Below are positions 1 through 64,000 of a stretch of 64,000 nt of DNA, in pieces. A program made the position numbers and the translations under genes. The notes under the pieces are model-generated. The model was not told the origin of the DNA, did no database searches, and worked only from the letters and a program-made list of their open reading frames with translations. The DNA is taken from the NCBI GenBank assembly GCA_050950765.1, contig JBMNIF010000002.1:896001-960000 (forward strand), in the 5' to 3' direction. This stretch comes from Bdellovibrionota bacterium (GTDB taxonomy: Bacteria > Bdellovibrionota_C > UBA2361 > JAAYZI01). The number at the start of each line of letters is the position of its first letter. The first letter of the stretch is position 1.

Positions 1-74
1 AAGTATTTTTCTGAGGCATGTTTTAATTCTCTAAGGGTTCCAACGCGTGGAAATCCGACAATTGATGTTTTCAT
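1..74 (-). CDS. metE: 5' end of cobalamin-independent methionine synthase (runs off the window)
   Basis: Manual translation from ATG at 74: MKTSIVGFPRVGTLRELKHASEKY, matching the MetE N-terminal G(F/Y)PRxGxxRELK motif. Not in the ORF track. Confidence 0.85.
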   Translation of the reverse strand, partial: MKTSIVGFPRVGTLRELKHASEKY

Positions 75-330
75 GGGAATTTGTCCTTTTAATTTATAGT
101 GCTATTTTTCGCCATAGGGTAACGTCTATTTTTTATGCAATTACATAGGCTATTGGTTTTTATAAATAATTTTACGTAATTTACTATTTAAAATAGTATT
201 AATAGCTAACTATACTTACAAAGCAGTGATGTGGTGGATAGTGCCACCCATTAAAAATACCGCCTCCAACCTACTCGATTAGGATACAGCACTGCAAGTT
301 GATTTTTTATATGGTCTTTTAGAGGAGGTA

Positions 331-795
331 AAAAAGAAGGGTGACACCAGAGCCAGTCCAACCGTAAAAGTCCTAACAAACAGCCCTGCTTTACTGAAGG
401 GTGGCACCAGCGCCAAAGCCACCAAAGCCAAAGCCAAAGCCAAAGGCAGCAGATCAGCTCAAACTGAAGGGTGGCACCAGAGCTACAGTCTCAAGATCTG
501 GCAGAACCGTCCAAACTGAAGGGTGGCACCAGAGCAAACCAACCGCTCGAAGTCTTCAAGAAGGCAAAAAAAGAAGGGTGGCACCAGTACAAATCAACAG
601 ATCCGACCAGTTCTAACCAGAAAGAGAAGCCAGAGAAAAGAAGGGTGGCACCAAATTCGGTTCCAACAGGCACCGAAATCAGGCAGATCCGTCCAAACTG
701 AAGGGTGGCACCAGTGCAAACCAAACTCCCAGAGTCTTCAAGAAGGTAAAAAAAGAAGGGTGGCACCAAAGCCCAAGCTAGCAAAGTAGTAAAAA
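331..795 (+). repeat. GAAGGGTGGCACCA repeat array 1, left part (8 cores)
   Basis: GGTGNCACC cores at 340 (GGTGACACC), 400, 470, 522, 577, 644, 704 and 759, separated by A/C-rich, partly reused spacers. Confidence 0.95.
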
Positions 796-2623
796 CCTGA
801 ATTCCCGCGAAATTATACCATACAAACGTGTTTTTAAAGGTAGCTTTCGAGCGGTATAATCTTACTTTTTCTTAAAAATACTTTTTAGAAAGTCATCTTC
901 TTCAATATTGAAAATTTTCAAAATATCCTTTTGTTTTTTTGTTAACGGAACCATTAATTTACTGCCATTTTTAGTTTCTATAACTTTAATTTTTTGAAGC
1001 TCTTTAATGACATCAGGTATATTAAACTTTTTTTGCCTTGTATCATTTTTAAGTAAATTAAGAATATAACTTCTAAGTATAAGAGCTAAAAATCCAACAA
1101 AAAGTTTTCCTTCTGTGGTTTGAAGATTATGTGTTTTAAGTCTTCTAAAATCAATTTCATTTTTTAGCTGGAAAAATTGTTTTTCAATTACATCTTTTTG
1201 ACGATAACGAAAAAGTGCTTCACTCGGATTTGAATCACAACCAATACCAATCAAAATTAAGAAGCCACAATTTCTCAAGTATTCATCTATAGCTTCTGAT
1301 TTTTTTTCATAAGTGAAACCATCTTCATTTATTTTAATATCAAAATATTTCCTATATTTTTTACGATCCAGCAAAGAGTATTTTAATTTTTTCAGTTCTT
1401 CTAACTCTTCTTCCATTCTAGAAATTTTCTCGTAAAATTGAACTATCTCATATGGCGCCTTTCCCATATTGTAATAAACATAAATCTTTACAGGTTGTCC
1501 CATAACAGTATCTATTACAGAACAACCAAAAGTAGAGGTTCCTTTTATATAATTAGCATCTTGCTTAATAAGTGCAGTGTGATTTTCTAATATTCTTTTA
1601 GCGTCATTCCAATATAGTGGCAAAGGACAAAGTAGTCCAAACTTTTGCCCTTCTTCATTTGCTACTTCCGCTAAATTATCTTGCGTCACAAAACCTTGAT
1701 CCGTAACAAGGTTAATACGATTATTAAGACTAATAAATGGAAAGTCTCTTAAAAGAAAACTAAAATATGTCTTATCTGTAATGCTGCCATTATAAACTTG
1801 ATAGAATAAAGGAAGCTTCGTTGTAGAGCCGTAGCACATACCTATATTTATTTGCGGCAATTTATCCATATCCCTATTATAGCCAAACTCCAATATGCTT
1901 ATTTTTTTACTATAAGAAGATATGGAAGTTACGTCATAATACCAACATTCTTGAGCTAAATATCGCTTCGTCCATTTCTTAAAAAAATTAAGTCTTTTCT
2001 CGTAGTCAATACGTTCAAAAAGACGACTTATTTTTTGACTTGTTAATTCAGAAATTTCATATGGTAAGACACTATCATCTATCCAACTTGAAGCATGTGA
2101 TACTACATTTCCATTTGCTAGAATATAAAACGCTAAAGTTAAAATCTCGTATGTGTCATTTCCAAAAATTGAAAGCAATGTCTTGTCTAACCTTAAATCT
2201 TTTACAATCTTATTTAAAACATAAGTAAGACCAAAAGATTTATTGCTAATAACATATCTATTAGAATCATCTGGAAACAAATCATAGTAATTTCTATTAG
2301 GAATTAATTTCTTACCGCTTTCATCTAGCTTCCCTATACCTATTTCATCAAACGTAGGCTCTCCGTTTTCACGACGAAAGTTCATCCTGTAATAGATATA
2401 AGTAGTCCCATTTTTGTTTTTCTTACGAGCAATTTGCCTATCTGGTAAGTCAACTTTTTTAGTTATTTTTTTCATAAAAAACCTCCCTAATATGTATAGG
2501 GCAATCATACCATACAAACAGGAAATGTCAATATAGAAAAATATATAACTAACTAAAATATCAATAAAAAATACGGTGGCTTATTTCTGGAATGGAGAAA
2601 AGATAAAAATTGCGGAATTTAGG
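796..2623 (-). mobile_element. IS1634-like insertion sequence
   Basis: Imperfect TIRs CCTGAATTCCCGC (796) and GCGGAATTTAGG (ends 2623); 6-bp TSD TAAAAA at 790-795 and 2624-2629; single DDE transposase. Confidence 0.88.
862..2475 (-). CDS. IS1634-family DDE transposase
   Basis: Motifs YYDVTSISSYS, FGYNRD, QINIG, YNGSITD, LVTDQGF, YRQKDVIEKQF and GKLFVGFLALIL. Start placed at the ATG at 2475 behind a GGAGG RBS (track ORF starts at 2517). Confidence 0.9.
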   Translation of the reverse strand: MKKITKKVDLPDRQIARKKNKNGTTYIYYRMNFRRENGEPTFDEIGIGKLDESGKKLIPNRNYYDLFPDDSNRYVISNKSFGLTYVLNKIVKDLRLDKTLLSIFGNDTYEILTLAFYILANGNVVSHASSWIDDSVLPYEISELTSQKISRLFERIDYEKRLNFFKKWTKRYLAQECWYYDVTSISSYSKKISILEFGYNRDMDKLPQINIGMCYGSTTKLPLFYQVYNGSITDKTYFSFLLRDFPFISLNNRINLVTDQGFVTQDNLAEVANEEGQKFGLLCPLPLYWNDAKRILENHTALIKQDANYIKGTSTFGCSVIDTVMGQPVKIYVYYNMGKAPYEIVQFYEKISRMEEELEELKKLKYSLLDRKKYRKYFDIKINEDGFTYEKKSEAIDEYLRNCGFLILIGIGCDSNPSEALFRYRQKDVIEKQFFQLKNEIDFRRLKTHNLQTTEGKLFVGFLALILRSYILNLLKNDTRQKKFNIPDVIKELQKIKVIETKNGSKLMVPLTKKQKDILKIFNIEEDDFLKSIFKKK

Positions 2624-2796
2624 TAAAAAAGAAGGGTGGCACCAGAGCTACAGCCCCAAGATTTGGCAGATCCGCCCAAACTGAAGGGTGGCACCAAATT
2701 CGACCAGCCCAAATCCGCCAGTCCAAACCAAAGCTAAAGCCAGCAGATCAACCTAAACTGAAGGGTGGCACCAAATTCGACTCCCCAAATTCGACT
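2624..2796 (+). repeat. GAAGGGTGGCACCA repeat array 1, right part (3 cores)
   Basis: Cores at 2635, 2687 and 2764; the array ends at the motB stop codon. Confidence 0.95.
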
Positions 2797-3907
2797 ACTC
2801 TTCGTCTATATCGGCTGTCGGTGTGGGAGATTCGATGGTGGCTGCTGTATTTGCTTCGGCGGTGTCTATATCTACATCCGCACCCTCTGTTTCTTCAGAG
2901 GTGTGTGTATTTACGGAGGTGCCTATATCAGCACCATTAGAAGTGTTTGTATTCGAAAATTTTTCTTTAATTTCTTCTACGGGGATGCGGCGCTCCTCTC
3001 CAAAACGCATCTTTATTGCGATGCGGCGGTTTGCTATGGCGTACGGATCGTCCACCACACGCGGATATTTATCCGCCCGTCCTATCACCCCGACGATGCG
3101 CTCTTCTGGAATATTTGCTTCTAATAATAAACGTCGTGCAGCATTTGCCCTGTCAGTTGATAGCTCCCAGTTTGAATATCCTCCGCTTAAACCGCTATTG
3201 TAAGGATGGGCATCTGTATGACCGAGGATATCTATCTTGTTAGGGAATGGAACTAACTGAGCTGCTACCCGTAAGAAAGCCTCTTTTGCTTTTGGATTGA
3301 TAACAGCACTTCCACTTTCAAACATGGAGTACTCTTCAGTATCCATAATCTCCATGACCAGACCATCAGCTTCAACCTGTATCTCAAATTTGCCTAAAGC
3401 GTTTTTCAATTCCGGAATATCTACAAGTTGTGTATTTATTGAGTGTGCTAACTTAGTGAAGTTACGCTTTTCATTTGTCCCACCTTCACCGTCTTCTTCT
3501 GCGGAATCAATATCTTCATCGCCCTCTTTTAAAGGAGAAGCTCCCTTTGATTTAAAAAAGCCATCTTCTCCATCTGTTTTTGCGCTATCTTCAGCCTTTG
3601 AACTTTTCTCAAACGCCATCCCTCCTCCCCCTGGAAGGTTATGAACTGAAAACGGTCTGTCTAAAATACCTGTGTGACCTGGAAGAAGACTTCCGCCAGA
3701 GTTTTCAGCAAATATCCCTGGATCATTGAAGTATTTGGCGATGCCAGTTTTTGTGGCAGAGTCAGCGCTGTTAACAAGCCACATCACAAGAAAGAATGCC
3801 ATCATGGCGGTCATGAAGTCAGCATACGCTACCTTCCAAGCGCCACCATGATGTCCGGCATGACCGCCTTTCTTTTTAATAATTATGATTGGCTTTTCGT
3901 CCGCCAT
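2795..3907 (-). CDS. motB: Flagellar motor stator protein MotB
   Basis: HHGGAWKVAYADFMTAMMAFFLVMWL transmembrane motif; OmpA-like domain GHTD...NWELSTDRA...NRRI. Confidence 0.95.
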   Translation of the reverse strand: MADEKPIIIIKKKGGHAGHHGGAWKVAYADFMTAMMAFFLVMWLVNSADSATKTGIAKYFNDPGIFAENSGGSLLPGHTGILDRPFSVHNLPGGGGMAFEKSSKAEDSAKTDGEDGFFKSKGASPLKEGDEDIDSAEEDGEGGTNEKRNFTKLAHSINTQLVDIPELKNALGKFEIQVEADGLVMEIMDTEEYSMFESGSAVINPKAKEAFLRVAAQLVPFPNKIDILGHTDAHPYNSGLSGGYSNWELSTDRANAARRLLLEANIPEERIVGVIGRADKYPRVVDDPYAIANRRIAIKMRFGEERRIPVEEIKEKFSNTNTSNGADIGTSVNTHTSEETEGADVDIDTAEANTAATIESPTPTADIDEE

Positions 3908-3921
3908 CTCTTCCCATTAAC

Positions 3922-4797
3922 TTATTCTTTCTTAACACTCTTTGCGTCTTTTATAATCTGTTCTAATTCCTCAGCTGTCGGACGCATATCTGAAGGAATC
4001 GTTTTTCTTGAAAATTCGAGCGCTACTTGTGGTGGGGAACCACCGGCAAAGGCTACAAGCCCGATCTGTACAGTCTTTAAGATATTGGTAGATTCTTTAA
4101 CGTTATTCTCCATCTTTGAACCGATGGGCGAAACGAAACCGTATCCGAGTAAGATACCAAGTAACGTTCCAACCAGAGCAGCTGCCACGTGGTGTCCGAT
4201 CGCTTCAGGTCCTTCATTCAAAGCTTGCATGGTAATGATAATACCAAGCACGGCAGCTACAATACCGAGAGCAGGGAATCCGTCAGCAAATTTCTGAATG
4301 ACCGCGGGATAGATCGACTCTTCTTCGTGATGAGTTTCAATCTCTGTATCAAGAAGCCTCTCAAGTTCAAAAGCATTGACCACGCCATCGACAAACATTC
4401 TTAGAGCACCGACTAAAGTTTCCATCAGATGATGGTTGTTTGAAGCCGCAGGATATGTTTTAAAGCGTGGACTATCTTTCGGATTTGCCAAGTCGTTTTC
4501 AATACCAAGCACACCTTCTCTCCTCATCGTATCAAAGATACTTGCCATCAAGCCTAATAGATCGAGGTATGTTTTCTTATTGATACCACTCCCTTTTACT
4601 GCACCAAGTACAGCAGGAATAAGCCTTTTTAGAATGTTCCCCGGATTACCAATAATAACGGTAAAAAACGAACATCCGGCGATAACGACAAATTCGTACG
4701 GTTGTAGCAATACTCCCAAGAGTTTTGTTCCACCCGGACCAGCCAATCCGATAATGACGCAACACAATACGCCTAGGCACCCTATTATTACACCCAT
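3922..4797 (-). CDS. motA: Flagellar motor stator protein MotA
   Basis: ADGFPALGIVAAVLGII and AAALVGTLLGILLGYGF motifs; directly upstream of motB. Confidence 0.95.
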   Translation of the reverse strand: MGVIIGCLGVLCCVIIGLAGPGGTKLLGVLLQPYEFVVIAGCSFFTVIIGNPGNILKRLIPAVLGAVKGSGINKKTYLDLLGLMASIFDTMRREGVLGIENDLANPKDSPRFKTYPAASNNHHLMETLVGALRMFVDGVVNAFELERLLDTEIETHHEEESIYPAVIQKFADGFPALGIVAAVLGIIITMQALNEGPEAIGHHVAAALVGTLLGILLGYGFVSPIGSKMENNVKESTNILKTVQIGLVAFAGGSPPQVALEFSRKTIPSDMRPTAEELEQIIKDAKSVKKE

Positions 4798-4860
4798 AGC
4801 ATTAATCCTTTGTGATTATCACTTCCTATGGGTAATAGTCGGCGCCGTAAAAATATTACT

Positions 4861-5493
4861 TTACGAGAATTTTAATATTCCGAAATCTTTAAGGTTATGG
4901 AAGGTTTTGGAGCTCATTTTACGTAGACTCCAGAGGGTCGGTTCTGTCGCATCATAATCGATTCTTGTGATATTTATACGCCAAAACGTGCCCACCTGTG
5001 GTGGTATTTCAGCTAAACCCGTCATTAAACAAAATGGAATAAAAAATTCAGCAGCCCAGTTTTTATCTCTATTTAAACAATGAATTCTATGTTCAATTTT
5101 ACGCTCATTTTCATAATGCCACGGACGCCACCCCATAAATTCGCCGTTATATTGCGGTACGAGAAGGACTAATTCCTTATTTTTGGGCGATATCTCATAC
5201 TCTAAATATAACGGTATGTCACAGTTTGGTTGTAAAAAAACTTCAACGACATCCTCTTTGTAAAGGTCATCAAAATCTTGTGTAGCGCTACTACAAGAGA
5301 GCTTCTTATCTTCACATGAAATAAGAAAATAGATGCCATCATCGGACCAAACAGCTTTAAATTCAGTGTTATAATCTAAAGTTCCTGCCGATCTGGTTAG
5401 TTTTGTCCAATTAAGAGAATTCCACGGTTTTATCGCATCATCTGCGTTGATAGAAAATGTTGCTACATGTTTTATGATCAGATCTTGCGCCAT
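4861..5493 (-). CDS. Carbohydrate-binding family 9-like (DOMON-like) protein
   Basis: TEFKAVWSDDGIYF, DLYKEDVVEVF, YLEYEISP, WAAEFFIPF and WRINITRID pattern. Confidence 0.75.
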   Translation of the reverse strand: MAQDLIIKHVATFSINADDAIKPWNSLNWTKLTRSAGTLDYNTEFKAVWSDDGIYFLISCEDKKLSCSSATQDFDDLYKEDVVEVFLQPNCDIPLYLEYEISPKNKELVLLVPQYNGEFMGWRPWHYENERKIEHRIHCLNRDKNWAAEFFIPFCLMTGLAEIPPQVGTFWRINITRIDYDATEPTLWSLRKMSSKTFHNLKDFGILKFS

Positions 5494-5968
5494 CTATAGA
5501 CTCCCTAACGTTAGATATGTTAAGCGTGACACGGTGCTGCTTTTTCGCGATGGGTTTTTATCATGAAATAAAACGCAACTATTAGGGAATGGGTGTTTTT
5601 TTCAAACAGCGTTTGTCTCTTTGTCTTGAAATGCTCTTATTGCCATTATTCGGGGTGACGTGCAATATTATTGGGGTAAGATAGCTCCGAACTTCGTAAG
5701 GGTGTTTATAGAAGTATTTAAATGGTAGATTCAATCTTTCTTCCTCTTTAGCGCTTTTTAAGGAGGGAGAAAGGTAAAAAGTGTCTGTGTAGTTGTTGTT
5801 CTTGGAGCGTTTGAAGGTGTTTGTGATTAAAGCTCTAGGAGCTTTAATAATTTGTTGTAAAAAAAGAGAATATTTTCTGTATTCTATAGCATCTACTAAT
5901 TTGTCATGATAGCGCTGATGGCAGTTGCTTTCATGAAAGTGACTCTATAACAAATATTTTAGGAGTAA

Positions 5969-6268
5969 GTGCTCGTGAATAAATCTGAGTTAATGGAAAG
6001 GTTGGCGGAAAAGTGCGGTATTAATATTATGCAAGCTGAAGATGTGGTAAATCTTATCTATCGCAAGATGAGAGATACCCTTGTTAGCGGCGGACGTATT
6101 GAAATTCGCGGCTTTGGAAGTTTTGTTGTTAAGGAATATAAAGCTTATCAGGGACGCAATCCGAAGACTGGTGCAAAGATCTCCGTCCCGAATAAAAAAC
6201 TTCCGTTCTTTAAAGTTGGTAAAGAGCTTAAGGAGCGCATCGACACTATAGATGAGCCAGGGGCGTGA
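5969..6268 (+). CDS. ihfB: Integration host factor beta / HU-family DNA-binding protein
   Basis: NKSEL...GRIEIRGFGSF...GRNPKTG...PFFKVGKELKERI; true start probably the GTG at 5975. Confidence 0.85.
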   Translation: MLVNKSELMERLAEKCGINIMQAEDVVNLIYRKMRDTLVSGGRIEIRGFGSFVVKEYKAYQGRNPKTGAKISVPNKKLPFFKVGKELKERIDTIDEPGA

Positions 6269-6325
6269 ATTTCTTAATAGGCTACTTCGTTTTTTATTAT
6301 AGTTACCTGTTTTCTAGGGCATAAA

Positions 6326-6706
6326 ATGTCGATTGATTGGTTATGGGATTTAGATAGGGCCGTTGAAGGTGGAAGAGTTTACTATGGATGCCAGAGTGTT
6401 GGCAGAAATCAGTGGGCTATCGCAAGGTCTGTAGATGAATTAAGGGCAATTGCAAAACGTGCTGCAGACCACAAGAGGCTCCCTGTCGATATTGTTAGAA
6501 TTGTCTCTCCGCATGAGACTATTGCAGGAGATCTCTACCTCGTTCCGATTGACGTGGGAGACCCTGGACATCGCGGAGAGCCAAATGTTAAATGGACCTG
6601 TGTTGAAACCAGAGAAGCCGCAGATATGATGAAAGATGTTAGAAAGGGTCCATCTCCTATTTTTGGGATTCAGATAGAAGAGACAATAGATCCAACAGCT
6701 GTATAA
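6326..6706 (+). CDS. Hypothetical protein
   Basis: 126-aa ORF with normal composition downstream of ihfB; no family recognised. Confidence 0.7.
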   Translation: MSIDWLWDLDRAVEGGRVYYGCQSVGRNQWAIARSVDELRAIAKRAADHKRLPVDIVRIVSPHETIAGDLYLVPIDVGDPGHRGEPNVKWTCVETREAADMMKDVRKGPSPIFGIQIEETIDPTAV

Positions 6707-6712
6707 GTTGTT

Positions 6713-6855
6713 TTTTAAGAGTCTGTTGTAGTTGTAGGTGTGACTATTCTTATAACCGGTTGGCTGGCGAAGGTTCTTCCGACGTTGCCGCCGGTTTTTA
6801 AATATAATTCCTTAGGAATCGACACGTCACAGATGCAGCCCCTTCCGTAAAAGTC
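6713..6855 (-). repeat. Diverged duplicate of the 3' end of the YjeF-N-like gene
   Basis: Aligns to 7952-8088 with about 9 transitions and one 6-bp in-frame insertion. Confidence 0.92.
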
Positions 6856-7960
6856 CTAACAAGCAGCCCTGCTACTGAAGGGTGGCACCAGTACAAATCA
6901 ACAGATCCGACCAGTTCTAACCAGAAAGAGAAGCCAGAGAAAAGAAGGGTGGCACCAAAGCCAAAGCTGCAGCAAAGTAGTAAAAAAGAAGGGTGGCACC
7001 AAACCCAAACCAAAGCCAAAGCTGCAGCAAAGTAGTAAAAAAGAAGGGTGGCACCAAACCCAAACCAAAGCCAAAGCTGCAGCAAAGTAGAAAAAAGAAG
7101 GGTGGCACCAAAGCCAAACCACCAAAGCCGAAGCCAAAACCAAAGCCAGCAAAGTAGTAAAAAAGAAGGGTGGCACCAAACCCAAACCAAAGCCAAAGCC
7201 GAAAAAAGGAGGGTGGCACCAGTTTTAAGCCAGATCTAGGCACCGCAAAAGTCCTGACAAGCAGCCCTGCTACTGAAGGGTGGCACCAAAGCCAAACCAG
7301 TTTTTCAAGAAGGTAAAAAAGAAGGGTGGCACCAAACCCAAACCACAGCAAAGTAGAAAAAAGAAGGGTGGCACCAGTTTTAAGCCAGATCTAGGCACCG
7401 CAAAAGTCCTGACAAGCAGCCCTGCTACTGAAGGGTGGCACCAAAGCCAAACCAGTTTTTCAAGAAGGTAAAAAAGAAGGGTGGCACCAAACCCAAACCA
7501 CAGCAAAGTAGAAAAAAGAAGGGTGGCACCAGTTTTAAGCCAGATCTAGGCACCGCAAAAGTCCTGACAAGCAGCCCTGCTACTGAAGGGTGGCACCAAA
7601 GCCAAACCAGTTTTTCAAGAAGGTAAAAAAGAAGGGTGGCACCAAACCCAAACCACAGCAAAGTAGAAAAAAGAAGGGTGGCACCAGTTTTAACCACCAG
7701 TACAAATCAACAGATCCGACCAGTTCTAACCAGAAAGAGAAGCCAGAGAAAAGAAGGGTGCACCAAAGCTGCAGCCCCAAAGCAAAAGCCAAAGCTCGCA
7801 AAGTAGCAAAAAAGAAGGGTGGCACCAAAGCCGAACCAAAGCCGAACCAAAGCCGAAGCACCAAAGCCGAAGCCGACTGGTGGGTGGCACCAAACCCAAA
7901 CCAAAGACAAAGCCAGCAAAAAAGAAGGGTGGCACCAGTTTTAAGAGCCAGTTTTAAGAG
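6845..7960 (+). repeat. GAAGGGTGGCACCA repeat array 2 (about 20 cores)
   Basis: Cores from 6881 to 7928; includes a 155-bp higher-order unit repeated three times (cores 7212/7367/7522/7677); one core is GGTGCACC. Confidence 0.95.
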
Positions 7961-8733
7961 TCTGTTGTGGGTGTGACTATTCTTATAACCGGTTGGCTGG
8001 CGAAGGCTCTTCCGACGTCGCCGCCGGTTTTTAAATATAATTCCTTAGGGATCGACACGTCACAGATATAGTTCCTTCCGCAAAAGTCGTTTCCTATAAG
8101 TAAGCCATTTAAAGGTATACCGAGTGAAAGGGTTGAGGAGGCGTAAAGCGTTGTAGCGGCGTGAGCCCCCGTATCAGGTGCTAAACCGAACGGACACTGC
8201 ACACAGTGGACAGGGGTCTGTAAAGTATTTAATGTTTCAATAATATGCTTTTCAAGATCTGTGGCTGTACGATCTAGATCGGAAAGCCCGCAAAGTACAT
8301 TATGCGAATCCTTAAGATACTCTGCTAAGGGCGGTAGACCCGCACTCTCTTCAACAGTTATTACCTCCACTCCCTGCTTTGTTAAGATCTTTAATTGTGA
8401 TTGAAGTTGTGCGGAAAGTGTCTCAGCACTTTTTATATGTAGAACAGAAACAGAAGCTCCAGCATTAAAGAGGTGTCGTAAGGCAGCTAGGATAACCCAA
8501 CTGGAGAGATTGTCGTTGATAATACCAACAGAATACGCTCCTTCAGCGCTATACGCCAGCGCTGCTCTAACAACCATAGCCAAAGAAAAAGAAGCAGATT
8601 CAGTTATCTGAGTATAAGAAAGCCCGTAAGTTGTCGTTAGCGCAGTTAAAATGCTCTGATATGTCGCATAAGATACCGTCGGGATCTGAAGATTAGCCTC
8701 ATCTATAAAAAAATTGTTTGTCGTCTCTTGCAT
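7954..8733 (-). CDS. YjeF N-terminal (NAD(P)HX epimerase-like) domain protein, degenerate active site
   Basis: Fold landmarks ESASFSLA, ALRHL, CPFGLAPDTG, STLSLGIPLNGL and CGRNYICDVSIP; the GNNGGDG motif is absent. Confidence 0.7.
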   Translation of the reverse strand: MQETTNNFFIDEANLQIPTVSYATYQSILTALTTTYGLSYTQITESASFSLAMVVRAALAYSAEGAYSVGIINDNLSSWVILAALRHLFNAGASVSVLHIKSAETLSAQLQSQLKILTKQGVEVITVEESAGLPPLAEYLKDSHNVLCGLSDLDRTATDLEKHIIETLNTLQTPVHCVQCPFGLAPDTGAHAATTLYASSTLSLGIPLNGLLIGNDFCGRNYICDVSIPKELYLKTGGDVGRAFASQPVIRIVTPTTDS

Positions 8734-8754
8734 GATCTATCCTTATTATTTCAA

Positions 8755-8952
8755 TTACAAAAAAGAGGGATTAAAGTTGTCGTTTGTAACAACCATAGCC
8801 AGAGAAAAAGAAGCGGATTCAGTTATCTGAGTATAAGAAAGCTCATAAGTTGTCGTTAGCGCAGTTAAAATGCTCTGATATGTCGCATAAGATACCGTCG
8901 GGATCGAAAGATTAGCCTCATCTATAAAAAAAGTGTTTGTCGTCTCTTGCAT
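8755..8952 (-). pseudogene. Truncated tandem copy of the 5' end of the YjeF-N-like gene
   Basis: 219-bp period duplication (about 8568-8786 vs 8787-9005) including the RBS; first 55 aa nearly identical. Confidence 0.9.
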
Positions 8953-9117
8953 GATCTATCCTTATTATTTCAATTACAAGAAAGAGGGGTTATAGTTAAA
9001 AGTCGCTGTTTGTAATACTGCAAAATTTAAGGCTTTCGCTAATGTCAGAATATCTGCAATTGAGATATTGCAAAACAGGTAAAAAACGATTGTAGATTTG
9101 ACTGTAAAGATGGCATA

Positions 9118-9651
9118 GCCTAGCGTGCATATTATACGTAATTATAAGCGATATTTTTGTGATTGTGAAAAAGGCTGAATATGAATAAGCAACCGACAGT
9201 GGCGATTTCCGGTACTACGGGAGTAATCGGCAGTGAGATAGTTTCTATTATTAATGATATGCAGCTTCCCCTCGGGGAGGTGCGCTTACTGGGATCTAAA
9301 AACTCAGTAGGAGAGGTGTATGATGTGCTCGATGATGAGGTTAAAGTTAATCTCTTAGAGAGTGAAAGCTTTGAAGGGGTGAATGCCTAGCGTGCATATT
9401 ATACGTAATTATAAGCGATATTTTTGTGATTGTGAAAAAGGCTGAATATGAATAAGCAACCAACGGTGGCGATTTCCGGTGCTACGGGAGTAATCGGCAG
9501 TGAGATAGTTTCTATTATTAATGATATGCAGCTTCCCCTCGGGGAGGTGCGCTTACTGGGATCTAAAAACTCAGTAGGAGAGGTGTATGATGTGCTCGAT
9601 GATGAGGTTAAAGTTAATCTCTTAGAGAGTGAAAGCTTTGAAGGGGTGAAT
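9118..9651 (+). repeat. Two extra 267-bp tandem copies of the upstream region and 5' end of the asd-like gene
   Basis: Unit starts at 9118, 9385 and 9652; 69-aa ORFs at 9181 and 9448 repeat the N-terminus of the ORF at 9715; a few SNPs separate the copies. Confidence 0.95.
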
Positions 9652-9714
9652 GCCTAGCGTGCATATTATACATAATTATAAGCGATATTTTTGTGATTGT
9701 GAAAAAGGCTGAAT

Positions 9715-10716
9715 ATGAATAAGCAACCAACAGTGGCGATTTCCGGTGCTACGGGAGTAATCGGCAGTGAGATAGTTTCTATTATTAATGATATGCAGCT
9801 TCCCCTCGGGGAGGTACGCTTACTGGGATCTAAAAACTCAGTAGGAGAGGTGTATGATGTGCTCGATGATGAGGTTAAAGTTAATCTCTTAGAGAGTGAA
9901 AGCTTTGAAGGGGTGGATGTTGCTATCTTTGCTTTACCTGCAGATGTCGTTGAAAAATACGCCAAGAAAGCTTTGAGTGCCGGATGCGTTGTAATAGATA
10001 CATCTACTTTTTTCAGAATGAATGATGAGTCTCTTTTAGTTGTACCCGCTGTTAATCTTGAAGAGATTTCAAAAGAGACAAAGATGATAGCCTGCCCGAA
10101 TGCTTGTGTGGTCCAACTTGCGCCGCTTCTGCAGGTGGTAGATAAACTCGCCTCTATCAAGCGTGTGGTAGTTACGTCTCTACAACCTGTTGCCAGCGCC
10201 GGTAAGGTGGCTCTAGATGAATTGTGGAATCAGACAATGGCTATTTTTAGACAAGCTGAAGTTGAAATTGAAGCTTTTCAACATCAGATAGCTTTTAATT
10301 GCATTCCGCAGATCGGAGTTTTCTCAGATAACGGTTATACTAAAGAGGAGTTATCTATTGCAGTAGAATTGAAGCGAGTCCTTAAGAAAAAAGATCTGCA
10401 GATTTCATTAACAGCTGTGCGAATCCCGATCTTTCACGGAAGTTCTTTAGTAGTGAATATCGAGACAGAGAGAGCGCTTGAAGTATCCAATCTTAATGAT
10501 CAATTAACGAACGTAATTGACCTTGAAGTTATGCAAGCATACGAAGAGTATCCGATGCCCCTTTCTGTTGCCACTAATGCCGAAAATATTATCGGAAGAA
10601 TTAGAAAGGCGTCAGATAATGTTTTAGATCTCTGGATCTCCGCAGACGGTATCAGAGCGGGTGTTGCTTGTGGCGTTGCTAGAATTCTTCAACGCATTAT
10701 GGAGTGTCATCAGTAG
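9715..10716 (+). CDS. Aspartate-semialdehyde dehydrogenase family protein (Usg-like, catalytic residues altered)
   Basis: GATGVIG, HQIAFNCIPQI and NGYTKEE motifs; NPNCST reads CPNACV and GHS reads GSS; directly upstream of truA. Confidence 0.8.
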   Translation: MNKQPTVAISGATGVIGSEIVSIINDMQLPLGEVRLLGSKNSVGEVYDVLDDEVKVNLLESESFEGVDVAIFALPADVVEKYAKKALSAGCVVIDTSTFFRMNDESLLVVPAVNLEEISKETKMIACPNACVVQLAPLLQVVDKLASIKRVVVTSLQPVASAGKVALDELWNQTMAIFRQAEVEIEAFQHQIAFNCIPQIGVFSDNGYTKEELSIAVELKRVLKKKDLQISLTAVRIPIFHGSSLVVNIETERALEVSNLNDQLTNVIDLEVMQAYEEYPMPLSVATNAENIIGRIRKASDNVLDLWISADGIRAGVACGVARILQRIMECHQ

Positions 10717-10724
10717 TTTTTAAT

Positions 10725-11462
10725 ATGATTACAGTAAAGCTTATTATCGAGTACAACGGAGCCGGTTTTCATGGTTGGCAAAATCAACCTGGACAGCGCA
10801 CGGTACAAGGTGAGCTGGAACGTGTTCTGCCGATGATTTTGAGAGCTCCGTTAAAAAATTTTGTAGCATCAGGTAGAACTGATGCTGGAGTGCATGCCAA
10901 AGGGCAGGTGGTGAGCTTTCGTGTTGAAGAGGAGCCGGATCTTGAAAAAATTAAGCGTGCTGTTAGTTCACTGTTAAGCCCCGAGGTCTCTGTTTTATCA
11001 GCGGAGATAGTGGATAATTCTTTTCATGCTACCTTGAGTGCACGTGGAAAACGGTACGTTTATACGATAATAAACAGGCAGTCTCCGCCTACTTTGGATT
11101 ATGATCGCGCTTGGTGGGTAAGTGCAAAGCTAGATATTGAAAGAATGCGACTTGAAGCTGCGCAGTTATGCGGAGAGCATGATTTTAAAAGCTTTGCAGG
11201 ACCTAAATGCCAAGTAAAATCTACCGTTAGAACTATCACACGATCGGAGATCGTATCTGAACCACCATACCTATATTACATCGTTGAAGGAAACGGTTTT
11301 ATTAAGCAGATGGTGCGTAATATAGTCGGTACATTAGTAGATTTCGGGAAAGGTCGTGCACAGGCAGCTTCAATCTCCGAAGTTATGGCTGCTAAGGATA
11401 GACGTAGCGCCGGAGTAACTGCACCTGGCTATGGCTTGTGCTTGGAAGAAGTTTTTTACTAG
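10725..11462 (+). CDS. truA: tRNA pseudouridine(38-40) synthase TruA
   Basis: YNGAGFHGWQ, SGRTDAGVHAKGQV, GEHDFKSF, FIKQMVRNIVG and TAPGYGLCL. Confidence 0.96.
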   Translation: MITVKLIIEYNGAGFHGWQNQPGQRTVQGELERVLPMILRAPLKNFVASGRTDAGVHAKGQVVSFRVEEEPDLEKIKRAVSSLLSPEVSVLSAEIVDNSFHATLSARGKRYVYTIINRQSPPTLDYDRAWWVSAKLDIERMRLEAAQLCGEHDFKSFAGPKCQVKSTVRTITRSEIVSEPPYLYYIVEGNGFIKQMVRNIVGTLVDFGKGRAQAASISEVMAAKDRRSAGVTAPGYGLCLEEVFY

Positions 11463-11585
11463 ACTATCTTTAGGTACACTTTGTGTTTAAGAGGTTTTTT
11501 TACTAAACTATCTTTAGGTATACTTTGTGTTTGAGAAGTTTTTTATTAAACTCTCTTCTGCTATGGCTTGTGCTTGGAAGAAGCT
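11429..11585 (+). repeat. Degenerate ~44-bp tandem copies of the truA 3' end
   Basis: GCTATGGCTTGTGCTTGGAAGAAG at about 11429 and 11560; ACTATCTTTAGGTA occurs twice in between. Confidence 0.8.
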
Positions 11586-11703
11586 TCTCTGCATAGTCGG
11601 AAAAGGTTTTTTATGTTTTTAACCTTAGTTTTTTAGCTCTATACCAAATTAGATCTTTATGCTTATCATAAAATATCATTAATTTTATCATGGTGAGGAA
11701 GTT

Positions 11704-12336
11704 ATGGAGATGGGAGAAAACGTTAAGCCTGACATAGAATATCCCAATGCTGCGATGCCGGAGACGTTTAATTACGAGTTTATAAGCAAGAGAGTGTTAG
11801 AAGTTTTTTCTAATAAGCCGGAGGTGTGGGCAAAGATAAGACATGAATATGCAGATGTAAAAAGGATCTATCTAGCGTATCTGCTCGAGTTAATAGCGCT
11901 ATTTGTTTTGGGCGATCTCCTTTCACACCTGTTTAGTGATGGCTTTTTTAATGCAATAGTAATGAGTATTGTGACATATATTTTTACCTGCGCCGGTATA
12001 TATATTTCTGCTCTGCTGCTGGTTAAACTTGCGCCTAAGTTCGGGTGCAGCGTCGATATTGTTTCCGTTCTAAAGTTATTAGCGTATACATTAACTCCTG
12101 TGCTTGTAGCTGGTATTTTTTCTTTTATCGAGCATCTGGGAACATTGATCCGTTTAGTCGCTTTTCTTTACACCGTATATCTACTTTATTCCGCAATCTC
12201 TGTGTTGCTTGATGTGCCGAAAGAAAAGAGGGGAGTGTTCTTTGTACTTGTTTTAATAACAATATTACTTGCCAACATAGCACTCGTCGGTATCTTAAGT
12301 ACTATTATTATCGGAAGTGTTGTTGTCATACAGTAG
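11704..12336 (+). CDS. Yip1-family membrane protein
   Basis: P-x-x-x-W start, five hydrophobic helices, LAPKFG, LLAYTLTP and LYTVYLLY. Confidence 0.8.
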   Translation: MEMGENVKPDIEYPNAAMPETFNYEFISKRVLEVFSNKPEVWAKIRHEYADVKRIYLAYLLELIALFVLGDLLSHLFSDGFFNAIVMSIVTYIFTCAGIYISALLLVKLAPKFGCSVDIVSVLKLLAYTLTPVLVAGIFSFIEHLGTLIRLVAFLYTVYLLYSAISVLLDVPKEKRGVFFVLVLITILLANIALVGILSTIIIGSVVVIQ

Positions 12337-12672
12337 CACAATAAGAAGAGAATCACGTGTTTTTTAGGGAATGCCGTTTCCCACCTATTTTAATCTAGCT
12401 CTGTAAAAAAAGAGTTCGCGAAAGCGCTACACGTCGATAATGTGCACCAATAGAACGTGGTTTTACTTACATTTGAACTCATTGTATGGATTGTAAGAAC
12501 GTCTAAAACGCAATATATTATTGAGATATCGTAAGATGTTAGTGGTGGAGAGGTGACTTTTGTAACCGTTTTAGGTGGCTTGAAGTGTCGAAGAGTTGCG
12601 AACCGTTACAAAATTTCAGGATGCATACTGAACGGAAAAAGGTGTGCACGTTAAATTCTAAAAAGGTAGATT

Positions 12673-15201
12673 ATGAATAATCAGAAGATTTTAAGCAGAG
12701 GTGCTGCTGCAATGGCTCTCTCGCTGATGACGCCGTTAATGGCGTTGGCAGAAGGAGGAAGTGAACGTTCTTTAGCTTCAGTCCCGTGTTGGTGGTGGAG
12801 TGTGCCGATCTTAGGAGCGTTAGCCTTAGTGATGGCTTTTTATTTCTATAAGTCAATTATGAAAGCTCCTGAGGGTAACGATCGCATGAAAGAGATCGCA
12901 GGTTATGTAAGAGAAGGCGCTTATGCGTATCTGCGCAGACAGTATAAAGTTGTCGCAATCGTTATTGTTGTGCTCAGTATACTTTTAGCCTTTATGGCGT
13001 TTGTATTGCACGTGCAGCATCCACTTGTGCCGTTTGCTTTTATAACTGGTGCCTTTTTCTCCGCTTTGTCAGGTTTTATCGGGATGAAGACTGCTACGGC
13101 AGCATCTGCCAGAACTGCACAAGGCGCTAGTGAATCATTGAATAAAGGTTTAACTATCGCTTTTAGAGCTGGTGCTGTGATGGGATTAACGGTAGTTGGT
13201 CTTGCACTCGCCGATATTGCGATGTGGTTTCTATATCTTTATTTAGGGCATCATCGACTCTTTGGTGGAGATCCGATGAACCTTGAAACGATCACCGTTG
13301 TGATGTTGTGTTTCGGGATGGGTGCTTCAACGCAGGCGTTATTCGCGCGTGTTGGTGGTGGTATCTACACCAAAGCTGCTGATGTCGGTGCTGATTTAGT
13401 TGGTAAAGTTGAAGCGGGCATTCCTGAAGACGATCCCCGTAATCCTGCCGTAATTGCAGATAACGTTGGTGATAACGTCGGTGACGTTGCCGGTATGGGA
13501 GCAGACCTTTATGAAAGTTATGCTGGAGCTATTTTAAGTAGTGCGGCGTTAGGTGTGGCAGCCGTTTCAATTGCTGCGGGAAGTTTTGAGGATGCCTTCA
13601 AATATTTAACAGCGCCGATGTTGATCGCCGCCGCAGGAATCTTGGCTTCAATTATCGGTATCTTCGTAGTGAGAACTAAAGAAGATGCTAGCATGAAGAC
13701 CCTGTTATGGGCTTTAAATAGAGGTATCTACCTTTCAAGTGTTTTGATTGTGATATTTGCTTTTGCCGTTGTTCACTTCCTTGCTTTGCCGATGGGGGTC
13801 TTCTGGTCAATCTTGATCGGACTCTTGTTGGGTATCATTATCGGAAAGGGTACTGAACTGGCTACGGCTGCGGAGTATCGTGCCACGCAGTTTGTTGCAA
13901 GTCAGACTGAAACAGGGCCCGCTACTGTTGTTATTGCAGGTATCGCAGAAGGAATGATGTCAACATGGATCCCAGTTGTTGGTGTTTGCTTGGGAACATT
14001 ACTCTCTTTTGGAGCGATGGGTGGTTTCGGTTCCGGTGATACTGCTTTGGTGGATGGTTTGTACGGTATTGCTATGGCGGCCGTTGCTATGCTTTCAACG
14101 CTCGGCTTAACTCTTGCGACTGATGCATATGGTCCTATCGCTGATAATGCGGGTGGTAATGCTGAGATGGCAGGGTTGCCAGCGGAAGTTCGTCAGAGAA
14201 CGGATGCGTTAGATTCTCTCGGTAATACTACGGCAGCTATCGGGAAAGGGTTTGCTATCGGTTCAGCAGCTTTAACAGCTTTGGCTCTATTAGCCAGTTA
14301 TGTTGAAGAGGTGAGGATCGGTCTTCATCGTGAAGCTGCCGTTGTATATGAAGTACCTGCTGGTGCTGAATATGCGACAAAAGATCTAGGTTACGGCAAA
14401 TACGGTATCTATTTTGCTGGTGCTGAAGGATCTTCGAAAGAAGCTTATACAATCAGCGCTTTTGCTAGTGATACTGATAAAGCCTTTGATATTGAGGTTG
14501 ATGGTAAGACTGTTTCAGTAATCGCCAACCAAAAAGGTGAAAGGGTTAAAAATCAAGCGCTACTTCAGACCAGTGGTGTCGCCAGCTTGCCTGATTATAT
14601 GGATTATTATGGCGTTACGTTGATTAATCCGAAGATTATAGTCGGCGCTTTCTTAGGTGTGCTATTGGTTTTCGTTTTCTGTGCCATGACGTTAAAGGCT
14701 GTCGGTAAAGCCGCCTATGATATGGTAACGGAGGTTAGACGACAATTTGCAGAACACAAGGGGATTATGGATGGTTCAGAAAAACCTGATTATGCTCGTT
14801 GTGTGGCTATTTCAACAGCGGGTGCGCAGCGCGCCATGATTATCCCATCACTGGTGGCGATCGTTGTGCCGATCGTTGTCGGGCTTGTGCTTGGTGTTGG
14901 TGCGGTGCTAGGACTTCTTGTTGGTGGATTGACAGGAGGCTTCTGCATGGCAGTCTTTATGGCTAATGCCGGTGGCGCTTGGGATAACGCTAAGAAGTAT
15001 ATTGAAGCTGGTAATTTCGGCGGTAAAGGCAGCATTCAACATAAAGCTGCTGTTGTTGGCGATACGGTTGGAGATCCGTTTAAGGATACATCAGGTCCAT
15101 CGTTGAACATCCTGATGAAACTTATGACCATGGTTAGCATTGTTTTTGCGGGTTTAATTGTAAAATACTCTCCGCAGATCTCTTCTTTCTTTGGTATGTA
15201 A
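12673..15201 (+). CDS. hppA: Membrane-bound ion-translocating pyrophosphatase (K+-dependent, Na+ or Na+/H+ type)
   Basis: [35 protein letters not shown] (Ala = K+-dependent), [12 protein letters not shown] and [14 protein letters not shown]. Confidence 0.97.
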
Positions 15202-15241
15202 GAAATTAAAGATCCGAGTATAAAGATCGGATCTAAAAAAT

Positions 15242-15310
15242 AAAAAACGGCACCTCTGATCACCCTGAAAAGTAGTATAAAAACAGTGTGAAGATGAGGT
15301 GCCGTTTTTT
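15242..15310. terminator. Inverted repeat, probable bidirectional terminator
   Basis: AAAAAACGGCACCTC...GAGGTGCCGTTTTTT between convergent genes; the loop is long (~39 nt). Confidence 0.6.
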
Positions 15311-15348
15311 TATCTATGCGGTGTCCGATAGTGTTATAATAAATTTAT

Positions 15349-17301
15349 CTATCTGACGAATCTACCTTCCCAATTTGCAGAATCGCTATAAGTGATGATC
15401 GGGGCGTGTTTAGCCAAGCCGATCATTGAGAAGATTTTTAACGGGACTTTAACACTTGTTGTAACGGTGAACTTATCACCATTAGAAGTTGCTTCGACAG
15501 TAGCGCAGGAATCTTGTTTGCAATCCCAATGCACCCAAGGTAGTGCTGCGTTAATGGCGTTTCGAGCTTTTGCTTCAGCGATATTAAGATCGTGAGAGAC
15601 TCCGGAAAGAGCGCCATTAAAGATCGGAGCTCCGATATCACAGATCCATTCACTAGAGTTAAAACAGTAGGTCGGGATCTCCGACCACAAGAAGGGGCTA
15701 CCTGCAATACCTTCATAAGGTGTTGTCGCTATGTTTGAAGGTTCAGCGTTGTAACAAGCTAGTTGCGGGTTTGTGGTGGATACCCTTTTACCAACTTGAG
15801 TTTTAGTTGGAGTGATAAGATCTTCCGATATCTCGAAAAAAGGTTGTAAAGCTTTAGCACTTTCTCTCTTTACTCTGCTCTCCCAGTTGCAGATCGGATC
15901 GTGCTTACCGAAGAAGAGGGAGCCTTTTTTCTCTGTTTTATCCTTTATCAGGTCTGATACTTTAACTTGAGAGCTCTTGTGTTCAGTAAGACAACTAAGT
16001 GACGAAGTGTTGTTATCTATCCCTTCAGCAGTTACAAAGATCTTATCTTTTACGGCAAAGGCGTTTTTCGGAAGTTGTGCAACTGTGGCAGTCCCTGAAC
16101 AGGAATTATCTTCCAATAGAGAGCAAGCTTTTAAAGCATCAGGAATTGTTGTTTTTGTGATACTCTCTTCAGGGAGAGCAGCTCCGTTTATAGTGGCTGT
16201 GCACCGTGCACCTTCTTTTTCTTGGCAACGAATATTGCAGAGAGATTGTTTCACTACCTTTTCGCTGAATAATCTGATCTGATTAGCCTTCCAACTAACG
16301 TGTCCCGCAGTTGTTCTTTCACCTATAAAGCCGCGATGCTCTAAAACGAAGAGGAGGCAAACGGATTCTCCCCGTTTTGCTTTAAGCTCTTTATTATAAC
16401 TTTCATTATATTCTAATATCCCTTCTTTAAGTGTAGAATCGCCGTTAATATTCTCTTTAGCACTTCCGCGAGTATAAAGAGAACCGTCTGAAGATCCAAC
16501 AAACTCACGCCCGCCAAGCGAAGTCCAGCCCGAGATATTTTTTAGATCACTCGGGAGCACTTGAGGCTTAGCTGGGCATGCTGATCCTGCTGCGTAATAA
16601 AGTAAGACAGCGCCTTTGGTGTTTTTAGTTGTTCCTCTAGCGGATCCATTAACGTGCAGCACTAGCTTTACCTTGTCGGAGCACCGTTTAGATCCGTTTG
16701 GTAAAAAGACACCATCGACCTCTTGTAACTTTTCATAACACGGCGCATCGTCCAGAGTAGGAATTTTACCAAGTTTTACCACGCCTAAAACCGTAGCGCC
16801 GTTCTTTACGGTGCCACTTAACCTTGAAAGGTGTGATTTTTTGGAGTCTCTGTTAAAGAGGGGGTGGTATTTATTTCCAGCGGCATCAGTAAAGGTAGGG
16901 TTTAACGCCTCTTCTTGTGTTGAGCCGATATTTATCTTAGGGGTGTTTTCAAGGGAAACGTAATAGGTGCTATCTGCAAGTTTAGGAGCTTCTAAGTAGG
17001 CGAGTGAGAGGGCACCGTCGAATTTGTATTGTGGTATCGACCATCCTAAGGTGGCTTTGGCACGTGTAACGGGGTAGCGCGCGCTCAATTTTGAATTATC
17101 GATGGTACAGGCACCATCTGTCGGGGTTAGACACCGTAAAGCTTCCGCCACACCGTCCTGCATCCCAGTATAAGCTTGAAAGGTGGAGTTTATATCGATA
17201 ACACCGATAATAAAGAAGATAACAAAGGGGAGGATTAAGGCTTGTTCTAAGATTGAATATCCAGCATCCTTTTTAGCATTTCTTAAACAACTATTCTTCA
17301 T
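15349..17301 (-). CDS. Large TadE-like pseudopilin
   Basis: N-terminal GYSILEQALILPFVIFFIIGVIDI (TadE motif); Cys-rich middle; TadE-like C-terminal strands. Confidence 0.7.
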   Translation of the reverse strand: MKNSCLRNAKKDAGYSILEQALILPFVIFFIIGVIDINSTFQAYTGMQDGVAEALRCLTPTDGACTIDNSKLSARYPVTRAKATLGWSIPQYKFDGALSLAYLEAPKLADSTYYVSLENTPKINIGSTQEEALNPTFTDAAGNKYHPLFNRDSKKSHLSRLSGTVKNGATVLGVVKLGKIPTLDDAPCYEKLQEVDGVFLPNGSKRCSDKVKLVLHVNGSARGTTKNTKGAVLLYYAAGSACPAKPQVLPSDLKNISGWTSLGGREFVGSSDGSLYTRGSAKENINGDSTLKEGILEYNESYNKELKAKRGESVCLLFVLEHRGFIGERTTAGHVSWKANQIRLFSEKVVKQSLCNIRCQEKEGARCTATINGAALPEESITKTTIPDALKACSLLEDNSCSGTATVAQLPKNAFAVKDKIFVTAEGIDNNTSSLSCLTEHKSSQVKVSDLIKDKTEKKGSLFFGKHDPICNWESRVKRESAKALQPFFEISEDLITPTKTQVGKRVSTTNPQLACYNAEPSNIATTPYEGIAGSPFLWSEIPTYCFNSSEWICDIGAPIFNGALSGVSHDLNIAEAKARNAINAALPWVHWDCKQDSCATVEATSNGDKFTVTTSVKVPLKIFSMIGLAKHAPIITYSDSANWEGRFVR

Positions 17302-17603
17302 CTTGCGATCCTACAAAAAATACAACAAACAAAAACGGCACTTCATAGTTCAGGTCATGTGATGACCCTTAAAATGCAGTTTTCGCAAAAGAAGTAGAAA
17401 TGTTTCTAAGAGAAGGTACGTTTTTTCCTCTTTTTATTCAATCAAAATCGGTAATTTATAGGCGAGGTTAAGCTAGAAGATGTTTAAATGCTTTAATTAT
17501 AGGAACGTATAGAAAAGGCTAATAATCGCTAGAAAAGAAGGGGCTAAAAAGTGGGAAGCTAGAAAATAAGAGTGGAGAAAAGTGAGGTAAAAGCAATAAA
17601 AAA

Positions 17604-17633
17604 TTGAGAACTTATGTTACGGTATGGTATAAG
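17604..17633 (+). promoter_or_regulatory. Putative sigma70 promoter
   Basis: TTGAGA-N18-TATAAG with an extended -10 TG, upstream of the ORF at 17703. Confidence 0.45.
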
Positions 17634-17702
17634 ATAAGAATAACAGAGATATATAGTTACATAGTTTTAACCGTTAATTTTTTTTGATTAAGGGGCGGTC
17701 TT

Positions 17703-18290
17703 ATGTCTGGTGGAGTGAGTTATAACTACAAAAACCCTGCTGTAAACAGGATGACGGAAGCGGCTGAAAGTTTTGCTGTGAATGCTGATAATCAGTATCT
17801 TGCAGCAACAAAGGTGTTGCAGACGGCAGGGCTATCGGATGTAGTTAACCGTGTTTCAGAGAGACAAAATTATAGTGTATTTGTAGGTAGTAATAATACG
17901 GATGTGATGCAGGCGCTCAAAGAAGATGTTAGTGTCGCTGTTCGTGGTCACGTATCACAAGGTGAAGAGGAGAGGGTCATTCGGATTGTTAATGATATGT
18001 TGGAACTCCAAAGAGCACCATCTATCACTGCAAAAAATGATTTATCAATATTAGGAAAAGGCGTTGTAGGTGCTGCTGTTTTAGATGCTGTGATAGGTGC
18101 TGCTGGCGCATCGGATGCTGATAGGCAGGAAGCTAATAAGCAGAAAGCGACCGCACAAACGGCATTAAATAATGCTCAAGGAGAACTGGAAAGAGCAAAG
18201 GGATCGGGGGACACAGCAGCAATAAAGAGGGCAGAAGATCTTGTGGAAAAGAAGCGGGCTGAGTTATATAACGCCACTACCGCCGCTTAA
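17703..18290 (+). CDS. Hypothetical protein with Ala-rich coiled-coil C-terminus
   Basis: 195-aa ORF with an RBS-like AAGGGG and a downstream hairpin. Confidence 0.7.
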   Translation: MSGGVSYNYKNPAVNRMTEAAESFAVNADNQYLAATKVLQTAGLSDVVNRVSERQNYSVFVGSNNTDVMQALKEDVSVAVRGHVSQGEEERVIRIVNDMLELQRAPSITAKNDLSILGKGVVGAAVLDAVIGAAGASDADRQEANKQKATAQTALNNAQGELERAKGSGDTAAIKRAEDLVEKKRAELYNATTAA

Positions 18291-18324
18291 ACCCAATACA
18301 CTTTTTAATACCGTCTTATTGCAG

Positions 18325-18360
18325 TAAGAGGAAGTAGTGCTAAAACACTCCTTCCTCTTA
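18325..18360. terminator. Hairpin terminator
   Basis: TAAGAGGAAG-TAGTG...CACTC-CTTCCTCTTA. Confidence 0.6.
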
Positions 18361-18659
18361 AAATTAACTAGGTAATCTTATCTGACTTTAACTCTTCTAA
18401 CTTTGCTTCTTCTATCTCCTGAAGCAACGTAAGCTTTAATTACCTTACCTTTCTTAAGTCTCTTAGAGAGTCTAACTTTCCAGATCTTTCTCTGATTCGA
18501 AACTGTTCTGTACATTTTGCCCATAGCTCTAACAAAAACAGTAGATCCAGCAGCAGCCCGCCCTCTTATCAGTTTACAATAATAGCCACCACTTTCCTTA
18601 AATACAGTTATAAAAAAGCATTTTACAATAAGGGGCGTTTAAATTGATCTTGTATTTTT

Positions 18660-18910
18660 GGAGGTAAGGGCTATTTAAAAAGAAGCCGATCGTGAAGTAA
18701 GAAGGGGAACCGAGAAATCTTTAACTACCGTGTATTGAGCGGAGGTAAGGGCTATTTGAAAAGAAGCCGATAGTGAAGTAAGAAGGGGGATCGAGAAATT
18801 TTTAACTACCGTGCATTAAACGGAGGTAAGGGCTATTTAGGATAAAGTTACTTGTGAAGTAAGAAGGGGGATCGAGAAAATATTAACTATCGTGTATTAA
18901 ACGGAGGTAA
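18660..18910. repeat. 81-bp tandem repeat x3 containing the 3' end of the RluA-family gene
   Basis: GGAGGTAA at 18660, 18741, 18822 and 18903 (the last inside the CDS); TAACTAYCGTGYATT repeated. Confidence 0.9.
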
Positions 18911-19867
18911 AAGCCAATCGGGAAGGAGTGCTTCTGGAACTGAAACCTCGAGGGGGGTGTGGCTAAAGGGGTGGATAATGGAAAGTTTGTAACTTAGTAG
19001 GTGTAGGGTAGGCGCTGCTGCACCGGCGTAAAAGGTATCTCCAAGTAGTGGAAAACCTGCAAAGGCGCTGTGTACACGGATTTGATGAGTGCGACCCGTT
19101 AGAGGTTCAGCTTGTAAAATGGTTGTGCCGTGAGGAGTTTCGTATAGTCGTGTAAATTTTGTGATCGCACTTTTTCCGTCTTCAGGTGTTGTTACCTTTC
19201 GTAGTACGGGGTGTCTTAAATCCCGACCGATCGGTTTATCAACGGTAAAGGTAGCGTCTACTGTTTTACCACTTACCTCTAACAGATAATATTTGTGGAT
19301 GGAGCGACGTTCAAACATCTGTTGTAAAGCGATGTGAGAGCGTCTTGATTTACTAACGATGATAACCCCCGCTGTTGCCACATCAAGGCGTGATGGCATG
19401 TGTAACTTACGCCCTGTGTAATCTTCCAGTGATCTTAAAAGGCTGAACTTGGATTGCTCCTTAGCAGGTTTACTGGGAAGCCCTGCCGGTTTAAAGGCGA
19501 CTAATAGGTCATCATCTTCAAAAAGGAGGTGCTTCTCCGGTAAAAATGGTGGATAGAGGTGCGCCATCTCTGCAAGAGGTAGCTTCGGCTCGAAATATTC
19601 TATCTTACACGGTGCAGAGAGGATTATATCAGAGGTAACAGGTCGTCCGTTGATAAAGATGCCGCCCCACTCAAAACGTTCTTGCCAATCATCATGATTT
19701 AGCTCTGGAAATTTTTTTTTGAAAAAAGTTAGAAGAGTTTCACCTGATTTTAGCTCCTTTTTGTACACTTTCCACATCCAATGTTTAGTGTTGAGGATGT
19801 CGTATATTTTTGAGATCTCCTGATTCTTCATGACGGGGATGGTAATACCGACAGAATTTTTGAGCAA
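18887..19867 (-). CDS. RluA-family pseudouridine synthase
   Basis: FKPAGLPS, SRLDVATAG, TGRTHQIRVH and GDTFY; start codon uncertain. Confidence 0.9.
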   Translation of the reverse strand: MLKNSVGITIPVMKNQEISKIYDILNTKHWMWKVYKKELKSGETLLTFFKKKFPELNHDDWQERFEWGGIFINGRPVTSDIILSAPCKIEYFEPKLPLAEMAHLYPPFLPEKHLLFEDDDLLVAFKPAGLPSKPAKEQSKFSLLRSLEDYTGRKLHMPSRLDVATAGVIIVSKSRRSHIALQQMFERRSIHKYYLLEVSGKTVDATFTVDKPIGRDLRHPVLRKVTTPEDGKSAITKFTRLYETPHGTTILQAEPLTGRTHQIRVHSAFAGFPLLGDTFYAGAAAPTLHLLSYKLSIIHPFSHTPLEVSVPEALLPDWLLPPFNTR

Positions 19868-19951
19868 CTTCTTGAAAAAAATAAGAAAAAAGCCACCTTT
19901 TTAGTAGCGAATATTTTTCAGTCGTTGTATGAATAGGGTAGTAGTAGCGAA

Positions 19952-21784
19952 TTGTTTTGTTTAAATGATACAGCCCTTCTTTTTTTGGCTTATCGCGGAA
20001 TAGAGATTATGCTTCAGGATTACACAGCTATGGTAACAGGGAGTGTTGAACTCGTACGGGTTGTTCAACAGGAAGAAGTTCGCACGCTACATTGCTCTGG
20101 GTATTTAGAGTGTTCGGAAGGGCATGTTGATCTTTTACAAGTAGCCATTCCTGGTCGTCCGATGATCGTAGCTGAGTTATCACCTTATATCACTACGCAA
20201 CACTCTTCTACTGAAAAGTTACGATTCTCTGTCACCTTTGAAATCGCTGAAGAGGAGCCGCTCTTAAAAGAACTTTTCCTTTTGGCGCATAAAAGTGACG
20301 GTACCTTTTGTTCGTTAAAGTTACAGATTCCACAATCAGCTATCGAGCTTGAACACATTCCCGAGTGTCCAAGTATCTTACTTGAATCGATCACACGTAG
20401 AGTTGAGGTTGAGTATCAAGCTTTCATTGATAGAGGCGCTGGAATGGCGTTAGTGCAAAGTCAGAAGCCGGAGTTTAGTATTATAATCACCCCTGGAGAA
20501 CCTGCGCAGATATTTTCAGCTGTGCGTGGTATTGAGCAATCTCTTCTAATCCGTTCAGAGGTGTTTATTCCTGAAGATGGTGAGAACGGAGATCTGCTTG
20601 CTAATTTACGTGGAGTTAGACGGTATCAAGTTACTGATGGGCTCTTTGCAGGGATAAATCAAGCCATAACAGAGTCACGCGGACGGATCGTTATGTTGAT
20701 GGATCCGCGTGCTATCGCCCTGACAGGTGCTGCTGATATCGCACTTAATCTGTTTTCTGCCTCTGATAAGGTTGGAGCGGTGGTGGGTAGGGTCTTAAGA
20801 CCTGACGGCTTGCTTTATGAGGCTGGGATTATGCTCGATGATACTGATGCTGTGAAGTTTTTTGGTGCGGGGCATCAAGCTAACGGTTGGGAGTATCTGT
20901 ATGAGCACGATGTTGATGTAGCATCTCCTACATTAGCCTTTTTTGATAGAGCGATGTTGGCAGAGATGTTATTTGATACAACGGCAGAGTCTATTATAGC
21001 AGCGTATACCACTCTTTCCGTTAATATTAGAACCTCTGAAAAGACGATAGTTTATCACCCTGATATAGTCAGCACCGTTATCGCTTATGATTTAGAGAGG
21101 GAGAGCCCTGTTCTTGTAAAAGAAGTTCTTAAAGAAGCACCTTTAGACGGTGAAGATGAAGATCTTGATGATATCTACTATCAAGGTGATGTTATTGTCG
21201 AACCTGTGCCGATGATTCCTCGTCTCGTTAGTAGCGCAGTTGAGAAAGCTGGTGCCTTAGTGGTCTTAGGACACTTAACGGAAGATGTTGTGGGTGAGAG
21301 TCGTTTACACCGAATCTTTGAAACTTTATCGAATGATGGTTTGGCGGTAACGATATTTGCTATGCGTGGTATCTCATGCACCCCTGCTCAGTTAAGACGT
21401 GATCTGCCAGTGACGGTTCAGTATGCAGACGGGATGGAAACTCCTTTATCTCAATTCCTTGAGCAAAATAAAGGGGTCTATGATATGGCTGTTGTGTGGC
21501 AGTTGGCACATTTAAGAAAAGTTTTAGATGCCGTGAAGCCGTATAATATGCCCGTTGTCTGTGATGTTTCGGGGCGTGAAGTCTTTTCCGAGACTGAAAG
21601 AGCGTTAATGCGTAAGGTTTCGACTGTCTGGGTTGAAGAAGAGCGTGAGGCTAGACGTTTGCGTAATATCGGCATTCATCACACTGAAGTCGTATCGTTA
21701 TTAAGTGGAAGTGGTGGTAGCGAATCTTTAGCAGCGTTACTGCTGAAGCTACGAAGCTCACTATTATCACAAACGATCTCATAA
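19952..21784 (+). CDS. Glycosyltransferase family 2-like protein (degenerate)
   Basis: PEFSIII, FAGINQA, VGAVVGRVLRPDGLLYEAG and YEHDVDVAS resemble GT2; start probably 20009. Confidence 0.55.
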   Translation: MFCLNDTALLFLAYRGIEIMLQDYTAMVTGSVELVRVVQQEEVRTLHCSGYLECSEGHVDLLQVAIPGRPMIVAELSPYITTQHSSTEKLRFSVTFEIAEEEPLLKELFLLAHKSDGTFCSLKLQIPQSAIELEHIPECPSILLESITRRVEVEYQAFIDRGAGMALVQSQKPEFSIIITPGEPAQIFSAVRGIEQSLLIRSEVFIPEDGENGDLLANLRGVRRYQVTDGLFAGINQAITESRGRIVMLMDPRAIALTGAADIALNLFSASDKVGAVVGRVLRPDGLLYEAGIMLDDTDAVKFFGAGHQANGWEYLYEHDVDVASPTLAFFDRAMLAEMLFDTTAESIIAAYTTLSVNIRTSEKTIVYHPDIVSTVIAYDLERESPVLVKEVLKEAPLDGEDEDLDDIYYQGDVIVEPVPMIPRLVSSAVEKAGALVVLGHLTEDVVGESRLHRIFETLSNDGLAVTIFAMRGISCTPAQLRRDLPVTVQYADGMETPLSQFLEQNKGVYDMAVVWQLAHLRKVLDAVKPYNMPVVCDVSGREVFSETERALMRKVSTVWVEEEREARRLRNIGIHHTEVVSLLSGSGGSESLAALLLKLRSSLLSQTIS

Positions 21785-21845
21785 GAGCAGACAAACGGCT
21801 CTTTTATCTCTTTGTGAGATCACGCCTTGAGCAAGATAAAAACGT

Positions 21846-22041
21846 TTTAAAGAACACTTTTTTCGAAAAATCTTCTAGCATAATCTCTGCAAAGAAAGCG
21901 TGTAGGAATTAAATCCTTGTCACAGACCTTTAAGAACATTTTTTTAAAAAAATCTCCTAGTAGGATCTCTGCAAAGAAAGCGTGTAGGAATTAAATCCTC
22001 GTCGCAGACCTTTAAGAACATTTTTTCGAAAAATCTTCTAG
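21846..22041. repeat. 82-bp tandem repeat, about 2.4 copies, between convergent genes
   Basis: AAGAACA at 21850, 21932 and 22014; ATCTCTGCAAAGAAAGCGTGTAGGAATTAAATCCT occurs twice. Confidence 0.9.
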
Positions 22042-22062
22042 CTAAAAAGTGGCAGTAGAAAC

Positions 22063-22725
22063 TTATTTTTTGGCAGCGTTCTTATGATTTTCAAGGTAGT
22101 TGCGTAAGACGTGCTCGACGCGAGAAAGCTCTTGAACAAGTGTTAGAGGTGAAAGCGACTCCGATGTAACATCTATATCTTTCAGACCAAAGTTCTTAGC
22201 TATCAGTTCAAGTCTTTTTACGAAATCTTCATCTAACGATTCTAAAAATCTGCGACGATTGATATTGCGACGTTCATGACGTAAGGCAACGAGACGTTGA
22301 TAACGTGCAATGCTGTCAGGTAGTGCTGGAGATTTTCTCCCGATATTCGGTTCGCAGATATCTAAAACGGGAGGCACACTTGCTGTATCAAAACTTCTAA
22401 TGTTACCAAATACGATATCGCCGTTCTCCGATGTAATTGCAGCGCTAAATGTGGTGTTACTAGAAGGTAAGTCCTGTTTTTTTACTTTAAAAGAAACTAA
22501 ATATCTACCACTAGCGAGTCGCTCCAATTGCGGTTGAGGTATCTCTTTTATCTTATCATCTGAGATGACTAGCCCCACTGAATCTTTCGGTGAGAAGGGA
22601 GCTTCTACAACGATAAATATCTGTGTATTTTTTTGGGCGTGTGCTTCACTACTTATGAGCAATAAGCAGGGCAGGGAAAAGATAAGTGCTAAAAGTGTTA
22701 AGAGGCGATAGTGGAGTTTAGTCAT
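22063..22725 (-). CDS. Hypothetical exported protein
   Basis: Signal peptide ending AHA; overlaps the upstream gene. Confidence 0.7.
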   Translation of the reverse strand: MTKLHYRLLTLLALIFSLPCLLLISSEAHAQKNTQIFIVVEAPFSPKDSVGLVISDDKIKEIPQPQLERLASGRYLVSFKVKKQDLPSSNTTFSAAITSENGDIVFGNIRSFDTASVPPVLDICEPNIGRKSPALPDSIARYQRLVALRHERRNINRRRFLESLDEDFVKRLELIAKNFGLKDIDVTSESLSPLTLVQELSRVEHVLRNYLENHKNAAKK

Positions 22726-23338
22726 TTTTGGAACCTCCTTTTGAAACCTGTTTAAGAACCTCTTTCAAAAGTAGATCCAGCCGATCTGAAATGTTTTTTG
22801 CTTCAACATACAGTGCGGCTTCATGATCTAAGATCTCCGCTTGAGCTATTAGTGCGGAGATCTGAGCCTCTCCCGATAGCTCTGCCTCTTGATCGAGAGA
22901 CGGCATCTCCGTATTTATTACACACTCTCGCGAGATTGAGACTCGTTCTGAAAAGATAGCGGGAGAATCTTTCGGATACGCTACGAATTGATAAGAGAGT
23001 TCTGCAAGGGGTGCTTGTATATGGAAAAGATACTCCGGAAGGTCGTGACGATTGAGATAGGCTTTTTCTGGAACCACTGTAAAGAGTTCACCATCAACCG
23101 TTATCAACGCTTTAACGGGGATCTTAGTATCTCTGGTATTTTCTAACTGAGCATATAAGGGGATCCTGTAACCTGGTTTCGAAAGCTCCTCGTGGCTTAT
23201 TTCAATCGGATATATCTCAACTCCTGTTTGTGCAGTAGCGATATTTGCGATTAATAATAACGCCGCAAAACAGATCGTCCTGATTTGGGAGAGCCATGTT
23301 AAACTTATTTTTATTACATTAGAGGCTTGAGTTTCCAT
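22718..23338 (-). CDS. Hypothetical exported protein
   Basis: Signal-like helix ending ATA; overlaps the kinase gene. Confidence 0.7.
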   Translation of the reverse strand: METQASNVIKISLTWLSQIRTICFAALLLIANIATAQTGVEIYPIEISHEELSKPGYRIPLYAQLENTRDTKIPVKALITVDGELFTVVPEKAYLNRHDLPEYLFHIQAPLAELSYQFVAYPKDSPAIFSERVSISRECVINTEMPSLDQEAELSGEAQISALIAQAEILDHEAALYVEAKNISDRLDLLLKEVLKQVSKGGSKND

Positions 23339-25419
23339 GTTCCTGTCTCCTCTGTAGTTATGTTTCTAAAAGTTCCTGCTATCTCCCCGTTATCTGATTC
23401 TCCGTCTTGTAGTAACGTTAAGAAAAGTCCGTTAGATCTGATATGAAGTTTTTTTGAAGCAGCAGCGCTGCTTTTTACGGTAACGGTAACAGGTTGCCAA
23501 CCGTTAATCCCGACAATGACCGTTACACAATTCTTTTCAGGATTCGAGACCAATATAAGGGGAGCTGTTGGTACCGCTAGTAGATTTTCTATCGTACCGA
23601 AATAGGTGCCGTGCGGAAGTTGCGGGAAGGTTAGTTGCGTTACTTCTGTAACAGGTGGAAGTAACGAAATCGAAGATCTCTGAACTTGATGTTGTATAGG
23701 GCTACCTTTAGTTCGGATAAATACAACGACACCGCTAGCAGCTATTATCAAAAGAATCAATAAAAATAGTAATTTTTTAAAGGCTGAAGATCGGGGACGC
23801 GCACTTGAAATATCGTGTGAAGATGGAACCTCTTGCAACGTTTCAGAGCTAGGTTGATCATCAGAACCGTAAAAATCAAATCCACTTGAACTAATGGCAC
23901 TTTTAGCATCTTCAAGATCTTGATCTGTTGAAACGTTATCCCCCGAAGAGAGGGTGCCTGAAGAGAGGGTAGATCCTGCGGTGGAAAAATCATTTTCAGG
24001 AGACCCTGAAAAAAGGGTATCATTTTCATCATTTTCATCTTGCTCATCTTGTGGAAAGTCTTCTTGCGATTCCTCGCTAAACGTTTCCGCAAACTCGTGA
24101 TGTTGACTAATATCTTCACCGTAATCTTCTTCTCTCGGAATAGCAGCATCGTATTGAGTAGGTGGAAGGTTTTCTTCAACTTCAATAGTAACGTCTGCTG
24201 GATTGATACCTTCTTCCGTTACGTCTTCTAGTGCTAAGTGTTCTTCTTCTGGCGAAGTATCTCTAGAACGTCTTCTATAAGGATGCCGTCTTTTAGGGGG
24301 TTCGTATTCCTCATCAAAGCCACTTTGTTCTGGTTGTGGTTGCGGTGTGTCTAAAATATCTATCTCAGTTAATGAAGCCGCAGGATCGTATTCTGAAGAA
24401 AGAGGGGGGTAAGCAGAAGTGGTAGTGTAACTTTTTGCTTCTACTTCGAGGTCTCCCTCTGCATCTGTTGCGGTTGAGTAAGTTGAGGTATCTTCCTGAA
24501 GATCTTCTACCGCTTCTTCAACTAAAGCTGGTTCTTTATCTAAAGAAAGCCCCTGATCTACAACGTTAATAGGTGATGAATTCTTAAATTTTTCCGTTAA
24601 AAATGCGTTTAACATCTCCGCTGCTGAAGTGAAACGATCACTTGCGTTAAACGCCATAGCTTTCATTATTACATCGCCGAAGTAGGGAGGAATATCAGGC
24701 ACTAATGCAGAGATGGGCAAGATGTTTTCATCTTTTCGTGCCTCAAGGATATTAGCTAAGGGGATATTTGAAAACGGCTGCTCCCCCGAAAGGAGTTCGT
24801 AAAAGGTAACACCTAAACAATATACATCTGTCTGTTGATTGCAAAACTCAGCTTGAAAAACCTCCGGTGCCATGTAATCCATAGTTCCGACACCGTGTTG
24901 TAACTCCTCAACTGAAGATTTTTCTCCTGGTAAGACGGAGATGCCGAAGTCTGCTAAACGTGCCTCTTGATCATTGATGACAAGGATATTGTCAGGCTTA
25001 ATATCACGATGAATTATCTCGGAGTTGTGAATGAAGGTTAACGCTTCTAGCATCTGATTAAAAAAGAGCTCTGCTTGTGGTGGAGTAAGCTTGCCACCCC
25101 GTCTCTGTGTATAAGCACGGAGGTCTCCTTCAGGAGCGTATTCCATACATAGATAGCAGAGGCTATCAATCGAACGAAAATCATCCAAGCGGATAACGTA
25201 TTTGTGACGTGAAGAGACCATCGCCAAAGCTTCCTTCCGCAACTTGTCAACGATATCTTCATGCGAATGTTTATTTATCAAGACTTTTAGCGCAGCATCA
25301 CCGTATGGAGGTGAGATGTGGCGCACTTTGTAGACAACACTACAATTACCTCTACCTACAATAGATAGGATCTCATAACGTCCGTCAAAAACTTTAATTT
25401 TCTTACTTCGTTTGTCCAT
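23314..25419 (-). CDS. Membrane-anchored Hanks-type Ser/Thr protein kinase
   Basis: GRGNCSVVY, AALKVL, HRDIKPDN, DFG and GTMDYMAPE; acidic linker, TM helix and C-terminal external domain. Confidence 0.93.
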   Translation of the reverse strand: MDKRSKKIKVFDGRYEILSIVGRGNCSVVYKVRHISPPYGDAALKVLINKHSHEDIVDKLRKEALAMVSSRHKYVIRLDDFRSIDSLCYLCMEYAPEGDLRAYTQRRGGKLTPPQAELFFNQMLEALTFIHNSEIIHRDIKPDNILVINDQEARLADFGISVLPGEKSSVEELQHGVGTMDYMAPEVFQAEFCNQQTDVYCLGVTFYELLSGEQPFSNIPLANILEARKDENILPISALVPDIPPYFGDVIMKAMAFNASDRFTSAAEMLNAFLTEKFKNSSPINVVDQGLSLDKEPALVEEAVEDLQEDTSTYSTATDAEGDLEVEAKSYTTTSAYPPLSSEYDPAASLTEIDILDTPQPQPEQSGFDEEYEPPKRRHPYRRRSRDTSPEEEHLALEDVTEEGINPADVTIEVEENLPPTQYDAAIPREEDYGEDISQHHEFAETFSEESQEDFPQDEQDENDENDTLFSGSPENDFSTAGSTLSSGTLSSGDNVSTDQDLEDAKSAISSSGFDFYGSDDQPSSETLQEVPSSHDISSARPRSSAFKKLLFLLILLIIAASGVVVFIRTKGSPIQHQVQRSSISLLPPVTEVTQLTFPQLPHGTYFGTIENLLAVPTAPLILVSNPEKNCVTVIVGINGWQPVTVTVKSSAAASKKLHIRSNGLFLTLLQDGESDNGEIAGTFRNITTEETGTWKLKPLM

Positions 25420-25789
25420 CTATTAAACATACCTGAAATCGTGTGTTGTCCCCAATCCTAATCCAATCGCCGTGTTTCAACTTGACGGGACCTGAGATAG
25501 GACGTTCCTGTTCATTCCCCCTCTGTAAAAAGCTTCCGTTGTCTGAAAAGATGTCCAGAGCAAAAATGGTATGTTGATCAGTCGCTTTTAAAACAAGGTG
25601 CGGAGAGTTTATAGTATCATCATTGATAGCAAGGGTGCGAACGTCTGCGGTGTCATCTTTTGCGATAAAAGTTTTTCCGGTTGTGATTTTATATGAAAAA
25701 CCGGATTCGTCTAACTCATAAGACACCAACCACCCGATTAAACGATCGGAGCTGCGTCGGTTTGCCTGTTTGCGTTGTTTATTGTCCAT
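25403..25789 (-). CDS. FHA-domain protein
   Basis: GWLVSY, INSPHL, DIFSDNGSF and LKHGDWIRIG. Confidence 0.8.
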   Translation of the reverse strand: MDNKQRKQANRRSSDRLIGWLVSYELDESGFSYKITTGKTFIAKDDTADVRTLAINDDTINSPHLVLKATDQHTIFALDIFSDNGSFLQRGNEQERPISGPVKLKHGDWIRIGDNTRFQVCLIDGQTK

Positions 25790-26282
25790 GTCTAAGACCC
25801 TCCCCCTGCTAACGCATATCTTTAAAAATATACGTTAAAATGTAAAAAAATTAGACAGCTTCTCATAAAAAATAGCAACTGAGACGCTTTTAAACTTTAA
25901 TAAAAATTTATGGTACAAGCAGTATTTTTTATCGGCGTCTCTAGCCCCCGAATAACCCTATCGGTAAAAATAAGAAATTGCATAACAGTATTACGAAAAA
26001 ACAGCTGCTTTTTATAACGTTATAAAAACACTTAAAAAGTGATTTAGTGGAAGTTAAAAAGACGCTTGAAAAATACTACCCCCTAAACAGATCTAAAAAA
26101 CTTAGAAAAACTAAGTGTATACACAACTAACTTCTTAAAAAGAGTAGATAATGCTTCATCTTTTTTTATCATTCCAAAGAACAGATAGGTGAATATTTTT
26201 GAGCTAAAATCAGTAAGTTAAGATGCTTCTTGTTGTAAAAACTAAGGTTTCCACTGAAACTTAAAGTAAGGTGTGCAATAAC

Positions 26283-26705
26283 CTATTGCAAAACCTTACT
26301 TTGAGAGAACTTCTTCATTTCAAGGATCTTGTTACATTTCCTATGATCGTTTTTCCCGCCTTGTAAAAGCTCGAACCTGCTTTTTTGTAGACTTTGCTGA
26401 TTAAAAGCTTGTAAAATATCAGAGTAGAGATCGTCTTCAAATTGAGCGTTTTTAACGTCTAATTCGCTTTTTAAACGGACATCGCCGTCGGAGATCTTCT
26501 GCACTATATTTATAAAGTGACCGAGTACGAGTCGTTGCTCCTCCTCGCCGAGTTGGCAGAGCATATCAAGTAATGCCACGACCTTATCTCCGCCAGAATC
26601 TTCCATCAATGTTTTTAACTGCATTTGTAATGCGATTAAATTAGCCGAAAAGTGTTTATTTGAACTATTTCCCATTCCCAATATTTCCCATTCCCAAGGT
26701 GTCAT
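26283..26705 (-). CDS. Hypothetical protein
   Basis: 140-aa helical ORF; no family recognised. Confidence 0.6.
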   Translation of the reverse strand: MTPWEWEILGMGNSSNKHFSANLIALQMQLKTLMEDSGGDKVVALLDMLCQLGEEEQRLVLGHFINIVQKISDGDVRLKSELDVKNAQFEDDLYSDILQAFNQQSLQKSRFELLQGGKNDHRKCNKILEMKKFSQSKVLQ

Positions 26706-26915
26706 GGTGTGATCCTTTTTATTAGTGGTTATGCTTCACTCAAAATTTATTTATTTTAGAAAGCAAAAACGTGACCAAATTAAGTATTTGAAAATACAGG
26801 GTAGAAGATACGGAGGTGTTTAAAAGATCGACAATGTGTCCGCCAATTTATTAACTGTCTAGTTCAGTAAAGCTTTGAAGAAGAAAGGTTATTACAATTT
26901 TTTACTTTTTCAGGA

Positions 26916-28835
26916 CTATCCGACGACTGATCTGCTAACGCTTGAAAAACTTTCAAGGATAAAGTGCACGATGGCGCTGGGGTCATAGTGGTTCATCTTG
27001 TGTTGCTCTTGTTGCGTGGCGTGCGCTACAAAGTGGTCTCCTATGCCGAAACGTTTAATGGGCATCTTAAGCGATATAGCGTGATCTGCAGCAAACTCTA
27101 CAAGAGCCGATCCGAAACCTCCTGCCAACATCTGGTCTTCAATAGTGCAAACCATTTTGTATCTCGGAAGGTGTGAGATAAAAAGTTTTTCATCAAGCGG
27201 TTTTGCAAAACGAGCATTGATAACGCCACAAGAAAGCCCTTCATTTGCTAGAAGATCCGCTGCGATCTCTGCATATTGAACCATATTCCCCAGTCCGATC
27301 AGTAGCACATCACTACCGTTACGTAATACCTCCCCTTTACCGATCGGTATCTGGTGTGGGCAAGAATCCATAGCGACACCACGCGCTTGTCCACGCGGAT
27401 ACCTGATAGCAACGGGTGCAGCTAACTTTATTGCTGAAAACAACATGTGTTGCAGCTCGTTTTCGTCTTTTGGAGCCATGATGGTCATGTTGGGAATGCT
27501 CCGCAAAAACGAGATATCAAAAACACCTTGATGTGTTTCGCCATCATCTCCGACCACACCAGCACGGTCTATTGCAAAGACAACAGGTAGCTTCTGAATG
27601 CAAACATCGTGTAAGATCTGATCATAAGCACGTTGTAAAAAAGTCGAGTAGATCGCGCAGACTGGGCGTTTCCCTTCGCAGGCCAATCCAGCAGCAAAGG
27701 TTACACCGTGTGACTCACAGATCCCGACATCATAAAAACGATCGGGGAACTCTCTCTGAAAACGATCTAGCCCTGTCCCTGACGGCATGGCTGCTGTTAT
27801 GGCCACAACTTCCGGCATGGAGTGTGCGATCTTGATTAAAGTATCTGAAAAAACTGAGGTATATGACGGAATCGGAGTTTGCTTTGAGGCAAGCTTTATA
27901 AACTCTCCCTTCTCTTTGCAAAACGGATTAACGCCGTGCCAAACAGTAGGATTCACCTCAGCAGGTTTATATCCTTTACCTTTAGTTGTTACAGCGTGTA
28001 TCAAAACGGGCACGTCCTGTTTCTTTGCTTGATTGAAAGCTCTTACAAGGTCTTTAATGTTATGCCCGTCAACCGGCCCGATATACCTAATACCTAGGGA
28101 CTCAAACAACATGGAGGGACCTGATATAAAACCTTGCGTAACCTCTTCAGCTCGATCAAAAATTTTATACAACAGTTCAGGTATGTAACCACGCTTGTAA
28201 AGGCTCTTTAACTTAAAACGCGCTCTAGTCGGAACGTGCGAGGTGACAGCCATAGAGAAGAGGCGGCTAATAGCTCCGACGTTTGGTGAAATGGACATCT
28301 CATTATCATTAAGCACGATGATAAGGTTGCTCGGACGCACATCTCCAGCGTGATTTAGCGCTTCAAAGGACATACCACACGTCATAGCACCATCGCCCAG
28401 CACCGCTACAACTGATCTCTCGGGAGCTTCTTTTTCTAAGGCGAGAGCCATGCCCACGGCGGCGGAGATACTGGTGCCAGCGTGCCCTGCGCCAAAAGCG
28501 TCATAGGGGCTTTCGTCACGCCGCAAGAAACCGGAGATGCCGTTCTTTTTACGGATACTCTTCATAAGACTTAGCCGCTCCGTTAACATCTTATGAACGT
28601 AACCTTGATGACCGACATCCCAGACAACACGATCTTGTGGAGTATTAAAGGCGTGATGAATAGCAACTGTTAGTTCAGTTACCCCTAAACTGGAGGCTAA
28701 GTGTCCGCCTGACATCGAAACGGTATCGATTAACTCCGAGCGAAGCTCCGCACAGACCTTATCTAATTCCCTGTAACTTAGAGAGCGTAGCCCTTGCGGG
28801 AGTTTAATCTTGTCTATAAGCCGTTTCGTCGCCAT
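26916..28835 (-). CDS. dxs: 1-deoxy-D-xylulose-5-phosphate synthase
   Basis: GGHLASSLG, WDVGHQGY, GDGAMT, NDNEMSI, YSTFLQRAYDQ and DGETHQG. Confidence 0.98.
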   Translation of the reverse strand: MATKRLIDKIKLPQGLRSLSYRELDKVCAELRSELIDTVSMSGGHLASSLGVTELTVAIHHAFNTPQDRVVWDVGHQGYVHKMLTERLSLMKSIRKKNGISGFLRRDESPYDAFGAGHAGTSISAAVGMALALEKEAPERSVVAVLGDGAMTCGMSFEALNHAGDVRPSNLIIVLNDNEMSISPNVGAISRLFSMAVTSHVPTRARFKLKSLYKRGYIPELLYKIFDRAEEVTQGFISGPSMLFESLGIRYIGPVDGHNIKDLVRAFNQAKKQDVPVLIHAVTTKGKGYKPAEVNPTVWHGVNPFCKEKGEFIKLASKQTPIPSYTSVFSDTLIKIAHSMPEVVAITAAMPSGTGLDRFQREFPDRFYDVGICESHGVTFAAGLACEGKRPVCAIYSTFLQRAYDQILHDVCIQKLPVVFAIDRAGVVGDDGETHQGVFDISFLRSIPNMTIMAPKDENELQHMLFSAIKLAAPVAIRYPRGQARGVAMDSCPHQIPIGKGEVLRNGSDVLLIGLGNMVQYAEIAADLLANEGLSCGVINARFAKPLDEKLFISHLPRYKMVCTIEDQMLAGGFGSALVEFAADHAISLKMPIKRFGIGDHFVAHATQQEQHKMNHYDPSAIVHFILESFSSVSRSVVG

Positions 28836-28979
28836 ATTTTAAAATAGATCGCTAAAAACAGATCGAAGAAATAATTAAGGTCAGTAATATTTTTTAGCTG
28901 GCGTAATATACAGCGATAATCCTCACTTGGCAAACAGGGAGGAGGGGGAATTGATAAAAAAGAGAGTAATCCTTTATTG

Positions 28980-30185
28980 TTAAGCGAATTCCTTTCTTTT
29001 AGGATAGGCCGTAAGTGCTGCTAAAAGGATAATGATAGCGGTTATTGCGATAGCGTGCGCTGGACCGTAGATCTCTGTTGTCCAGCCGATAAGGAGAGAT
29101 CCAAACGGAACAAACCCGAAAAATGTCAGTAAATAGATACTCATAACTCTGCCGCGTAAGTCCGGTTGTACATAAAGTTGAATAAAAGAATTGGTCAGGG
29201 TGAAGATAAATTGTGATGATAAACCGACCATAAAAAGTAATGCGATTGATGACGCTAAAGAGGTGCTGGCAGATAATAATAAGAGGAAGCAGGGGAATAT
29301 AATTAAACTATTAAAAAATAACGTAATGCGTTGTTTGGATGTTGCCAAGTTCGCTAAAATTAAAGCAGCTGCGAGTGCACCGACACCACGAGCTGTTTGT
29401 AAAAAACCGTTAGTGCTGGCATCTCCGTGTAAAATATCTACTGCCCAAGCTGGTAAGATCGTAAAAAGCGAAATACCAAAACAACTTATTAACATGGTAA
29501 TAGCCATTAGTAATCGTATCTGAGGATGGCGCACAGAATATTTAATCCCTTCTAGTACCTCTTCACGCAAGTTTCTCTTATCGACACTTTTAGTTTTGTG
29601 AGTAACCTTCATGCTCAATAAAGCTCCCAGAACCGCTAAGAATGTAACGGCGTTAATACTAAAGCACCAAGCTGCACCCCACACAGAATAGATAATTCCA
29701 CCGACAGCAGGGCCTAAAGACGTTCCAGTATGAAACAAAACTGAGTTTAGGGCGATGGCGTTCGGAAGGTCTTCATTAGGTACAATTTCGGCGATAAAGG
29801 CGTGTCGCGCCGGTGTATCAAAGGCGTTTGCCATACCGGTAAAAAAGCTTAAGAGTATGATGTGCCAAGGTTTAACCGTGCCGCTAAAGGTTAAGAAAGC
29901 AAGTACTAGCGCCAGTAGCATCATCGCCGATTGCGCCATGATAAGGATCTTGCGACGTGAATACCGATCGGCAACTACTCCTGAATATAACATTAAGATC
30001 CAAGCAGGTAGTCCGCCAAAGAAGGTAACGTAACCGAGGAAGGCGGGGGAGCCTGTAAGTTCATAAACCAAAAAGCCTTGCGCTGAAGCCTGCACCCAGT
30101 ATCCGAAGACAGATATCATCTGTCCCCAAAACCAGATACGATAATTGGGATGCTTTAAAGCTGCGAAGGTTTTTACGGAAAACAT
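28980..30185 (-). CDS. MFS transporter
   Basis: About 12 TM helices; GVVADRYSRR motif A; LRGRVMS. Confidence 0.9.
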   Translation of the reverse strand: MFSVKTFAALKHPNYRIWFWGQMISVFGYWVQASAQGFLVYELTGSPAFLGYVTFFGGLPAWILMLYSGVVADRYSRRKILIMAQSAMMLLALVLAFLTFSGTVKPWHIILLSFFTGMANAFDTPARHAFIAEIVPNEDLPNAIALNSVLFHTGTSLGPAVGGIIYSVWGAAWCFSINAVTFLAVLGALLSMKVTHKTKSVDKRNLREEVLEGIKYSVRHPQIRLLMAITMLISCFGISLFTILPAWAVDILHGDASTNGFLQTARGVGALAAALILANLATSKQRITLFFNSLIIFPCFLLLLSASTSLASSIALLFMVGLSSQFIFTLTNSFIQLYVQPDLRGRVMSIYLLTFFGFVPFGSLLIGWTTEIYGPAHAIAITAIIILLAALTAYPKRKEFA

Positions 30186-30278
30186 AGTTACGACTTATTG
30201 CGCGAGGTGGTGTCGGATCTCGCCCCCTGTACACTTTAAAAAAGCATGAAGGGGGCGATAGATAAAATGAGAGGGCAA

Positions 30279-30962
30279 CTACTTATCAGTTTGTTCCTGC
30301 GAATTCGCCTCTGCAAATTCCGCTAGCAAGATCCCGTTTTCAATGGTGAATTTTTCCACATAAACACCTCCCTCTTCCTTGTGTTTTTGTGATAGGGGTA
30401 TATAAGTGGCAAAAAAGCTATTAAGAGCAATATTAATATCATCAGGAACTTCGCCTTGATTGAAGTGAAGATCAGTAATCTTCATCGCTGGAGTACCATC
30501 ATCAAGAGGCTTGAATTTTATAACGACAAAACCGTTTAGATATTTATCAATGATCGGGATGGAAAAATCCACTTTCATAGCATCACCGGACATCGTCACA
30601 AAAGCACGATCTTTTACCCCTTCGAAAAAATTATGCTGCGCTATTAATGTATTAATATCAGTAGCTGAAAGTTTAAAGGAGGCTGACTTATTTGCCTCTA
30701 AGGCACGAACCTGCTTATCATATTCACCTTTCAGATTAGAATATTCAGCAGGTGATAATGTTTGTACGGCAACTGTAAGAGGCTCAGAGCTTAAAAGAGG
30801 TGTTATCTTGGCTATTAGTTGAGACTTAAGGTGGTAGTATCCAAAGATGCTCCCCACAAAAAGTAAAACGGCAATGATTATTACTGATAGGCAACCGTAA
30901 AATAAACAACCATTATTTGTATCTAAATCTGTTTCACTTTGATTTTTGATATTTGCGTTCAT
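30279..30962 (-). CDS. Hypothetical membrane-anchored protein
   Basis: GCLFYGCL followed by a TM helix at the N-terminus. Confidence 0.7.
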   Translation of the reverse strand: MNANIKNQSETDLDTNNGCLFYGCLSVIIIAVLLFVGSIFGYYHLKSQLIAKITPLLSSEPLTVAVQTLSPAEYSNLKGEYDKQVRALEANKSASFKLSATDINTLIAQHNFFEGVKDRAFVTMSGDAMKVDFSIPIIDKYLNGFVVIKFKPLDDGTPAMKITDLHFNQGEVPDDINIALNSFFATYIPLSQKHKEEGGVYVEKFTIENGILLAEFAEANSQEQTDK

Positions 30963-31214
30963 TATAAAAGACCCTTATTTTTCGAGAAAACTACATAAAC
31001 GTATAGACGTAGAGATAGTATATAAAAAAAAACAAAAAGTAACTAGGTGCTAAGATATTATGCGTTGTGGCTCATAATTCAATATCACTGAAATAGCGTA
31101 GGTGCCACTAAAAAGGAAGAGGGGGGTATTTTTAGAGTGAGTTAGGCGTAAATATTAGAGTGCAGATAGAAACAAGGTAGGGATGTCGTTTGGAGGAGTA
31201 TTAAGGGGAAAAAA

Positions 31215-32514
31215 TTACTCTAGCCCTGTTTTTAATAATAACCACCTATTTTCAGCAGGTGCGCCCGTTCGGGAGGTTCCCATACGCACCCAGACTTTCG
31301 CCATGAAGATGAAATTAATATAACCGTCTTTTGCCACAGCTTCTGCTGGTGGATGTGGGTCTCTAGCACTACTATGAATAGCTTGCAAAACTGCTTCATC
31401 AAAGTTTCGACTCTCTGATTTTTGTAAAAACTCAACGTCTTTTAATTCACCCGTAGGAGAAAGTTTGGCGCGAAAAACTGCAGAGCCTTTAGCTGCACGG
31501 ATATCAGCGGCACTTAAAGCGCTCCAACTCTGTTGTTTTAAACGATAAAAAACTTGAGTTGCGACGCGTCTAACAAAGGTGGCGAATTTATCAGCTTTGG
31601 CGTTAAGTAATGTTATATCGCCATCACTAATTCCAGGGATATAATCACTAGAGCCGTTTATGCCGATAAAGCGCGCGCCACTTCCGCTCGATCTTGAAAA
31701 GGGGGCGGGGTCTGCAACTTGCAAAGGCTCTGAGGTGTCGTATTGTTTACCATGCCCCAACTCACTAAGTAGGGCGTAGTCCGGACTTAAGTCTAAGGTT
31801 TGTGATTGTGATGATGTGGCTAAGTGATTATCAGAGAAGATCGCTCCCTTTCCACTTGCTCCACCACTTGCGGAGATATTTTTAGCGGTGCCTACTATTT
31901 TAGAAGACCCTTTTGAAGGGTGTGTAGATCCAGTAGAAGTTTGACTCTGTTTATTAGTAGCCTTTGAAGAACCTTTTACATTAGTTAGTCTTTGCTTATT
32001 AGCAGCTTTTGAAGAGCCTTTTACGTTAGTTAGTCTCTGCTTAGTAGTAGCTTTTGAAGAACCTTTTACAGAATAGTTCCCGAAGGGAGCGTTTTTTAGT
32101 TCAGATCCAGCGTCTAAGCCGTCGCCACGCCGAATCTGCTCTTTTTCTGCAGCAGAATCTGTATCTGAAAGAAATCTAGTCGGTTTTTTTTGGCGTTTGA
32201 TTTAATCCTGCATCTGGAGTGGTGACGATCTGCCTTTCCGATAGAGTTAGAGGCATTTGCTCTAGTTGTTTAATATTTTTTAAAGGTATTTTGGAGGAGT
32301 GAGGCGGGCTCTGTTTAGGAATGGCGTTAACCATCTCAACAGCAAAGATCTTTTCTTCTACCTTCTTCGGTGCGGTGCTTTGTTTACTGAGTAAGAGATA
32401 AAAAAAAGCGAGGTGTAAAAGCAGTGATATTGAGAATGCCGAAAAAAAATAACAATTTGTTTTTGTGTGTTGAAGTGGTATTTCGCCTAACACATTAAAA
32501 GTTTGTTCTGTCAC
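31215..32514 (-). pseudogene. TonB C-terminal domain protein with a frameshift in an A8 tract
   Basis: The TM motif SISLLLHLA is in one frame. Removing one A from the run at 32184-32191 joins it to an open frame (PTRFLSDTDS...EQIRRGD) continuing into ORF 31215-31760 (TonB-C-like). Start is approximate. Confidence 0.8.
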
Positions 32515-32719
32515 AGTTTTTTCGCCATATCCAAAGGTGTTTCTGTTTGTTCGGGATCTCGATTTTGGCGGGATCGTAACGATCAGAATAGCATAACGGG
32601 GAGGATCGGGAAAATCGATAAGTTGCCTTCTTCTACGACTTGTTAGATGGTGGTGTGCCGATGATTCATTTCTGTTATAATACCTTGAACAGGCTGGCTT
32701 AAAATAGAGGGGGCTTTTT

Positions 32720-32905
32720 ATGTTTGCATCATGGTGGGAGTGGGGTGTCGTTCTTCTAGTTATCGTGTTGTTGTTTGGGACAAAACGGTTGCCTGAACTC
32801 GGATCTGGTTTGGGAAAAGCTATCAGCAATTTCCGTAAATCGTACCGCGGAGAAAACGTAGATTCCGACACCTCAGAAGCTAAAAAAGAAGCTAAAAAAG
32901 AGTAA
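32720..32905 (+). CDS. tatA: Twin-arginine translocase TatA/TatE
   Basis: [25 protein letters not shown]. Confidence 0.93.
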
Positions 32906-33241
32906 CAGGTGTAATAAAAAATACGTGAGGCTTAAAACAGGTACCACGTACCTTGCTAGAATGTTTTTATAGGAGGGGGTGCCAAATGTGGTGTTGCGCA
33001 CTACCTTTTCTTCTCTAGGGGTATTTAAACTTTCCATAAAAGCAGTTACTTACGCCTTTGAAGTTACTGCCGATATCTTCTTTGCCTCATCTCTCACAAT
33101 TTCTGGGGATACCTTCTAAATAGCAGAAAGAATGAAGATACTTTCGATTCTGTGCTTAATTGTTGTATTATGAAGCAAAGAATAATAACGACTGTTCTTA
33201 ACGAAAAATAGATAAATGGCACAAAAAATTAAGGATTTAAC

Positions 33242-34204
33242 ATGGGAAGCAACTTGCAATTATCTTTAATAGATTTTGAAGATAATAACAGCCAAATGTT
33301 AGAGAGAAAAATAACCAGCACTTATCCCACGTGCAATTTTGGAAGCCTATTTAACCCTAATAATTTTGAAGAAATTCATAATAGTCATGCAATGAATATT
33401 CTTGGAGATTCACTTCAAGTTTTAAAATATATAAAAGACAAAACAATAAATTTAATTTTTGCAGATGCACCGTATGGGATTGGAAAAGATTTTGGAAATG
33501 ATAGTGATAAATGGGAAAATGTTGATGCGTATATAAGTTGGTGTAAATTGTGGATTGATGAATGTATGCGAGTTCTAACTGATGATGGGACGATGTATTT
33601 TATGACAGCCACACAGCATATGCCTTTTTTAGATGTGTATGTTTCAGAGAAGTATAATGTATTGTGTAGAATAGTGTGGGCTTACGATAGCTCTGGCGTG
33701 CAATCTAAAAAAATTTATGGTTCATTATATGAGCCTATTTTAATGATCAATAAAACAGCAAAATCAACGTATATATTTAACCATGACGACATTTTAGTAG
33801 AGGCGAAGACGGGAGCAAAAAGAAAACTTATTGATTATAGGAAAACTCCACCTCAAGTTTATAATGATAAGAAAGTGCCGGGTAATGTATGGGATTTTTC
33901 TAGAGTAAGATTCAAAATGGATGAATATGAAAATCATCCTACGCAAAAACCAGAAGCGTTGTTAGAAAGGATAATTAGAGCATCATCCAATGCGGGGGAT
34001 GTTGTTTTAGATCCATTTTCAGGATCGTTCACTACCTCTGCTGTGGCGAACAAAATTGGGAGAAATGCTATTGGAATTGAACTGAATCCAGATTATTTTG
34101 AAATAGGAATTAGGAGACTTGGTATCGCATCAGAGTATAAAGGAAAACTATTAAAAAAAGAGAAACTTCGTAAAACCAATGCCAAATCAAAGTATGTAAG
34201 GTAA
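33242..34204 (+). CDS. Type II DNA methyltransferase, beta class (YhdJ-like)
   Basis: Motif IV variant DAPY, then HPTQKPE and VLDPFSGSFTT; AT-rich. Confidence 0.9.
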   Translation: MGSNLQLSLIDFEDNNSQMLERKITSTYPTCNFGSLFNPNNFEEIHNSHAMNILGDSLQVLKYIKDKTINLIFADAPYGIGKDFGNDSDKWENVDAYISWCKLWIDECMRVLTDDGTMYFMTATQHMPFLDVYVSEKYNVLCRIVWAYDSSGVQSKKIYGSLYEPILMINKTAKSTYIFNHDDILVEAKTGAKRKLIDYRKTPPQVYNDKKVPGNVWDFSRVRFKMDEYENHPTQKPEALLERIIRASSNAGDVVLDPFSGSFTTSAVANKIGRNAIGIELNPDYFEIGIRRLGIASEYKGKLLKKEKLRKTNAKSKYVR

Positions 34205-34211
34205 GTTTTTT

Positions 34212-35285
34212 ATGAAAATAACAGAGAGCTTTATTGAAGATATTTTGTTGTCATCTTATGGCGATAAATATCAAGAAATTTATGATCGCAGTTACCTTAT
34301 ACAGTACCTTGATAAAAAAATGGGGGCTATTCATGGGAATTGTAAGACGAGGAGGAGCCTTGCAAATATTTACGCTATTTATTCGATCTTAAATTTTTAT
34401 AGAAATGATTTTTATAATAATCCCAAAAGTTACAGAAAATTTTTAGGTTATGATTACACCCAACTTTTGAGTTTTTGCAGAAGTCTATATGGGGGAAATA
34501 AGTTGCAAAACCATGCGTTTAATTCAAGAGTAAATAGTGAATTTAAAAATAAGTTTCAGAATGTTGCTAATGATTTAATCATTATAAATAGTGGAAAATA
34601 TTTATTACATATTGATTATTTATACATAGGTAAAATAGATATTAGTCAAGTGTGTTGCGAGATTATTGAGAAATATATCGATTTGCTGATTGAAAAAGAT
34701 CATGCTCTTGTGGGGATCTTGCAAAATATTAAAAGAACAAATGACTATAATAAAAAGAAAGATCTGATTAAAAGCCTACTAACGGAAGATGCAGAAGCGC
34801 GTATTTTTGAAATCATCAGTTATAGTATTTTAAAAAATCATTATAGGCATATTGAAATTTATTGGGGATATACAAAGAGCTCACTTGTCAAAGATAAATT
34901 AGAATTGTTTAAAACAGGAAGGACTAATGCAAATGATGGTGGAATAGATTTTGTTATGAAGCCATTAGGTAGATTTTTCCAAGTTACAGAGGTTGGCAAT
35001 TATGACAAATATTTATTAGATCTTGATAAGGTTTTACATTTCCCAATTACATTTGTTATCAAAACAAAATTAGAAAAAGAAAAAGTTCTTAAAGATTTGA
35101 ATGAGCATATTAAAATTAGAGCAAATGGGATGAAGGTGATCCAAGAGAGATACTATAAAGCAATTGAAGAAATAATTACCATCAATGAGTTAATTCAATG
35201 GATCGACGAACTTGGAAACCGAGATATCGCAAATATTCTTCGTGATATCGATATTTGTTATAAGTTAGAAATGAATATTTTTTAA
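34212..35285 (+). CDS. Type II restriction endonuclease (putative)
   Basis: Adjacent to the MTase; ARIFEI...TGRTNANDGGIDF...FFQVTE is a PD-(D/E)xK-like core; AT-rich. Confidence 0.75.
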   Translation: MKITESFIEDILLSSYGDKYQEIYDRSYLIQYLDKKMGAIHGNCKTRRSLANIYAIYSILNFYRNDFYNNPKSYRKFLGYDYTQLLSFCRSLYGGNKLQNHAFNSRVNSEFKNKFQNVANDLIIINSGKYLLHIDYLYIGKIDISQVCCEIIEKYIDLLIEKDHALVGILQNIKRTNDYNKKKDLIKSLLTEDAEARIFEIISYSILKNHYRHIEIYWGYTKSSLVKDKLELFKTGRTNANDGGIDFVMKPLGRFFQVTEVGNYDKYLLDLDKVLHFPITFVIKTKLEKEKVLKDLNEHIKIRANGMKVIQERYYKAIEEIITINELIQWIDELGNRDIANILRDIDICYKLEMNIF

Positions 35286-35338
35286 GAGCGAGTTAAAAGT
35301 GTGTAAACTTAAAAAAAGTTATTATGAAAGACCGCTAA

Positions 35339-35385
35339 CAATTTCCGTAGATCGTACCACAGAGAAAATGCAGGTGTAATAAAAA
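35339..35385 (+). repeat. Degenerate copy of the tatA 3' region
   Basis: 35339-35370 matches 32827-32858 (28/32); 35371-35385 matches 32906-32920. Confidence 0.8.
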
Positions 35386-35407
35386 GCAGGCGCAGGGTGG
35401 CACTAGA

Positions 35408-36778
35408 TCACTGTGCGGCGTAGATGCGGGCGGAGTAGAAGTTTGCGGCATCAATATTTTTATCAAAAAGACCGATCGCAAAATCTTGGGAGCTCCCTGG
35501 TTCTAGCTCATACTTACGAGCGACACTTTTTTCTTGCAACTCTTTTATCATAGCTGGAGTAAAAGACTCGATCCTTGTTTTTGCTAAAGTTGAATTGGCA
35601 TTAACTTTTTGCGAGGTAACCTTTCTGCCTGAAGCATCGAAGGCGAGCCCCTCTATCGTAATATCAGCAAAACTTTTTTCCGTATTGTTTTGCAGTGAGC
35701 CAGAGATGAGATGAACAACTTCACCAGATTGTAAGGCAACCTGCTTCATCTGTAGATCTGAAATTATTAACCCTGCAGGTGGTGGCGGTGTCGGTTGCGG
35801 TAAAAGCGGTTTTAGCATGGAGTGAAACCCTAAAAAATCAGGGAGTGCTAAGATTAAAAGCAGAAGGATCATAGGAGCCGTGATTAAAGCAGGAGTTAGC
35901 CACGGATATTTTGTTATAGCGTTAGTTTGAAGTGGGTTCTCTTGAATAACGGTAGCAGGCTCTCTATAAAATCTGGATTCCGAGTTTTCTCGAGATGCTT
36001 CAAAAGGGTGTTTTTCAGGACTTTTATCAAAGGAGAATAGAGACTTTGATCGTTCTTTTGGAGTTGCAGTATCTGCAAATTCAAAACTTATCTGTTTGGC
36101 ATCTTTTAAGTTACCGTACTCTTCTGTCTCTTCTGTTGTAGGGAGGAGGGTGGCATCTTCTACCTCTTCACTATTTTGACGAGAGGTGGAGAAGAACGGC
36201 GATTCCTGTTGTGAAACCGTTTTTGCAACAGGGTTTATCTCCGAAACTTCTGTTTTAGGTACGGTTCTTTCAGAGGGTGTAGCGGAGCCCTCTTCTTCTT
36301 CCCAGCCGGTGGTCCACTTTGTGACATCATGAAATTTTAGTGATGAGGTTGGAACGTATTGTTGAGACTTACCCCCTTTAATGTCAGATTCTGCAAAAGG
36401 ATCAAAAGAATCATCACTACTTACTTCATCTTCCGTTGCACAAAACGTCTCAGCCCCACTTTCTTTTTCGGACGATACTGTTTTTGAGTATGGCTTGGCA
36501 CTGCTATCCGTATCGGTTTTAATATCTTCAGTGGATTGTGACCCTAAAGTGGATTCTTCAGGACTCCAGCCAGCTTCTGCTGCATCAAAGATCGAATCGC
36601 AACGAGAGCAGTGAAAGCGGGGGTCTTCGATGCCACTTAATGATGATTCCGGTAGCGCAAAACGTGCTTGGCATTGGGGGCATTGAATAATAAAGGTATG
36701 ATCGGATTCTTTATCTGGTGTAGCAGCTTTTGCCGCTGCAGCCCTAAAAATACTTTTTTTTTGAAAACCCCGTGCCAT
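35408..36778 (-). CDS. MJ0042-type zinc-ribbon / DUF3426-like membrane protein
   Basis: IQCPQCQARF...FHCSRCDSIF, acidic linker, TM helix, C-terminal ISGSLQNNT domain. Confidence 0.8.
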   Translation of the reverse strand: MARGFQKKSIFRAAAAKAATPDKESDHTFIIQCPQCQARFALPESSLSGIEDPRFHCSRCDSIFDAAEAGWSPEESTLGSQSTEDIKTDTDSSAKPYSKTVSSEKESGAETFCATEDEVSSDDSFDPFAESDIKGGKSQQYVPTSSLKFHDVTKWTTGWEEEEGSATPSERTVPKTEVSEINPVAKTVSQQESPFFSTSRQNSEEVEDATLLPTTEETEEYGNLKDAKQISFEFADTATPKERSKSLFSFDKSPEKHPFEASRENSESRFYREPATVIQENPLQTNAITKYPWLTPALITAPMILLLLILALPDFLGFHSMLKPLLPQPTPPPPAGLIISDLQMKQVALQSGEVVHLISGSLQNNTEKSFADITIEGLAFDASGRKVTSQKVNANSTLAKTRIESFTPAMIKELQEKSVARKYELEPGSSQDFAIGLFDKNIDAANFYSARIYAAQ

Positions 36779-36919
36779 ACAGTGTAACCTTGAATTCTTA
36801 ACACCCTTTAATTTAAAACAATCTGATTATTCATACCAGTGGAAAATTGTCTTATCTGGGTGTAAATTGTTAAAAAATCGCTTTAAATATTAAGATTATT
36901 AAAGTTGAGTTTGTGAGAG

Positions 36920-37681
36920 TTGATTATGAAGATAAATCCGGAACGACTGGTTATCGGGAAACGTGCTGTGGCGGAAGTGTTGAGGAGCTCCTCAGAACGG
37001 GTGGAAAGTGTACTTTGTGCAGCTCGTTCCGGAGTGCCGGAAGGGGAGGTGCAAGACCTCGTTGCAAAAACAGGTATAAAAATAAAAAATATAAGACAAG
37101 ATGAGCTTTCGGATCTATCAGCTTCGGATTCTCACCAAGGGATCGCAGCAGTTTTAAAAGAGCGGCGTTATGCTACCCTTAATGAATTGATACAGAGATC
37201 AAAATATAGTGCGACCTCTCTTTTGGTGATGCTGGATGGCGTTTCAGATCCGCACAATCTCGGGGCTGTTATGAGAGCGGCAGAGTGTTTCGGTGCCGAC
37301 GGAATTATCTGGTCTAAAAATAGAGGGGTTGGAATTACTCCCGTTGTGACAAAAACATCAGCGGGGGCTAGTGAATTATTAGCGGCAGTTCCTGTCAGTA
37401 ATTTAGCTGACGCTCTTAAAAAACTCCAAGCAGAAGGGTTTTGGAGTGTGGCTGCGGCGCTTACAGAGGATGCAGAGCCGTTAGCTGATTTTAAGATTGC
37501 GCAGAAAACAGTTCTGATTTTAGGTTCCGAAGGGAAGGGGATTAGTCCGTTAATCTTAAAGTTGGCTGATTTCGTTTTGCAGGTACCGATGGAGGGTTCA
37601 ATCTCTGCCCTTAATGTCTCTCAAGCTGCAGCTGTCTTTATGTACGAATTACGACGTAAATTAAATATGTTAGATATCTAA
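36920..37681 (+). CDS. rlmB: 23S rRNA (G2251-2'-O)-methyltransferase
   Basis: HQGIAA, LDGVSDPHNLGA, GSEGKG and LNVSQA. Confidence 0.92.
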   Translation: MIMKINPERLVIGKRAVAEVLRSSSERVESVLCAARSGVPEGEVQDLVAKTGIKIKNIRQDELSDLSASDSHQGIAAVLKERRYATLNELIQRSKYSATSLLVMLDGVSDPHNLGAVMRAAECFGADGIIWSKNRGVGITPVVTKTSAGASELLAAVPVSNLADALKKLQAEGFWSVAAALTEDAEPLADFKIAQKTVLILGSEGKGISPLILKLADFVLQVPMEGSISALNVSQAAAVFMYELRRKLNMLDI

Positions 37682-37876
37682 AAAGTTTTTTATAATATGT
37701 TATTTTTTTGTGGATGTGAGCGGCTACCATTTTTTTACTTTTTGAAAACATCTGCCGTTGCGGTATTTCTGCTATTGAGACGTGGACAAAAGCTTTTACT
37801 TAAAGTAAGTTAAAGCGTATTTTTATCTGCCATAGCCGTGCGGTGTAGGGCTTTTTATACAGTTTAGGGGGCTCCT

Positions 37877-38695
37877 TTGGGCGAACAACTCTGTGGTGAA
37901 GAGTATTCTCATTTTTTTAAGGTTGATCTGGACTTCTTTCAAGGACCGGTGGATCTTCTGTTGCACTTGGTGAAACAGAATGAACTCCCTATTGAGAAGG
38001 TTTCGTTGGCTGAAGTCGCAACGCAATATCTTGAATGTATTGAGGCTTTACACCTTGTAGACCTTGATATCGCGGGTGAGTACCTTGTTATTGCAGCGAC
38101 CCTTTTGTCGATAAAGTCGAGTGTGTTGTTAAATGAGCCTGTTGAGTTGGTGCAGGACGAAGAAGGGAACTTGATAAATCCGCATGATGAATTACTTAGA
38201 AGGTTGCGTGAGGCGGAGATTTATAGGGATGGCGCTGCCTTTCTTGGGAAAAAGAGTTGTCTTGGTTTGGAAGTCTTTGCAGCACCGAGCACCTTAGGGA
38301 AGAGTGCTTCAATGAATGCTCCGTTAAAAGAGCACGATCCGATGTTGTTAGGACGCGCTTTTCGTAAATTGTTGGAGCGTACTGCAAAGGATAACTATCG
38401 CGTTGAATTCGTCAAAGTATCTGTTGTTGATCAGATGGTGTTTGTGCTGGATACTTTACGAGGTGCGGGGGGGATTATTTCGTTTCAAAAACTGATGGAG
38501 GGTTTTGATAATAGAATAGTATTGCTAGCGTCATTTATAGCGTTACTTGAATTGTGTAAGAAGCAGGCTATTGTAGTCTCTCAAGAGGATAGCTTTTCAG
38601 ATATTACCATTACGTTAATTGATGAAGGTGCTGAAATAAAGGATTTTGCTTCCGAGTTTGATACGCAGGAAGCTTTAGCAACGGTTAATGCATAA
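37877..38695 (+). CDS. scpA: Segregation and condensation protein A
   Basis: FQGPVDLLLHLV, AGEYLVIAATLLSIKS and FIALLEL. Confidence 0.93.
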   Translation: MGEQLCGEEYSHFFKVDLDFFQGPVDLLLHLVKQNELPIEKVSLAEVATQYLECIEALHLVDLDIAGEYLVIAATLLSIKSSVLLNEPVELVQDEEGNLINPHDELLRRLREAEIYRDGAAFLGKKSCLGLEVFAAPSTLGKSASMNAPLKEHDPMLLGRAFRKLLERTAKDNYRVEFVKVSVVDQMVFVLDTLRGAGGIISFQKLMEGFDNRIVLLASFIALLELCKKQAIVVSQEDSFSDITITLIDEGAEIKDFASEFDTQEALATVNA

Positions 38696-38698
38696 GTT

Positions 38699-39655
38699 AT
38701 GATGATGGATGTTGAAGAAATAGAGGCTCTCGATCTTATTGATGTTGATAAAGATAGCTCTGAATTGTCGAACGGTTCTGAGGATCAAAGTTCTGGATCC
38801 ATTCAGTTTATAGGAGATGTCGCTACGCTTGAGGATGCCCTTGAAGATGATGATGATCTTGGGGTGTTATCGGAGAGTGAGAGTGTTCCTGCCATAGAGG
38901 CGATGTTGCTTGCTAGTGGAGATCCTTTAGCGGTTAGTAGGATCTGTGAGGTGACGGGGTTAAGTGAGGGGAAAGTTCGTGACGCTTTAGAAAGTATTCA
39001 GATGAGTTATGAGAGTGACGAAAACGGCTTTGAGTTGGTTAATGTCGGCGGGCGCTTTCAGTTCAGAACGAAAGCTAAATACGGGCGTTTTGTCTTGGCG
39101 CTAAAGGAGAGTAAGCCGAGACGCTTAAGTCATGCAGCCTTAGAGACGTTGGCGATCGTTGCTTACAGACAACCTGTTGTTAAATCAGATATTGAAAAGA
39201 TTAGAGGTGTTGATGCCACCCCTACCTTAAAAACGCTTTTAGATAAAAATCTAGTTAAAATTGTTGGGCATAAAGAAGCGGTGGGACAACCTGCTTTATA
39301 CGGAACAGGGGATGAGTTTTTAAATCTTTTTGGGATGTCCAGTTTGTCGGATCTTCCTACACTAAGAGACCTGAAAGAGTTTGAAAGAGATCCAGGTGAA
39401 GACGGCACAGCAAGTGATTGTGAAGATGAAGGAGAAGAGATAGATGGTGCAGAAGACGGGAGTGAAGAAACAGTCATTTCAGAAGGGTGCCAAGAGGAGG
39501 AGTGCACCTCCAGCGCAGAAGCAGAAGAGCAAAGGGGTGGAGAAGAAACGATCGTACAAAACGACGACGACCACTTCACAACGTCACTCTGCGCAGAAGA
39601 GTCCGAAGAGAAATTCATCTCGTCCGAAGACGGCAAGAAGTGCCAAACCTGCTGA
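38699..39655 (+). CDS. scpB: SMC-Scp complex subunit ScpB with acidic tails
   Basis: LSHAALETLAIVAYRQPV, IEKIRGV and LYGT...FL..FG...L.DLP. Confidence 0.95.
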   Translation: MMMDVEEIEALDLIDVDKDSSELSNGSEDQSSGSIQFIGDVATLEDALEDDDDLGVLSESESVPAIEAMLLASGDPLAVSRICEVTGLSEGKVRDALESIQMSYESDENGFELVNVGGRFQFRTKAKYGRFVLALKESKPRRLSHAALETLAIVAYRQPVVKSDIEKIRGVDATPTLKTLLDKNLVKIVGHKEAVGQPALYGTGDEFLNLFGMSSLSDLPTLRDLKEFERDPGEDGTASDCEDEGEEIDGAEDGSEETVISEGCQEEECTSSAEAEEQRGGEETIVQNDDDHFTTSLCAEESEEKFISSEDGKKCQTC

Positions 39656-39665
39656 GACAGGGATA

Positions 39666-40754
39666 ATGCGGATACATAAATTCCTTGCGCAGTGTGGTGT
39701 TGCTTCACGGCGTAATGCTGAAGAGTTAATTAAGAAGGGGCGTGTCACGATCAATGGAGAGGTGGTGACACTTGGAGCGCTTACTAATCCGGAAGCTGAT
39801 GAAATTCGGCTTAACGGCAAGGTTATCACACCGATAAAAAAAGGTGTTGCTATCTTTAATAAACCGGCGGGGGTTGTCTCTACCTTAAGAGACCCGCACG
39901 GACGAAGAACGATCGGAGACTTTATCCCAGATCATCTACGCTCATATTTTCCTGTTGGGCGGCTAGATTTTGAGAGTATTGGGCTTGTGATTTTAACTAA
40001 TGACGGCGATTTGGCGGATAGGTTGTTACATCCGAAATACGTTATTCCGCGGAAATATCACATTAGAGTTGTTGGTATTCCTAGTGATGACCTTCTGCGT
40101 AAGGTAGCTAAGGGGGTTAAGCTTGAAGATGGTGTTGTTAAAGCTGATGCCAGATTTTTACGCGAAGTTGAGAACGCAGCTTGGCTGGAGGTCATTCTGC
40201 ACGTTGGAAAGAATCGAGTTGTGCGCAGGATCTTTGAAGAGTTGGGGTATCCTGTGCAACGTCTGAAGAGAGTTGCGCATGGTCCTTTTAATCTTGGGGA
40301 TCTGCAGAGCGGAAAGGTAAAAGAGCTAAGTCAAAAACAGTATTTACGCGTCAGAGAGATGGTTTTTAAGGAGTTTGGTGCTGCCGTTGCTGGGAGGACA
40401 AAAGAATTAAATCAGAAGCAGCGCTCACGTGTTAAGGGGAAGGCTTTTAAAGAGTCTGCTGCTGCCGTTACTGAAAGGACAAAAAAGCCGTCCACTTCTA
40501 AGGCTCGTTTAGGTCGCCGTTTAGATGAATTAAATAAAGAGGTTTCAAGAGGTGGTAGAGTTTCCGAGCGGCGCCGAGAGGGAGATTCTAAAGAGCGTGG
40601 TGAAGGGAGTAGCGCTAGAGGGAGGGGTAAGACAGGATCATCACCCCGCTCTGGTGCTACCACTAGGAGGACTAGGAAGGGTAACGCCTCCGCCCCTACT
40701 AGAAACACTTCTAGTAGGAGTAGTAAACGCCCTGTATCTAAAAAGACGCGCTAG
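39666..40754 (+). CDS. rluB: RluB/RsuA-family rRNA pseudouridine synthase with basic C-terminal tail
   Basis: MRIHKFLAQCGVASRR S4 domain, PVGRLD and GKNRVVRR; start set at the ATG at 39666. Confidence 0.88.
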   Translation: MRIHKFLAQCGVASRRNAEELIKKGRVTINGEVVTLGALTNPEADEIRLNGKVITPIKKGVAIFNKPAGVVSTLRDPHGRRTIGDFIPDHLRSYFPVGRLDFESIGLVILTNDGDLADRLLHPKYVIPRKYHIRVVGIPSDDLLRKVAKGVKLEDGVVKADARFLREVENAAWLEVILHVGKNRVVRRIFEELGYPVQRLKRVAHGPFNLGDLQSGKVKELSQKQYLRVREMVFKEFGAAVAGRTKELNQKQRSRVKGKAFKESAAAVTERTKKPSTSKARLGRRLDELNKEVSRGGRVSERRREGDSKERGEGSSARGRGKTGSSPRSGATTRRTRKGNASAPTRNTSSRSSKRPVSKKTR

Positions 40755-40855
40755 CCTTACCCTATCTAATAAGTGTATAAAGTGGGGTGGTAGCTGCTTT
40801 TTAGATAAAATTATTTGTGACTGAATTAAAAATAAAGTAAATACTTTTATTAATA

Positions 40856-40884
40856 TTGACATCGTTCGCTATCTCGCACATAGT
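40856..40884 (+). promoter_or_regulatory. Putative MTase promoter with palindromic operator
   Basis: TTGACA-N17-CATAGT; the spacer holds the imperfect palindrome GTTCG-N6-CGCAC. Confidence 0.45.
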
Positions 40885-40908
40885 AAATATTATCAAACTA
40901 AGGCTACT

Positions 40909-43035
40909 ATGTATCTAGAATCGGTTAAAGAAGCTGCTAAACGCTTTAATGTATCGGAAAGAAGAGTCCAGAAGCTTTGTGAATTAGGAAGAATCGAAGG
41001 AGCGCAGATGATAAGCAATGTATGGCTTATCCCAGCATCATCGGAGAAACCGAATGATGAACGGCTCTCTATCGAACTTGAAGGTATGTTGTCGCTTTCT
41101 GATATTTGTTCAGAATTATCAATATCTGTAGCGACAGGACGTAATTGGGTAAAGCTTGGAAAGCTTATACCAACTGAGATAATTAAACGCACCCCATATT
41201 TCGCAAAAGGGTATGTCTCACAAGTAAAGAAGGAAATTGCTTCTGGAAAAAACAAGGCTCTTAAAAGTAGAAGAAATAAAAAATTCATATCCGGCACTAA
41301 TATTTACAATTCGTACATTTCGGATAATTCGAAAAACTTATCTACTATTCAGTCACTGCTTAATGTTATTCAGCAAAATGAGGTATCGATTGATGATGAC
41401 ATAATTGTTGCACTAATTGCAGATTGTGCAAATCAGCTCATATCCTCAAAAATCGGAAATGGGGAAGAGTGTGAAAAATTCAAATTTTTAGTTGATGATC
41501 TCATTTCTTTAAATCCGTTTGCTCTTACGGCTATTGAAAACTATCCAGAATTAGCCAATTTTACTTATGAGTATGAAAGTGGTGAAGATATTCTGGGTCT
41601 CTTGTATATCTCATTACAGAACATTGGTAATAGGAAAGCCACTGGCTCGTACTATACCCCCACAGCGATAGTGAAAAAACTTTGCAGAAATTTGTTTTCT
41701 GAAAACGATTCAACTGGTCGAAGCGTTCTAGATCCCTGCTGTGGAACGGGCAATTTTATCTTACAGTTGCCGGACTCTTTTGATAGTTTAAATGTATATG
41801 GTAATGACATCGATCCTATAAGTGTCAAAATTGCTCGCATTAATTATGCACTAAAATATCAATTATCAAACAAAGAAATTATATACTCACATATAACAGA
41901 GCGTGACTATCTTTCGTATTCAACTGATATAAAGTTTGATTTTATTATCGGGAATCCTCCTTGGGGGTATGTGTACACAGAAAGGGAAAAGGCAGCACTT
42001 CGCAATCAATTTAAGTGTGCTGTCGGCAATAATATCGAATCATATGATGTGTTTGTTGAGCAGGCACTTTCAAATTTGCATGAATGCGGGGTACTTTCTT
42101 TTGTGCTTCCAGAAGCGTTTTTAAATGTTAAAGCGCATATGCCCATGCGTCAGTTACTGATTAATAGCAATTCAATCCAGTATATTGAATTTTTAGGGAA
42201 TGCCTTTGATAAAGTCCAATGCCCATGTATTATTTTGCAAATCGAACATACCAACGCACCACTTTCTACAAAAGGGCTTAAGGTAAATGATGGGAATAGG
42301 ATTTTTACAATAAACAATGAGCGCAAAATTTCTGCAGATTACTTTTCCTTTACAGCAAATGATGAAGAATATTCAGTTATTAGTAAAATTGAGAATGTCA
42401 AAGACAAAGTTACTTTAAGAGATAATGCTGTGTTTGCATTGGGAATAGTAACTGGCAACAACGAAGAATACATCTCTTCTTTTAAAAACAACAACAATGA
42501 AATGATATTGAAAGGTTCTGACCTGCGTAAATATAGATTTAACGAAACTGAGAATTATATCGTCTTTCTTCCAGAGTCATTTCAGCAGATTGCACCAACA
42601 GAATACTATAGGGCTGAAGAGAAGTTGCTTTATCGCTTTATATGTAATCAGCTTGTGTTTGCGTACGATAATCATCAGACGTTATCTTTGAACAGCTGTA
42701 ATATTTTGATTCCGCAAATACCATCTCTTGATATAAAATACATTATGGCAATCCTGAATTCGAGGATGGCTCAGTTTTATTTCAAGAAACAGTTTAGTTC
42801 GGTCAAGATACTTCGTTCACATATTGAGCAGATACCAATACCGCAAGTAGATAAAAAAACTCAAAGTCAGATCATCGCTTTAGTAGATTTGCTGCTTTGT
42901 ACCTCTTTAGAAAATGATATTGTTGAATTGTATGAAATCATCGATTCAACAATTGCTAATCTGTTTAAACTTAGCAATGCTGAATATCAGCTTGTAAAGC
43001 AATCAATGGAAGGCGAGAATTTATTTTTAGTTTAA
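40909..43035 (+). CDS. Gamma-class N6-adenine DNA methyltransferase with two N-terminal HTH domains
   Basis: GSYYTP, VLDPCCGTGNF, IIGNPPW and a TaqI-like C-terminus; N-terminal SVKEAAKRFNVSERRV HTH. Confidence 0.9.
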   Translation: MYLESVKEAAKRFNVSERRVQKLCELGRIEGAQMISNVWLIPASSEKPNDERLSIELEGMLSLSDICSELSISVATGRNWVKLGKLIPTEIIKRTPYFAKGYVSQVKKEIASGKNKALKSRRNKKFISGTNIYNSYISDNSKNLSTIQSLLNVIQQNEVSIDDDIIVALIADCANQLISSKIGNGEECEKFKFLVDDLISLNPFALTAIENYPELANFTYEYESGEDILGLLYISLQNIGNRKATGSYYTPTAIVKKLCRNLFSENDSTGRSVLDPCCGTGNFILQLPDSFDSLNVYGNDIDPISVKIARINYALKYQLSNKEIIYSHITERDYLSYSTDIKFDFIIGNPPWGYVYTEREKAALRNQFKCAVGNNIESYDVFVEQALSNLHECGVLSFVLPEAFLNVKAHMPMRQLLINSNSIQYIEFLGNAFDKVQCPCIILQIEHTNAPLSTKGLKVNDGNRIFTINNERKISADYFSFTANDEEYSVISKIENVKDKVTLRDNAVFALGIVTGNNEEYISSFKNNNNEMILKGSDLRKYRFNETENYIVFLPESFQQIAPTEYYRAEEKLLYRFICNQLVFAYDNHQTLSLNSCNILIPQIPSLDIKYIMAILNSRMAQFYFKKQFSSVKILRSHIEQIPIPQVDKKTQSQIIALVDLLLCTSLENDIVELYEIIDSTIANLFKLSNAEYQLVKQSMEGENLFLV

Positions 43036-43737
43036 TCTTCAAATATATAAAATAATTCATTATGGGTAAGCCTCCACAAGAACCTTACCGCTGGCGAAAG
43101 TTGATAGTTTTTTATTTAGATAGAACAGGCACTACTTCTCTTCCTAAGATATTGATGCTCTGGAAAGTCTAGAATATTAACAGTACTATCGTTATCTACG
43201 CTGCGAATTTCTATACAATCAATGAAAAAACAACCTATAAAACAGTAAGATTTAGCAATAATTTCAAACCAGCGTGTGTTAAGGGCAAATATCCCCATTG
43301 CGAAAATTTTTAATAACTGTTTACTAGAAATTATTTTTTATTTCCTTTTTCACGAACCTTGTTTAAAATATCTTTTTCTAAAACGAGGAATTCTTTTAAT
43401 TCTTCTTCTGTCATGAATACTTGACCCTCGAAGACCTCACTCTCTTCAACACCAGTATTTTCGTTTCTATGCTATGAACCAAGCTTTCCTGTTTGCTGTA
43501 ACTCTTCACTTGTGAGAACCCAATAAATCAACGTGTCCTTACAAACACCAATCCAAACAAATATATCGCAACAAGAGGGCTTAAGCTGTTGATAATGATA
43601 TTTGAAGTTGGCTGCTAAAGCTTCATCGTGTGAGTATGCTCTACTTGATATGTGCTGGTTCAGCGTGAAATGGACATTTGAGGTGCTGAAAAAAGCTACT
43701 ATAATAGCCTGAGTGATATTAACTAATGGGGTGAATA

Positions 43738-44043
43738 ATGGGAAAACATTTTAGTGCAGAAGATAAGGTTAAGATATTGAAGGAGCATTTATTAGGAAAT
43801 AAGCCGTTATCGAGTTTATGCGATAAATACGGCGTACACATTAGTACATTTTATGAATGGCAGAAGCTATTATTTGAGGGAGCTATCCAAATTTTTGAGC
43901 GGAATAAAAATGGTAGGAAAGAAGAAAAGAAGCAAGCTGAACGGATAGATATTTTGGAGAAGAAGCTAACGAAGAAGGATTCTGCGCTAGCGGAGCTTTT
44001 GGGGCTTCATATAGATTTAAAAAAAAAGCTTGGGGAGCTTTAA
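43738..44043 (+). CDS. IS3 OrfA (HTH)
   Basis: FSAEDKVKIL...LCDKYGVHISTFYEWQK. Confidence 0.9.
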   Translation: MGKHFSAEDKVKILKEHLLGNKPLSSLCDKYGVHISTFYEWQKLLFEGAIQIFERNKNGRKEEKKQAERIDILEKKLTKKDSALAELLGLHIDLKKKLGEL

Positions 44044-44078
44044 CGAAGCGTTGGGTTGAGCCACAAATACGAGATGAG

Positions 44079-45041
44079 GTGATAGATTTTGTACATGAAT
44101 GGCAAGAGAAATCAGAAATGAAGCGGGAGATGTTTATAAAGAGGTTAGGGATAACACGGAGCAAGTACTATGCTTGGGAAAAACATTACGGTAAAGAGAA
44201 CTTTCATAACGGGCTAATTCCGAGAGATTACTGGCTATTACCCAGTGAAAGGGAGGCTATTATTAAGTATTATTTAGAGCACTCAAGAGTAGGTTATCGA
44301 GCATTAACATACATGATGCTTGACGCAGATGTTGTGGCAGTATCCCCTGCGACGACCTATAGAGTATTGAAAAGTGCTGGCTTAATGCGTTGCTGGAATG
44401 GTTTAAAAAGCAAGAAAGGGACAGGATTTGAACAACCACTTAACCCGCATGAACATTGGCATACGGATGTTTCATATATCAATATTTGTGGCACATTTTA
44501 CTATTTTATTGGAGTTTTGGATGGATGTAGTCGGTATTTAGTTGCATGGGACATTAGAGAATCGATGAAAGAAATAGATATTGAAGTAGTATTACAAAAG
44601 GCTAGAGAAAGTTTTCCAGACGCAAGACCGCGAATTATTTCAGATAACGGTTCAGCCTATATTTCAAAAGAGTTTAAGAATTTTATAAAGATATCTGGTA
44701 TGACTCACGTCAAGACATCACCGTTCTATCCACAATCGAACGGTAAGATGGAGAGATTTAATGGGACATTAAAAGTAGAAGCGATACGACCTAACACTCC
44801 AGTATCACTTGATGATGCGAAAACTATAGTGAGTAAGTTTGTCGAAGAATATAACAATCAGCGGTTACATTGTGCGCTAGGTTATATAACACCAAATGAT
44901 AGATTGAATAACAAGCAAGAGGAGATATTTAGAGCTCGAGACAGCAAATTGGAAGCTGCTAGAGCACATCGCAAGTTAGTAAGAGAGGGGTACCCCTCTC
45001 TTACTAACTACAACATTGAACAACAAGCTCAGGTGTGTTAA
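44079..45041 (+). CDS. IS3 OrfB (DDE integrase core)
   Basis: WHTDVSY, ISDNGSAY, PQSNGKMERFN and YNNQRLHCALGYITP. Confidence 0.92.
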   Translation: MIDFVHEWQEKSEMKREMFIKRLGITRSKYYAWEKHYGKENFHNGLIPRDYWLLPSEREAIIKYYLEHSRVGYRALTYMMLDADVVAVSPATTYRVLKSAGLMRCWNGLKSKKGTGFEQPLNPHEHWHTDVSYINICGTFYYFIGVLDGCSRYLVAWDIRESMKEIDIEVVLQKARESFPDARPRIISDNGSAYISKEFKNFIKISGMTHVKTSPFYPQSNGKMERFNGTLKVEAIRPNTPVSLDDAKTIVSKFVEEYNNQRLHCALGYITPNDRLNNKQEEIFRARDSKLEAARAHRKLVREGYPSLTNYNIEQQAQVC

Positions 45042-45644
45042 CTAGGGTTTTGTGGCATGACAAAAGTCCATTTCCATCAGAGGCAGAACAGATAAACTAC
45101 CTTTGGATGTCGTACTGCTGGCTCTGCATGCTTTTATCTCCACCCGAATACCATCAATCCATAAATCAAATTCTCCATCAAAATTCGGATAGAGAGTTGC
45201 AAGGTTTTTCTTTGTCGCCTTCACAAATTCTGGGTATAATTTTCTTATATGTTTCTCTCCCCAAGTTTGTCCGAATGTGCGAGGAGCCATATCAAATAAG
45301 TATAAATACTGGTTTGATTTTTTACTGCGTTCACAGTATTTCTTGCTTAATTCAGAGTAGTCATCGAAGTTTATTTCACCTAAGTATAACAAATATGCCA
45401 GTAACTTATTTTCGGTACTAAAAGGTGCTACAGACTCATCCTGTCTGATTGCTTCTATAGTTCTTTTATCACCATTAGATTTTTCAATTAATAAATTAAT
45501 TCTGTTTTTTAATTCTTTCACTATTTTATTCCTCCGCTTGAAAAGTAATTTGTATGCCCATATGCTGAGACCGCCAGCAATTTTTTAAATATTGTCGCAA
45601 TGTTCCTTACAAAATTGCTCAATATCGTTTATGTATTCAGAATG

Positions 45645-46240
45645 TCTTAGGGTGGCACCAAATTTTTGACCTCCGTCCAGATCTAGGTGATTCGCTTTTT
45701 AGTTGCAGCCCGTTCTGCTGTCCTTGGTGGGTGCTAAATTTTTAACCCCCGTCCAGATCTAGCTAGTTCTGTCTTCTGTTGCAGCCCGTTCTGCTGTCCT
45801 TGGTGGGTGGCACCACCGTCAGCCTCCAAAAAAGAAGGGTGGCACCACCGTTTCCCGTTAGCTGACTTCCGAGTTTTTTCTGATTTTTTGTTAAAAATTG
45901 GTTGTGCTAAAAGTTAAGATATTGAAATGTAAGAAGAATTGTTCAGAAAAGTGCTTTTAAAAAAGTACCTAGAAAAAGTACCTAAGGGTTTTTTAAAGGT
46001 GGTAGAGCAGAAGGGTGTTCTGCTGTCCTTGGTGGGTGGCACCAAATTTTTGACCTTCGTCGAGATCTAGGTGAACCGTCTTTTCTGTTGCAGCCCGTTC
46101 TGCCGTCCCTGAAGGGTAGCACCAGCGTCAGCCTCCAAAAAAGAAGGGTGGCACCACCGTTTCCCCCGTCCAGATCTAGGTGATCCGTTTTTTCTGTTGC
46201 AGCCCGTTCAATCGTCCTTGCTGGTACTAAATTTTTAGAC
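45645..46240 (+). repeat. GGGTGGCACC repeat array 3
   Basis: Five intact cores (about 45651, 45806, 45838, 46035, 46147) plus degenerate ones, with the unit CCAGATCTAG...TTGCAGCCCGTTCTGC repeated about 4 times. Confidence 0.9.
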
Positions 46241-46366
46241 AAAAAACACGTGTAAAATCTTAACGTTAAGAATTAGAGGCAGGAAAAAACGGAAGGTATT
46301 AAGAAGGGGGAAATACGAGGTCTCAACCTTTGCAACTTTTAGTCAATTGCAATTGTCGGTTGCAAC

Positions 46367-46443
46367 TGGTCGCGGGGATAGGATTTGAACCTATGACCTC
46401 GGGGTTATGAGCCCCACGAGCTACCAGACTGCTCCACCCCGCA
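46367..46443 (-). tRNA. tRNA-fMet (CAT)
   Basis: 77-nt cloverleaf, CAT anticodon, consecutive G-C pairs in the anticodon stem, non-Watson-Crick 1:72 pair, encoded CCA. Confidence 0.95.
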
Positions 46444-46682
46444 GGCGTCTTATACAGGAAGCGGACGGCTATTGTCAAACGATCTGAGAGAAAAATATGA
46501 AATATCACACCTTCTATAAGCGACCTTTAGTGTAAGTAGAGGATGTTTTGCGGAAAAGATCAGGACTTCTCGTAATCTATCGGAATAATTCCTATCTTGT
46601 TTAAAAAAAAGAATTTTTTTTGGATCGCTTAAACGTTTTTTGTCGATGAGGGGACGAGAGTGGCTCTTTTTTTTAGAGGTTT

Positions 46683-47990
46683 ATGTTAAGAGGGGCAATA
46701 AAGTACATATACAAAGATACTGGGCAAGGTATCTGTAAAGGAAGGCTGATAGCGCGCATCATTCTTTGTTGCACCGTTGTGTCTTGTACCATCTTACCGA
46801 GTATCGCTTTTTGCGAGTCGGCCCCTGAAGAAAAGAAAAAGGGACCATCAGGTTTTTTCGAAAGAAATCAGGCTCGAAATATCTTTAGAACAACACTTAC
46901 TGAGACTGAGAAAAAAGAGATCGTTTTAGAAAGAGAGGAAAGAAAATCGTTAGCGGAGAGACGTAAAGAGAGAGAGGGTGCTAAGGAATCCGTTAAGCCT
47001 AAAAAAAATGATTCTTTTGCTTTAGCGACTAAGCAATCTTCACCATTTGTAGAAAGGGCAGAGAACGAGAAAGATAAAAATATCGCCCCTGTTAATTTTA
47101 ATCCTAAAACTTCTAAAGATCCTCAACAAGCGCTAAGAGATAAGATTGTGGGGGAGTTCGGCGATCCTACAAAACGGATGGCTGTGAAAGCTCAAGATTC
47201 TGCGCCCAGACCTTTTAAAGGACTCCTAGCAGCGTTAGGTGAAGGGGATGATGAGTTGGCTTATGAGTACGCTAAACAGTACGCACAATATCAGAAAGAT
47301 TTAATATCGACTATTAACCGTGCCGTTAATATTGAAGATATCGCTAGAGGACGTGAAAATGGTGTAGCACCGGAAGATTTAGCGGAAAAATTCCCTGATC
47401 TGGCACACCTACTAGATTCAGATGCTAAAAAAATCAGAGAGAAAGAGCTCGCTAATAAGAATTACTCAAGAGAGCTTTCTGATAAAGCACGCGCGATGAT
47501 TAAGAAGATGGAGGAGCGTTCTTATGATGCTTTTAATAATCGTCGTGCTACGGATCCGATCGCTAGCCAGTTAAATGAACAGGAGGAGCGTGCTAAAGCC
47601 AGACAGATCCTAAGTAAAAGAGGTGTCCCGCAAGATAGGAACGGTAAGGTTAATATCTTCTTTTTCTTACGTTTTAACAATAAAGATGTGTTGGCGATGG
47701 CGGGAGATATCGAAAAGCTTTACAAGCAGACTTTGAAATATAAAGGTTCCGTTAATTTTATCGCCTTAACGATAGATAATTATAATGTGGATGATGCCGA
47801 GTATTTTAAGAAAAAAACTGGGACAACTTTCCCAATTACTTCAGGTTTTAATTTAGCTAGAACTTTAGGCATTACTGTGGTGCCGACAGTTTCATTTATT
47901 ACACAAACAACTAATAAACAGTATACGGAAGAGGGGATCAGAAACTTCTACTTTTACGATGAGTTATTAAACATAATGCGTGGGAGATAA
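46683..47990 (+). CDS. Exported protein with C-terminal thioredoxin-like (TraF-like) domain
   Basis: Signal-like helix; C-terminal NIFFF...FIALTID...LARTLGITVVPT without CxxC. Confidence 0.55.
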   Translation: MLRGAIKYIYKDTGQGICKGRLIARIILCCTVVSCTILPSIAFCESAPEEKKKGPSGFFERNQARNIFRTTLTETEKKEIVLEREERKSLAERRKEREGAKESVKPKKNDSFALATKQSSPFVERAENEKDKNIAPVNFNPKTSKDPQQALRDKIVGEFGDPTKRMAVKAQDSAPRPFKGLLAALGEGDDELAYEYAKQYAQYQKDLISTINRAVNIEDIARGRENGVAPEDLAEKFPDLAHLLDSDAKKIREKELANKNYSRELSDKARAMIKKMEERSYDAFNNRRATDPIASQLNEQEERAKARQILSKRGVPQDRNGKVNIFFFLRFNNKDVLAMAGDIEKLYKQTLKYKGSVNFIALTIDNYNVDDAEYFKKKTGTTFPITSGFNLARTLGITVVPTVSFITQTTNKQYTEEGIRNFYFYDELLNIMRGR

Positions 47991-49662
47991 AACGATGAAG
48001 AGTTTTTTGAAGATAATTAACATTCAGCTACTAAGTATAGCTGCATTAGTCGTTATATTTCCACCGTTTACCTTTTCGGTGCCGCTAGCGTGGGGACAGG
48101 ACGAGACGGGTAATATAGATAATGAGTTTTTTAAATGGTCGTTAGAATCTATGCCGAAGCCGTATGAAGGAGGAGAAAAGGCCCTTATGGATATGCCACT
48201 TAGGGGAGCGGAGTCCGATACCATCAGCTCTCCGATAATTAGATTATGGCAGGGGAGAAGAACGAATATCAAGGAAGAGGGACCAAAAGAGGACAATACC
48301 TCTGTAAAGCCAAAAGAGGTAACACACCACCATATATCACCGTTACCATTTTTAGGGCATAGGCAAGGTATGGCGGGAGATGCCTATTCTATTGAAGTTC
48401 AGAAAAATCTTGAAGGCCCCTTTATTAGGACGTTGGTAGCTTTAAATCAGACAGAGCCAGCTTTAGCTGCGGGGGTGTTTCAAGCAGAACAGATCGGTTC
48501 CAATAAAGAAAACGCTGCTTATCAAGCTTATGATATGTTTAATAATCAACTTTATGAATCTGAATTTGTAAAGAGGACTACGATGGCTGCCTTTAATTCG
48601 TGTATGTATAAAGAAACTAAAGGGGAAGGAGGGGGAGGCGGAAAATCTTGGGTTGTGGCGCTAGCTCGATGTATGGGAGAGCCGAATCATAATGAACCTA
48701 TCAAAGATAATGAAAAGGTTAATGCAGAACATATGCAAGGGGGAAATATTTTTATTGCTAAGAAACATACTTCTAGAGATGGAGAAAATTCACAAGATGT
48801 AGGATCCCTCAAATTAGAGCCAAACACAATAAGCGTTACATCAGTACTGTTTAATTATGATAATAAAGACCAAGGAAACACTAAGGATAATATAAATGAC
48901 GTTGCCGAAGCTTGGTTAAAGTGGTTCGGTGATTATAGGATAGTTTTTGAGGATGAAGAAGGAGGATCGAACGGAGTTGATCATGTGGGGCGTGTATTTA
49001 AAGAAGAGTATATAGAGCCGGAGGAAGATATATACAGCATAGCTACTGTTGCTATTAAAGACCGCTTTAAAGACTTTATGAAGGTACAAAACTATTATTG
49101 CAATGCAGTGGAGGGAGTGCCGGAGGGTACCGTTGGCTTAGATGATAGCAACGCTCCTTTTCATAAAAATAAACTTAATAAGGATAAAGAAGTAAAAAAG
49201 GCCATCTGGCGGTTATCAGTACCGGAAAAGCCTTTCCAAGAATTTATCACAACATCAATTCATTCCGTATATAGAACCAAAAAACTTGCTGATAAAGGAA
49301 GTTCAGAAAATATCTGTGAAACACTAAAAAACGCGAAATTAGAAGATGCTGATCCTAATACAGCTCAGGGGGAAATCCTTGTCTTCGCCTACAAATACGC
49401 CAATTTTGTAGCGATCTCTCAAATTATTCGTGCAGCACAAGAAGCTCATGAATACGTTAATAAGCGAACTGGCGGGGTTAATGATAGTGGGGAGGTGTTA
49501 GCAAATTACGCTCACACCTTAATTACAAAAGCTATCGGGATTAATGATTTAAGTGGTGCTTTAGTTTCAAACCTTGATTCATGGAATAAGTTAATTGAAC
49601 AGATGCGACTTAGGGCAAGTAAACACAGTGGCTATGCCATGAGAAGGGTTACGGGTTGGTAG
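47980..49662 (+). CDS. Hypothetical exported protein (position of TraH)
   Basis: Signal peptide, paired Cys residues, helical C-terminus; the TraH assignment rests on position only. Confidence 0.4.
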   Translation: MGDKTMKSFLKIINIQLLSIAALVVIFPPFTFSVPLAWGQDETGNIDNEFFKWSLESMPKPYEGGEKALMDMPLRGAESDTISSPIIRLWQGRRTNIKEEGPKEDNTSVKPKEVTHHHISPLPFLGHRQGMAGDAYSIEVQKNLEGPFIRTLVALNQTEPALAAGVFQAEQIGSNKENAAYQAYDMFNNQLYESEFVKRTTMAAFNSCMYKETKGEGGGGGKSWVVALARCMGEPNHNEPIKDNEKVNAEHMQGGNIFIAKKHTSRDGENSQDVGSLKLEPNTISVTSVLFNYDNKDQGNTKDNINDVAEAWLKWFGDYRIVFEDEEGGSNGVDHVGRVFKEEYIEPEEDIYSIATVAIKDRFKDFMKVQNYYCNAVEGVPEGTVGLDDSNAPFHKNKLNKDKEVKKAIWRLSVPEKPFQEFITTSIHSVYRTKKLADKGSSENICETLKNAKLEDADPNTAQGEILVFAYKYANFVAISQIIRAAQEAHEYVNKRTGGVNDSGEVLANYAHTLITKAIGINDLSGALVSNLDSWNKLIEQMRLRASKHSGYAMRRVTGW

Positions 49663-49692
49663 TTACTAATTTTAAGGCAAGAATGCACGGAG

Positions 49693-52600
49693 ATGAAAGT
49701 TTCTAAGGAAGAGGTTGTTATGAGTGGAATATATAGGTGCTTACTCGGCATAGCGCTCTTAGTTTTTGTTGTACTTCCTGCACAAGTTGTAGCAGATCCC
49801 CGTATCGGTGACAGATATACCCTCCCTGCTAAAGGGAGTGTGGAGTGCACCTCCACAGTGATGAATGAAATAGCGGCTGCGTTTAATACGCAAGGTTATT
49901 GGGTTCTTGATGATCTTGTTCATCAGATTGGAGAGTTTAATTTAGGTTTATGGGCACCTTTTCTGTACATCTTCGTTGTTTTCTTCGGGCTTATTCAGAT
50001 GGCGATGGGCATGCCACCAAGGACGTATATGTGGTGGATCTTCGGTCCGATTATCTATGATTGGCTTCTTTTTACGCCGGTAGAAGAAGCTAGAAAAGGG
50101 GTGTGTTGGAACGTTGGGACCTCTAAACAGACTCAAGCAGAAGTTTGGAGATTAGCAGAGGTCGGTTTTGTAAATCTTAATGATATTGAAAACCGTGCTA
50201 AGGGCTACTCTATTGAAAAAGGTCCAAACGAGGGAGCTAGGTATATCCCTATGGTTTTTGCTTGGTTTGATGACTTAATCAGTGATCAGATTGAGTTTCT
50301 TGTGGCTTGGTCTGGTATTACTCGGCAGATTAAAAACCCCAACGGGACAACGTATATGCATAACCAGCCTAGCAGTATAACCTCGAAAAGTGATGGTGAT
50401 GTAAATCCTTGGGCTATCTTAACTAATTCAAAATGGCCGATGCTTGAAGATATTACGGCTTCAACTCTACACAATGCAGATCTAAGGGAAGCTCTTTCGA
50501 GATTTATGGCGAGTGAGTGTGGAGACAAACTCTCTGAATTTATAGATAAAGGAGCTTATGCATCTTCCGGTGCTGCTAGAGGGGTAAAATTACCTGAATC
50601 TGTTTTTGTAGATTGTAATGGTGCAACGGAGACTATCGGTGGCAATGCTGGGTATAAAAAGATACTAAACGCCTTAAAAACACAGTGGGTTCCTTATCCG
50701 GAAGAGCTTAAGAGGATGCTCTACCCTGTGGGTAAAGATGAAAGTGGAAGTTTTGTGAACTTTTCTTCCGCTACTAAACAATTTTCAGAGGTGCTTACTA
50801 AGGATACCTCTCCGATGCAGATAAATTGCGCACAATTTCTTTATCTGATTATGCAGGGGTTTAGATGGGAGTCGGGACACGCTTATAACCAAGTTATTGC
50901 ACGAGCTTCCGAACATAAACTTACAGCGGAAGTTGTTACATATGATTTTTTATACGGCTGGAGAATTGGAAAAGAGAATAGTGTATCATTGACTATTAAG
51001 GAGCAGCAGCAGTTCGTTCAAAACCTGATCTTACTTTATATGATGAGAAATGAGTTTAGGATGGTTACTGCTCCTGCGGACAGGAAGTATACCTCTTCAG
51101 AGCGTGCGGAAAATTATGTTAATCTTAACGCCGCTACGGTAGGCTCCAAAAATAAATTCGGCGAACTCTATATGTGGGCAAAGTTGATGCCTTATATGCA
51201 GGGGGTGGCGCTATATTTCCTTTCTGCTATGTACCCCTTTGCCTGTATGTTGATGATTATCCCAGGTTGGCATAAGGTGATCTTGACTTGGATGGGGTTC
51301 TATGCTTGGGCGAAAAGTTGGGATGCAGGCTTCGCTGTCGTGATGTCTTTAGAGAGAAATATCTGGGCGATGGTCGGTAATACGCACGATGCTGCGGAGA
51401 TAAATGAGAGGGTTTATCAACAAAGGTTAGCTGGTACTATCAAATTACAAGAGGGCGTAACTGATGCTGGCGGAACTTGTGATATGCCTAATCTTGTGGG
51501 GTGTCTAATCCCCGATGTTATAGATCAAGGGGAGGTGGGTGCTAAAGGCGATACTCAGGCTTTTACAAGTGCTATCAGAACATTTGATTATGGAATGCTT
51601 CTTACTTCTAGATTAGATCTGGATTTAGCTAATGCGTATTACATCTATCTGATGTCCGCTCTCTATTTTGCAGTTCCTGCGGTAACGGGACAGATCCTTC
51701 TCGGTGCAAAGGCCGGTATAGCCGGTATGCTTACTCAAGGTGTTAGTGGTGTTGCACAACAGACCGGTAGCGGAGCAGGTATGGGCTATCAAGGTGAGTT
51801 AAGTACAGATACTGCTAATAATCAGGCTGTTGCTTCACAGGAAGGATTCGCTAAGAGCTTAAGGAATGGTGGCTTCGCTCAACGTGCTCTTGAAGCAGGT
51901 AGCGCTTCTGCTAAAACAGAGCAGACAAGCGCTGGCGCTAGTGCAATGGGTTCATTAGTTGGTGTAGAGCAGGGGATGAATGCTCAAAATTGGGATATGC
52001 ATGATGCAGCGCTAAAAAATGTTGTCGGCGCAGTAACTGGGGTAGTTGAGACGGGGCAAGATGTAAAAAATAAAGTGGGGAATAAAAAAGCTCCTACTCC
52101 CCCCTCTTCCGGTTCTAGTGTTGTTGGTGGTGGTGCTGGTGGAGGTGCCGGAGGTGGTGTTGGTGGAGGTGTCGGAGGTGTCGGAGGTGGTGCTGCTAGT
52201 ACTGGTTTGCAAAACACTGCTGATCAAATATTACAACATTTAAAAGCCAGTGCAGGTGGACAGTCTTGGCCGCAAATATTTAATACGGGGCTAAGGGCAG
52301 CTGCTGCTGGTGCTGGTGCAGGGATAGCGTATGGTAAGGGGCAGTCTTCTTTTGCTTTCTCTAAAGATCAGGCTGACTATACTGCAAGTGGTGCTATCGC
52401 TGGTGCGGAGTCAAGATTGGTTGGTTTTCAATCTGGAAGGTATGGTGAAGTGGCACAACAAGCTGCTGCTGAAAAACAGTGGGTTGCGAGTAGAAGACTC
52501 GGTAGGCAGATGGCGGGAACTATGTCTGCTATGGGTATCTTCCCCAATTCATTTACGGCAGGACCTAAGCCAACCAGTGTAAATGGTATGTTAGGGCTTG

Positions 52601-52875
52601 GGATGGGGGATACTACCTCGTGGAATGCAGTTAAACAGGGCGATTTTTATGGCTTTGGAGTTCAGGGAGAATATAACAAAAATGTGGGTCAGATATCTGG
52701 ATATAAAGATCAAATTGGAGAAACTGCGGGTTACTTTACTGAAGGTGCTAATTTCAAAGGAACTATTGGAGTTAGTAAAGAGGAAATTGGAAGAAGTTTT
52801 AAAGATACGTTCTCTTCAGATGATAATATGTTTAAAGAGCCAACAGGAACATTTCGTCAAGTCGAAAAGAAGTGA
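49693..52875 (+). CDS. TraG N-terminal-like (VirB6-type) membrane protein with Gly/Ala-rich tail
   Basis: N-terminal TMs, large periplasmic region, MPYMQGVALYFLSAMYPF...WAKSWD TM block, LYFAVPAVTG, then a low-complexity tail. Confidence 0.6.
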   Translation: MKVSKEEVVMSGIYRCLLGIALLVFVVLPAQVVADPRIGDRYTLPAKGSVECTSTVMNEIAAAFNTQGYWVLDDLVHQIGEFNLGLWAPFLYIFVVFFGLIQMAMGMPPRTYMWWIFGPIIYDWLLFTPVEEARKGVCWNVGTSKQTQAEVWRLAEVGFVNLNDIENRAKGYSIEKGPNEGARYIPMVFAWFDDLISDQIEFLVAWSGITRQIKNPNGTTYMHNQPSSITSKSDGDVNPWAILTNSKWPMLEDITASTLHNADLREALSRFMASECGDKLSEFIDKGAYASSGAARGVKLPESVFVDCNGATETIGGNAGYKKILNALKTQWVPYPEELKRMLYPVGKDESGSFVNFSSATKQFSEVLTKDTSPMQINCAQFLYLIMQGFRWESGHAYNQVIARASEHKLTAEVVTYDFLYGWRIGKENSVSLTIKEQQQFVQNLILLYMMRNEFRMVTAPADRKYTSSERAENYVNLNAATVGSKNKFGELYMWAKLMPYMQGVALYFLSAMYPFACMLMIIPGWHKVILTWMGFYAWAKSWDAGFAVVMSLERNIWAMVGNTHDAAEINERVYQQRLAGTIKLQEGVTDAGGTCDMPNLVGCLIPDVIDQGEVGAKGDTQAFTSAIRTFDYGMLLTSRLDLDLANAYYIYLMSALYFAVPAVTGQILLGAKAGIAGMLTQGVSGVAQQTGSGAGMGYQGELSTDTANNQAVASQEGFAKSLRNGGFAQRALEAGSASAKTEQTSAGASAMGSLVGVEQGMNAQNWDMHDAALKNVVGAVTGVVETGQDVKNKVGNKKAPTPPSSGSSVVGGGAGGGAGGGVGGGVGGVGGGAASTGLQNTADQILQHLKASAGGQSWPQIFNTGLRAAAAGAGAGIAYGKGQSSFAFSKDQADYTASGAIAGAESRLVGFQSGRYGEVAQQAAAEKQWVASRRLGRQMAGTMSAMGIFPNSFTAGPKPTSVNGMLGLGMGDTTSWNAVKQGDFYGFGVQGEYNKNVGQISGYKDQIGETAGYFTEGANFKGTIGVSKEEIGRSFKDTFSSDDNMFKEPTGTFRQVEKK

Positions 52876-52952
52876 AGTAAATAACTGTATGCGGGGAGGA
52901 GTTAACTAAAGAAGAGTAGCACTCACAACAGGTGCTACCTATCTAAATCTCT

Positions 52953-52980
52953 TTATCCCCCCTTACAAAGGGGGGGATAA
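52953..52980. terminator. GC-rich hairpin
   Basis: TTATCCCCCCTT-ACAA-AGGGGGGGATAA downstream of the traG-like gene. Confidence 0.55.
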
Positions 52981-53273
52981 GGCGCTAAGAGTGGCGTAAG
53001 CCTCCTTTCACTTAATCCATTCATTTTTTTAATAATTTCATATTGTTAGATTGTGTGCAGATAATAGGCGCTAAGCCTAGCTGGCTCCCTTGCTCTAAAG
53101 GGTGGCACCAAATTTCCAGCTAATTTCTTCAATGCTTTGAGAGCGCCCAAAGTTAAAGATTGACCAAGACTGGATCTGATTCGGAGTTTGGAATATCTTT
53201 CGGGTGTCGTAGTTAGCTTTGTGATACGACATCTAACATAACGGCATTTACTGTTTTTCAGGAGTGACCAACA

Positions 53274-54191
53274 ATGATAAATCGAAAAAAACTTAATAAG
53301 ATTACCGTTCCCTCTATCCTACTTAGTAAAAGTAAGGGACAACAGGGGGGCGACACCAAAACCAAAACGGAGGTAGGTGACACCAAAGCTCATCAAAACT
53401 CCACACCCCAAACCACAATTGAAAAAATTACGGCGCTGACGGCTTATGATTACACCACAGCGTGCCTTTTTGATCGTGCTGGAGTTGATATAATCTTGGT
53501 TGGAGATTCTGTCGCAACTGTTATGCAGGGACACTCTACAACACTTCCAGTAACCCTTGATGAAATGATCTATCACTGCAAATGCGTTACGGCAGGTGTA
53601 AAACGCGCCCTCGTCGTTGGCGATATGCCGTTTTTGTCATATCAATCTTCCATAGAAAAAGGGGTCGAATCTGCTGGACGCTTACTAAAAGAGGGCGGAG
53701 TCTCCGCCGTGAAACTTGAAGGCGGCGTCTACATGGCGGCAACTATCGAAAAATTGGTGCAGGTAGATATCCCCGTTGTCGGACATATCGGACTCACTCC
53801 ACAATCATTTCATAGAATGGGGGGACATAAACAACAGGGAAGAACCTCCTCCTCTCATAACGCAGAAGTCGCGACTGCCGGTTCAAAAGAACGAATTATC
53901 GAAGATGCCATCGCAGTTGAAGAAGCTGGCGCTTTTGCTCTCGTTATTGAAGGGGTACCGGCTGAGTTGGGAGCTGAGATAACGAGTAGAGTATCAATCC
54001 CGACTATCGGTATCGGTGCGGGGTATGGCTGTGACGGTCAGATCCTTGTTTATAGCGATATGTTGGGGCTGAACCCTGATTTCTGCCCGTCATTTGTTAA
54101 ACAATATGTAAATCTGGCAGAGATAATAACGGCTGCTGTTAAACAATATATTAGCGAAGTCGAAAGTGGTGTCTTTCCCCAAAAACCGTAG
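53274..54191 (+). CDS. panB: 3-methyl-2-oxobutanoate hydroxymethyltransferase
   Basis: LTAYDY, ILVGDS, GDMPFLSY, AVKLEGG, GHIGLTPQ and IGIGAG..CDGQILV. Confidence 0.97.
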   Translation: MINRKKLNKITVPSILLSKSKGQQGGDTKTKTEVGDTKAHQNSTPQTTIEKITALTAYDYTTACLFDRAGVDIILVGDSVATVMQGHSTTLPVTLDEMIYHCKCVTAGVKRALVVGDMPFLSYQSSIEKGVESAGRLLKEGGVSAVKLEGGVYMAATIEKLVQVDIPVVGHIGLTPQSFHRMGGHKQQGRTSSSHNAEVATAGSKERIIEDAIAVEEAGAFALVIEGVPAELGAEITSRVSIPTIGIGAGYGCDGQILVYSDMLGLNPDFCPSFVKQYVNLAEIITAAVKQYISEVESGVFPQKP

Positions 54192-54302
54192 GTTGTGTCT
54201 GTACGACTAATTACTTAATGAGGGGGAATGGGTGGTGCCCTTCCCCCCAAAAGCCGTAGGTTGTGATCTGTAAATAGTGCGTCGATTATAGTGATTTATA
54301 CA

Positions 54303-54520
54303 TTTAAGGACTTTTTTCCCTCCTTAAGATTGTAAGTAAGTTAACATTTAAGGGGTTTTTTCCTCCTCCTCCTTAAGATTGTAAGCACATTATGCTTTAA
54401 GGACTTTTTTCCCTCCTTAAAATCGCAATTACGCTATGCTTTAAGCGGCTTTTTTCCTCCTTAAGGTGGTAAGTACGTTAAGATTCAAAGCGGCTTTTTT
54501 CCTTAAGATTGTAAGCACAT
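54303..54520. repeat. Degenerate tandem repeat (about 5 copies) upstream of smpB
   Basis: TTTAAGG(A/G)(C/G)TTTTTTCC(CT)CCTTAAGATTGTAAG recurring at roughly 43-50 bp spacing. Confidence 0.8.
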
Positions 54521-54587
54521 TAAAAAATGTGGATAATACCCCTTTAAGCTTAACATATCTTGCAATTACTATAAGTAAGGTCTCACG

Positions 54588-55061
54588 ATGTCAAAACAAC
54601 ACGATAATACATCAGATTTTAAGGTTATTAACGTTAATAAAAAAGCTAGGTTTGATTATATCATACTTGAGACTTTTGAAGCGGGGATCGTTTTATCCGG
54701 AAATGAAATTAAATCTGTTAGATCAGGTGGTGTTTCTTTAACGGAAGCTTATATCCGCCCCGTTGATGGAGAGATGTTTTTAATAGGTTCAAATATTAAA
54801 GAATACGCCTTCAGCCACGATTCAAATTATAATCCCACTCGACAACGGAAGTTGCTGTTACATAAACGGGAGATAGATAAATTGCGCGGACGGGTCGAGA
54901 TGAAAGGGATGACGTTGGTGCCACTTAGAATCTACCTCAAACGGGGGATAGCAAAAGTTGAGATCGGCTTAGCTAAAGGTAAAGACGCTCCCGATAAACG
55001 CAGGGCGATTATGGCTAGAGAGAAAGACCGTGAAGCTGAAAGAGCTATGAAAAGAATGTGA
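54588..55061 (+). CDS. smpB: SsrA-binding protein
   Basis: NKKARFDY, EAGIVLSGNEIKSVR and RKLLLHKREI. Confidence 0.97.
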   Translation: MSKQHDNTSDFKVINVNKKARFDYIILETFEAGIVLSGNEIKSVRSGGVSLTEAYIRPVDGEMFLIGSNIKEYAFSHDSNYNPTRQRKLLLHKREIDKLRGRVEMKGMTLVPLRIYLKRGIAKVEIGLAKGKDAPDKRRAIMAREKDREAERAMKRM

Positions 55062-55068
55062 GTTTGTT

Positions 55069-56550
55069 ATGAATGATCTTACTAAAAATATCACTATCCT
55101 ACTTAGCGCTAATCCACGACAGACCTTCTTTAAGAATTATAAGGAATTAAAAAGGTATGTAGCTGCAGAAGATATCTTTGTTTGTTCGGATACTTTAAGT
55201 TTAGATAATGTGCCCTCCAGTCAATACATTCAAGTTAAAAACACCTTAAATGGAAAAGCTTTAAAAGAGGCGCTAGAACGTACTCAAACGAAGTTCCTGC
55301 TCTTAGTGCTGCCACCTGATATAGTAGAGTTAAATGCAGACACGTTACAAAGTTTTGTAAATAGAGCTGAAGCAGATAACGCCACCTTAGTTTTTGCTGC
55401 TCATCAATCTCAAGAAGGTGTGCAGCCACTTATCGATTATCAGTTCGGGTCTGTTAGAGATGACTTTAATTTTGGTGCCTTAATCTTAATTGATACCAAA
55501 GCAGCAAAAGAGGTTGTCTCTAAATATCCGCAACTTTTACCAGATGATTCTGCTGCCGCTTGGTATGGTCTGCGCTTGGCGTTAGCACTAAAGAAAACCC
55601 CCGTCCGCATTCAGGAAGTGCTCTACACCGTTAAGCCACAAGAGATAGAGGATCAAGAGAAAGCTCATTTCAGTTATGTTGATCCTGCTAATCGCACCCT
55701 TCAAAAAGAGTTGGAAAGAGTGTTTACACACTATGCAAAGGTAGCAGGCTTTTTTTTGCCGCAAGTTAAAAAAGTTGAAGTCTTTAAAGATGATTTTAAA
55801 TACGAAGCTTCTGTTATCATTCCGGTAAAAAATCGCGTATCAACGATAAGTGATGCTGTAATTAGCGCCTGCTCTCAGATAACAGATTTTAAATTTAACG
55901 TTATTGTAGTTGATAACTATTCAGATGATGGGACAACCGCCATCTTAGATACTTTAGAAGAGAAGTATCCACAACTGCGACACGTAATCCCAGCGGAGGT
56001 TGGACTCGCTATCGGTGGTTGCTGGAACGTTGCCATAGCCGATCCGGAATGTGGTAAGTTCGCCGTACAACTTGATTCCGATGACCTCTATATCGATCAC
56101 AACACCTTGCAAACGATCGTTGATTGTTTCAGACGGGAGAGGTGCGCCGCCGTAGTTGGTGCTTATCGTTTGGTTGATAAAGATTTAAATGAGATCCCAC
56201 CAGGGGTGATAGACCATAGGGAGTGGAGTGATGAAAATGGACATAATAACGGTTTGCGCATTAACGGATTCGGTGCACCACGTGCGTTTTATACTCCGCT
56301 GGCACGCGCTATAAAATTCCCTAATGTTAGTTATGGCGAGGATTACGCCATGATGCTTGCTGTAACGAGATCACATAAGATAGCGAGGATCTATGATCCC
56401 CTTTATCTGTGCAGAAGGTGGGAAGGGAATAGTGATTCAAAGTTGAGTATCGAAAAAGGTAATCGCTTTAACGCATACAAAGATGAATTGCGGACAAATG
56501 AGATCTTAAAAAGGATTGAAGAGGTTAAATCTTCTCCTTGTCATGTCTAA
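55069..56550 (+). CDS. Glycosyltransferase family 2 protein
   Basis: SVIIPVKNR, VVDNYSDDGT, QLDSDDLY and SYGEDYA. Confidence 0.88.
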   Translation: MNDLTKNITILLSANPRQTFFKNYKELKRYVAAEDIFVCSDTLSLDNVPSSQYIQVKNTLNGKALKEALERTQTKFLLLVLPPDIVELNADTLQSFVNRAEADNATLVFAAHQSQEGVQPLIDYQFGSVRDDFNFGALILIDTKAAKEVVSKYPQLLPDDSAAAWYGLRLALALKKTPVRIQEVLYTVKPQEIEDQEKAHFSYVDPANRTLQKELERVFTHYAKVAGFFLPQVKKVEVFKDDFKYEASVIIPVKNRVSTISDAVISACSQITDFKFNVIVVDNYSDDGTTAILDTLEEKYPQLRHVIPAEVGLAIGGCWNVAIADPECGKFAVQLDSDDLYIDHNTLQTIVDCFRRERCAAVVGAYRLVDKDLNEIPPGVIDHREWSDENGHNNGLRINGFGAPRAFYTPLARAIKFPNVSYGEDYAMMLAVTRSHKIARIYDPLYLCRRWEGNSDSKLSIEKGNRFNAYKDELRTNEILKRIEEVKSSPCHV

Positions 56551-56671
56551 ATAAAGGTAACTTTTAAAGAAAGGGATGGGGGAAATTTTATTGAGGCAAG
56601 TGTCTTAGTCGTGACCAAAATGTTTAATAAAGGTAAGGACAGTTTTTAGGGAGAGGAGAGGAAAAAATTTT

Positions 56672-57565
56672 ATGGCACACTTCGAATTAAAAAAGAAGTT
56701 AAAGGCGCTTTATGCGGAGCAGATCTCCTCGTGGGAACTTTTAAAGGAGAATGTTTCTGAACTTGACTTGGTTAAGCGTAAAAGTTTTACGGTAAACGGG
56801 GATGATGTTGTTGTGCAGTATAATCCGAAACGTGCCGCTAGCACCTTTGCAAAGATTGATGCAGCATCAATCGCTGCGCGCCCCTGTTTTTTATGTCCGC
56901 AAAATCTTTTAAAAGATCAAAACGGCTTTATTGTAGAGGAAGATTACCTAGTTTTGTGTAATCCGCGTCCGATTTTTAGAGAACATTTTACGGTATCCTC
57001 AAGAGAGCATCTTCCGCAAGATTTAGAAGGTAGGGAAGGGGAGTTCGTCAAGATCACTAAGGAATTAGGCGTTGAGTATGCGCTACTGTTTAATGGCGCT
57101 CGTGCAGGTGCTTCAGCCCCCGATCATCTACATTTTCAAATTTGCCCCGCTGCAGAATTGCCGCTATTACGTTCACTAAATATCGAAGTAGAGCAGGAGG
57201 GGGCTTTTGTTAGGCAGTTTTATGGCGTTAATTTCCTATTATTCGCTACAAAAAGTGCAGAGGAGAGTAAGAAGATACTTAAAAAGGTGTTGGCGCAAGT
57301 TGCAGATAGAACGTTACTTAATGTTATTGCTACAACAAAAAACGATACCTTGATAACTATCGTTATTATACGTGCGGCGCACCGTCCGAGTTGCTACACC
57401 TGTGGTGATGAAGAGCGGAGAGTTTTAGTTAGCCCTGCTGCTGTTGAGATGGGTGGTGTTTTTGTAGTGGCGAGAGAGAAGGATTTTGAAAGATTGAATG
57501 AGGGTAATGTAGCAGAGATCTTTAAAGAGGTGGTTGATCAAGATCTTACCTCGTTATATCCTTAA
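56672..57565 (+). CDS. DUF4922 / HIT-like nucleotidyltransferase-phosphorylase
   Basis: QYNPKR, RPCFLC, NPRPIF..HFT, FNGARAGASAPDHLHFQ and VSPAAVEMGG. Confidence 0.8.
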   Translation: MAHFELKKKLKALYAEQISSWELLKENVSELDLVKRKSFTVNGDDVVVQYNPKRAASTFAKIDAASIAARPCFLCPQNLLKDQNGFIVEEDYLVLCNPRPIFREHFTVSSREHLPQDLEGREGEFVKITKELGVEYALLFNGARAGASAPDHLHFQICPAAELPLLRSLNIEVEQEGAFVRQFYGVNFLLFATKSAEESKKILKKVLAQVADRTLLNVIATTKNDTLITIVIIRAAHRPSCYTCGDEERRVLVSPAAVEMGGVFVVAREKDFERLNEGNVAEIFKEVVDQDLTSLYP

Positions 57566-57708
57566 AGGTGTTGTTTTAATGGTATAAAAAGCATTTGCGG
57601 TGTTACTATTATAAGTAGTCTGTACAGATAAGGAGGGGTGATATGGCTCTTCAGCTGGTGGTAGCGCAAAGTTGTTATAAGTAGTCTGTACAGATAAGGA
57701 GGGGTGAT

Positions 57709-58107
57709 ATGGCGGATCTTTATAATGGTTTTTTATTAAATGACGATGGTAACATTTCTAAAAAGAAGTTAGCTGTTTGTGTAGCAACACTATTACTTGA
57801 AATGGCGTACGTTGATGATGAGTTCCATAAAAAAGAGTATGAGGAAGTTATCAAACAATTAAGTAAAGCCTATGATTTTCTCGATGAAGAGTCAGCAGAG
57901 ACTGTGGATGTTGTGCGTTATTTACGTTCTGAAGAACCGGAAGTGGAAGATTTCATCAATTTAGTAAAAAATACATATTCAGAGTCTCAAAAGGAAGATA
58001 TCTATAATTTAATTCTTGAAGTAGCTATCGCTGATGGGAAAGTGGTTCCCGAAGAGATTCAGTTTTCGCGTGTAGTACGTGAAAAACTGGGTTTGCCGAA
58101 GTTATAG
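57709..58107 (+). CDS. TerB-family protein
   Basis: LLLEMAYVDDEF...EVAIADGKV..EE. Confidence 0.8.
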   Translation: MADLYNGFLLNDDGNISKKKLAVCVATLLLEMAYVDDEFHKKEYEEVIKQLSKAYDFLDEESAETVDVVRYLRSEEPEVEDFINLVKNTYSESQKEDIYNLILEVAIADGKVVPEEIQFSRVVREKLGLPKL

Positions 58108-58271
58108 TGCGCAAGTTTTTCGCTAAAAGTGCCGAAAGATCTTTTTCTGGCAAATTTTCTTTTCTACTGATATAATTAGAGGTTCAGTGCGTTTTTATCT
58201 TATCTGCTACTGTCGGAGGTGGTGGCTATGGCTTTTGCCAAGTTGAAATAAAACGTAGCTGAAGTTTTTAA

Positions 58272-58673
58272 GGGGGTGCTTGGTTTCGACGGGATTCAGT
58301 GAGGTATTAGTAAGCACATCTAGGTTCGGCTGGCCTAGTAAAAAAGCCGGAAAAAAATAACTGCAAATGACAATGATTTTGCATATGACTATAATTGTGC
58401 ACTTGCTGCTTAGTTATTCGTCATAAAATAGATCCGCTCTATCATGTTCGGGTCAGTTCGTAGCGTGAGTGCTTGTGGCGGGCTACGGGCTTAAACTTAG
58501 CAAGCTAGTTTTTAATACCCAAGCCAGAGGTGTTAAGAGCGAAAACAATCAGGCTGGTTCCTCGTAACTGCGTGAGTACAGTTGTGTTGAACGAGATTAA
58601 TTATTCACTAAATGTGTAGAAAGCTAATGCTAAGGAGTCTCGGACAGGGGTTCGAATCCCCTCACCTCCACCA
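58272..58673 (+). ncRNA. ssrA: tmRNA
   Basis: 5' GGGGGTG..GGTTTCGAC; 3' GGGGTTCGAATCCCCTCACCTCCACCA; tag ORF 58363-58413 ANDNDFAYDYNCALAA*. Confidence 0.96.
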
Positions 58674-59568
58674 ATCCCTCCGTCAATTAAAAGTACCGTT
58701 TGTAATGTTTTAAAAGATAATCTCCGCAAGAATAATCTCCGCAAGAAAGATACACCGAATAGGATTGAAAGGTGTGCTTTAAAAGGCGCACTTGGAGATA
58801 TAGCTAGTGATAGCTAAAAGAATCCTTACAAATAAAATCCCAGACCCTTCAAAGCATATTATTGAGATAGAGCGATCAGGGAGGTTCTGTAAATAATTTT
58901 GTGTATTTTGTTATTTTAGGGCGGTGTTAATAGTTAAAATATACTCAAATGAATACTAGATAAGGAGTTGCTCTCAACGGAAGGAGCTATAAATTAGTTG
59001 GTCTATATTTATATTCTTCGGGTTTGGACTCGCAACTTCTTTGTGACACCATCTTGCGACAAGCTCACGACAGAACTTGTGACACAGTTATTTTCAGACT
59101 CGAGTTTGCGGAATGATTGCAGGCGACCTCCGAGCGGGAGTTGAAACTTGTCTATAAAGCGACTCAACTTATACCATCAAAATATCTGAAGGGGATTTAC
59201 AAATTCTATAAAAAAAATTACTTTTTGCATCGATACATTAAAGCATAAACTCGCCAAGGATAGGGGAGTATTGCGATCGTTTACGTTTGGAAATTAGTTA
59301 TTAAAAATTAGTTACGGAGAGGCTGTTCAAAAATTCTTTCAGCTGGGTGTGTATGTGCTCGGCATGGTATTTACGCCGATGAGGATTTGAGGTTTTCGCA
59401 GCAACAACGTCAGAAGAAAAATTTTGCCCATACTGGGCATACATCAACAACTTGATAAAATGGAGTATCCATGCACACCGCGACAATGATGATGATCATT
59501 CTCTGCGCTGGGTTAGCCAGTCAATGGCTAGCTTGGCGACTTCGTTTGCCAGCGATAGTCGTTTTAAT

Positions 59569-61133
59569 CCCAAACTTTTCTGTGATTTACGTAACAATAA
59601 AGTAACATATTGTTATAACCTATAGAAATTTTTTAAAAATTAACAAAAAAGGGGGTTGACTTTTTTGTTGTTTTGACATACGTATTTAGGTATGGGAAAG
59701 AAAGCAAAAATACACCCTGATTGGGCAACAAAATATCGAGAGAAAGGAAAAGAGGTACGTCTTATCAATGGGAGATATTACCTATATAGCTACAGCTATA
59801 AGTATGACCCTGAGAGGAAAAGGAGCGTGAAAGTTACTGGTAAATTACTTGGACGAATTACAGAAGAGGACGGTTTTATACCAAGTGAGAAGAGAAGCCT
59901 TGTACCTGCTGTGAATATTAAGTGCAGAGAGTATGGTTTATCTCAATTTATCCTCAATCAAAAAACAATTATTGAAAGACTTCGGTGTTATTTTCCAGAT
60001 AAGTGGAAGGCTATTTTGCTGATGTCATACAGCAGGATCAAACATTGCTCTCCTATTAAACGCATGAATGATGATTTTGAAAACAGTATGTTGAGTGAAA
60101 AACTTAATTTTCTTCTTAATAAGAAAGCTATTCCGAATATTTTGCAATCGATTGGGAAAGATGAATTTGCTCGTTCTGAATATATGAAGAGTTTTATTCA
60201 TGGAAAAGATTTTTTGTTAATTGATTCTACATTTCTTAGAACATCTATGAGAAAGTCGAGTCTTGCTAAAGGAGGATATAATAAAGACCATTTTTGGGAA
60301 ACGCAGGCGAGTTTGCTTTATATTTACTCTAAAAAATTGCAACAACCAGTCTATTATAGGTTATTGGCTGGGAATATAAGAGATGTAAAAGCTCTATCTT
60401 TAACTATCCAAGAATCAGAAATTGGTGATGCTACTATTATTGCAGATAAGGGTTTCTATTCAGAGTCTAACGTTAAAGATCTTATAGAGAATAAACTTAG
60501 CTTTGTTATTCCATTGCGTAGAAATAGCTCTCTTATAGACTATGATGGAATAGAAACAAGCAGGAACGTTATTGAATATAATAAAACGTACTTAAGATAT
60601 AAAAAATATAAGATTGGGAATGGATTTATATATCTGTTTAGAGACCCGTTTTTAGCAGGTGAAGAGGAAAATAACTTAGTTTCATTAACAATATCTCATC
60701 CAGAAAAATACAATTTAACAGATGTTGATTTAAAAAAAGTGAGGCTAGGAACTGTTGCATTCTTTTCAAATTTGGACTCATCCGCAGAAGAAATATACAC
60801 GTTATACAAAATGCGACTATCTATTGAACAATCTTTTGATACGTTAAAAACTGTTTTAAAAGCAGATGCTTCATATATGAGTGATGATGATAAATTTCAG
60901 GGATGGATGTTCGTGAATCACATAGCAATACAGTGGAGCTATGAAATATTAAAAACAATAAAAAAACATAAACTTTCGACTTCAATATCATTAGAAGATG
61001 CTATCAGAAGGTTATCTGAAATTAAAAAAGTTAGGCTTGGGGACTCTTGGTATTTAGCCGAGCAAACTAAAGCAGAGCTAAAAATAGCCGAACTGTTACT
61101 TACTTAACATACGTAAAAAGGGGAAAGTTTGGG
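59569..61133 (+). mobile_element. IS1634/IS4-like insertion sequence, copy 1
   Basis: TIRs CCCAAACTTT and AAAGTTTGGG; 6-bp TSD TTTAAT at 59563-59568 and 61134-61139. Confidence 0.92.
59692..61107 (+). CDS. DDE transposase
   Basis: LLIDST, GNIRDV, IIADKGFYS and YKMRLSIEQSFDTLK. Confidence 0.92.
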   Translation: MGKKAKIHPDWATKYREKGKEVRLINGRYYLYSYSYKYDPERKRSVKVTGKLLGRITEEDGFIPSEKRSLVPAVNIKCREYGLSQFILNQKTIIERLRCYFPDKWKAILLMSYSRIKHCSPIKRMNDDFENSMLSEKLNFLLNKKAIPNILQSIGKDEFARSEYMKSFIHGKDFLLIDSTFLRTSMRKSSLAKGGYNKDHFWETQASLLYIYSKKLQQPVYYRLLAGNIRDVKALSLTIQESEIGDATIIADKGFYSESNVKDLIENKLSFVIPLRRNSSLIDYDGIETSRNVIEYNKTYLRYKKYKIGNGFIYLFRDPFLAGEEENNLVSLTISHPEKYNLTDVDLKKVRLGTVAFFSNLDSSAEEIYTLYKMRLSIEQSFDTLKTVLKADASYMSDDDKFQGWMFVNHIAIQWSYEILKTIKKHKLSTSISLEDAIRRLSEIKKVRLGDSWYLAEQTKAELKIAELLLT

Positions 61134-63037
61134 TTTAATTGCTGCGGGTCTGTTACTGGGACCAGTGAGTGGCATCGTAAAGATAGGGTTATCTCAAGCG
61201 GAGCTAACAGAAGTGATCGGTCTTGGTGTCGCTATTATCCTCTTTGAAGGAGGCATGGATCTGAAGCTTGCCGAGTTCCGGCGCGTCGGTCATGGAGTTG
61301 GTCGCTTGACGATCCTTGCTCCACCGTTAGCTTGGGTTTTTGGCGCTTTAGCAGCGCATTTCGTCGCGGGGTTAAGTTGGCCGGTCGCTTGGGTACTAGG
61401 TGCTATTCTTGTGGTCACCGGTCCAACGGTGATATTGCCGTTACTGCGTCAAGCCCGTCTGAATAAAGAATCCGCATCCCTGCTGAAATGGGAGGGGATC
61501 GTTAATGATCCCATAGGTGTTTTACTGGCAGTGCTAACTTTTCAATATTTTACCCTCGCCGATGGTGGCTGGCTCCATGTGTTCAAGGGACTTGGAGCGG
61601 CTATCGTCGTTGCTGGAGTGCTCGGCGGTTTAGGTGGTTGGCTTATTTGTCGAATCTATCAACGTGGCGGAGTTCCTGTGCACCTCAAAACACCATTACT
61701 AATGGTGCTGGTGTTGGCGGCATACTGGGTCAGTAACTTCGTCCAGCAAGAGGCTGGGCTGTTGACCGTGACCATAATGGGCTTGGTTATCGGTAACATG
61801 GGGCTGGTTGAGCGTGAGCAGCTGCGCCATTTTAAGGAAGGCCTCACTGTTCTACTCTTAGCGGTATTGTTTATCGTTATCCCTTCTCAACTTAAACTTG
61901 AGCACCTGCAATTAATTGATTGGCGGGCAGTTGCGTTTGTGTTGGTCGTCCTGTTCGTGGTACGTCCGTTGACTATCGGCTTAGCAACTTTAGGTGCACC
62001 CATACGAAGAGAAGATAAGGTGCTATTGGCATGGATTGCGCCACGTGGCATCGTTGCTATGGCAACGGCGGGAATTTTCGGTCCAGCGTTGGTTGCTGCC
62101 GGTTACCCAGATGCTGAAGCTTTGTTGCCCATCATCTTTCTGATCATTATCGCGACCGTATTGCTGCATGGATTCACTTTAGGACCGTTGGCACGGAAAA
62201 TGTCTTTGGCAGCAGAAGATGAGAACGGTCTACTAATTGTTGGTGCCTCTCCTTGGACGCTAGCGTTGGCGCAGACACTGAAAAAGTTGGAGATCGATGT
62301 GATGGTTGCCGACGGCTCATATAAACGCTTGAAACCGATCCGCATGGATGGGATTAAGACCTATTACGGAGAAATTCTTTCTGAACACGCCGAGCAGGAG
62401 TTGGAAGATGAACATCTGAGCTTCCTTCTGTGTGCAACTGACAATCACTACTACAACGCGTTGGTTTGTAAGGCGCGAGGCTATAGGTTCGGACACCATC
62501 GTACTTTTCAGTTGGCACCTTTTAAAGAGTCAGACCAAATGAAAAAACGGTTGACCTTGCAACAACGTGGCTATTTTGCTTTTGAACCACCGACGGACAT
62601 CTACACCTTGCAGCAACGCTTGAATGATGGTTGGACAATACACGCAACCCGCTTGAGTAAAAATTTTGATCTTGATCAACTGAAAAATAAATTGGGAGAA
62701 CCAGGTGTCGATTTAGTATTACTTGGAACTCTCTCCCCTCAAGGGAAGCTGCAAATTTATTCTAGAGAGCAAAGTTTCAAACCCACTCTTGGCTGGGTCT
62801 TACTCTACTTCTCTCGTGAGATCGAAAAGGAAGCAGAAGCGGAGACATTTGAGTAAAGGAGTGGCGTAGCCACAAATTCTAAAGTCATCATCACCGTTGC
62901 TAAGAAGTCGAGGTGCTCCCAAAGGTGGCGGGTGGTGCTTTAGCTTTAGTTAACTACTAATCTCGCAAGAGTCTCGGTGATAATTGGGTTAAGAAATTAA
63001 GAGAAGGAAGATAAAAAGATAAATTGGAAAAATTAAA

Positions 63038-64000
63038 CCCAAACTTTCCCCTTTTTACGTATGTTAAGTAAGTAACAGTTCGGCTATTTTTAGCTCTGCT
63101 TTAGTTTGCTCGGCTAAATACCAAGAGTCCCCAAGCCTAACTTTTTTAATTTCAGATAACCTTCTGATAGCATCTTCTAATGATATTGAAGTCGAAAGTT
63201 TATGTTTTTTTATTGTTTTTAATATTTCATAGCTCCACTGTATTGCTATGTGATTCACGAACATCCATCCCTGAAATTTATCATCATCACTCATATATGA
63301 AGCATCTGCTTTTAAAACAGTTTTTAACGTATCAAAAGATTGTTCAATAGATAGTCGCATTTTGTATAACGTGTATATTTCTTCTGCGGATGAGTCCAAA
63401 TTTGAAAAGAATGCAACAGTTCCTAGCCTCACTTTTTTTAAATCAACATCTGTTAAATTGTATTTTTCTGGATGAGATATTGTTAATGAAACTAAGTTAT
63501 TTTCCTCTTCACCTGCTAAAAACGGGTCTCTAAACAGATATATAAATCCATTCCCAATCTTATATTTTTTATATCTTAAGTACGTTTTATTATATTCAAT
63601 AACGTTCCTGCTTGTTTCTATTCCATCATAGTCTATAAGAGAGCTATTTCTACGCAATGGAATAACAAAGCTAAGTTTATTCTCTATAAGATCTTTAACG
63701 TTAGACTCTGAATAGAAACCCTTATCTGCAATAATAGTAGCATCACCAATTTCTGATTCTTGGATAGTTAAAGATAGAGCTTTTACATCTCTTATATTCC
63801 CAGCCAATAACCTATAATAGACTGGTTGTTGCAATTTTTTAGAGTAAATATAAAGCAAACTCGCCTGCGTTTCCCAAAAATGGTCTTTATTATATCCTCC
63901 TTTAGCAAGACTCGACTTTCTCATAGATGTTCTAAGAAATGTAGAATCAATTAACAAAAAATCTTTTCCATGAATAAAACTCTTCATATATTCAGAACGA
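63038..64000 (-). mobile_element. Second, inverted copy of the same IS (partial, runs off the window)
   Basis: TIR CCCAAACTTTCCCC at 63038; the visible translation is identical to the copy 1 C-terminus. Confidence 0.93.

Follow-up and report, generated by a model that had tools for sequence, protein, structure and literature searches.

REPtrons, which combine a RAYT (TnpA-REP) gene with REP, BIME or REPIN repeats, have been described in E. coli, Pseudomonas and Stenotrophomonas (PMC2817692, PMC3116915, PMC5581495, PMC6006769). The TIRtron/TIRYT concept was set out by Di Nocera et al. (2013), by whose account the TIR families are moderately abundant, the majority TIR motif is GGGGWSAS and TIR copies may recur as dimers or clusters (PMC3733652). 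For subclasses 2.1 and 2.3, Quentin et al. (2018) report that no associated repeat was found (PMC6006769). The known TnpA-REP and IS200/IS605 enzymes are described as requiring a folded hairpin (PMC8266576). Long repeat arrays are also a feature of the neisserial mosaic elements, in which copies of dRS3, a 20-bp inverted repeat (ATTCCCN8GGGAAT) with phage transposase/recombinase use, alternate with units of many families, 19-214 bp long and exchanged among arrays (Bentley et al., 2007, PMC1797815).

The window considered here, that is, the whole stretch of 64,000 nucleotides analysed, contains arrays of a short repeat that had been proposed to represent an undescribed kind of system. That proposal does not hold, as the arrays fit the REPtron/TIRtron concept in its published outline (PMC3733652, PMC6006769): the system is a variant whose mosaic arrays run one way, whose core is of a non-hairpin type and whose putative enzyme is encoded in several copies, and is not wholly new. 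The arrays probably represent an atypical RAYT-associated repeat family of REP/BIME-like type. We regard them as an unusual relative of REP/RAYT systems because their motif also brackets six RAYT-like transposase genes.

Repeat arrays in the window

The predicted arrays are present at all the loci proposed for them. There are 35 exact copies of the 11-mer GGGTGGCACCA in the window, all on the + strand, against a chance expectation of none, and 29 exact copies of the 14-mer GAAGGGTGGCACCA, again on the + strand throughout, against 0 in 100 shuffles; GGTGNCACC was counted 37 times (0.29 expected). By region, 11 cores lie at 340-2772, 19 at 6881-7936 and 5 at 45651-46155, with one solo core at 53100. 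The features are as follows.

239..249, - strand: inverted near-core, reading TAGTGCCACCC on the + strand; 1 mismatch; ~90 nt upstream of array 1
331..795, + strand: left part of array 1; 8 cores (339-768), beginning with a GGGTGACACCA variant; unit length 52-70 nt
796..2623, - strand: IS4-superfamily insertion sequence within array 1; transposase ORF 862-2517, Pfam DDE_Tnp_1
2624..2796, + strand: right part of array 1; 3 cores (2634-2773)
6713..6855, + strand: left copy of a direct repeat of 143 bp, matching the 3′ end of gene 7954-8733 at 90% identity; located where array 2 has its 5′ edge
6845..7960, + strand: array 2; 19 exact cores and one GGTGCACC variant near 7753
7952..8088, + strand: right copy of this direct repeat (143 bp) and true 3′ end of gene 7954-8733
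35395..35405, + strand: solo near-core GGGTGGCACTA; 1 mismatch
39211..39221, - strand: solo near-core in opposite orientation; 1 mismatch
45645..46240, + strand: array 3; 5 exact cores, a 1-mismatch core at 46114 and more degenerate copies
53100..53110, + strand: solo exact core, intergenic, between an ORF end at 52875 and an ORF start at 53274

The stretch 331-2796 does hold the 11 cores originally counted there, but it is one array split by the insertion sequence at 796-2623. This element is flanked by a 6-bp target duplication, TAAAAA (790-795 and 2624-2629), and is outside the repeat system. The right end of array 1 stops 22 nt short of the stop codon of a MotB-like gene (2795-3907, - strand), and the end of array 2 coincides with the stop codon of gene 7954-8733 (- strand). 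Array 3 and a tRNA-Met gene (46367-46443, - strand) have their 3′ ends facing each other; the unit of this array, of ~79 nt (AATTTTTAACC...CAGCCCGT...GTCCCTGAAGGGTGGCACCA), is the commonest in the genome. The placing of all copies on the + strand stands for every exact core, but the near-cores at 239-249 and 39211-39221, each with one mismatch, are in the opposite orientation. Together with array 1, the former makes up a head-to-head pair of the kind also seen at the 5′ ends of other arrays. A copy of GGTGACACC at 53376 falls within ORF 53274-54191 and is probably unrelated to the repeat family.

Within the arrays, exact copies of the 14-mer are 42-141 bp apart from start to start, chiefly 42-77 bp. 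As anticipated, the spacers are not unique, consisting of modules used repeatedly and of short CCAAAG/CCAAAC iterations. In array 2, a three-unit block of 155 bp is present in 3.5 copies at 98% identity (7157-7693).

Genome-wide organisation of the core and its arrays

Across the source genome, the core GGGTGGCACCA of 11 nt occurs in 943 exact copies and the 14-mer in 518, the conserved repeat spanning 11-14 nt. Among the core forms, GGTGGCACC was counted 547 + 439 times, GGTGCACC 44 times and GGTGACACC 15 times. The core does contain the 9-bp (4+1+4) palindrome originally described, but its centre base and flanks (GG...A) are conserved asymmetrically; GTAG was looked for at the core and not found. 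Outside crude ORFs lie 900 of the 943 cores. The family forms about 100 non-coding arrays of up to 28 cores, together 66 kb or 2.5% of the genome, in which 871 of 899 neighbouring core pairs are direct (head-to-tail, 97%) and 28 inverted. The proposed strand polarity is real within each array but does not extend to the genome, where arrays point either way and their orientation is unbiased by replichore (57:44, p=0.23).

Units are 21-316 nt long, with main classes of 32, 43, 53, 65, 79 and 88 nt, and carry the core at their end. Conservation in the 79-nt family extends to at least 90% of sequences at the core columns and falls to 30-59% at the least conserved interior columns. The core columns of this family are pair-forming in 96-100%, and no conserved hairpin, stem or covariation was found among its 156 distinct units. 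This lack of a conserved hairpin counts against a RAYT-type explanation, since the known TnpA-REP and IS200/IS605 enzymes need one. A single unit position, between CACCA and AATTTTT, marks the array boundary at 19 of the 28 starts and at 47 of the 92 ends. A core-like target before the first units of arrays was looked for and is absent, and the arrays were therefore not seeded by de novo insertion beside a core.

Paralogous families were sought among 173 array-flanking ORFs. The largest is a Y1/HUH protein with six members, followed by a DDE transposase (4) and an ABC-ATPase-like group (3), the last of which we read as chance paralogues.

A Y1/HUH enzyme linked to the core

A linked, RAYT-like Y1_Tnp (PF01797) enzyme had been suggested as one possibility, and such an enzyme is indeed encoded: the genome has six genes for it, of 322 aa and 99-100% identical, together with one partial copy, all six being bracketed by cores and with arrays enriched nearby. 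The copy nearest to the window (C2:892201-893166) lies 2.8 kb to the left of window position 1. The protein matches Pfam Y1_Tnp at 29.8 bits (cut-off 23); its best NCBIfam family is the REP-associated tyrosine transposase (REP_Tyr_transpos; 67.4 bits, under the cut-off of 80), and the NCBIfam IS200 model gives 18.3 bits (cut-off 55). Its sequence match in the PDB is 4er8, TnpA-REP. An AF2 model (pLDDT 90.2) agrees, in that the best Foldseek match is 4er8_A (E. coli TnpA-REP; E 3e-6, target TM 0.69), with the ISDra2 and IS608 transposases next. Residues H61, H63, Y121, N125 and P126 (HUH, Y---NP) are invariant among 25 homologues, and the long Y1/HUH clade was found in 84 of 91 genomes of the order. 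The C-terminal ~170 aa match nothing, and no HTH or DnaA-like domain was detected in this part; the protein is accordingly not assigned to a subclass. As a class-2 Y1/HUH protein of RAYT/TnpA-REP-like type, it is most likely the cognate enzyme of the core.

At each of the six genes, cores in reverse orientation lie upstream, a single forward core precedes the gene and CTGGTGGGTGGCACCAG follows it at a distance of ~200 bp. The layout of this gene-bearing unit, with a forward core on each side of the gene and reversed cores further upstream, is that of a REPtron/TIRtron. Partial tandem copies of the 3′ part of the gene begin directly behind a core. Arrays also cluster around the genes. Of 99 arrays, 34 have a gene copy at a distance of no more than 20 kb, where 9.4 are expected and the maximum of 5000 randomisations is 21; 25 are counted when arrays nearer than 2 kb are left out. 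Alternatively, the gene-bearing element could favour array-rich regions. Units near gene copies are not younger than distant units.

Among homologue loci in this and other genomes, 8 of 16 have inverted arms of their own at the gene, and these differ among paralogues (ACTGGTGCCA, GGGTCACCC, CTGGAGGGGGCCTACT, TGGAGGCCCCCT and others). In one genome (G030) there are only 4 copies of the motif, of which 3 stand in tandem to one side of the gene and the fourth, inverted, to the other. The 12-mer of the source genome recurs in three other genomes of the order, belonging to two further families (38 copies in G019, 17 in G063 and 16 in G073). In G019, the 38 copies of AGGGTGGCACCA form direct mosaic arrays of like style, and no match to the family profile was found in this genome (92% complete, 20 contigs). 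Similar arrays in a related genome that has no detectable homologue speak against a strict dependence of arrays on the enzyme.

Origin and possible roles of the arrays

Local amplification and exchange of units, which had been predicted, are both visible: at 95% identity or more, a twin exists within the same array for 269 of the 782 units and in another array for 115. Recent dispersal has been modest, because only these 115 are near-identical to a unit elsewhere. The prevalence of in-array twins, like the 155-bp block in the window, would also be expected if the arrays were self-perpetuating satellite DNA, propagated by replication slippage, unequal crossing-over and gene conversion at identical cores, with the Y1 element simply using or landing in the motif as DDE insertion sequences do. 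The G019 arrays, the lack of an age gradient with distance from the gene and the presence of two families of DDE insertion sequences in arrays point the same way. We nevertheless consider this explanation unlikely. Slippage alone leaves unexplained why some 100 separate arrays have in common a single asymmetric core that is strictly conserved, and neither the constant bracketing of the gene by inverted cores in the same register nor the paralogue-specific variant flanks in other genomes would follow from it. The DDE elements, moreover, show target duplications inside units and have no core-defined ends.

The placement of the arrays bears on a second alternative. Arrays are intergenic and mostly follow directly on the 3′ end of a gene. 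Read in the GGGTGGCACCA sense, 74 of 99 arrays are followed by a gene on the opposite strand; between tandem genes, 36 arrays have TGGTGCCACCC in gene sense against 13 reversed; and convergent regions are enriched for arrays (39/101 vs 270/1442) while divergent regions are depleted (13/101 vs 305/1442). A host factor might read the core, either on DNA or in the 3′ untranslated RNA that belongs to the gene upstream, and might act, as has been suggested for REPs, in mRNA stability, termination or nucleoid structure; the arrays would then be functional 3′ cassettes whatever their maker. The recurrence of the 12-mer in two further families, and the invariance of the core while unit interiors drift, are in keeping with this idea. 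However, array 2 has 0 terminator-like hairpins against 4.5 in shuffles, the arrays match no Rfam family, the units show no conserved RNA structure, and a position after genes is also expected from purifying selection against promoter hits. We regard a host-factor role as rather improbable, although it is compatible with the preferred explanation.

That the repeats are protein-coding, CRISPR-like or an assembly artefact is scarcely credible, despite short ORFs from the GTG inside the core in every frame and breaks of short-read contigs within arrays: unit lengths are not multiples of three, stops occur in all frames and crude ORFs contain only 43 of the 943 cores; the repeat has 11-14 nt (vs 24-48 bp in CRISPR), its spacers are re-used families, and no cas-like family is among the paralogous families of at least two members shown from the 173 flanking ORFs; and contigs of two independent studies match 7081-7176 and 7731-7999 letter for letter, the latter piece bridging array 2 and the flanking gene.

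If the arrays are a RAYT-associated repeat family, as we favour, the Y1/HUH protein would recognise the core strand-specifically on single-stranded DNA, and nicking and rejoining might take place at or beside its 3′ edge, after CACCA. Units and the 1.4-kb gene-bearing unit could consequently be copied or moved beside an existing core. Arrays would grow and be reshuffled chiefly through tandem duplication in place and through the exchange of units with other arrays, identical cores acting as joints, and the CCAAAG/CCAAAC iterations may arise from slippage immediately 3′ of the core.

Comparison with known systems

The likeness to REPtrons lies in a class-2 Y1/HUH protein (HUH, Y---NP) with TnpA-REP as its nearest solved structure, in inverted copies of a short motif that bracket the gene (six of six here), and in the strong over-representation of this motif in extragenic DNA, mostly downstream of genes. 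In contrast to REPs, the core is not a hairpin of 20-40 nt and has no GT[AG]G foot. Neighbouring copies are 97% direct rather than inverted doublets (REPIN) or alternating (BIME), arrays reach 28 cores, and the enzyme, at 322 aa with a matchless C-terminal ~170 aa, is encoded by 6 near-identical genes, in contrast to the single (domesticated) gene that is typical of RAYTs.

With TIRtrons, the system shares a long RAYT-like protein with short inverted flanks that are not REP hairpins, and the homologue flanks in G073 and G063 (TTGGGGTCACCCT; GGGGTCAC) include the GGGGWSAS consensus. The source-genome core GGTGCCAC, however, differs from that consensus at 2 of 8 positions, and ~1000 motif copies in ~100 one-way arrays set the present system apart.

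The IS200/IS605 transposases (IS608, ISDra2) have the same catalytic fold, being the second-best structural matches, and resemble the present enzyme in their multiple near-identical copies and in the idea of strand-specific ends with insertion beside a short specific sequence. They differ in having Y---Q and about 150 aa rather than Y---NP and 322 aa, in subterminal hairpins, which were not found at the ends of the gene-bearing element, and in a replichore orientation bias that is absent here. The resemblance to neisserial mosaic elements (dRS3/RS) is one of architecture only, comprising long intergenic arrays, a short conserved repeat, reshuffled units and opportunistic landings of insertion sequences; the core described here is 11 nt, asymmetric, one-directional and Y1/HUH-linked, and is not dRS3.

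Implications

In practical terms, the arrays, at 2.5% of the genome, break short-read assemblies, and the GTG in the core leads to false ORF calls. Long RAYT-like proteins (TIRYT, subclasses 2.1 and 2.3) constitute a large Y1 group for which published accounts give no or only a modest repeat family (PMC3733652, PMC6006769). Such a protein together with ~1000 copies of its flanking motif in one genome provides a natural substrate set for biochemistry, for instance on the strand, the cut site and the need for a hairpin. We tentatively suggest, as a speculation with some chance of being right, that the long Y1/HUH clade might recognise a short, non-hairpin, asymmetric core (AGGGNGNCNCCA-like) and build one-directional mosaic arrays via nick-primed copying, a third HUH architecture beside REPIN doublets and BIMEs; the arrays would perhaps be co-opted by the host as exchangeable cassettes behind genes, and the enzyme, instead of having been domesticated as a single gene, would here have remained an active element in several copies. 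A layout that combines one-way mosaic arrays and a multi-copy enzyme departs from the REPIN model of single-copy, domesticated RAYTs.

Core motif and arrays of the window

The repeats are marked by a short asymmetric core (the 14-mer GAAGGGTGGCACCA, or its exact 11-mer GGGTGGCACCA), which is present in the window far above chance: GAAGGGTGGCACCA occurs 29 times, always on the + strand, as against 0 in 100 shuffles, GGTGNCACC occurs 37 times where 0.29 are expected, and GGGTGGCACCA occurs 35 times, on the + strand only. Three arrays and two single copies were located where the original prediction had placed them, and its description of the spacers as re-used modules with CCAAAG and CCAAAC iterations was borne out as well; one three-unit block of 155 bp is present in the window in 3.5 tandem copies of 98% identity. 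A further site, GGTGACACC at 53376, lies within an ORF and is probably unrelated.

Cores of the window and associated features
239-249, opposite to array 1: reversed near-core, upstream of array 1
340-2772, + strand: cores of array 1 (11 cores)
796-2623, inside array 1: insertion sequence of the IS4 superfamily (DDE_Tnp_1; transposase of 551 aa; TAAAAA duplicated at the target)
6881-7936, + strand: cores of array 2 (19 cores and one GGTGCACC variant)
35395: one-mismatch core, single copy
45651-46155, + strand: cores of array 3 (5 exact cores and degenerate copies)
53100, + strand: solo core, single copy

The array proposed at 331-2796 exists, with the amendment that it is one array split by the insertion sequence. 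The end of this element is also found after another array elsewhere in the genome (A29), and a second DDE family lies beside arrays four times, with an ORF call of that family extending into the core.

The arrays are non-coding, with stops in every frame and unit lengths (a unit being the stretch between neighbouring cores) that are not multiples of three. The forward strand carries GAAGG-GTG, which resembles a ribosome-binding site with a start codon behind it, and many of the listed ORFs begin at a GTG within a core. Each of the three arrays of the window stops where a gene or tRNA of the minus strand has its 3′ end. Searches of the window against Rfam at gathering thresholds returned only a tmRNA and a tRNA-Met, with no match on the arrays, and a terminator and promoter scan of array 2 gave no terminator-like sites or hairpins. 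The tmRNA gene lies at 58272-58673 (tag ANDNDFAYDYNCALAA), and the tRNA-Met at 46367-46443, its 3′ end ∼120 nt from the end of array 3.

Array 2 looks as if it had grown within a duplicated gene end. The 3′ end of the gene at 7954-8733 is duplicated across it (143 bp, 90% identical, at 6713-6855 and 7952-8088), and the N-terminus of this gene has a second, truncated copy at 8755-8952. Tandem duplications of gene 5′ regions also adjoin this array, at 8568-8997 and 9118-9919, one with 2 copies of a 219-bp period at 95% identity, the other with 3 copies of a 267-bp period at 98% identity. Flank duplication as a general rule of the arrays was rejected, as direct repeats flank only 10 of 101 arrays and the 143-bp case of array 2 is an exception. 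Other families of intergenic tandem repeats in the window show no sequence relationship to the GGGTGGCACCA repeats (11446-11580, 44 nt; 18660-18910, 81 nt; 21850-22047, 82 nt; 31938-32070, 45 nt; 54302-54523, 44 nt).

Occurrence in metagenomes and RNA libraries

The organism is present in digester and bioreactor metagenomes from 16 studies. Contigs of two of these studies reproduce array pieces exactly, including a junction to a flanking gene, which argues against the arrays being an assembly artefact, as far as such pieces, rather than full array lengths, can speak to it. Four sequencing runs were represented by Logan contigs, which come without depth, strand or ends. In the RNA libraries parts of the array are without cover; one contig (X15, 6673-6935) enters array 2 at its left edge, which is not proof of transcription. 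One joint of X2, 6892>7921, with only 20 letters on its shorter side, was taken as cross-mapping between arrays; the letters between joints match units of other arrays.

Genome-wide distribution and orientation

The genome assembly, of which the window is C2:896001-960000, comprises 2.64 Mb in 5 contigs. It contains 518 exact copies of the 14-mer, split 308 to 210 between the strands, and 943 of the 11-mer, which fall into 129 clusters, 99 of them with at least 3 copies; only 43 of the 943 lie inside crude ORFs. When up to one mismatch is allowed there are 1083 cores, of which 994 reside in 101 arrays that together span 66,393 bp, or 2.5% of the genome.

The arrays are one-directional: of the pairs formed by neighbouring cores, 871 are head-to-tail, 23 head-to-head and 5 tail-to-tail. 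The strand polarity originally proposed thus holds within each array and fails for the chromosome, on which arrays face both ways. A replichore polarity was rejected, since array direction does not follow GC skew (57 vs 44, p = 0.23), and strand polarisation is therefore a property of the array rather than of the chromosome. Array direction correlates instead with the neighbouring gene, and the three arrays of the window conform to this. The gene downstream of the array, as read in the GGGTGGCACCA sense, lies on the other strand in 74 of 99 cases, and between tandem genes TGGTGCCACCC runs in the gene sense in 36 arrays and the other way in 13. Convergent intergenic regions are enriched for arrays (39/101 vs 270/1442), and divergent ones are depleted (13/101 vs 305/1442).

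Anatomy and turnover of the units

Cutting the arrays at their cores yielded 879 units, 775 of them distinct, and a fixed asymmetric core stands at the end of every unit. Unit lengths peak at 32, 43, 53, 65, 79, 88 and 110 nt. The commonest family, of 79 nt, comprises 156 distinct sequences with the consensus AATTTTTAACCTCCGT..AGATCTAGC..GCAGCCCGT..GTCCCTGAAGGGTGGCACCA, in which conservation reaches at least 90% of sequences at the core and at a few islands and drops to 30-59% in the weakest interior columns. Shorter units look like internally deleted forms that have kept both ends. Neither a conserved stem nor covariation was found on either strand of these 156 sequences by RNAalifold with RNA and DNA parameters or by a column-pair and mutual-information scan. 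Arrays share a common boundary within the unit, CACCA|AATTTTT: 19 of the 28 starts that could be scored lie there, as do 47 of 92 ends, and 19 more ends are located within the following core, after GGGTGG.

Local tandem duplication and the sharing of single units between arrays both occur. Among 782 units, twins of at least 95% identity were found within the same array for 269 and in another array for 115, and recent change is mostly local. Blocks common to different arrays are bounded by cores and are typically one unit long (median 61 nt). Unit similarity is constant with distance to the Y1 gene copies described below, so that units near them are not younger, and arrays do not arise by seeding beside a pre-existing core.

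The Y1/HUH enzyme and its linkage to the arrays

A Y1_Tnp enzyme had been suggested as the partner of the core, and a Pfam Y1_Tnp search of the genome did return six matches. These are six gene copies encoding a 322-aa protein of 99-100% identity, the nearest of which, C2:892201-893166, is 2.8 kb from the left edge of the window. Against Pfam Y1_Tnp the protein scores 29.8 bits (cut-off 23); its best NCBIfam family is the REP-associated tyrosine transposase (67.4 bits, below the cut-off of 80), and NCBIfam IS200 reaches 18.3 bits only. Sequence search matches it to TnpA-REP (4er8), to which Foldseek also assigns its model (pLDDT 90.2; E 3e-6, target TM 0.69), followed by the ISDra2 and IS608 transposases. 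Residues H61 and H63 (HUH) and Y121, N125 and P126 (Y---NP) are invariant in 25 homologues; Y---NP is the class-2 signature in Table 1 of PMC6006769. The C-terminal ∼170 residues are conserved and include four mostly conserved cysteines, C203, C266, C284 and C287, which might belong to a metal-binding module for DNA recognition. Chance-level matches apart, a Pfam search of this part at E ≤ 1 gave no family, and the PDB fold search gave no match past the N-terminal domain.

The six copies have ∼1.4 kb of DNA in common, with an identical layout.

Layout of the Y1 locus, in order
Part 1: one or more reversed 79-nt units
Part 2: head-to-head pair TGGTGCCACCCTT..30 nt..AAGGGTGGCACCA
Part 3: the Y1 gene
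Part 4: ∼200 bp, then CTGGTGGGTGGCACCAG

The RAYT-like gene is thus contained within a large unit of a forward array, with inverted cores on both sides, which is the arrangement of REPtrons and TIRtrons. Partial tandem copies of the 3′ part of the gene follow two of the copies, each beginning directly after a core. All six copies have two perfect short hairpins, TTGGCA-ATCC-TGCCAA and GGCA-ATTC-TGCC, in the stretch from the forward core to the start codon (locus L008, ∼1813-1900), which may serve the gene as operator or promoter. Elsewhere in this genome, a seventh pair of head-to-head cores (C1:385498-386067) closely resembles those upstream of the Y1 genes; no intact gene adjoins it (652-bp gap), and a lost copy may have left it behind.

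The arrays are co-located with these genes. In an unbiased survey of 173 array-flanking ORFs, the family recurring most often was the Y1 protein (6 members); next came a DDE transposase (4), three ABC-ATPase-like ORFs, which we regard as chance paralogues, and several pairs, including the insertion sequence type of the window. Arrays cluster around the six Y1 genes: 34 of 99 are no more than 20 kb from one, where 9.4 are expected and the maximum in 5000 randomisations was 21; 25 remain when those closer than 2 kb are omitted. Within the window, arrays 1 and 2 lie 3-11 kb away from a gene copy.

Relatives and other organisms

Of the 91 genomes of the order, 84 encode members of the Y1 protein family, in most cases several divergent paralogues; G063 and G073 have 15-20 each. 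At 8 of 16 loci examined the gene stands between inverted arms, spaced alike, that differ by paralogue (ACTGGTGCCA, GGGTCACCC, CTGGAGGGGGCCTACT, TGGAGGCCCCCT, CTCCACCCCAA, TTGCTCCAA). In another genome, G030, the motif occurs four times in total: a tandem of three stands on one flank of the gene and a single inverted copy on the opposite flank. G073 has, 7 kb away from its gene, a small mosaic array of AGGGTGACCCCAA that runs one way and in which short iterations follow the core. In genus g10 (G063:C2 locus L041, 372-501, and other sites in G063 and G073) AGGGTGGCACCA occurs in inverted pairs spaced by 86-118 nt; such doublets resemble REPINs and differ from the one-way arrays of the window's genome.

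In G019, from another family of the order, AGGGTGGCACCA occurs 38 times, against 2 for a control, in arrays of the same one-way mosaic style with CCAGCC iterations. This genome (92% complete, 20 contigs) gave no match to the Y1 family profile; either arrays outlive the enzyme, or the gene lies in an assembly gap, or another factor maintains the arrays. Large amplification is seen in the window's assembly only (AGGGTGRCMCCA, 613 matches vs at most 38 elsewhere), the other genomes being mostly fragmented, with loss of repeats.

The exact 14-mer is absent from 40 relatives. Two gapped cores gave one match in genome_contigs, a coding repeat in an unrelated MAG, and two in metagenome_contigs, in unrelated high-GC DNA; in both searches records of the genome itself may be excluded. 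Metagenomic homologues of the protein (P0003-P0016, 40-52% identity) all come from contigs of ∼1-4 kb, which suggests that their genes are also flanked by assembly-breaking repeats. The taxa listed for the family in the protein atlas are mostly Myxococcota.

Comparison with known systems

The repeat system of the window works like a REPtron or TIRtron. Three features that define REP, REPIN and BIME elements, namely a hairpin, an inverted or alternating arrangement and a single-copy enzyme, are missing here, and the system fits the published TIRYT motif only in part. TnpA-REP requires a hairpin in vitro (PMC8266576), in contrast to the repeats described here, in which none was found. The NIME arrays of Neisseria are similar in architecture (PMC1797815), but differ in core and enzyme class. 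The long subclasses 2.1 and 2.3 are reported to have no identified repeat family (PMC6006769), and TIR families to be only moderately abundant (PMC3733652). We found no description of this repeat family in the literature on TIRYT, TIRtron and REPtron; among the matches listed, the letters of the motif occur in primers or similar sequences, and in no bacterial repeat. A reading as integron attC sites or CALINs was dropped, as the units are without genes and no R′ or R′′ boxes were seen.

Proposed mechanism

The Y1 enzyme would recognise the core in a strand-specific manner, nick it at its 3′ edge and rejoin the ends, and by this route units, including the unit that bears the gene, could be copied beside cores. 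Slippage, promoted by the free 3′ end or by fork stalling at the core, would give rise to iterations of the CCAAAG type seeded by the CCAAA tail of the core, and homologous exchange at identical cores would shuffle the units. Evidence that speaks against the enzyme as the maker of the arrays comes from G019, which has such arrays and gave no match to the Y1 profile, from the similar age of units near the genes and far from them, from the lack of seeding beside cores and from the lack of a hairpin. More speculatively, with the start-like GAAGG-GTG on the forward strand, the bias towards the reversed orientation behind genes may reflect selection.
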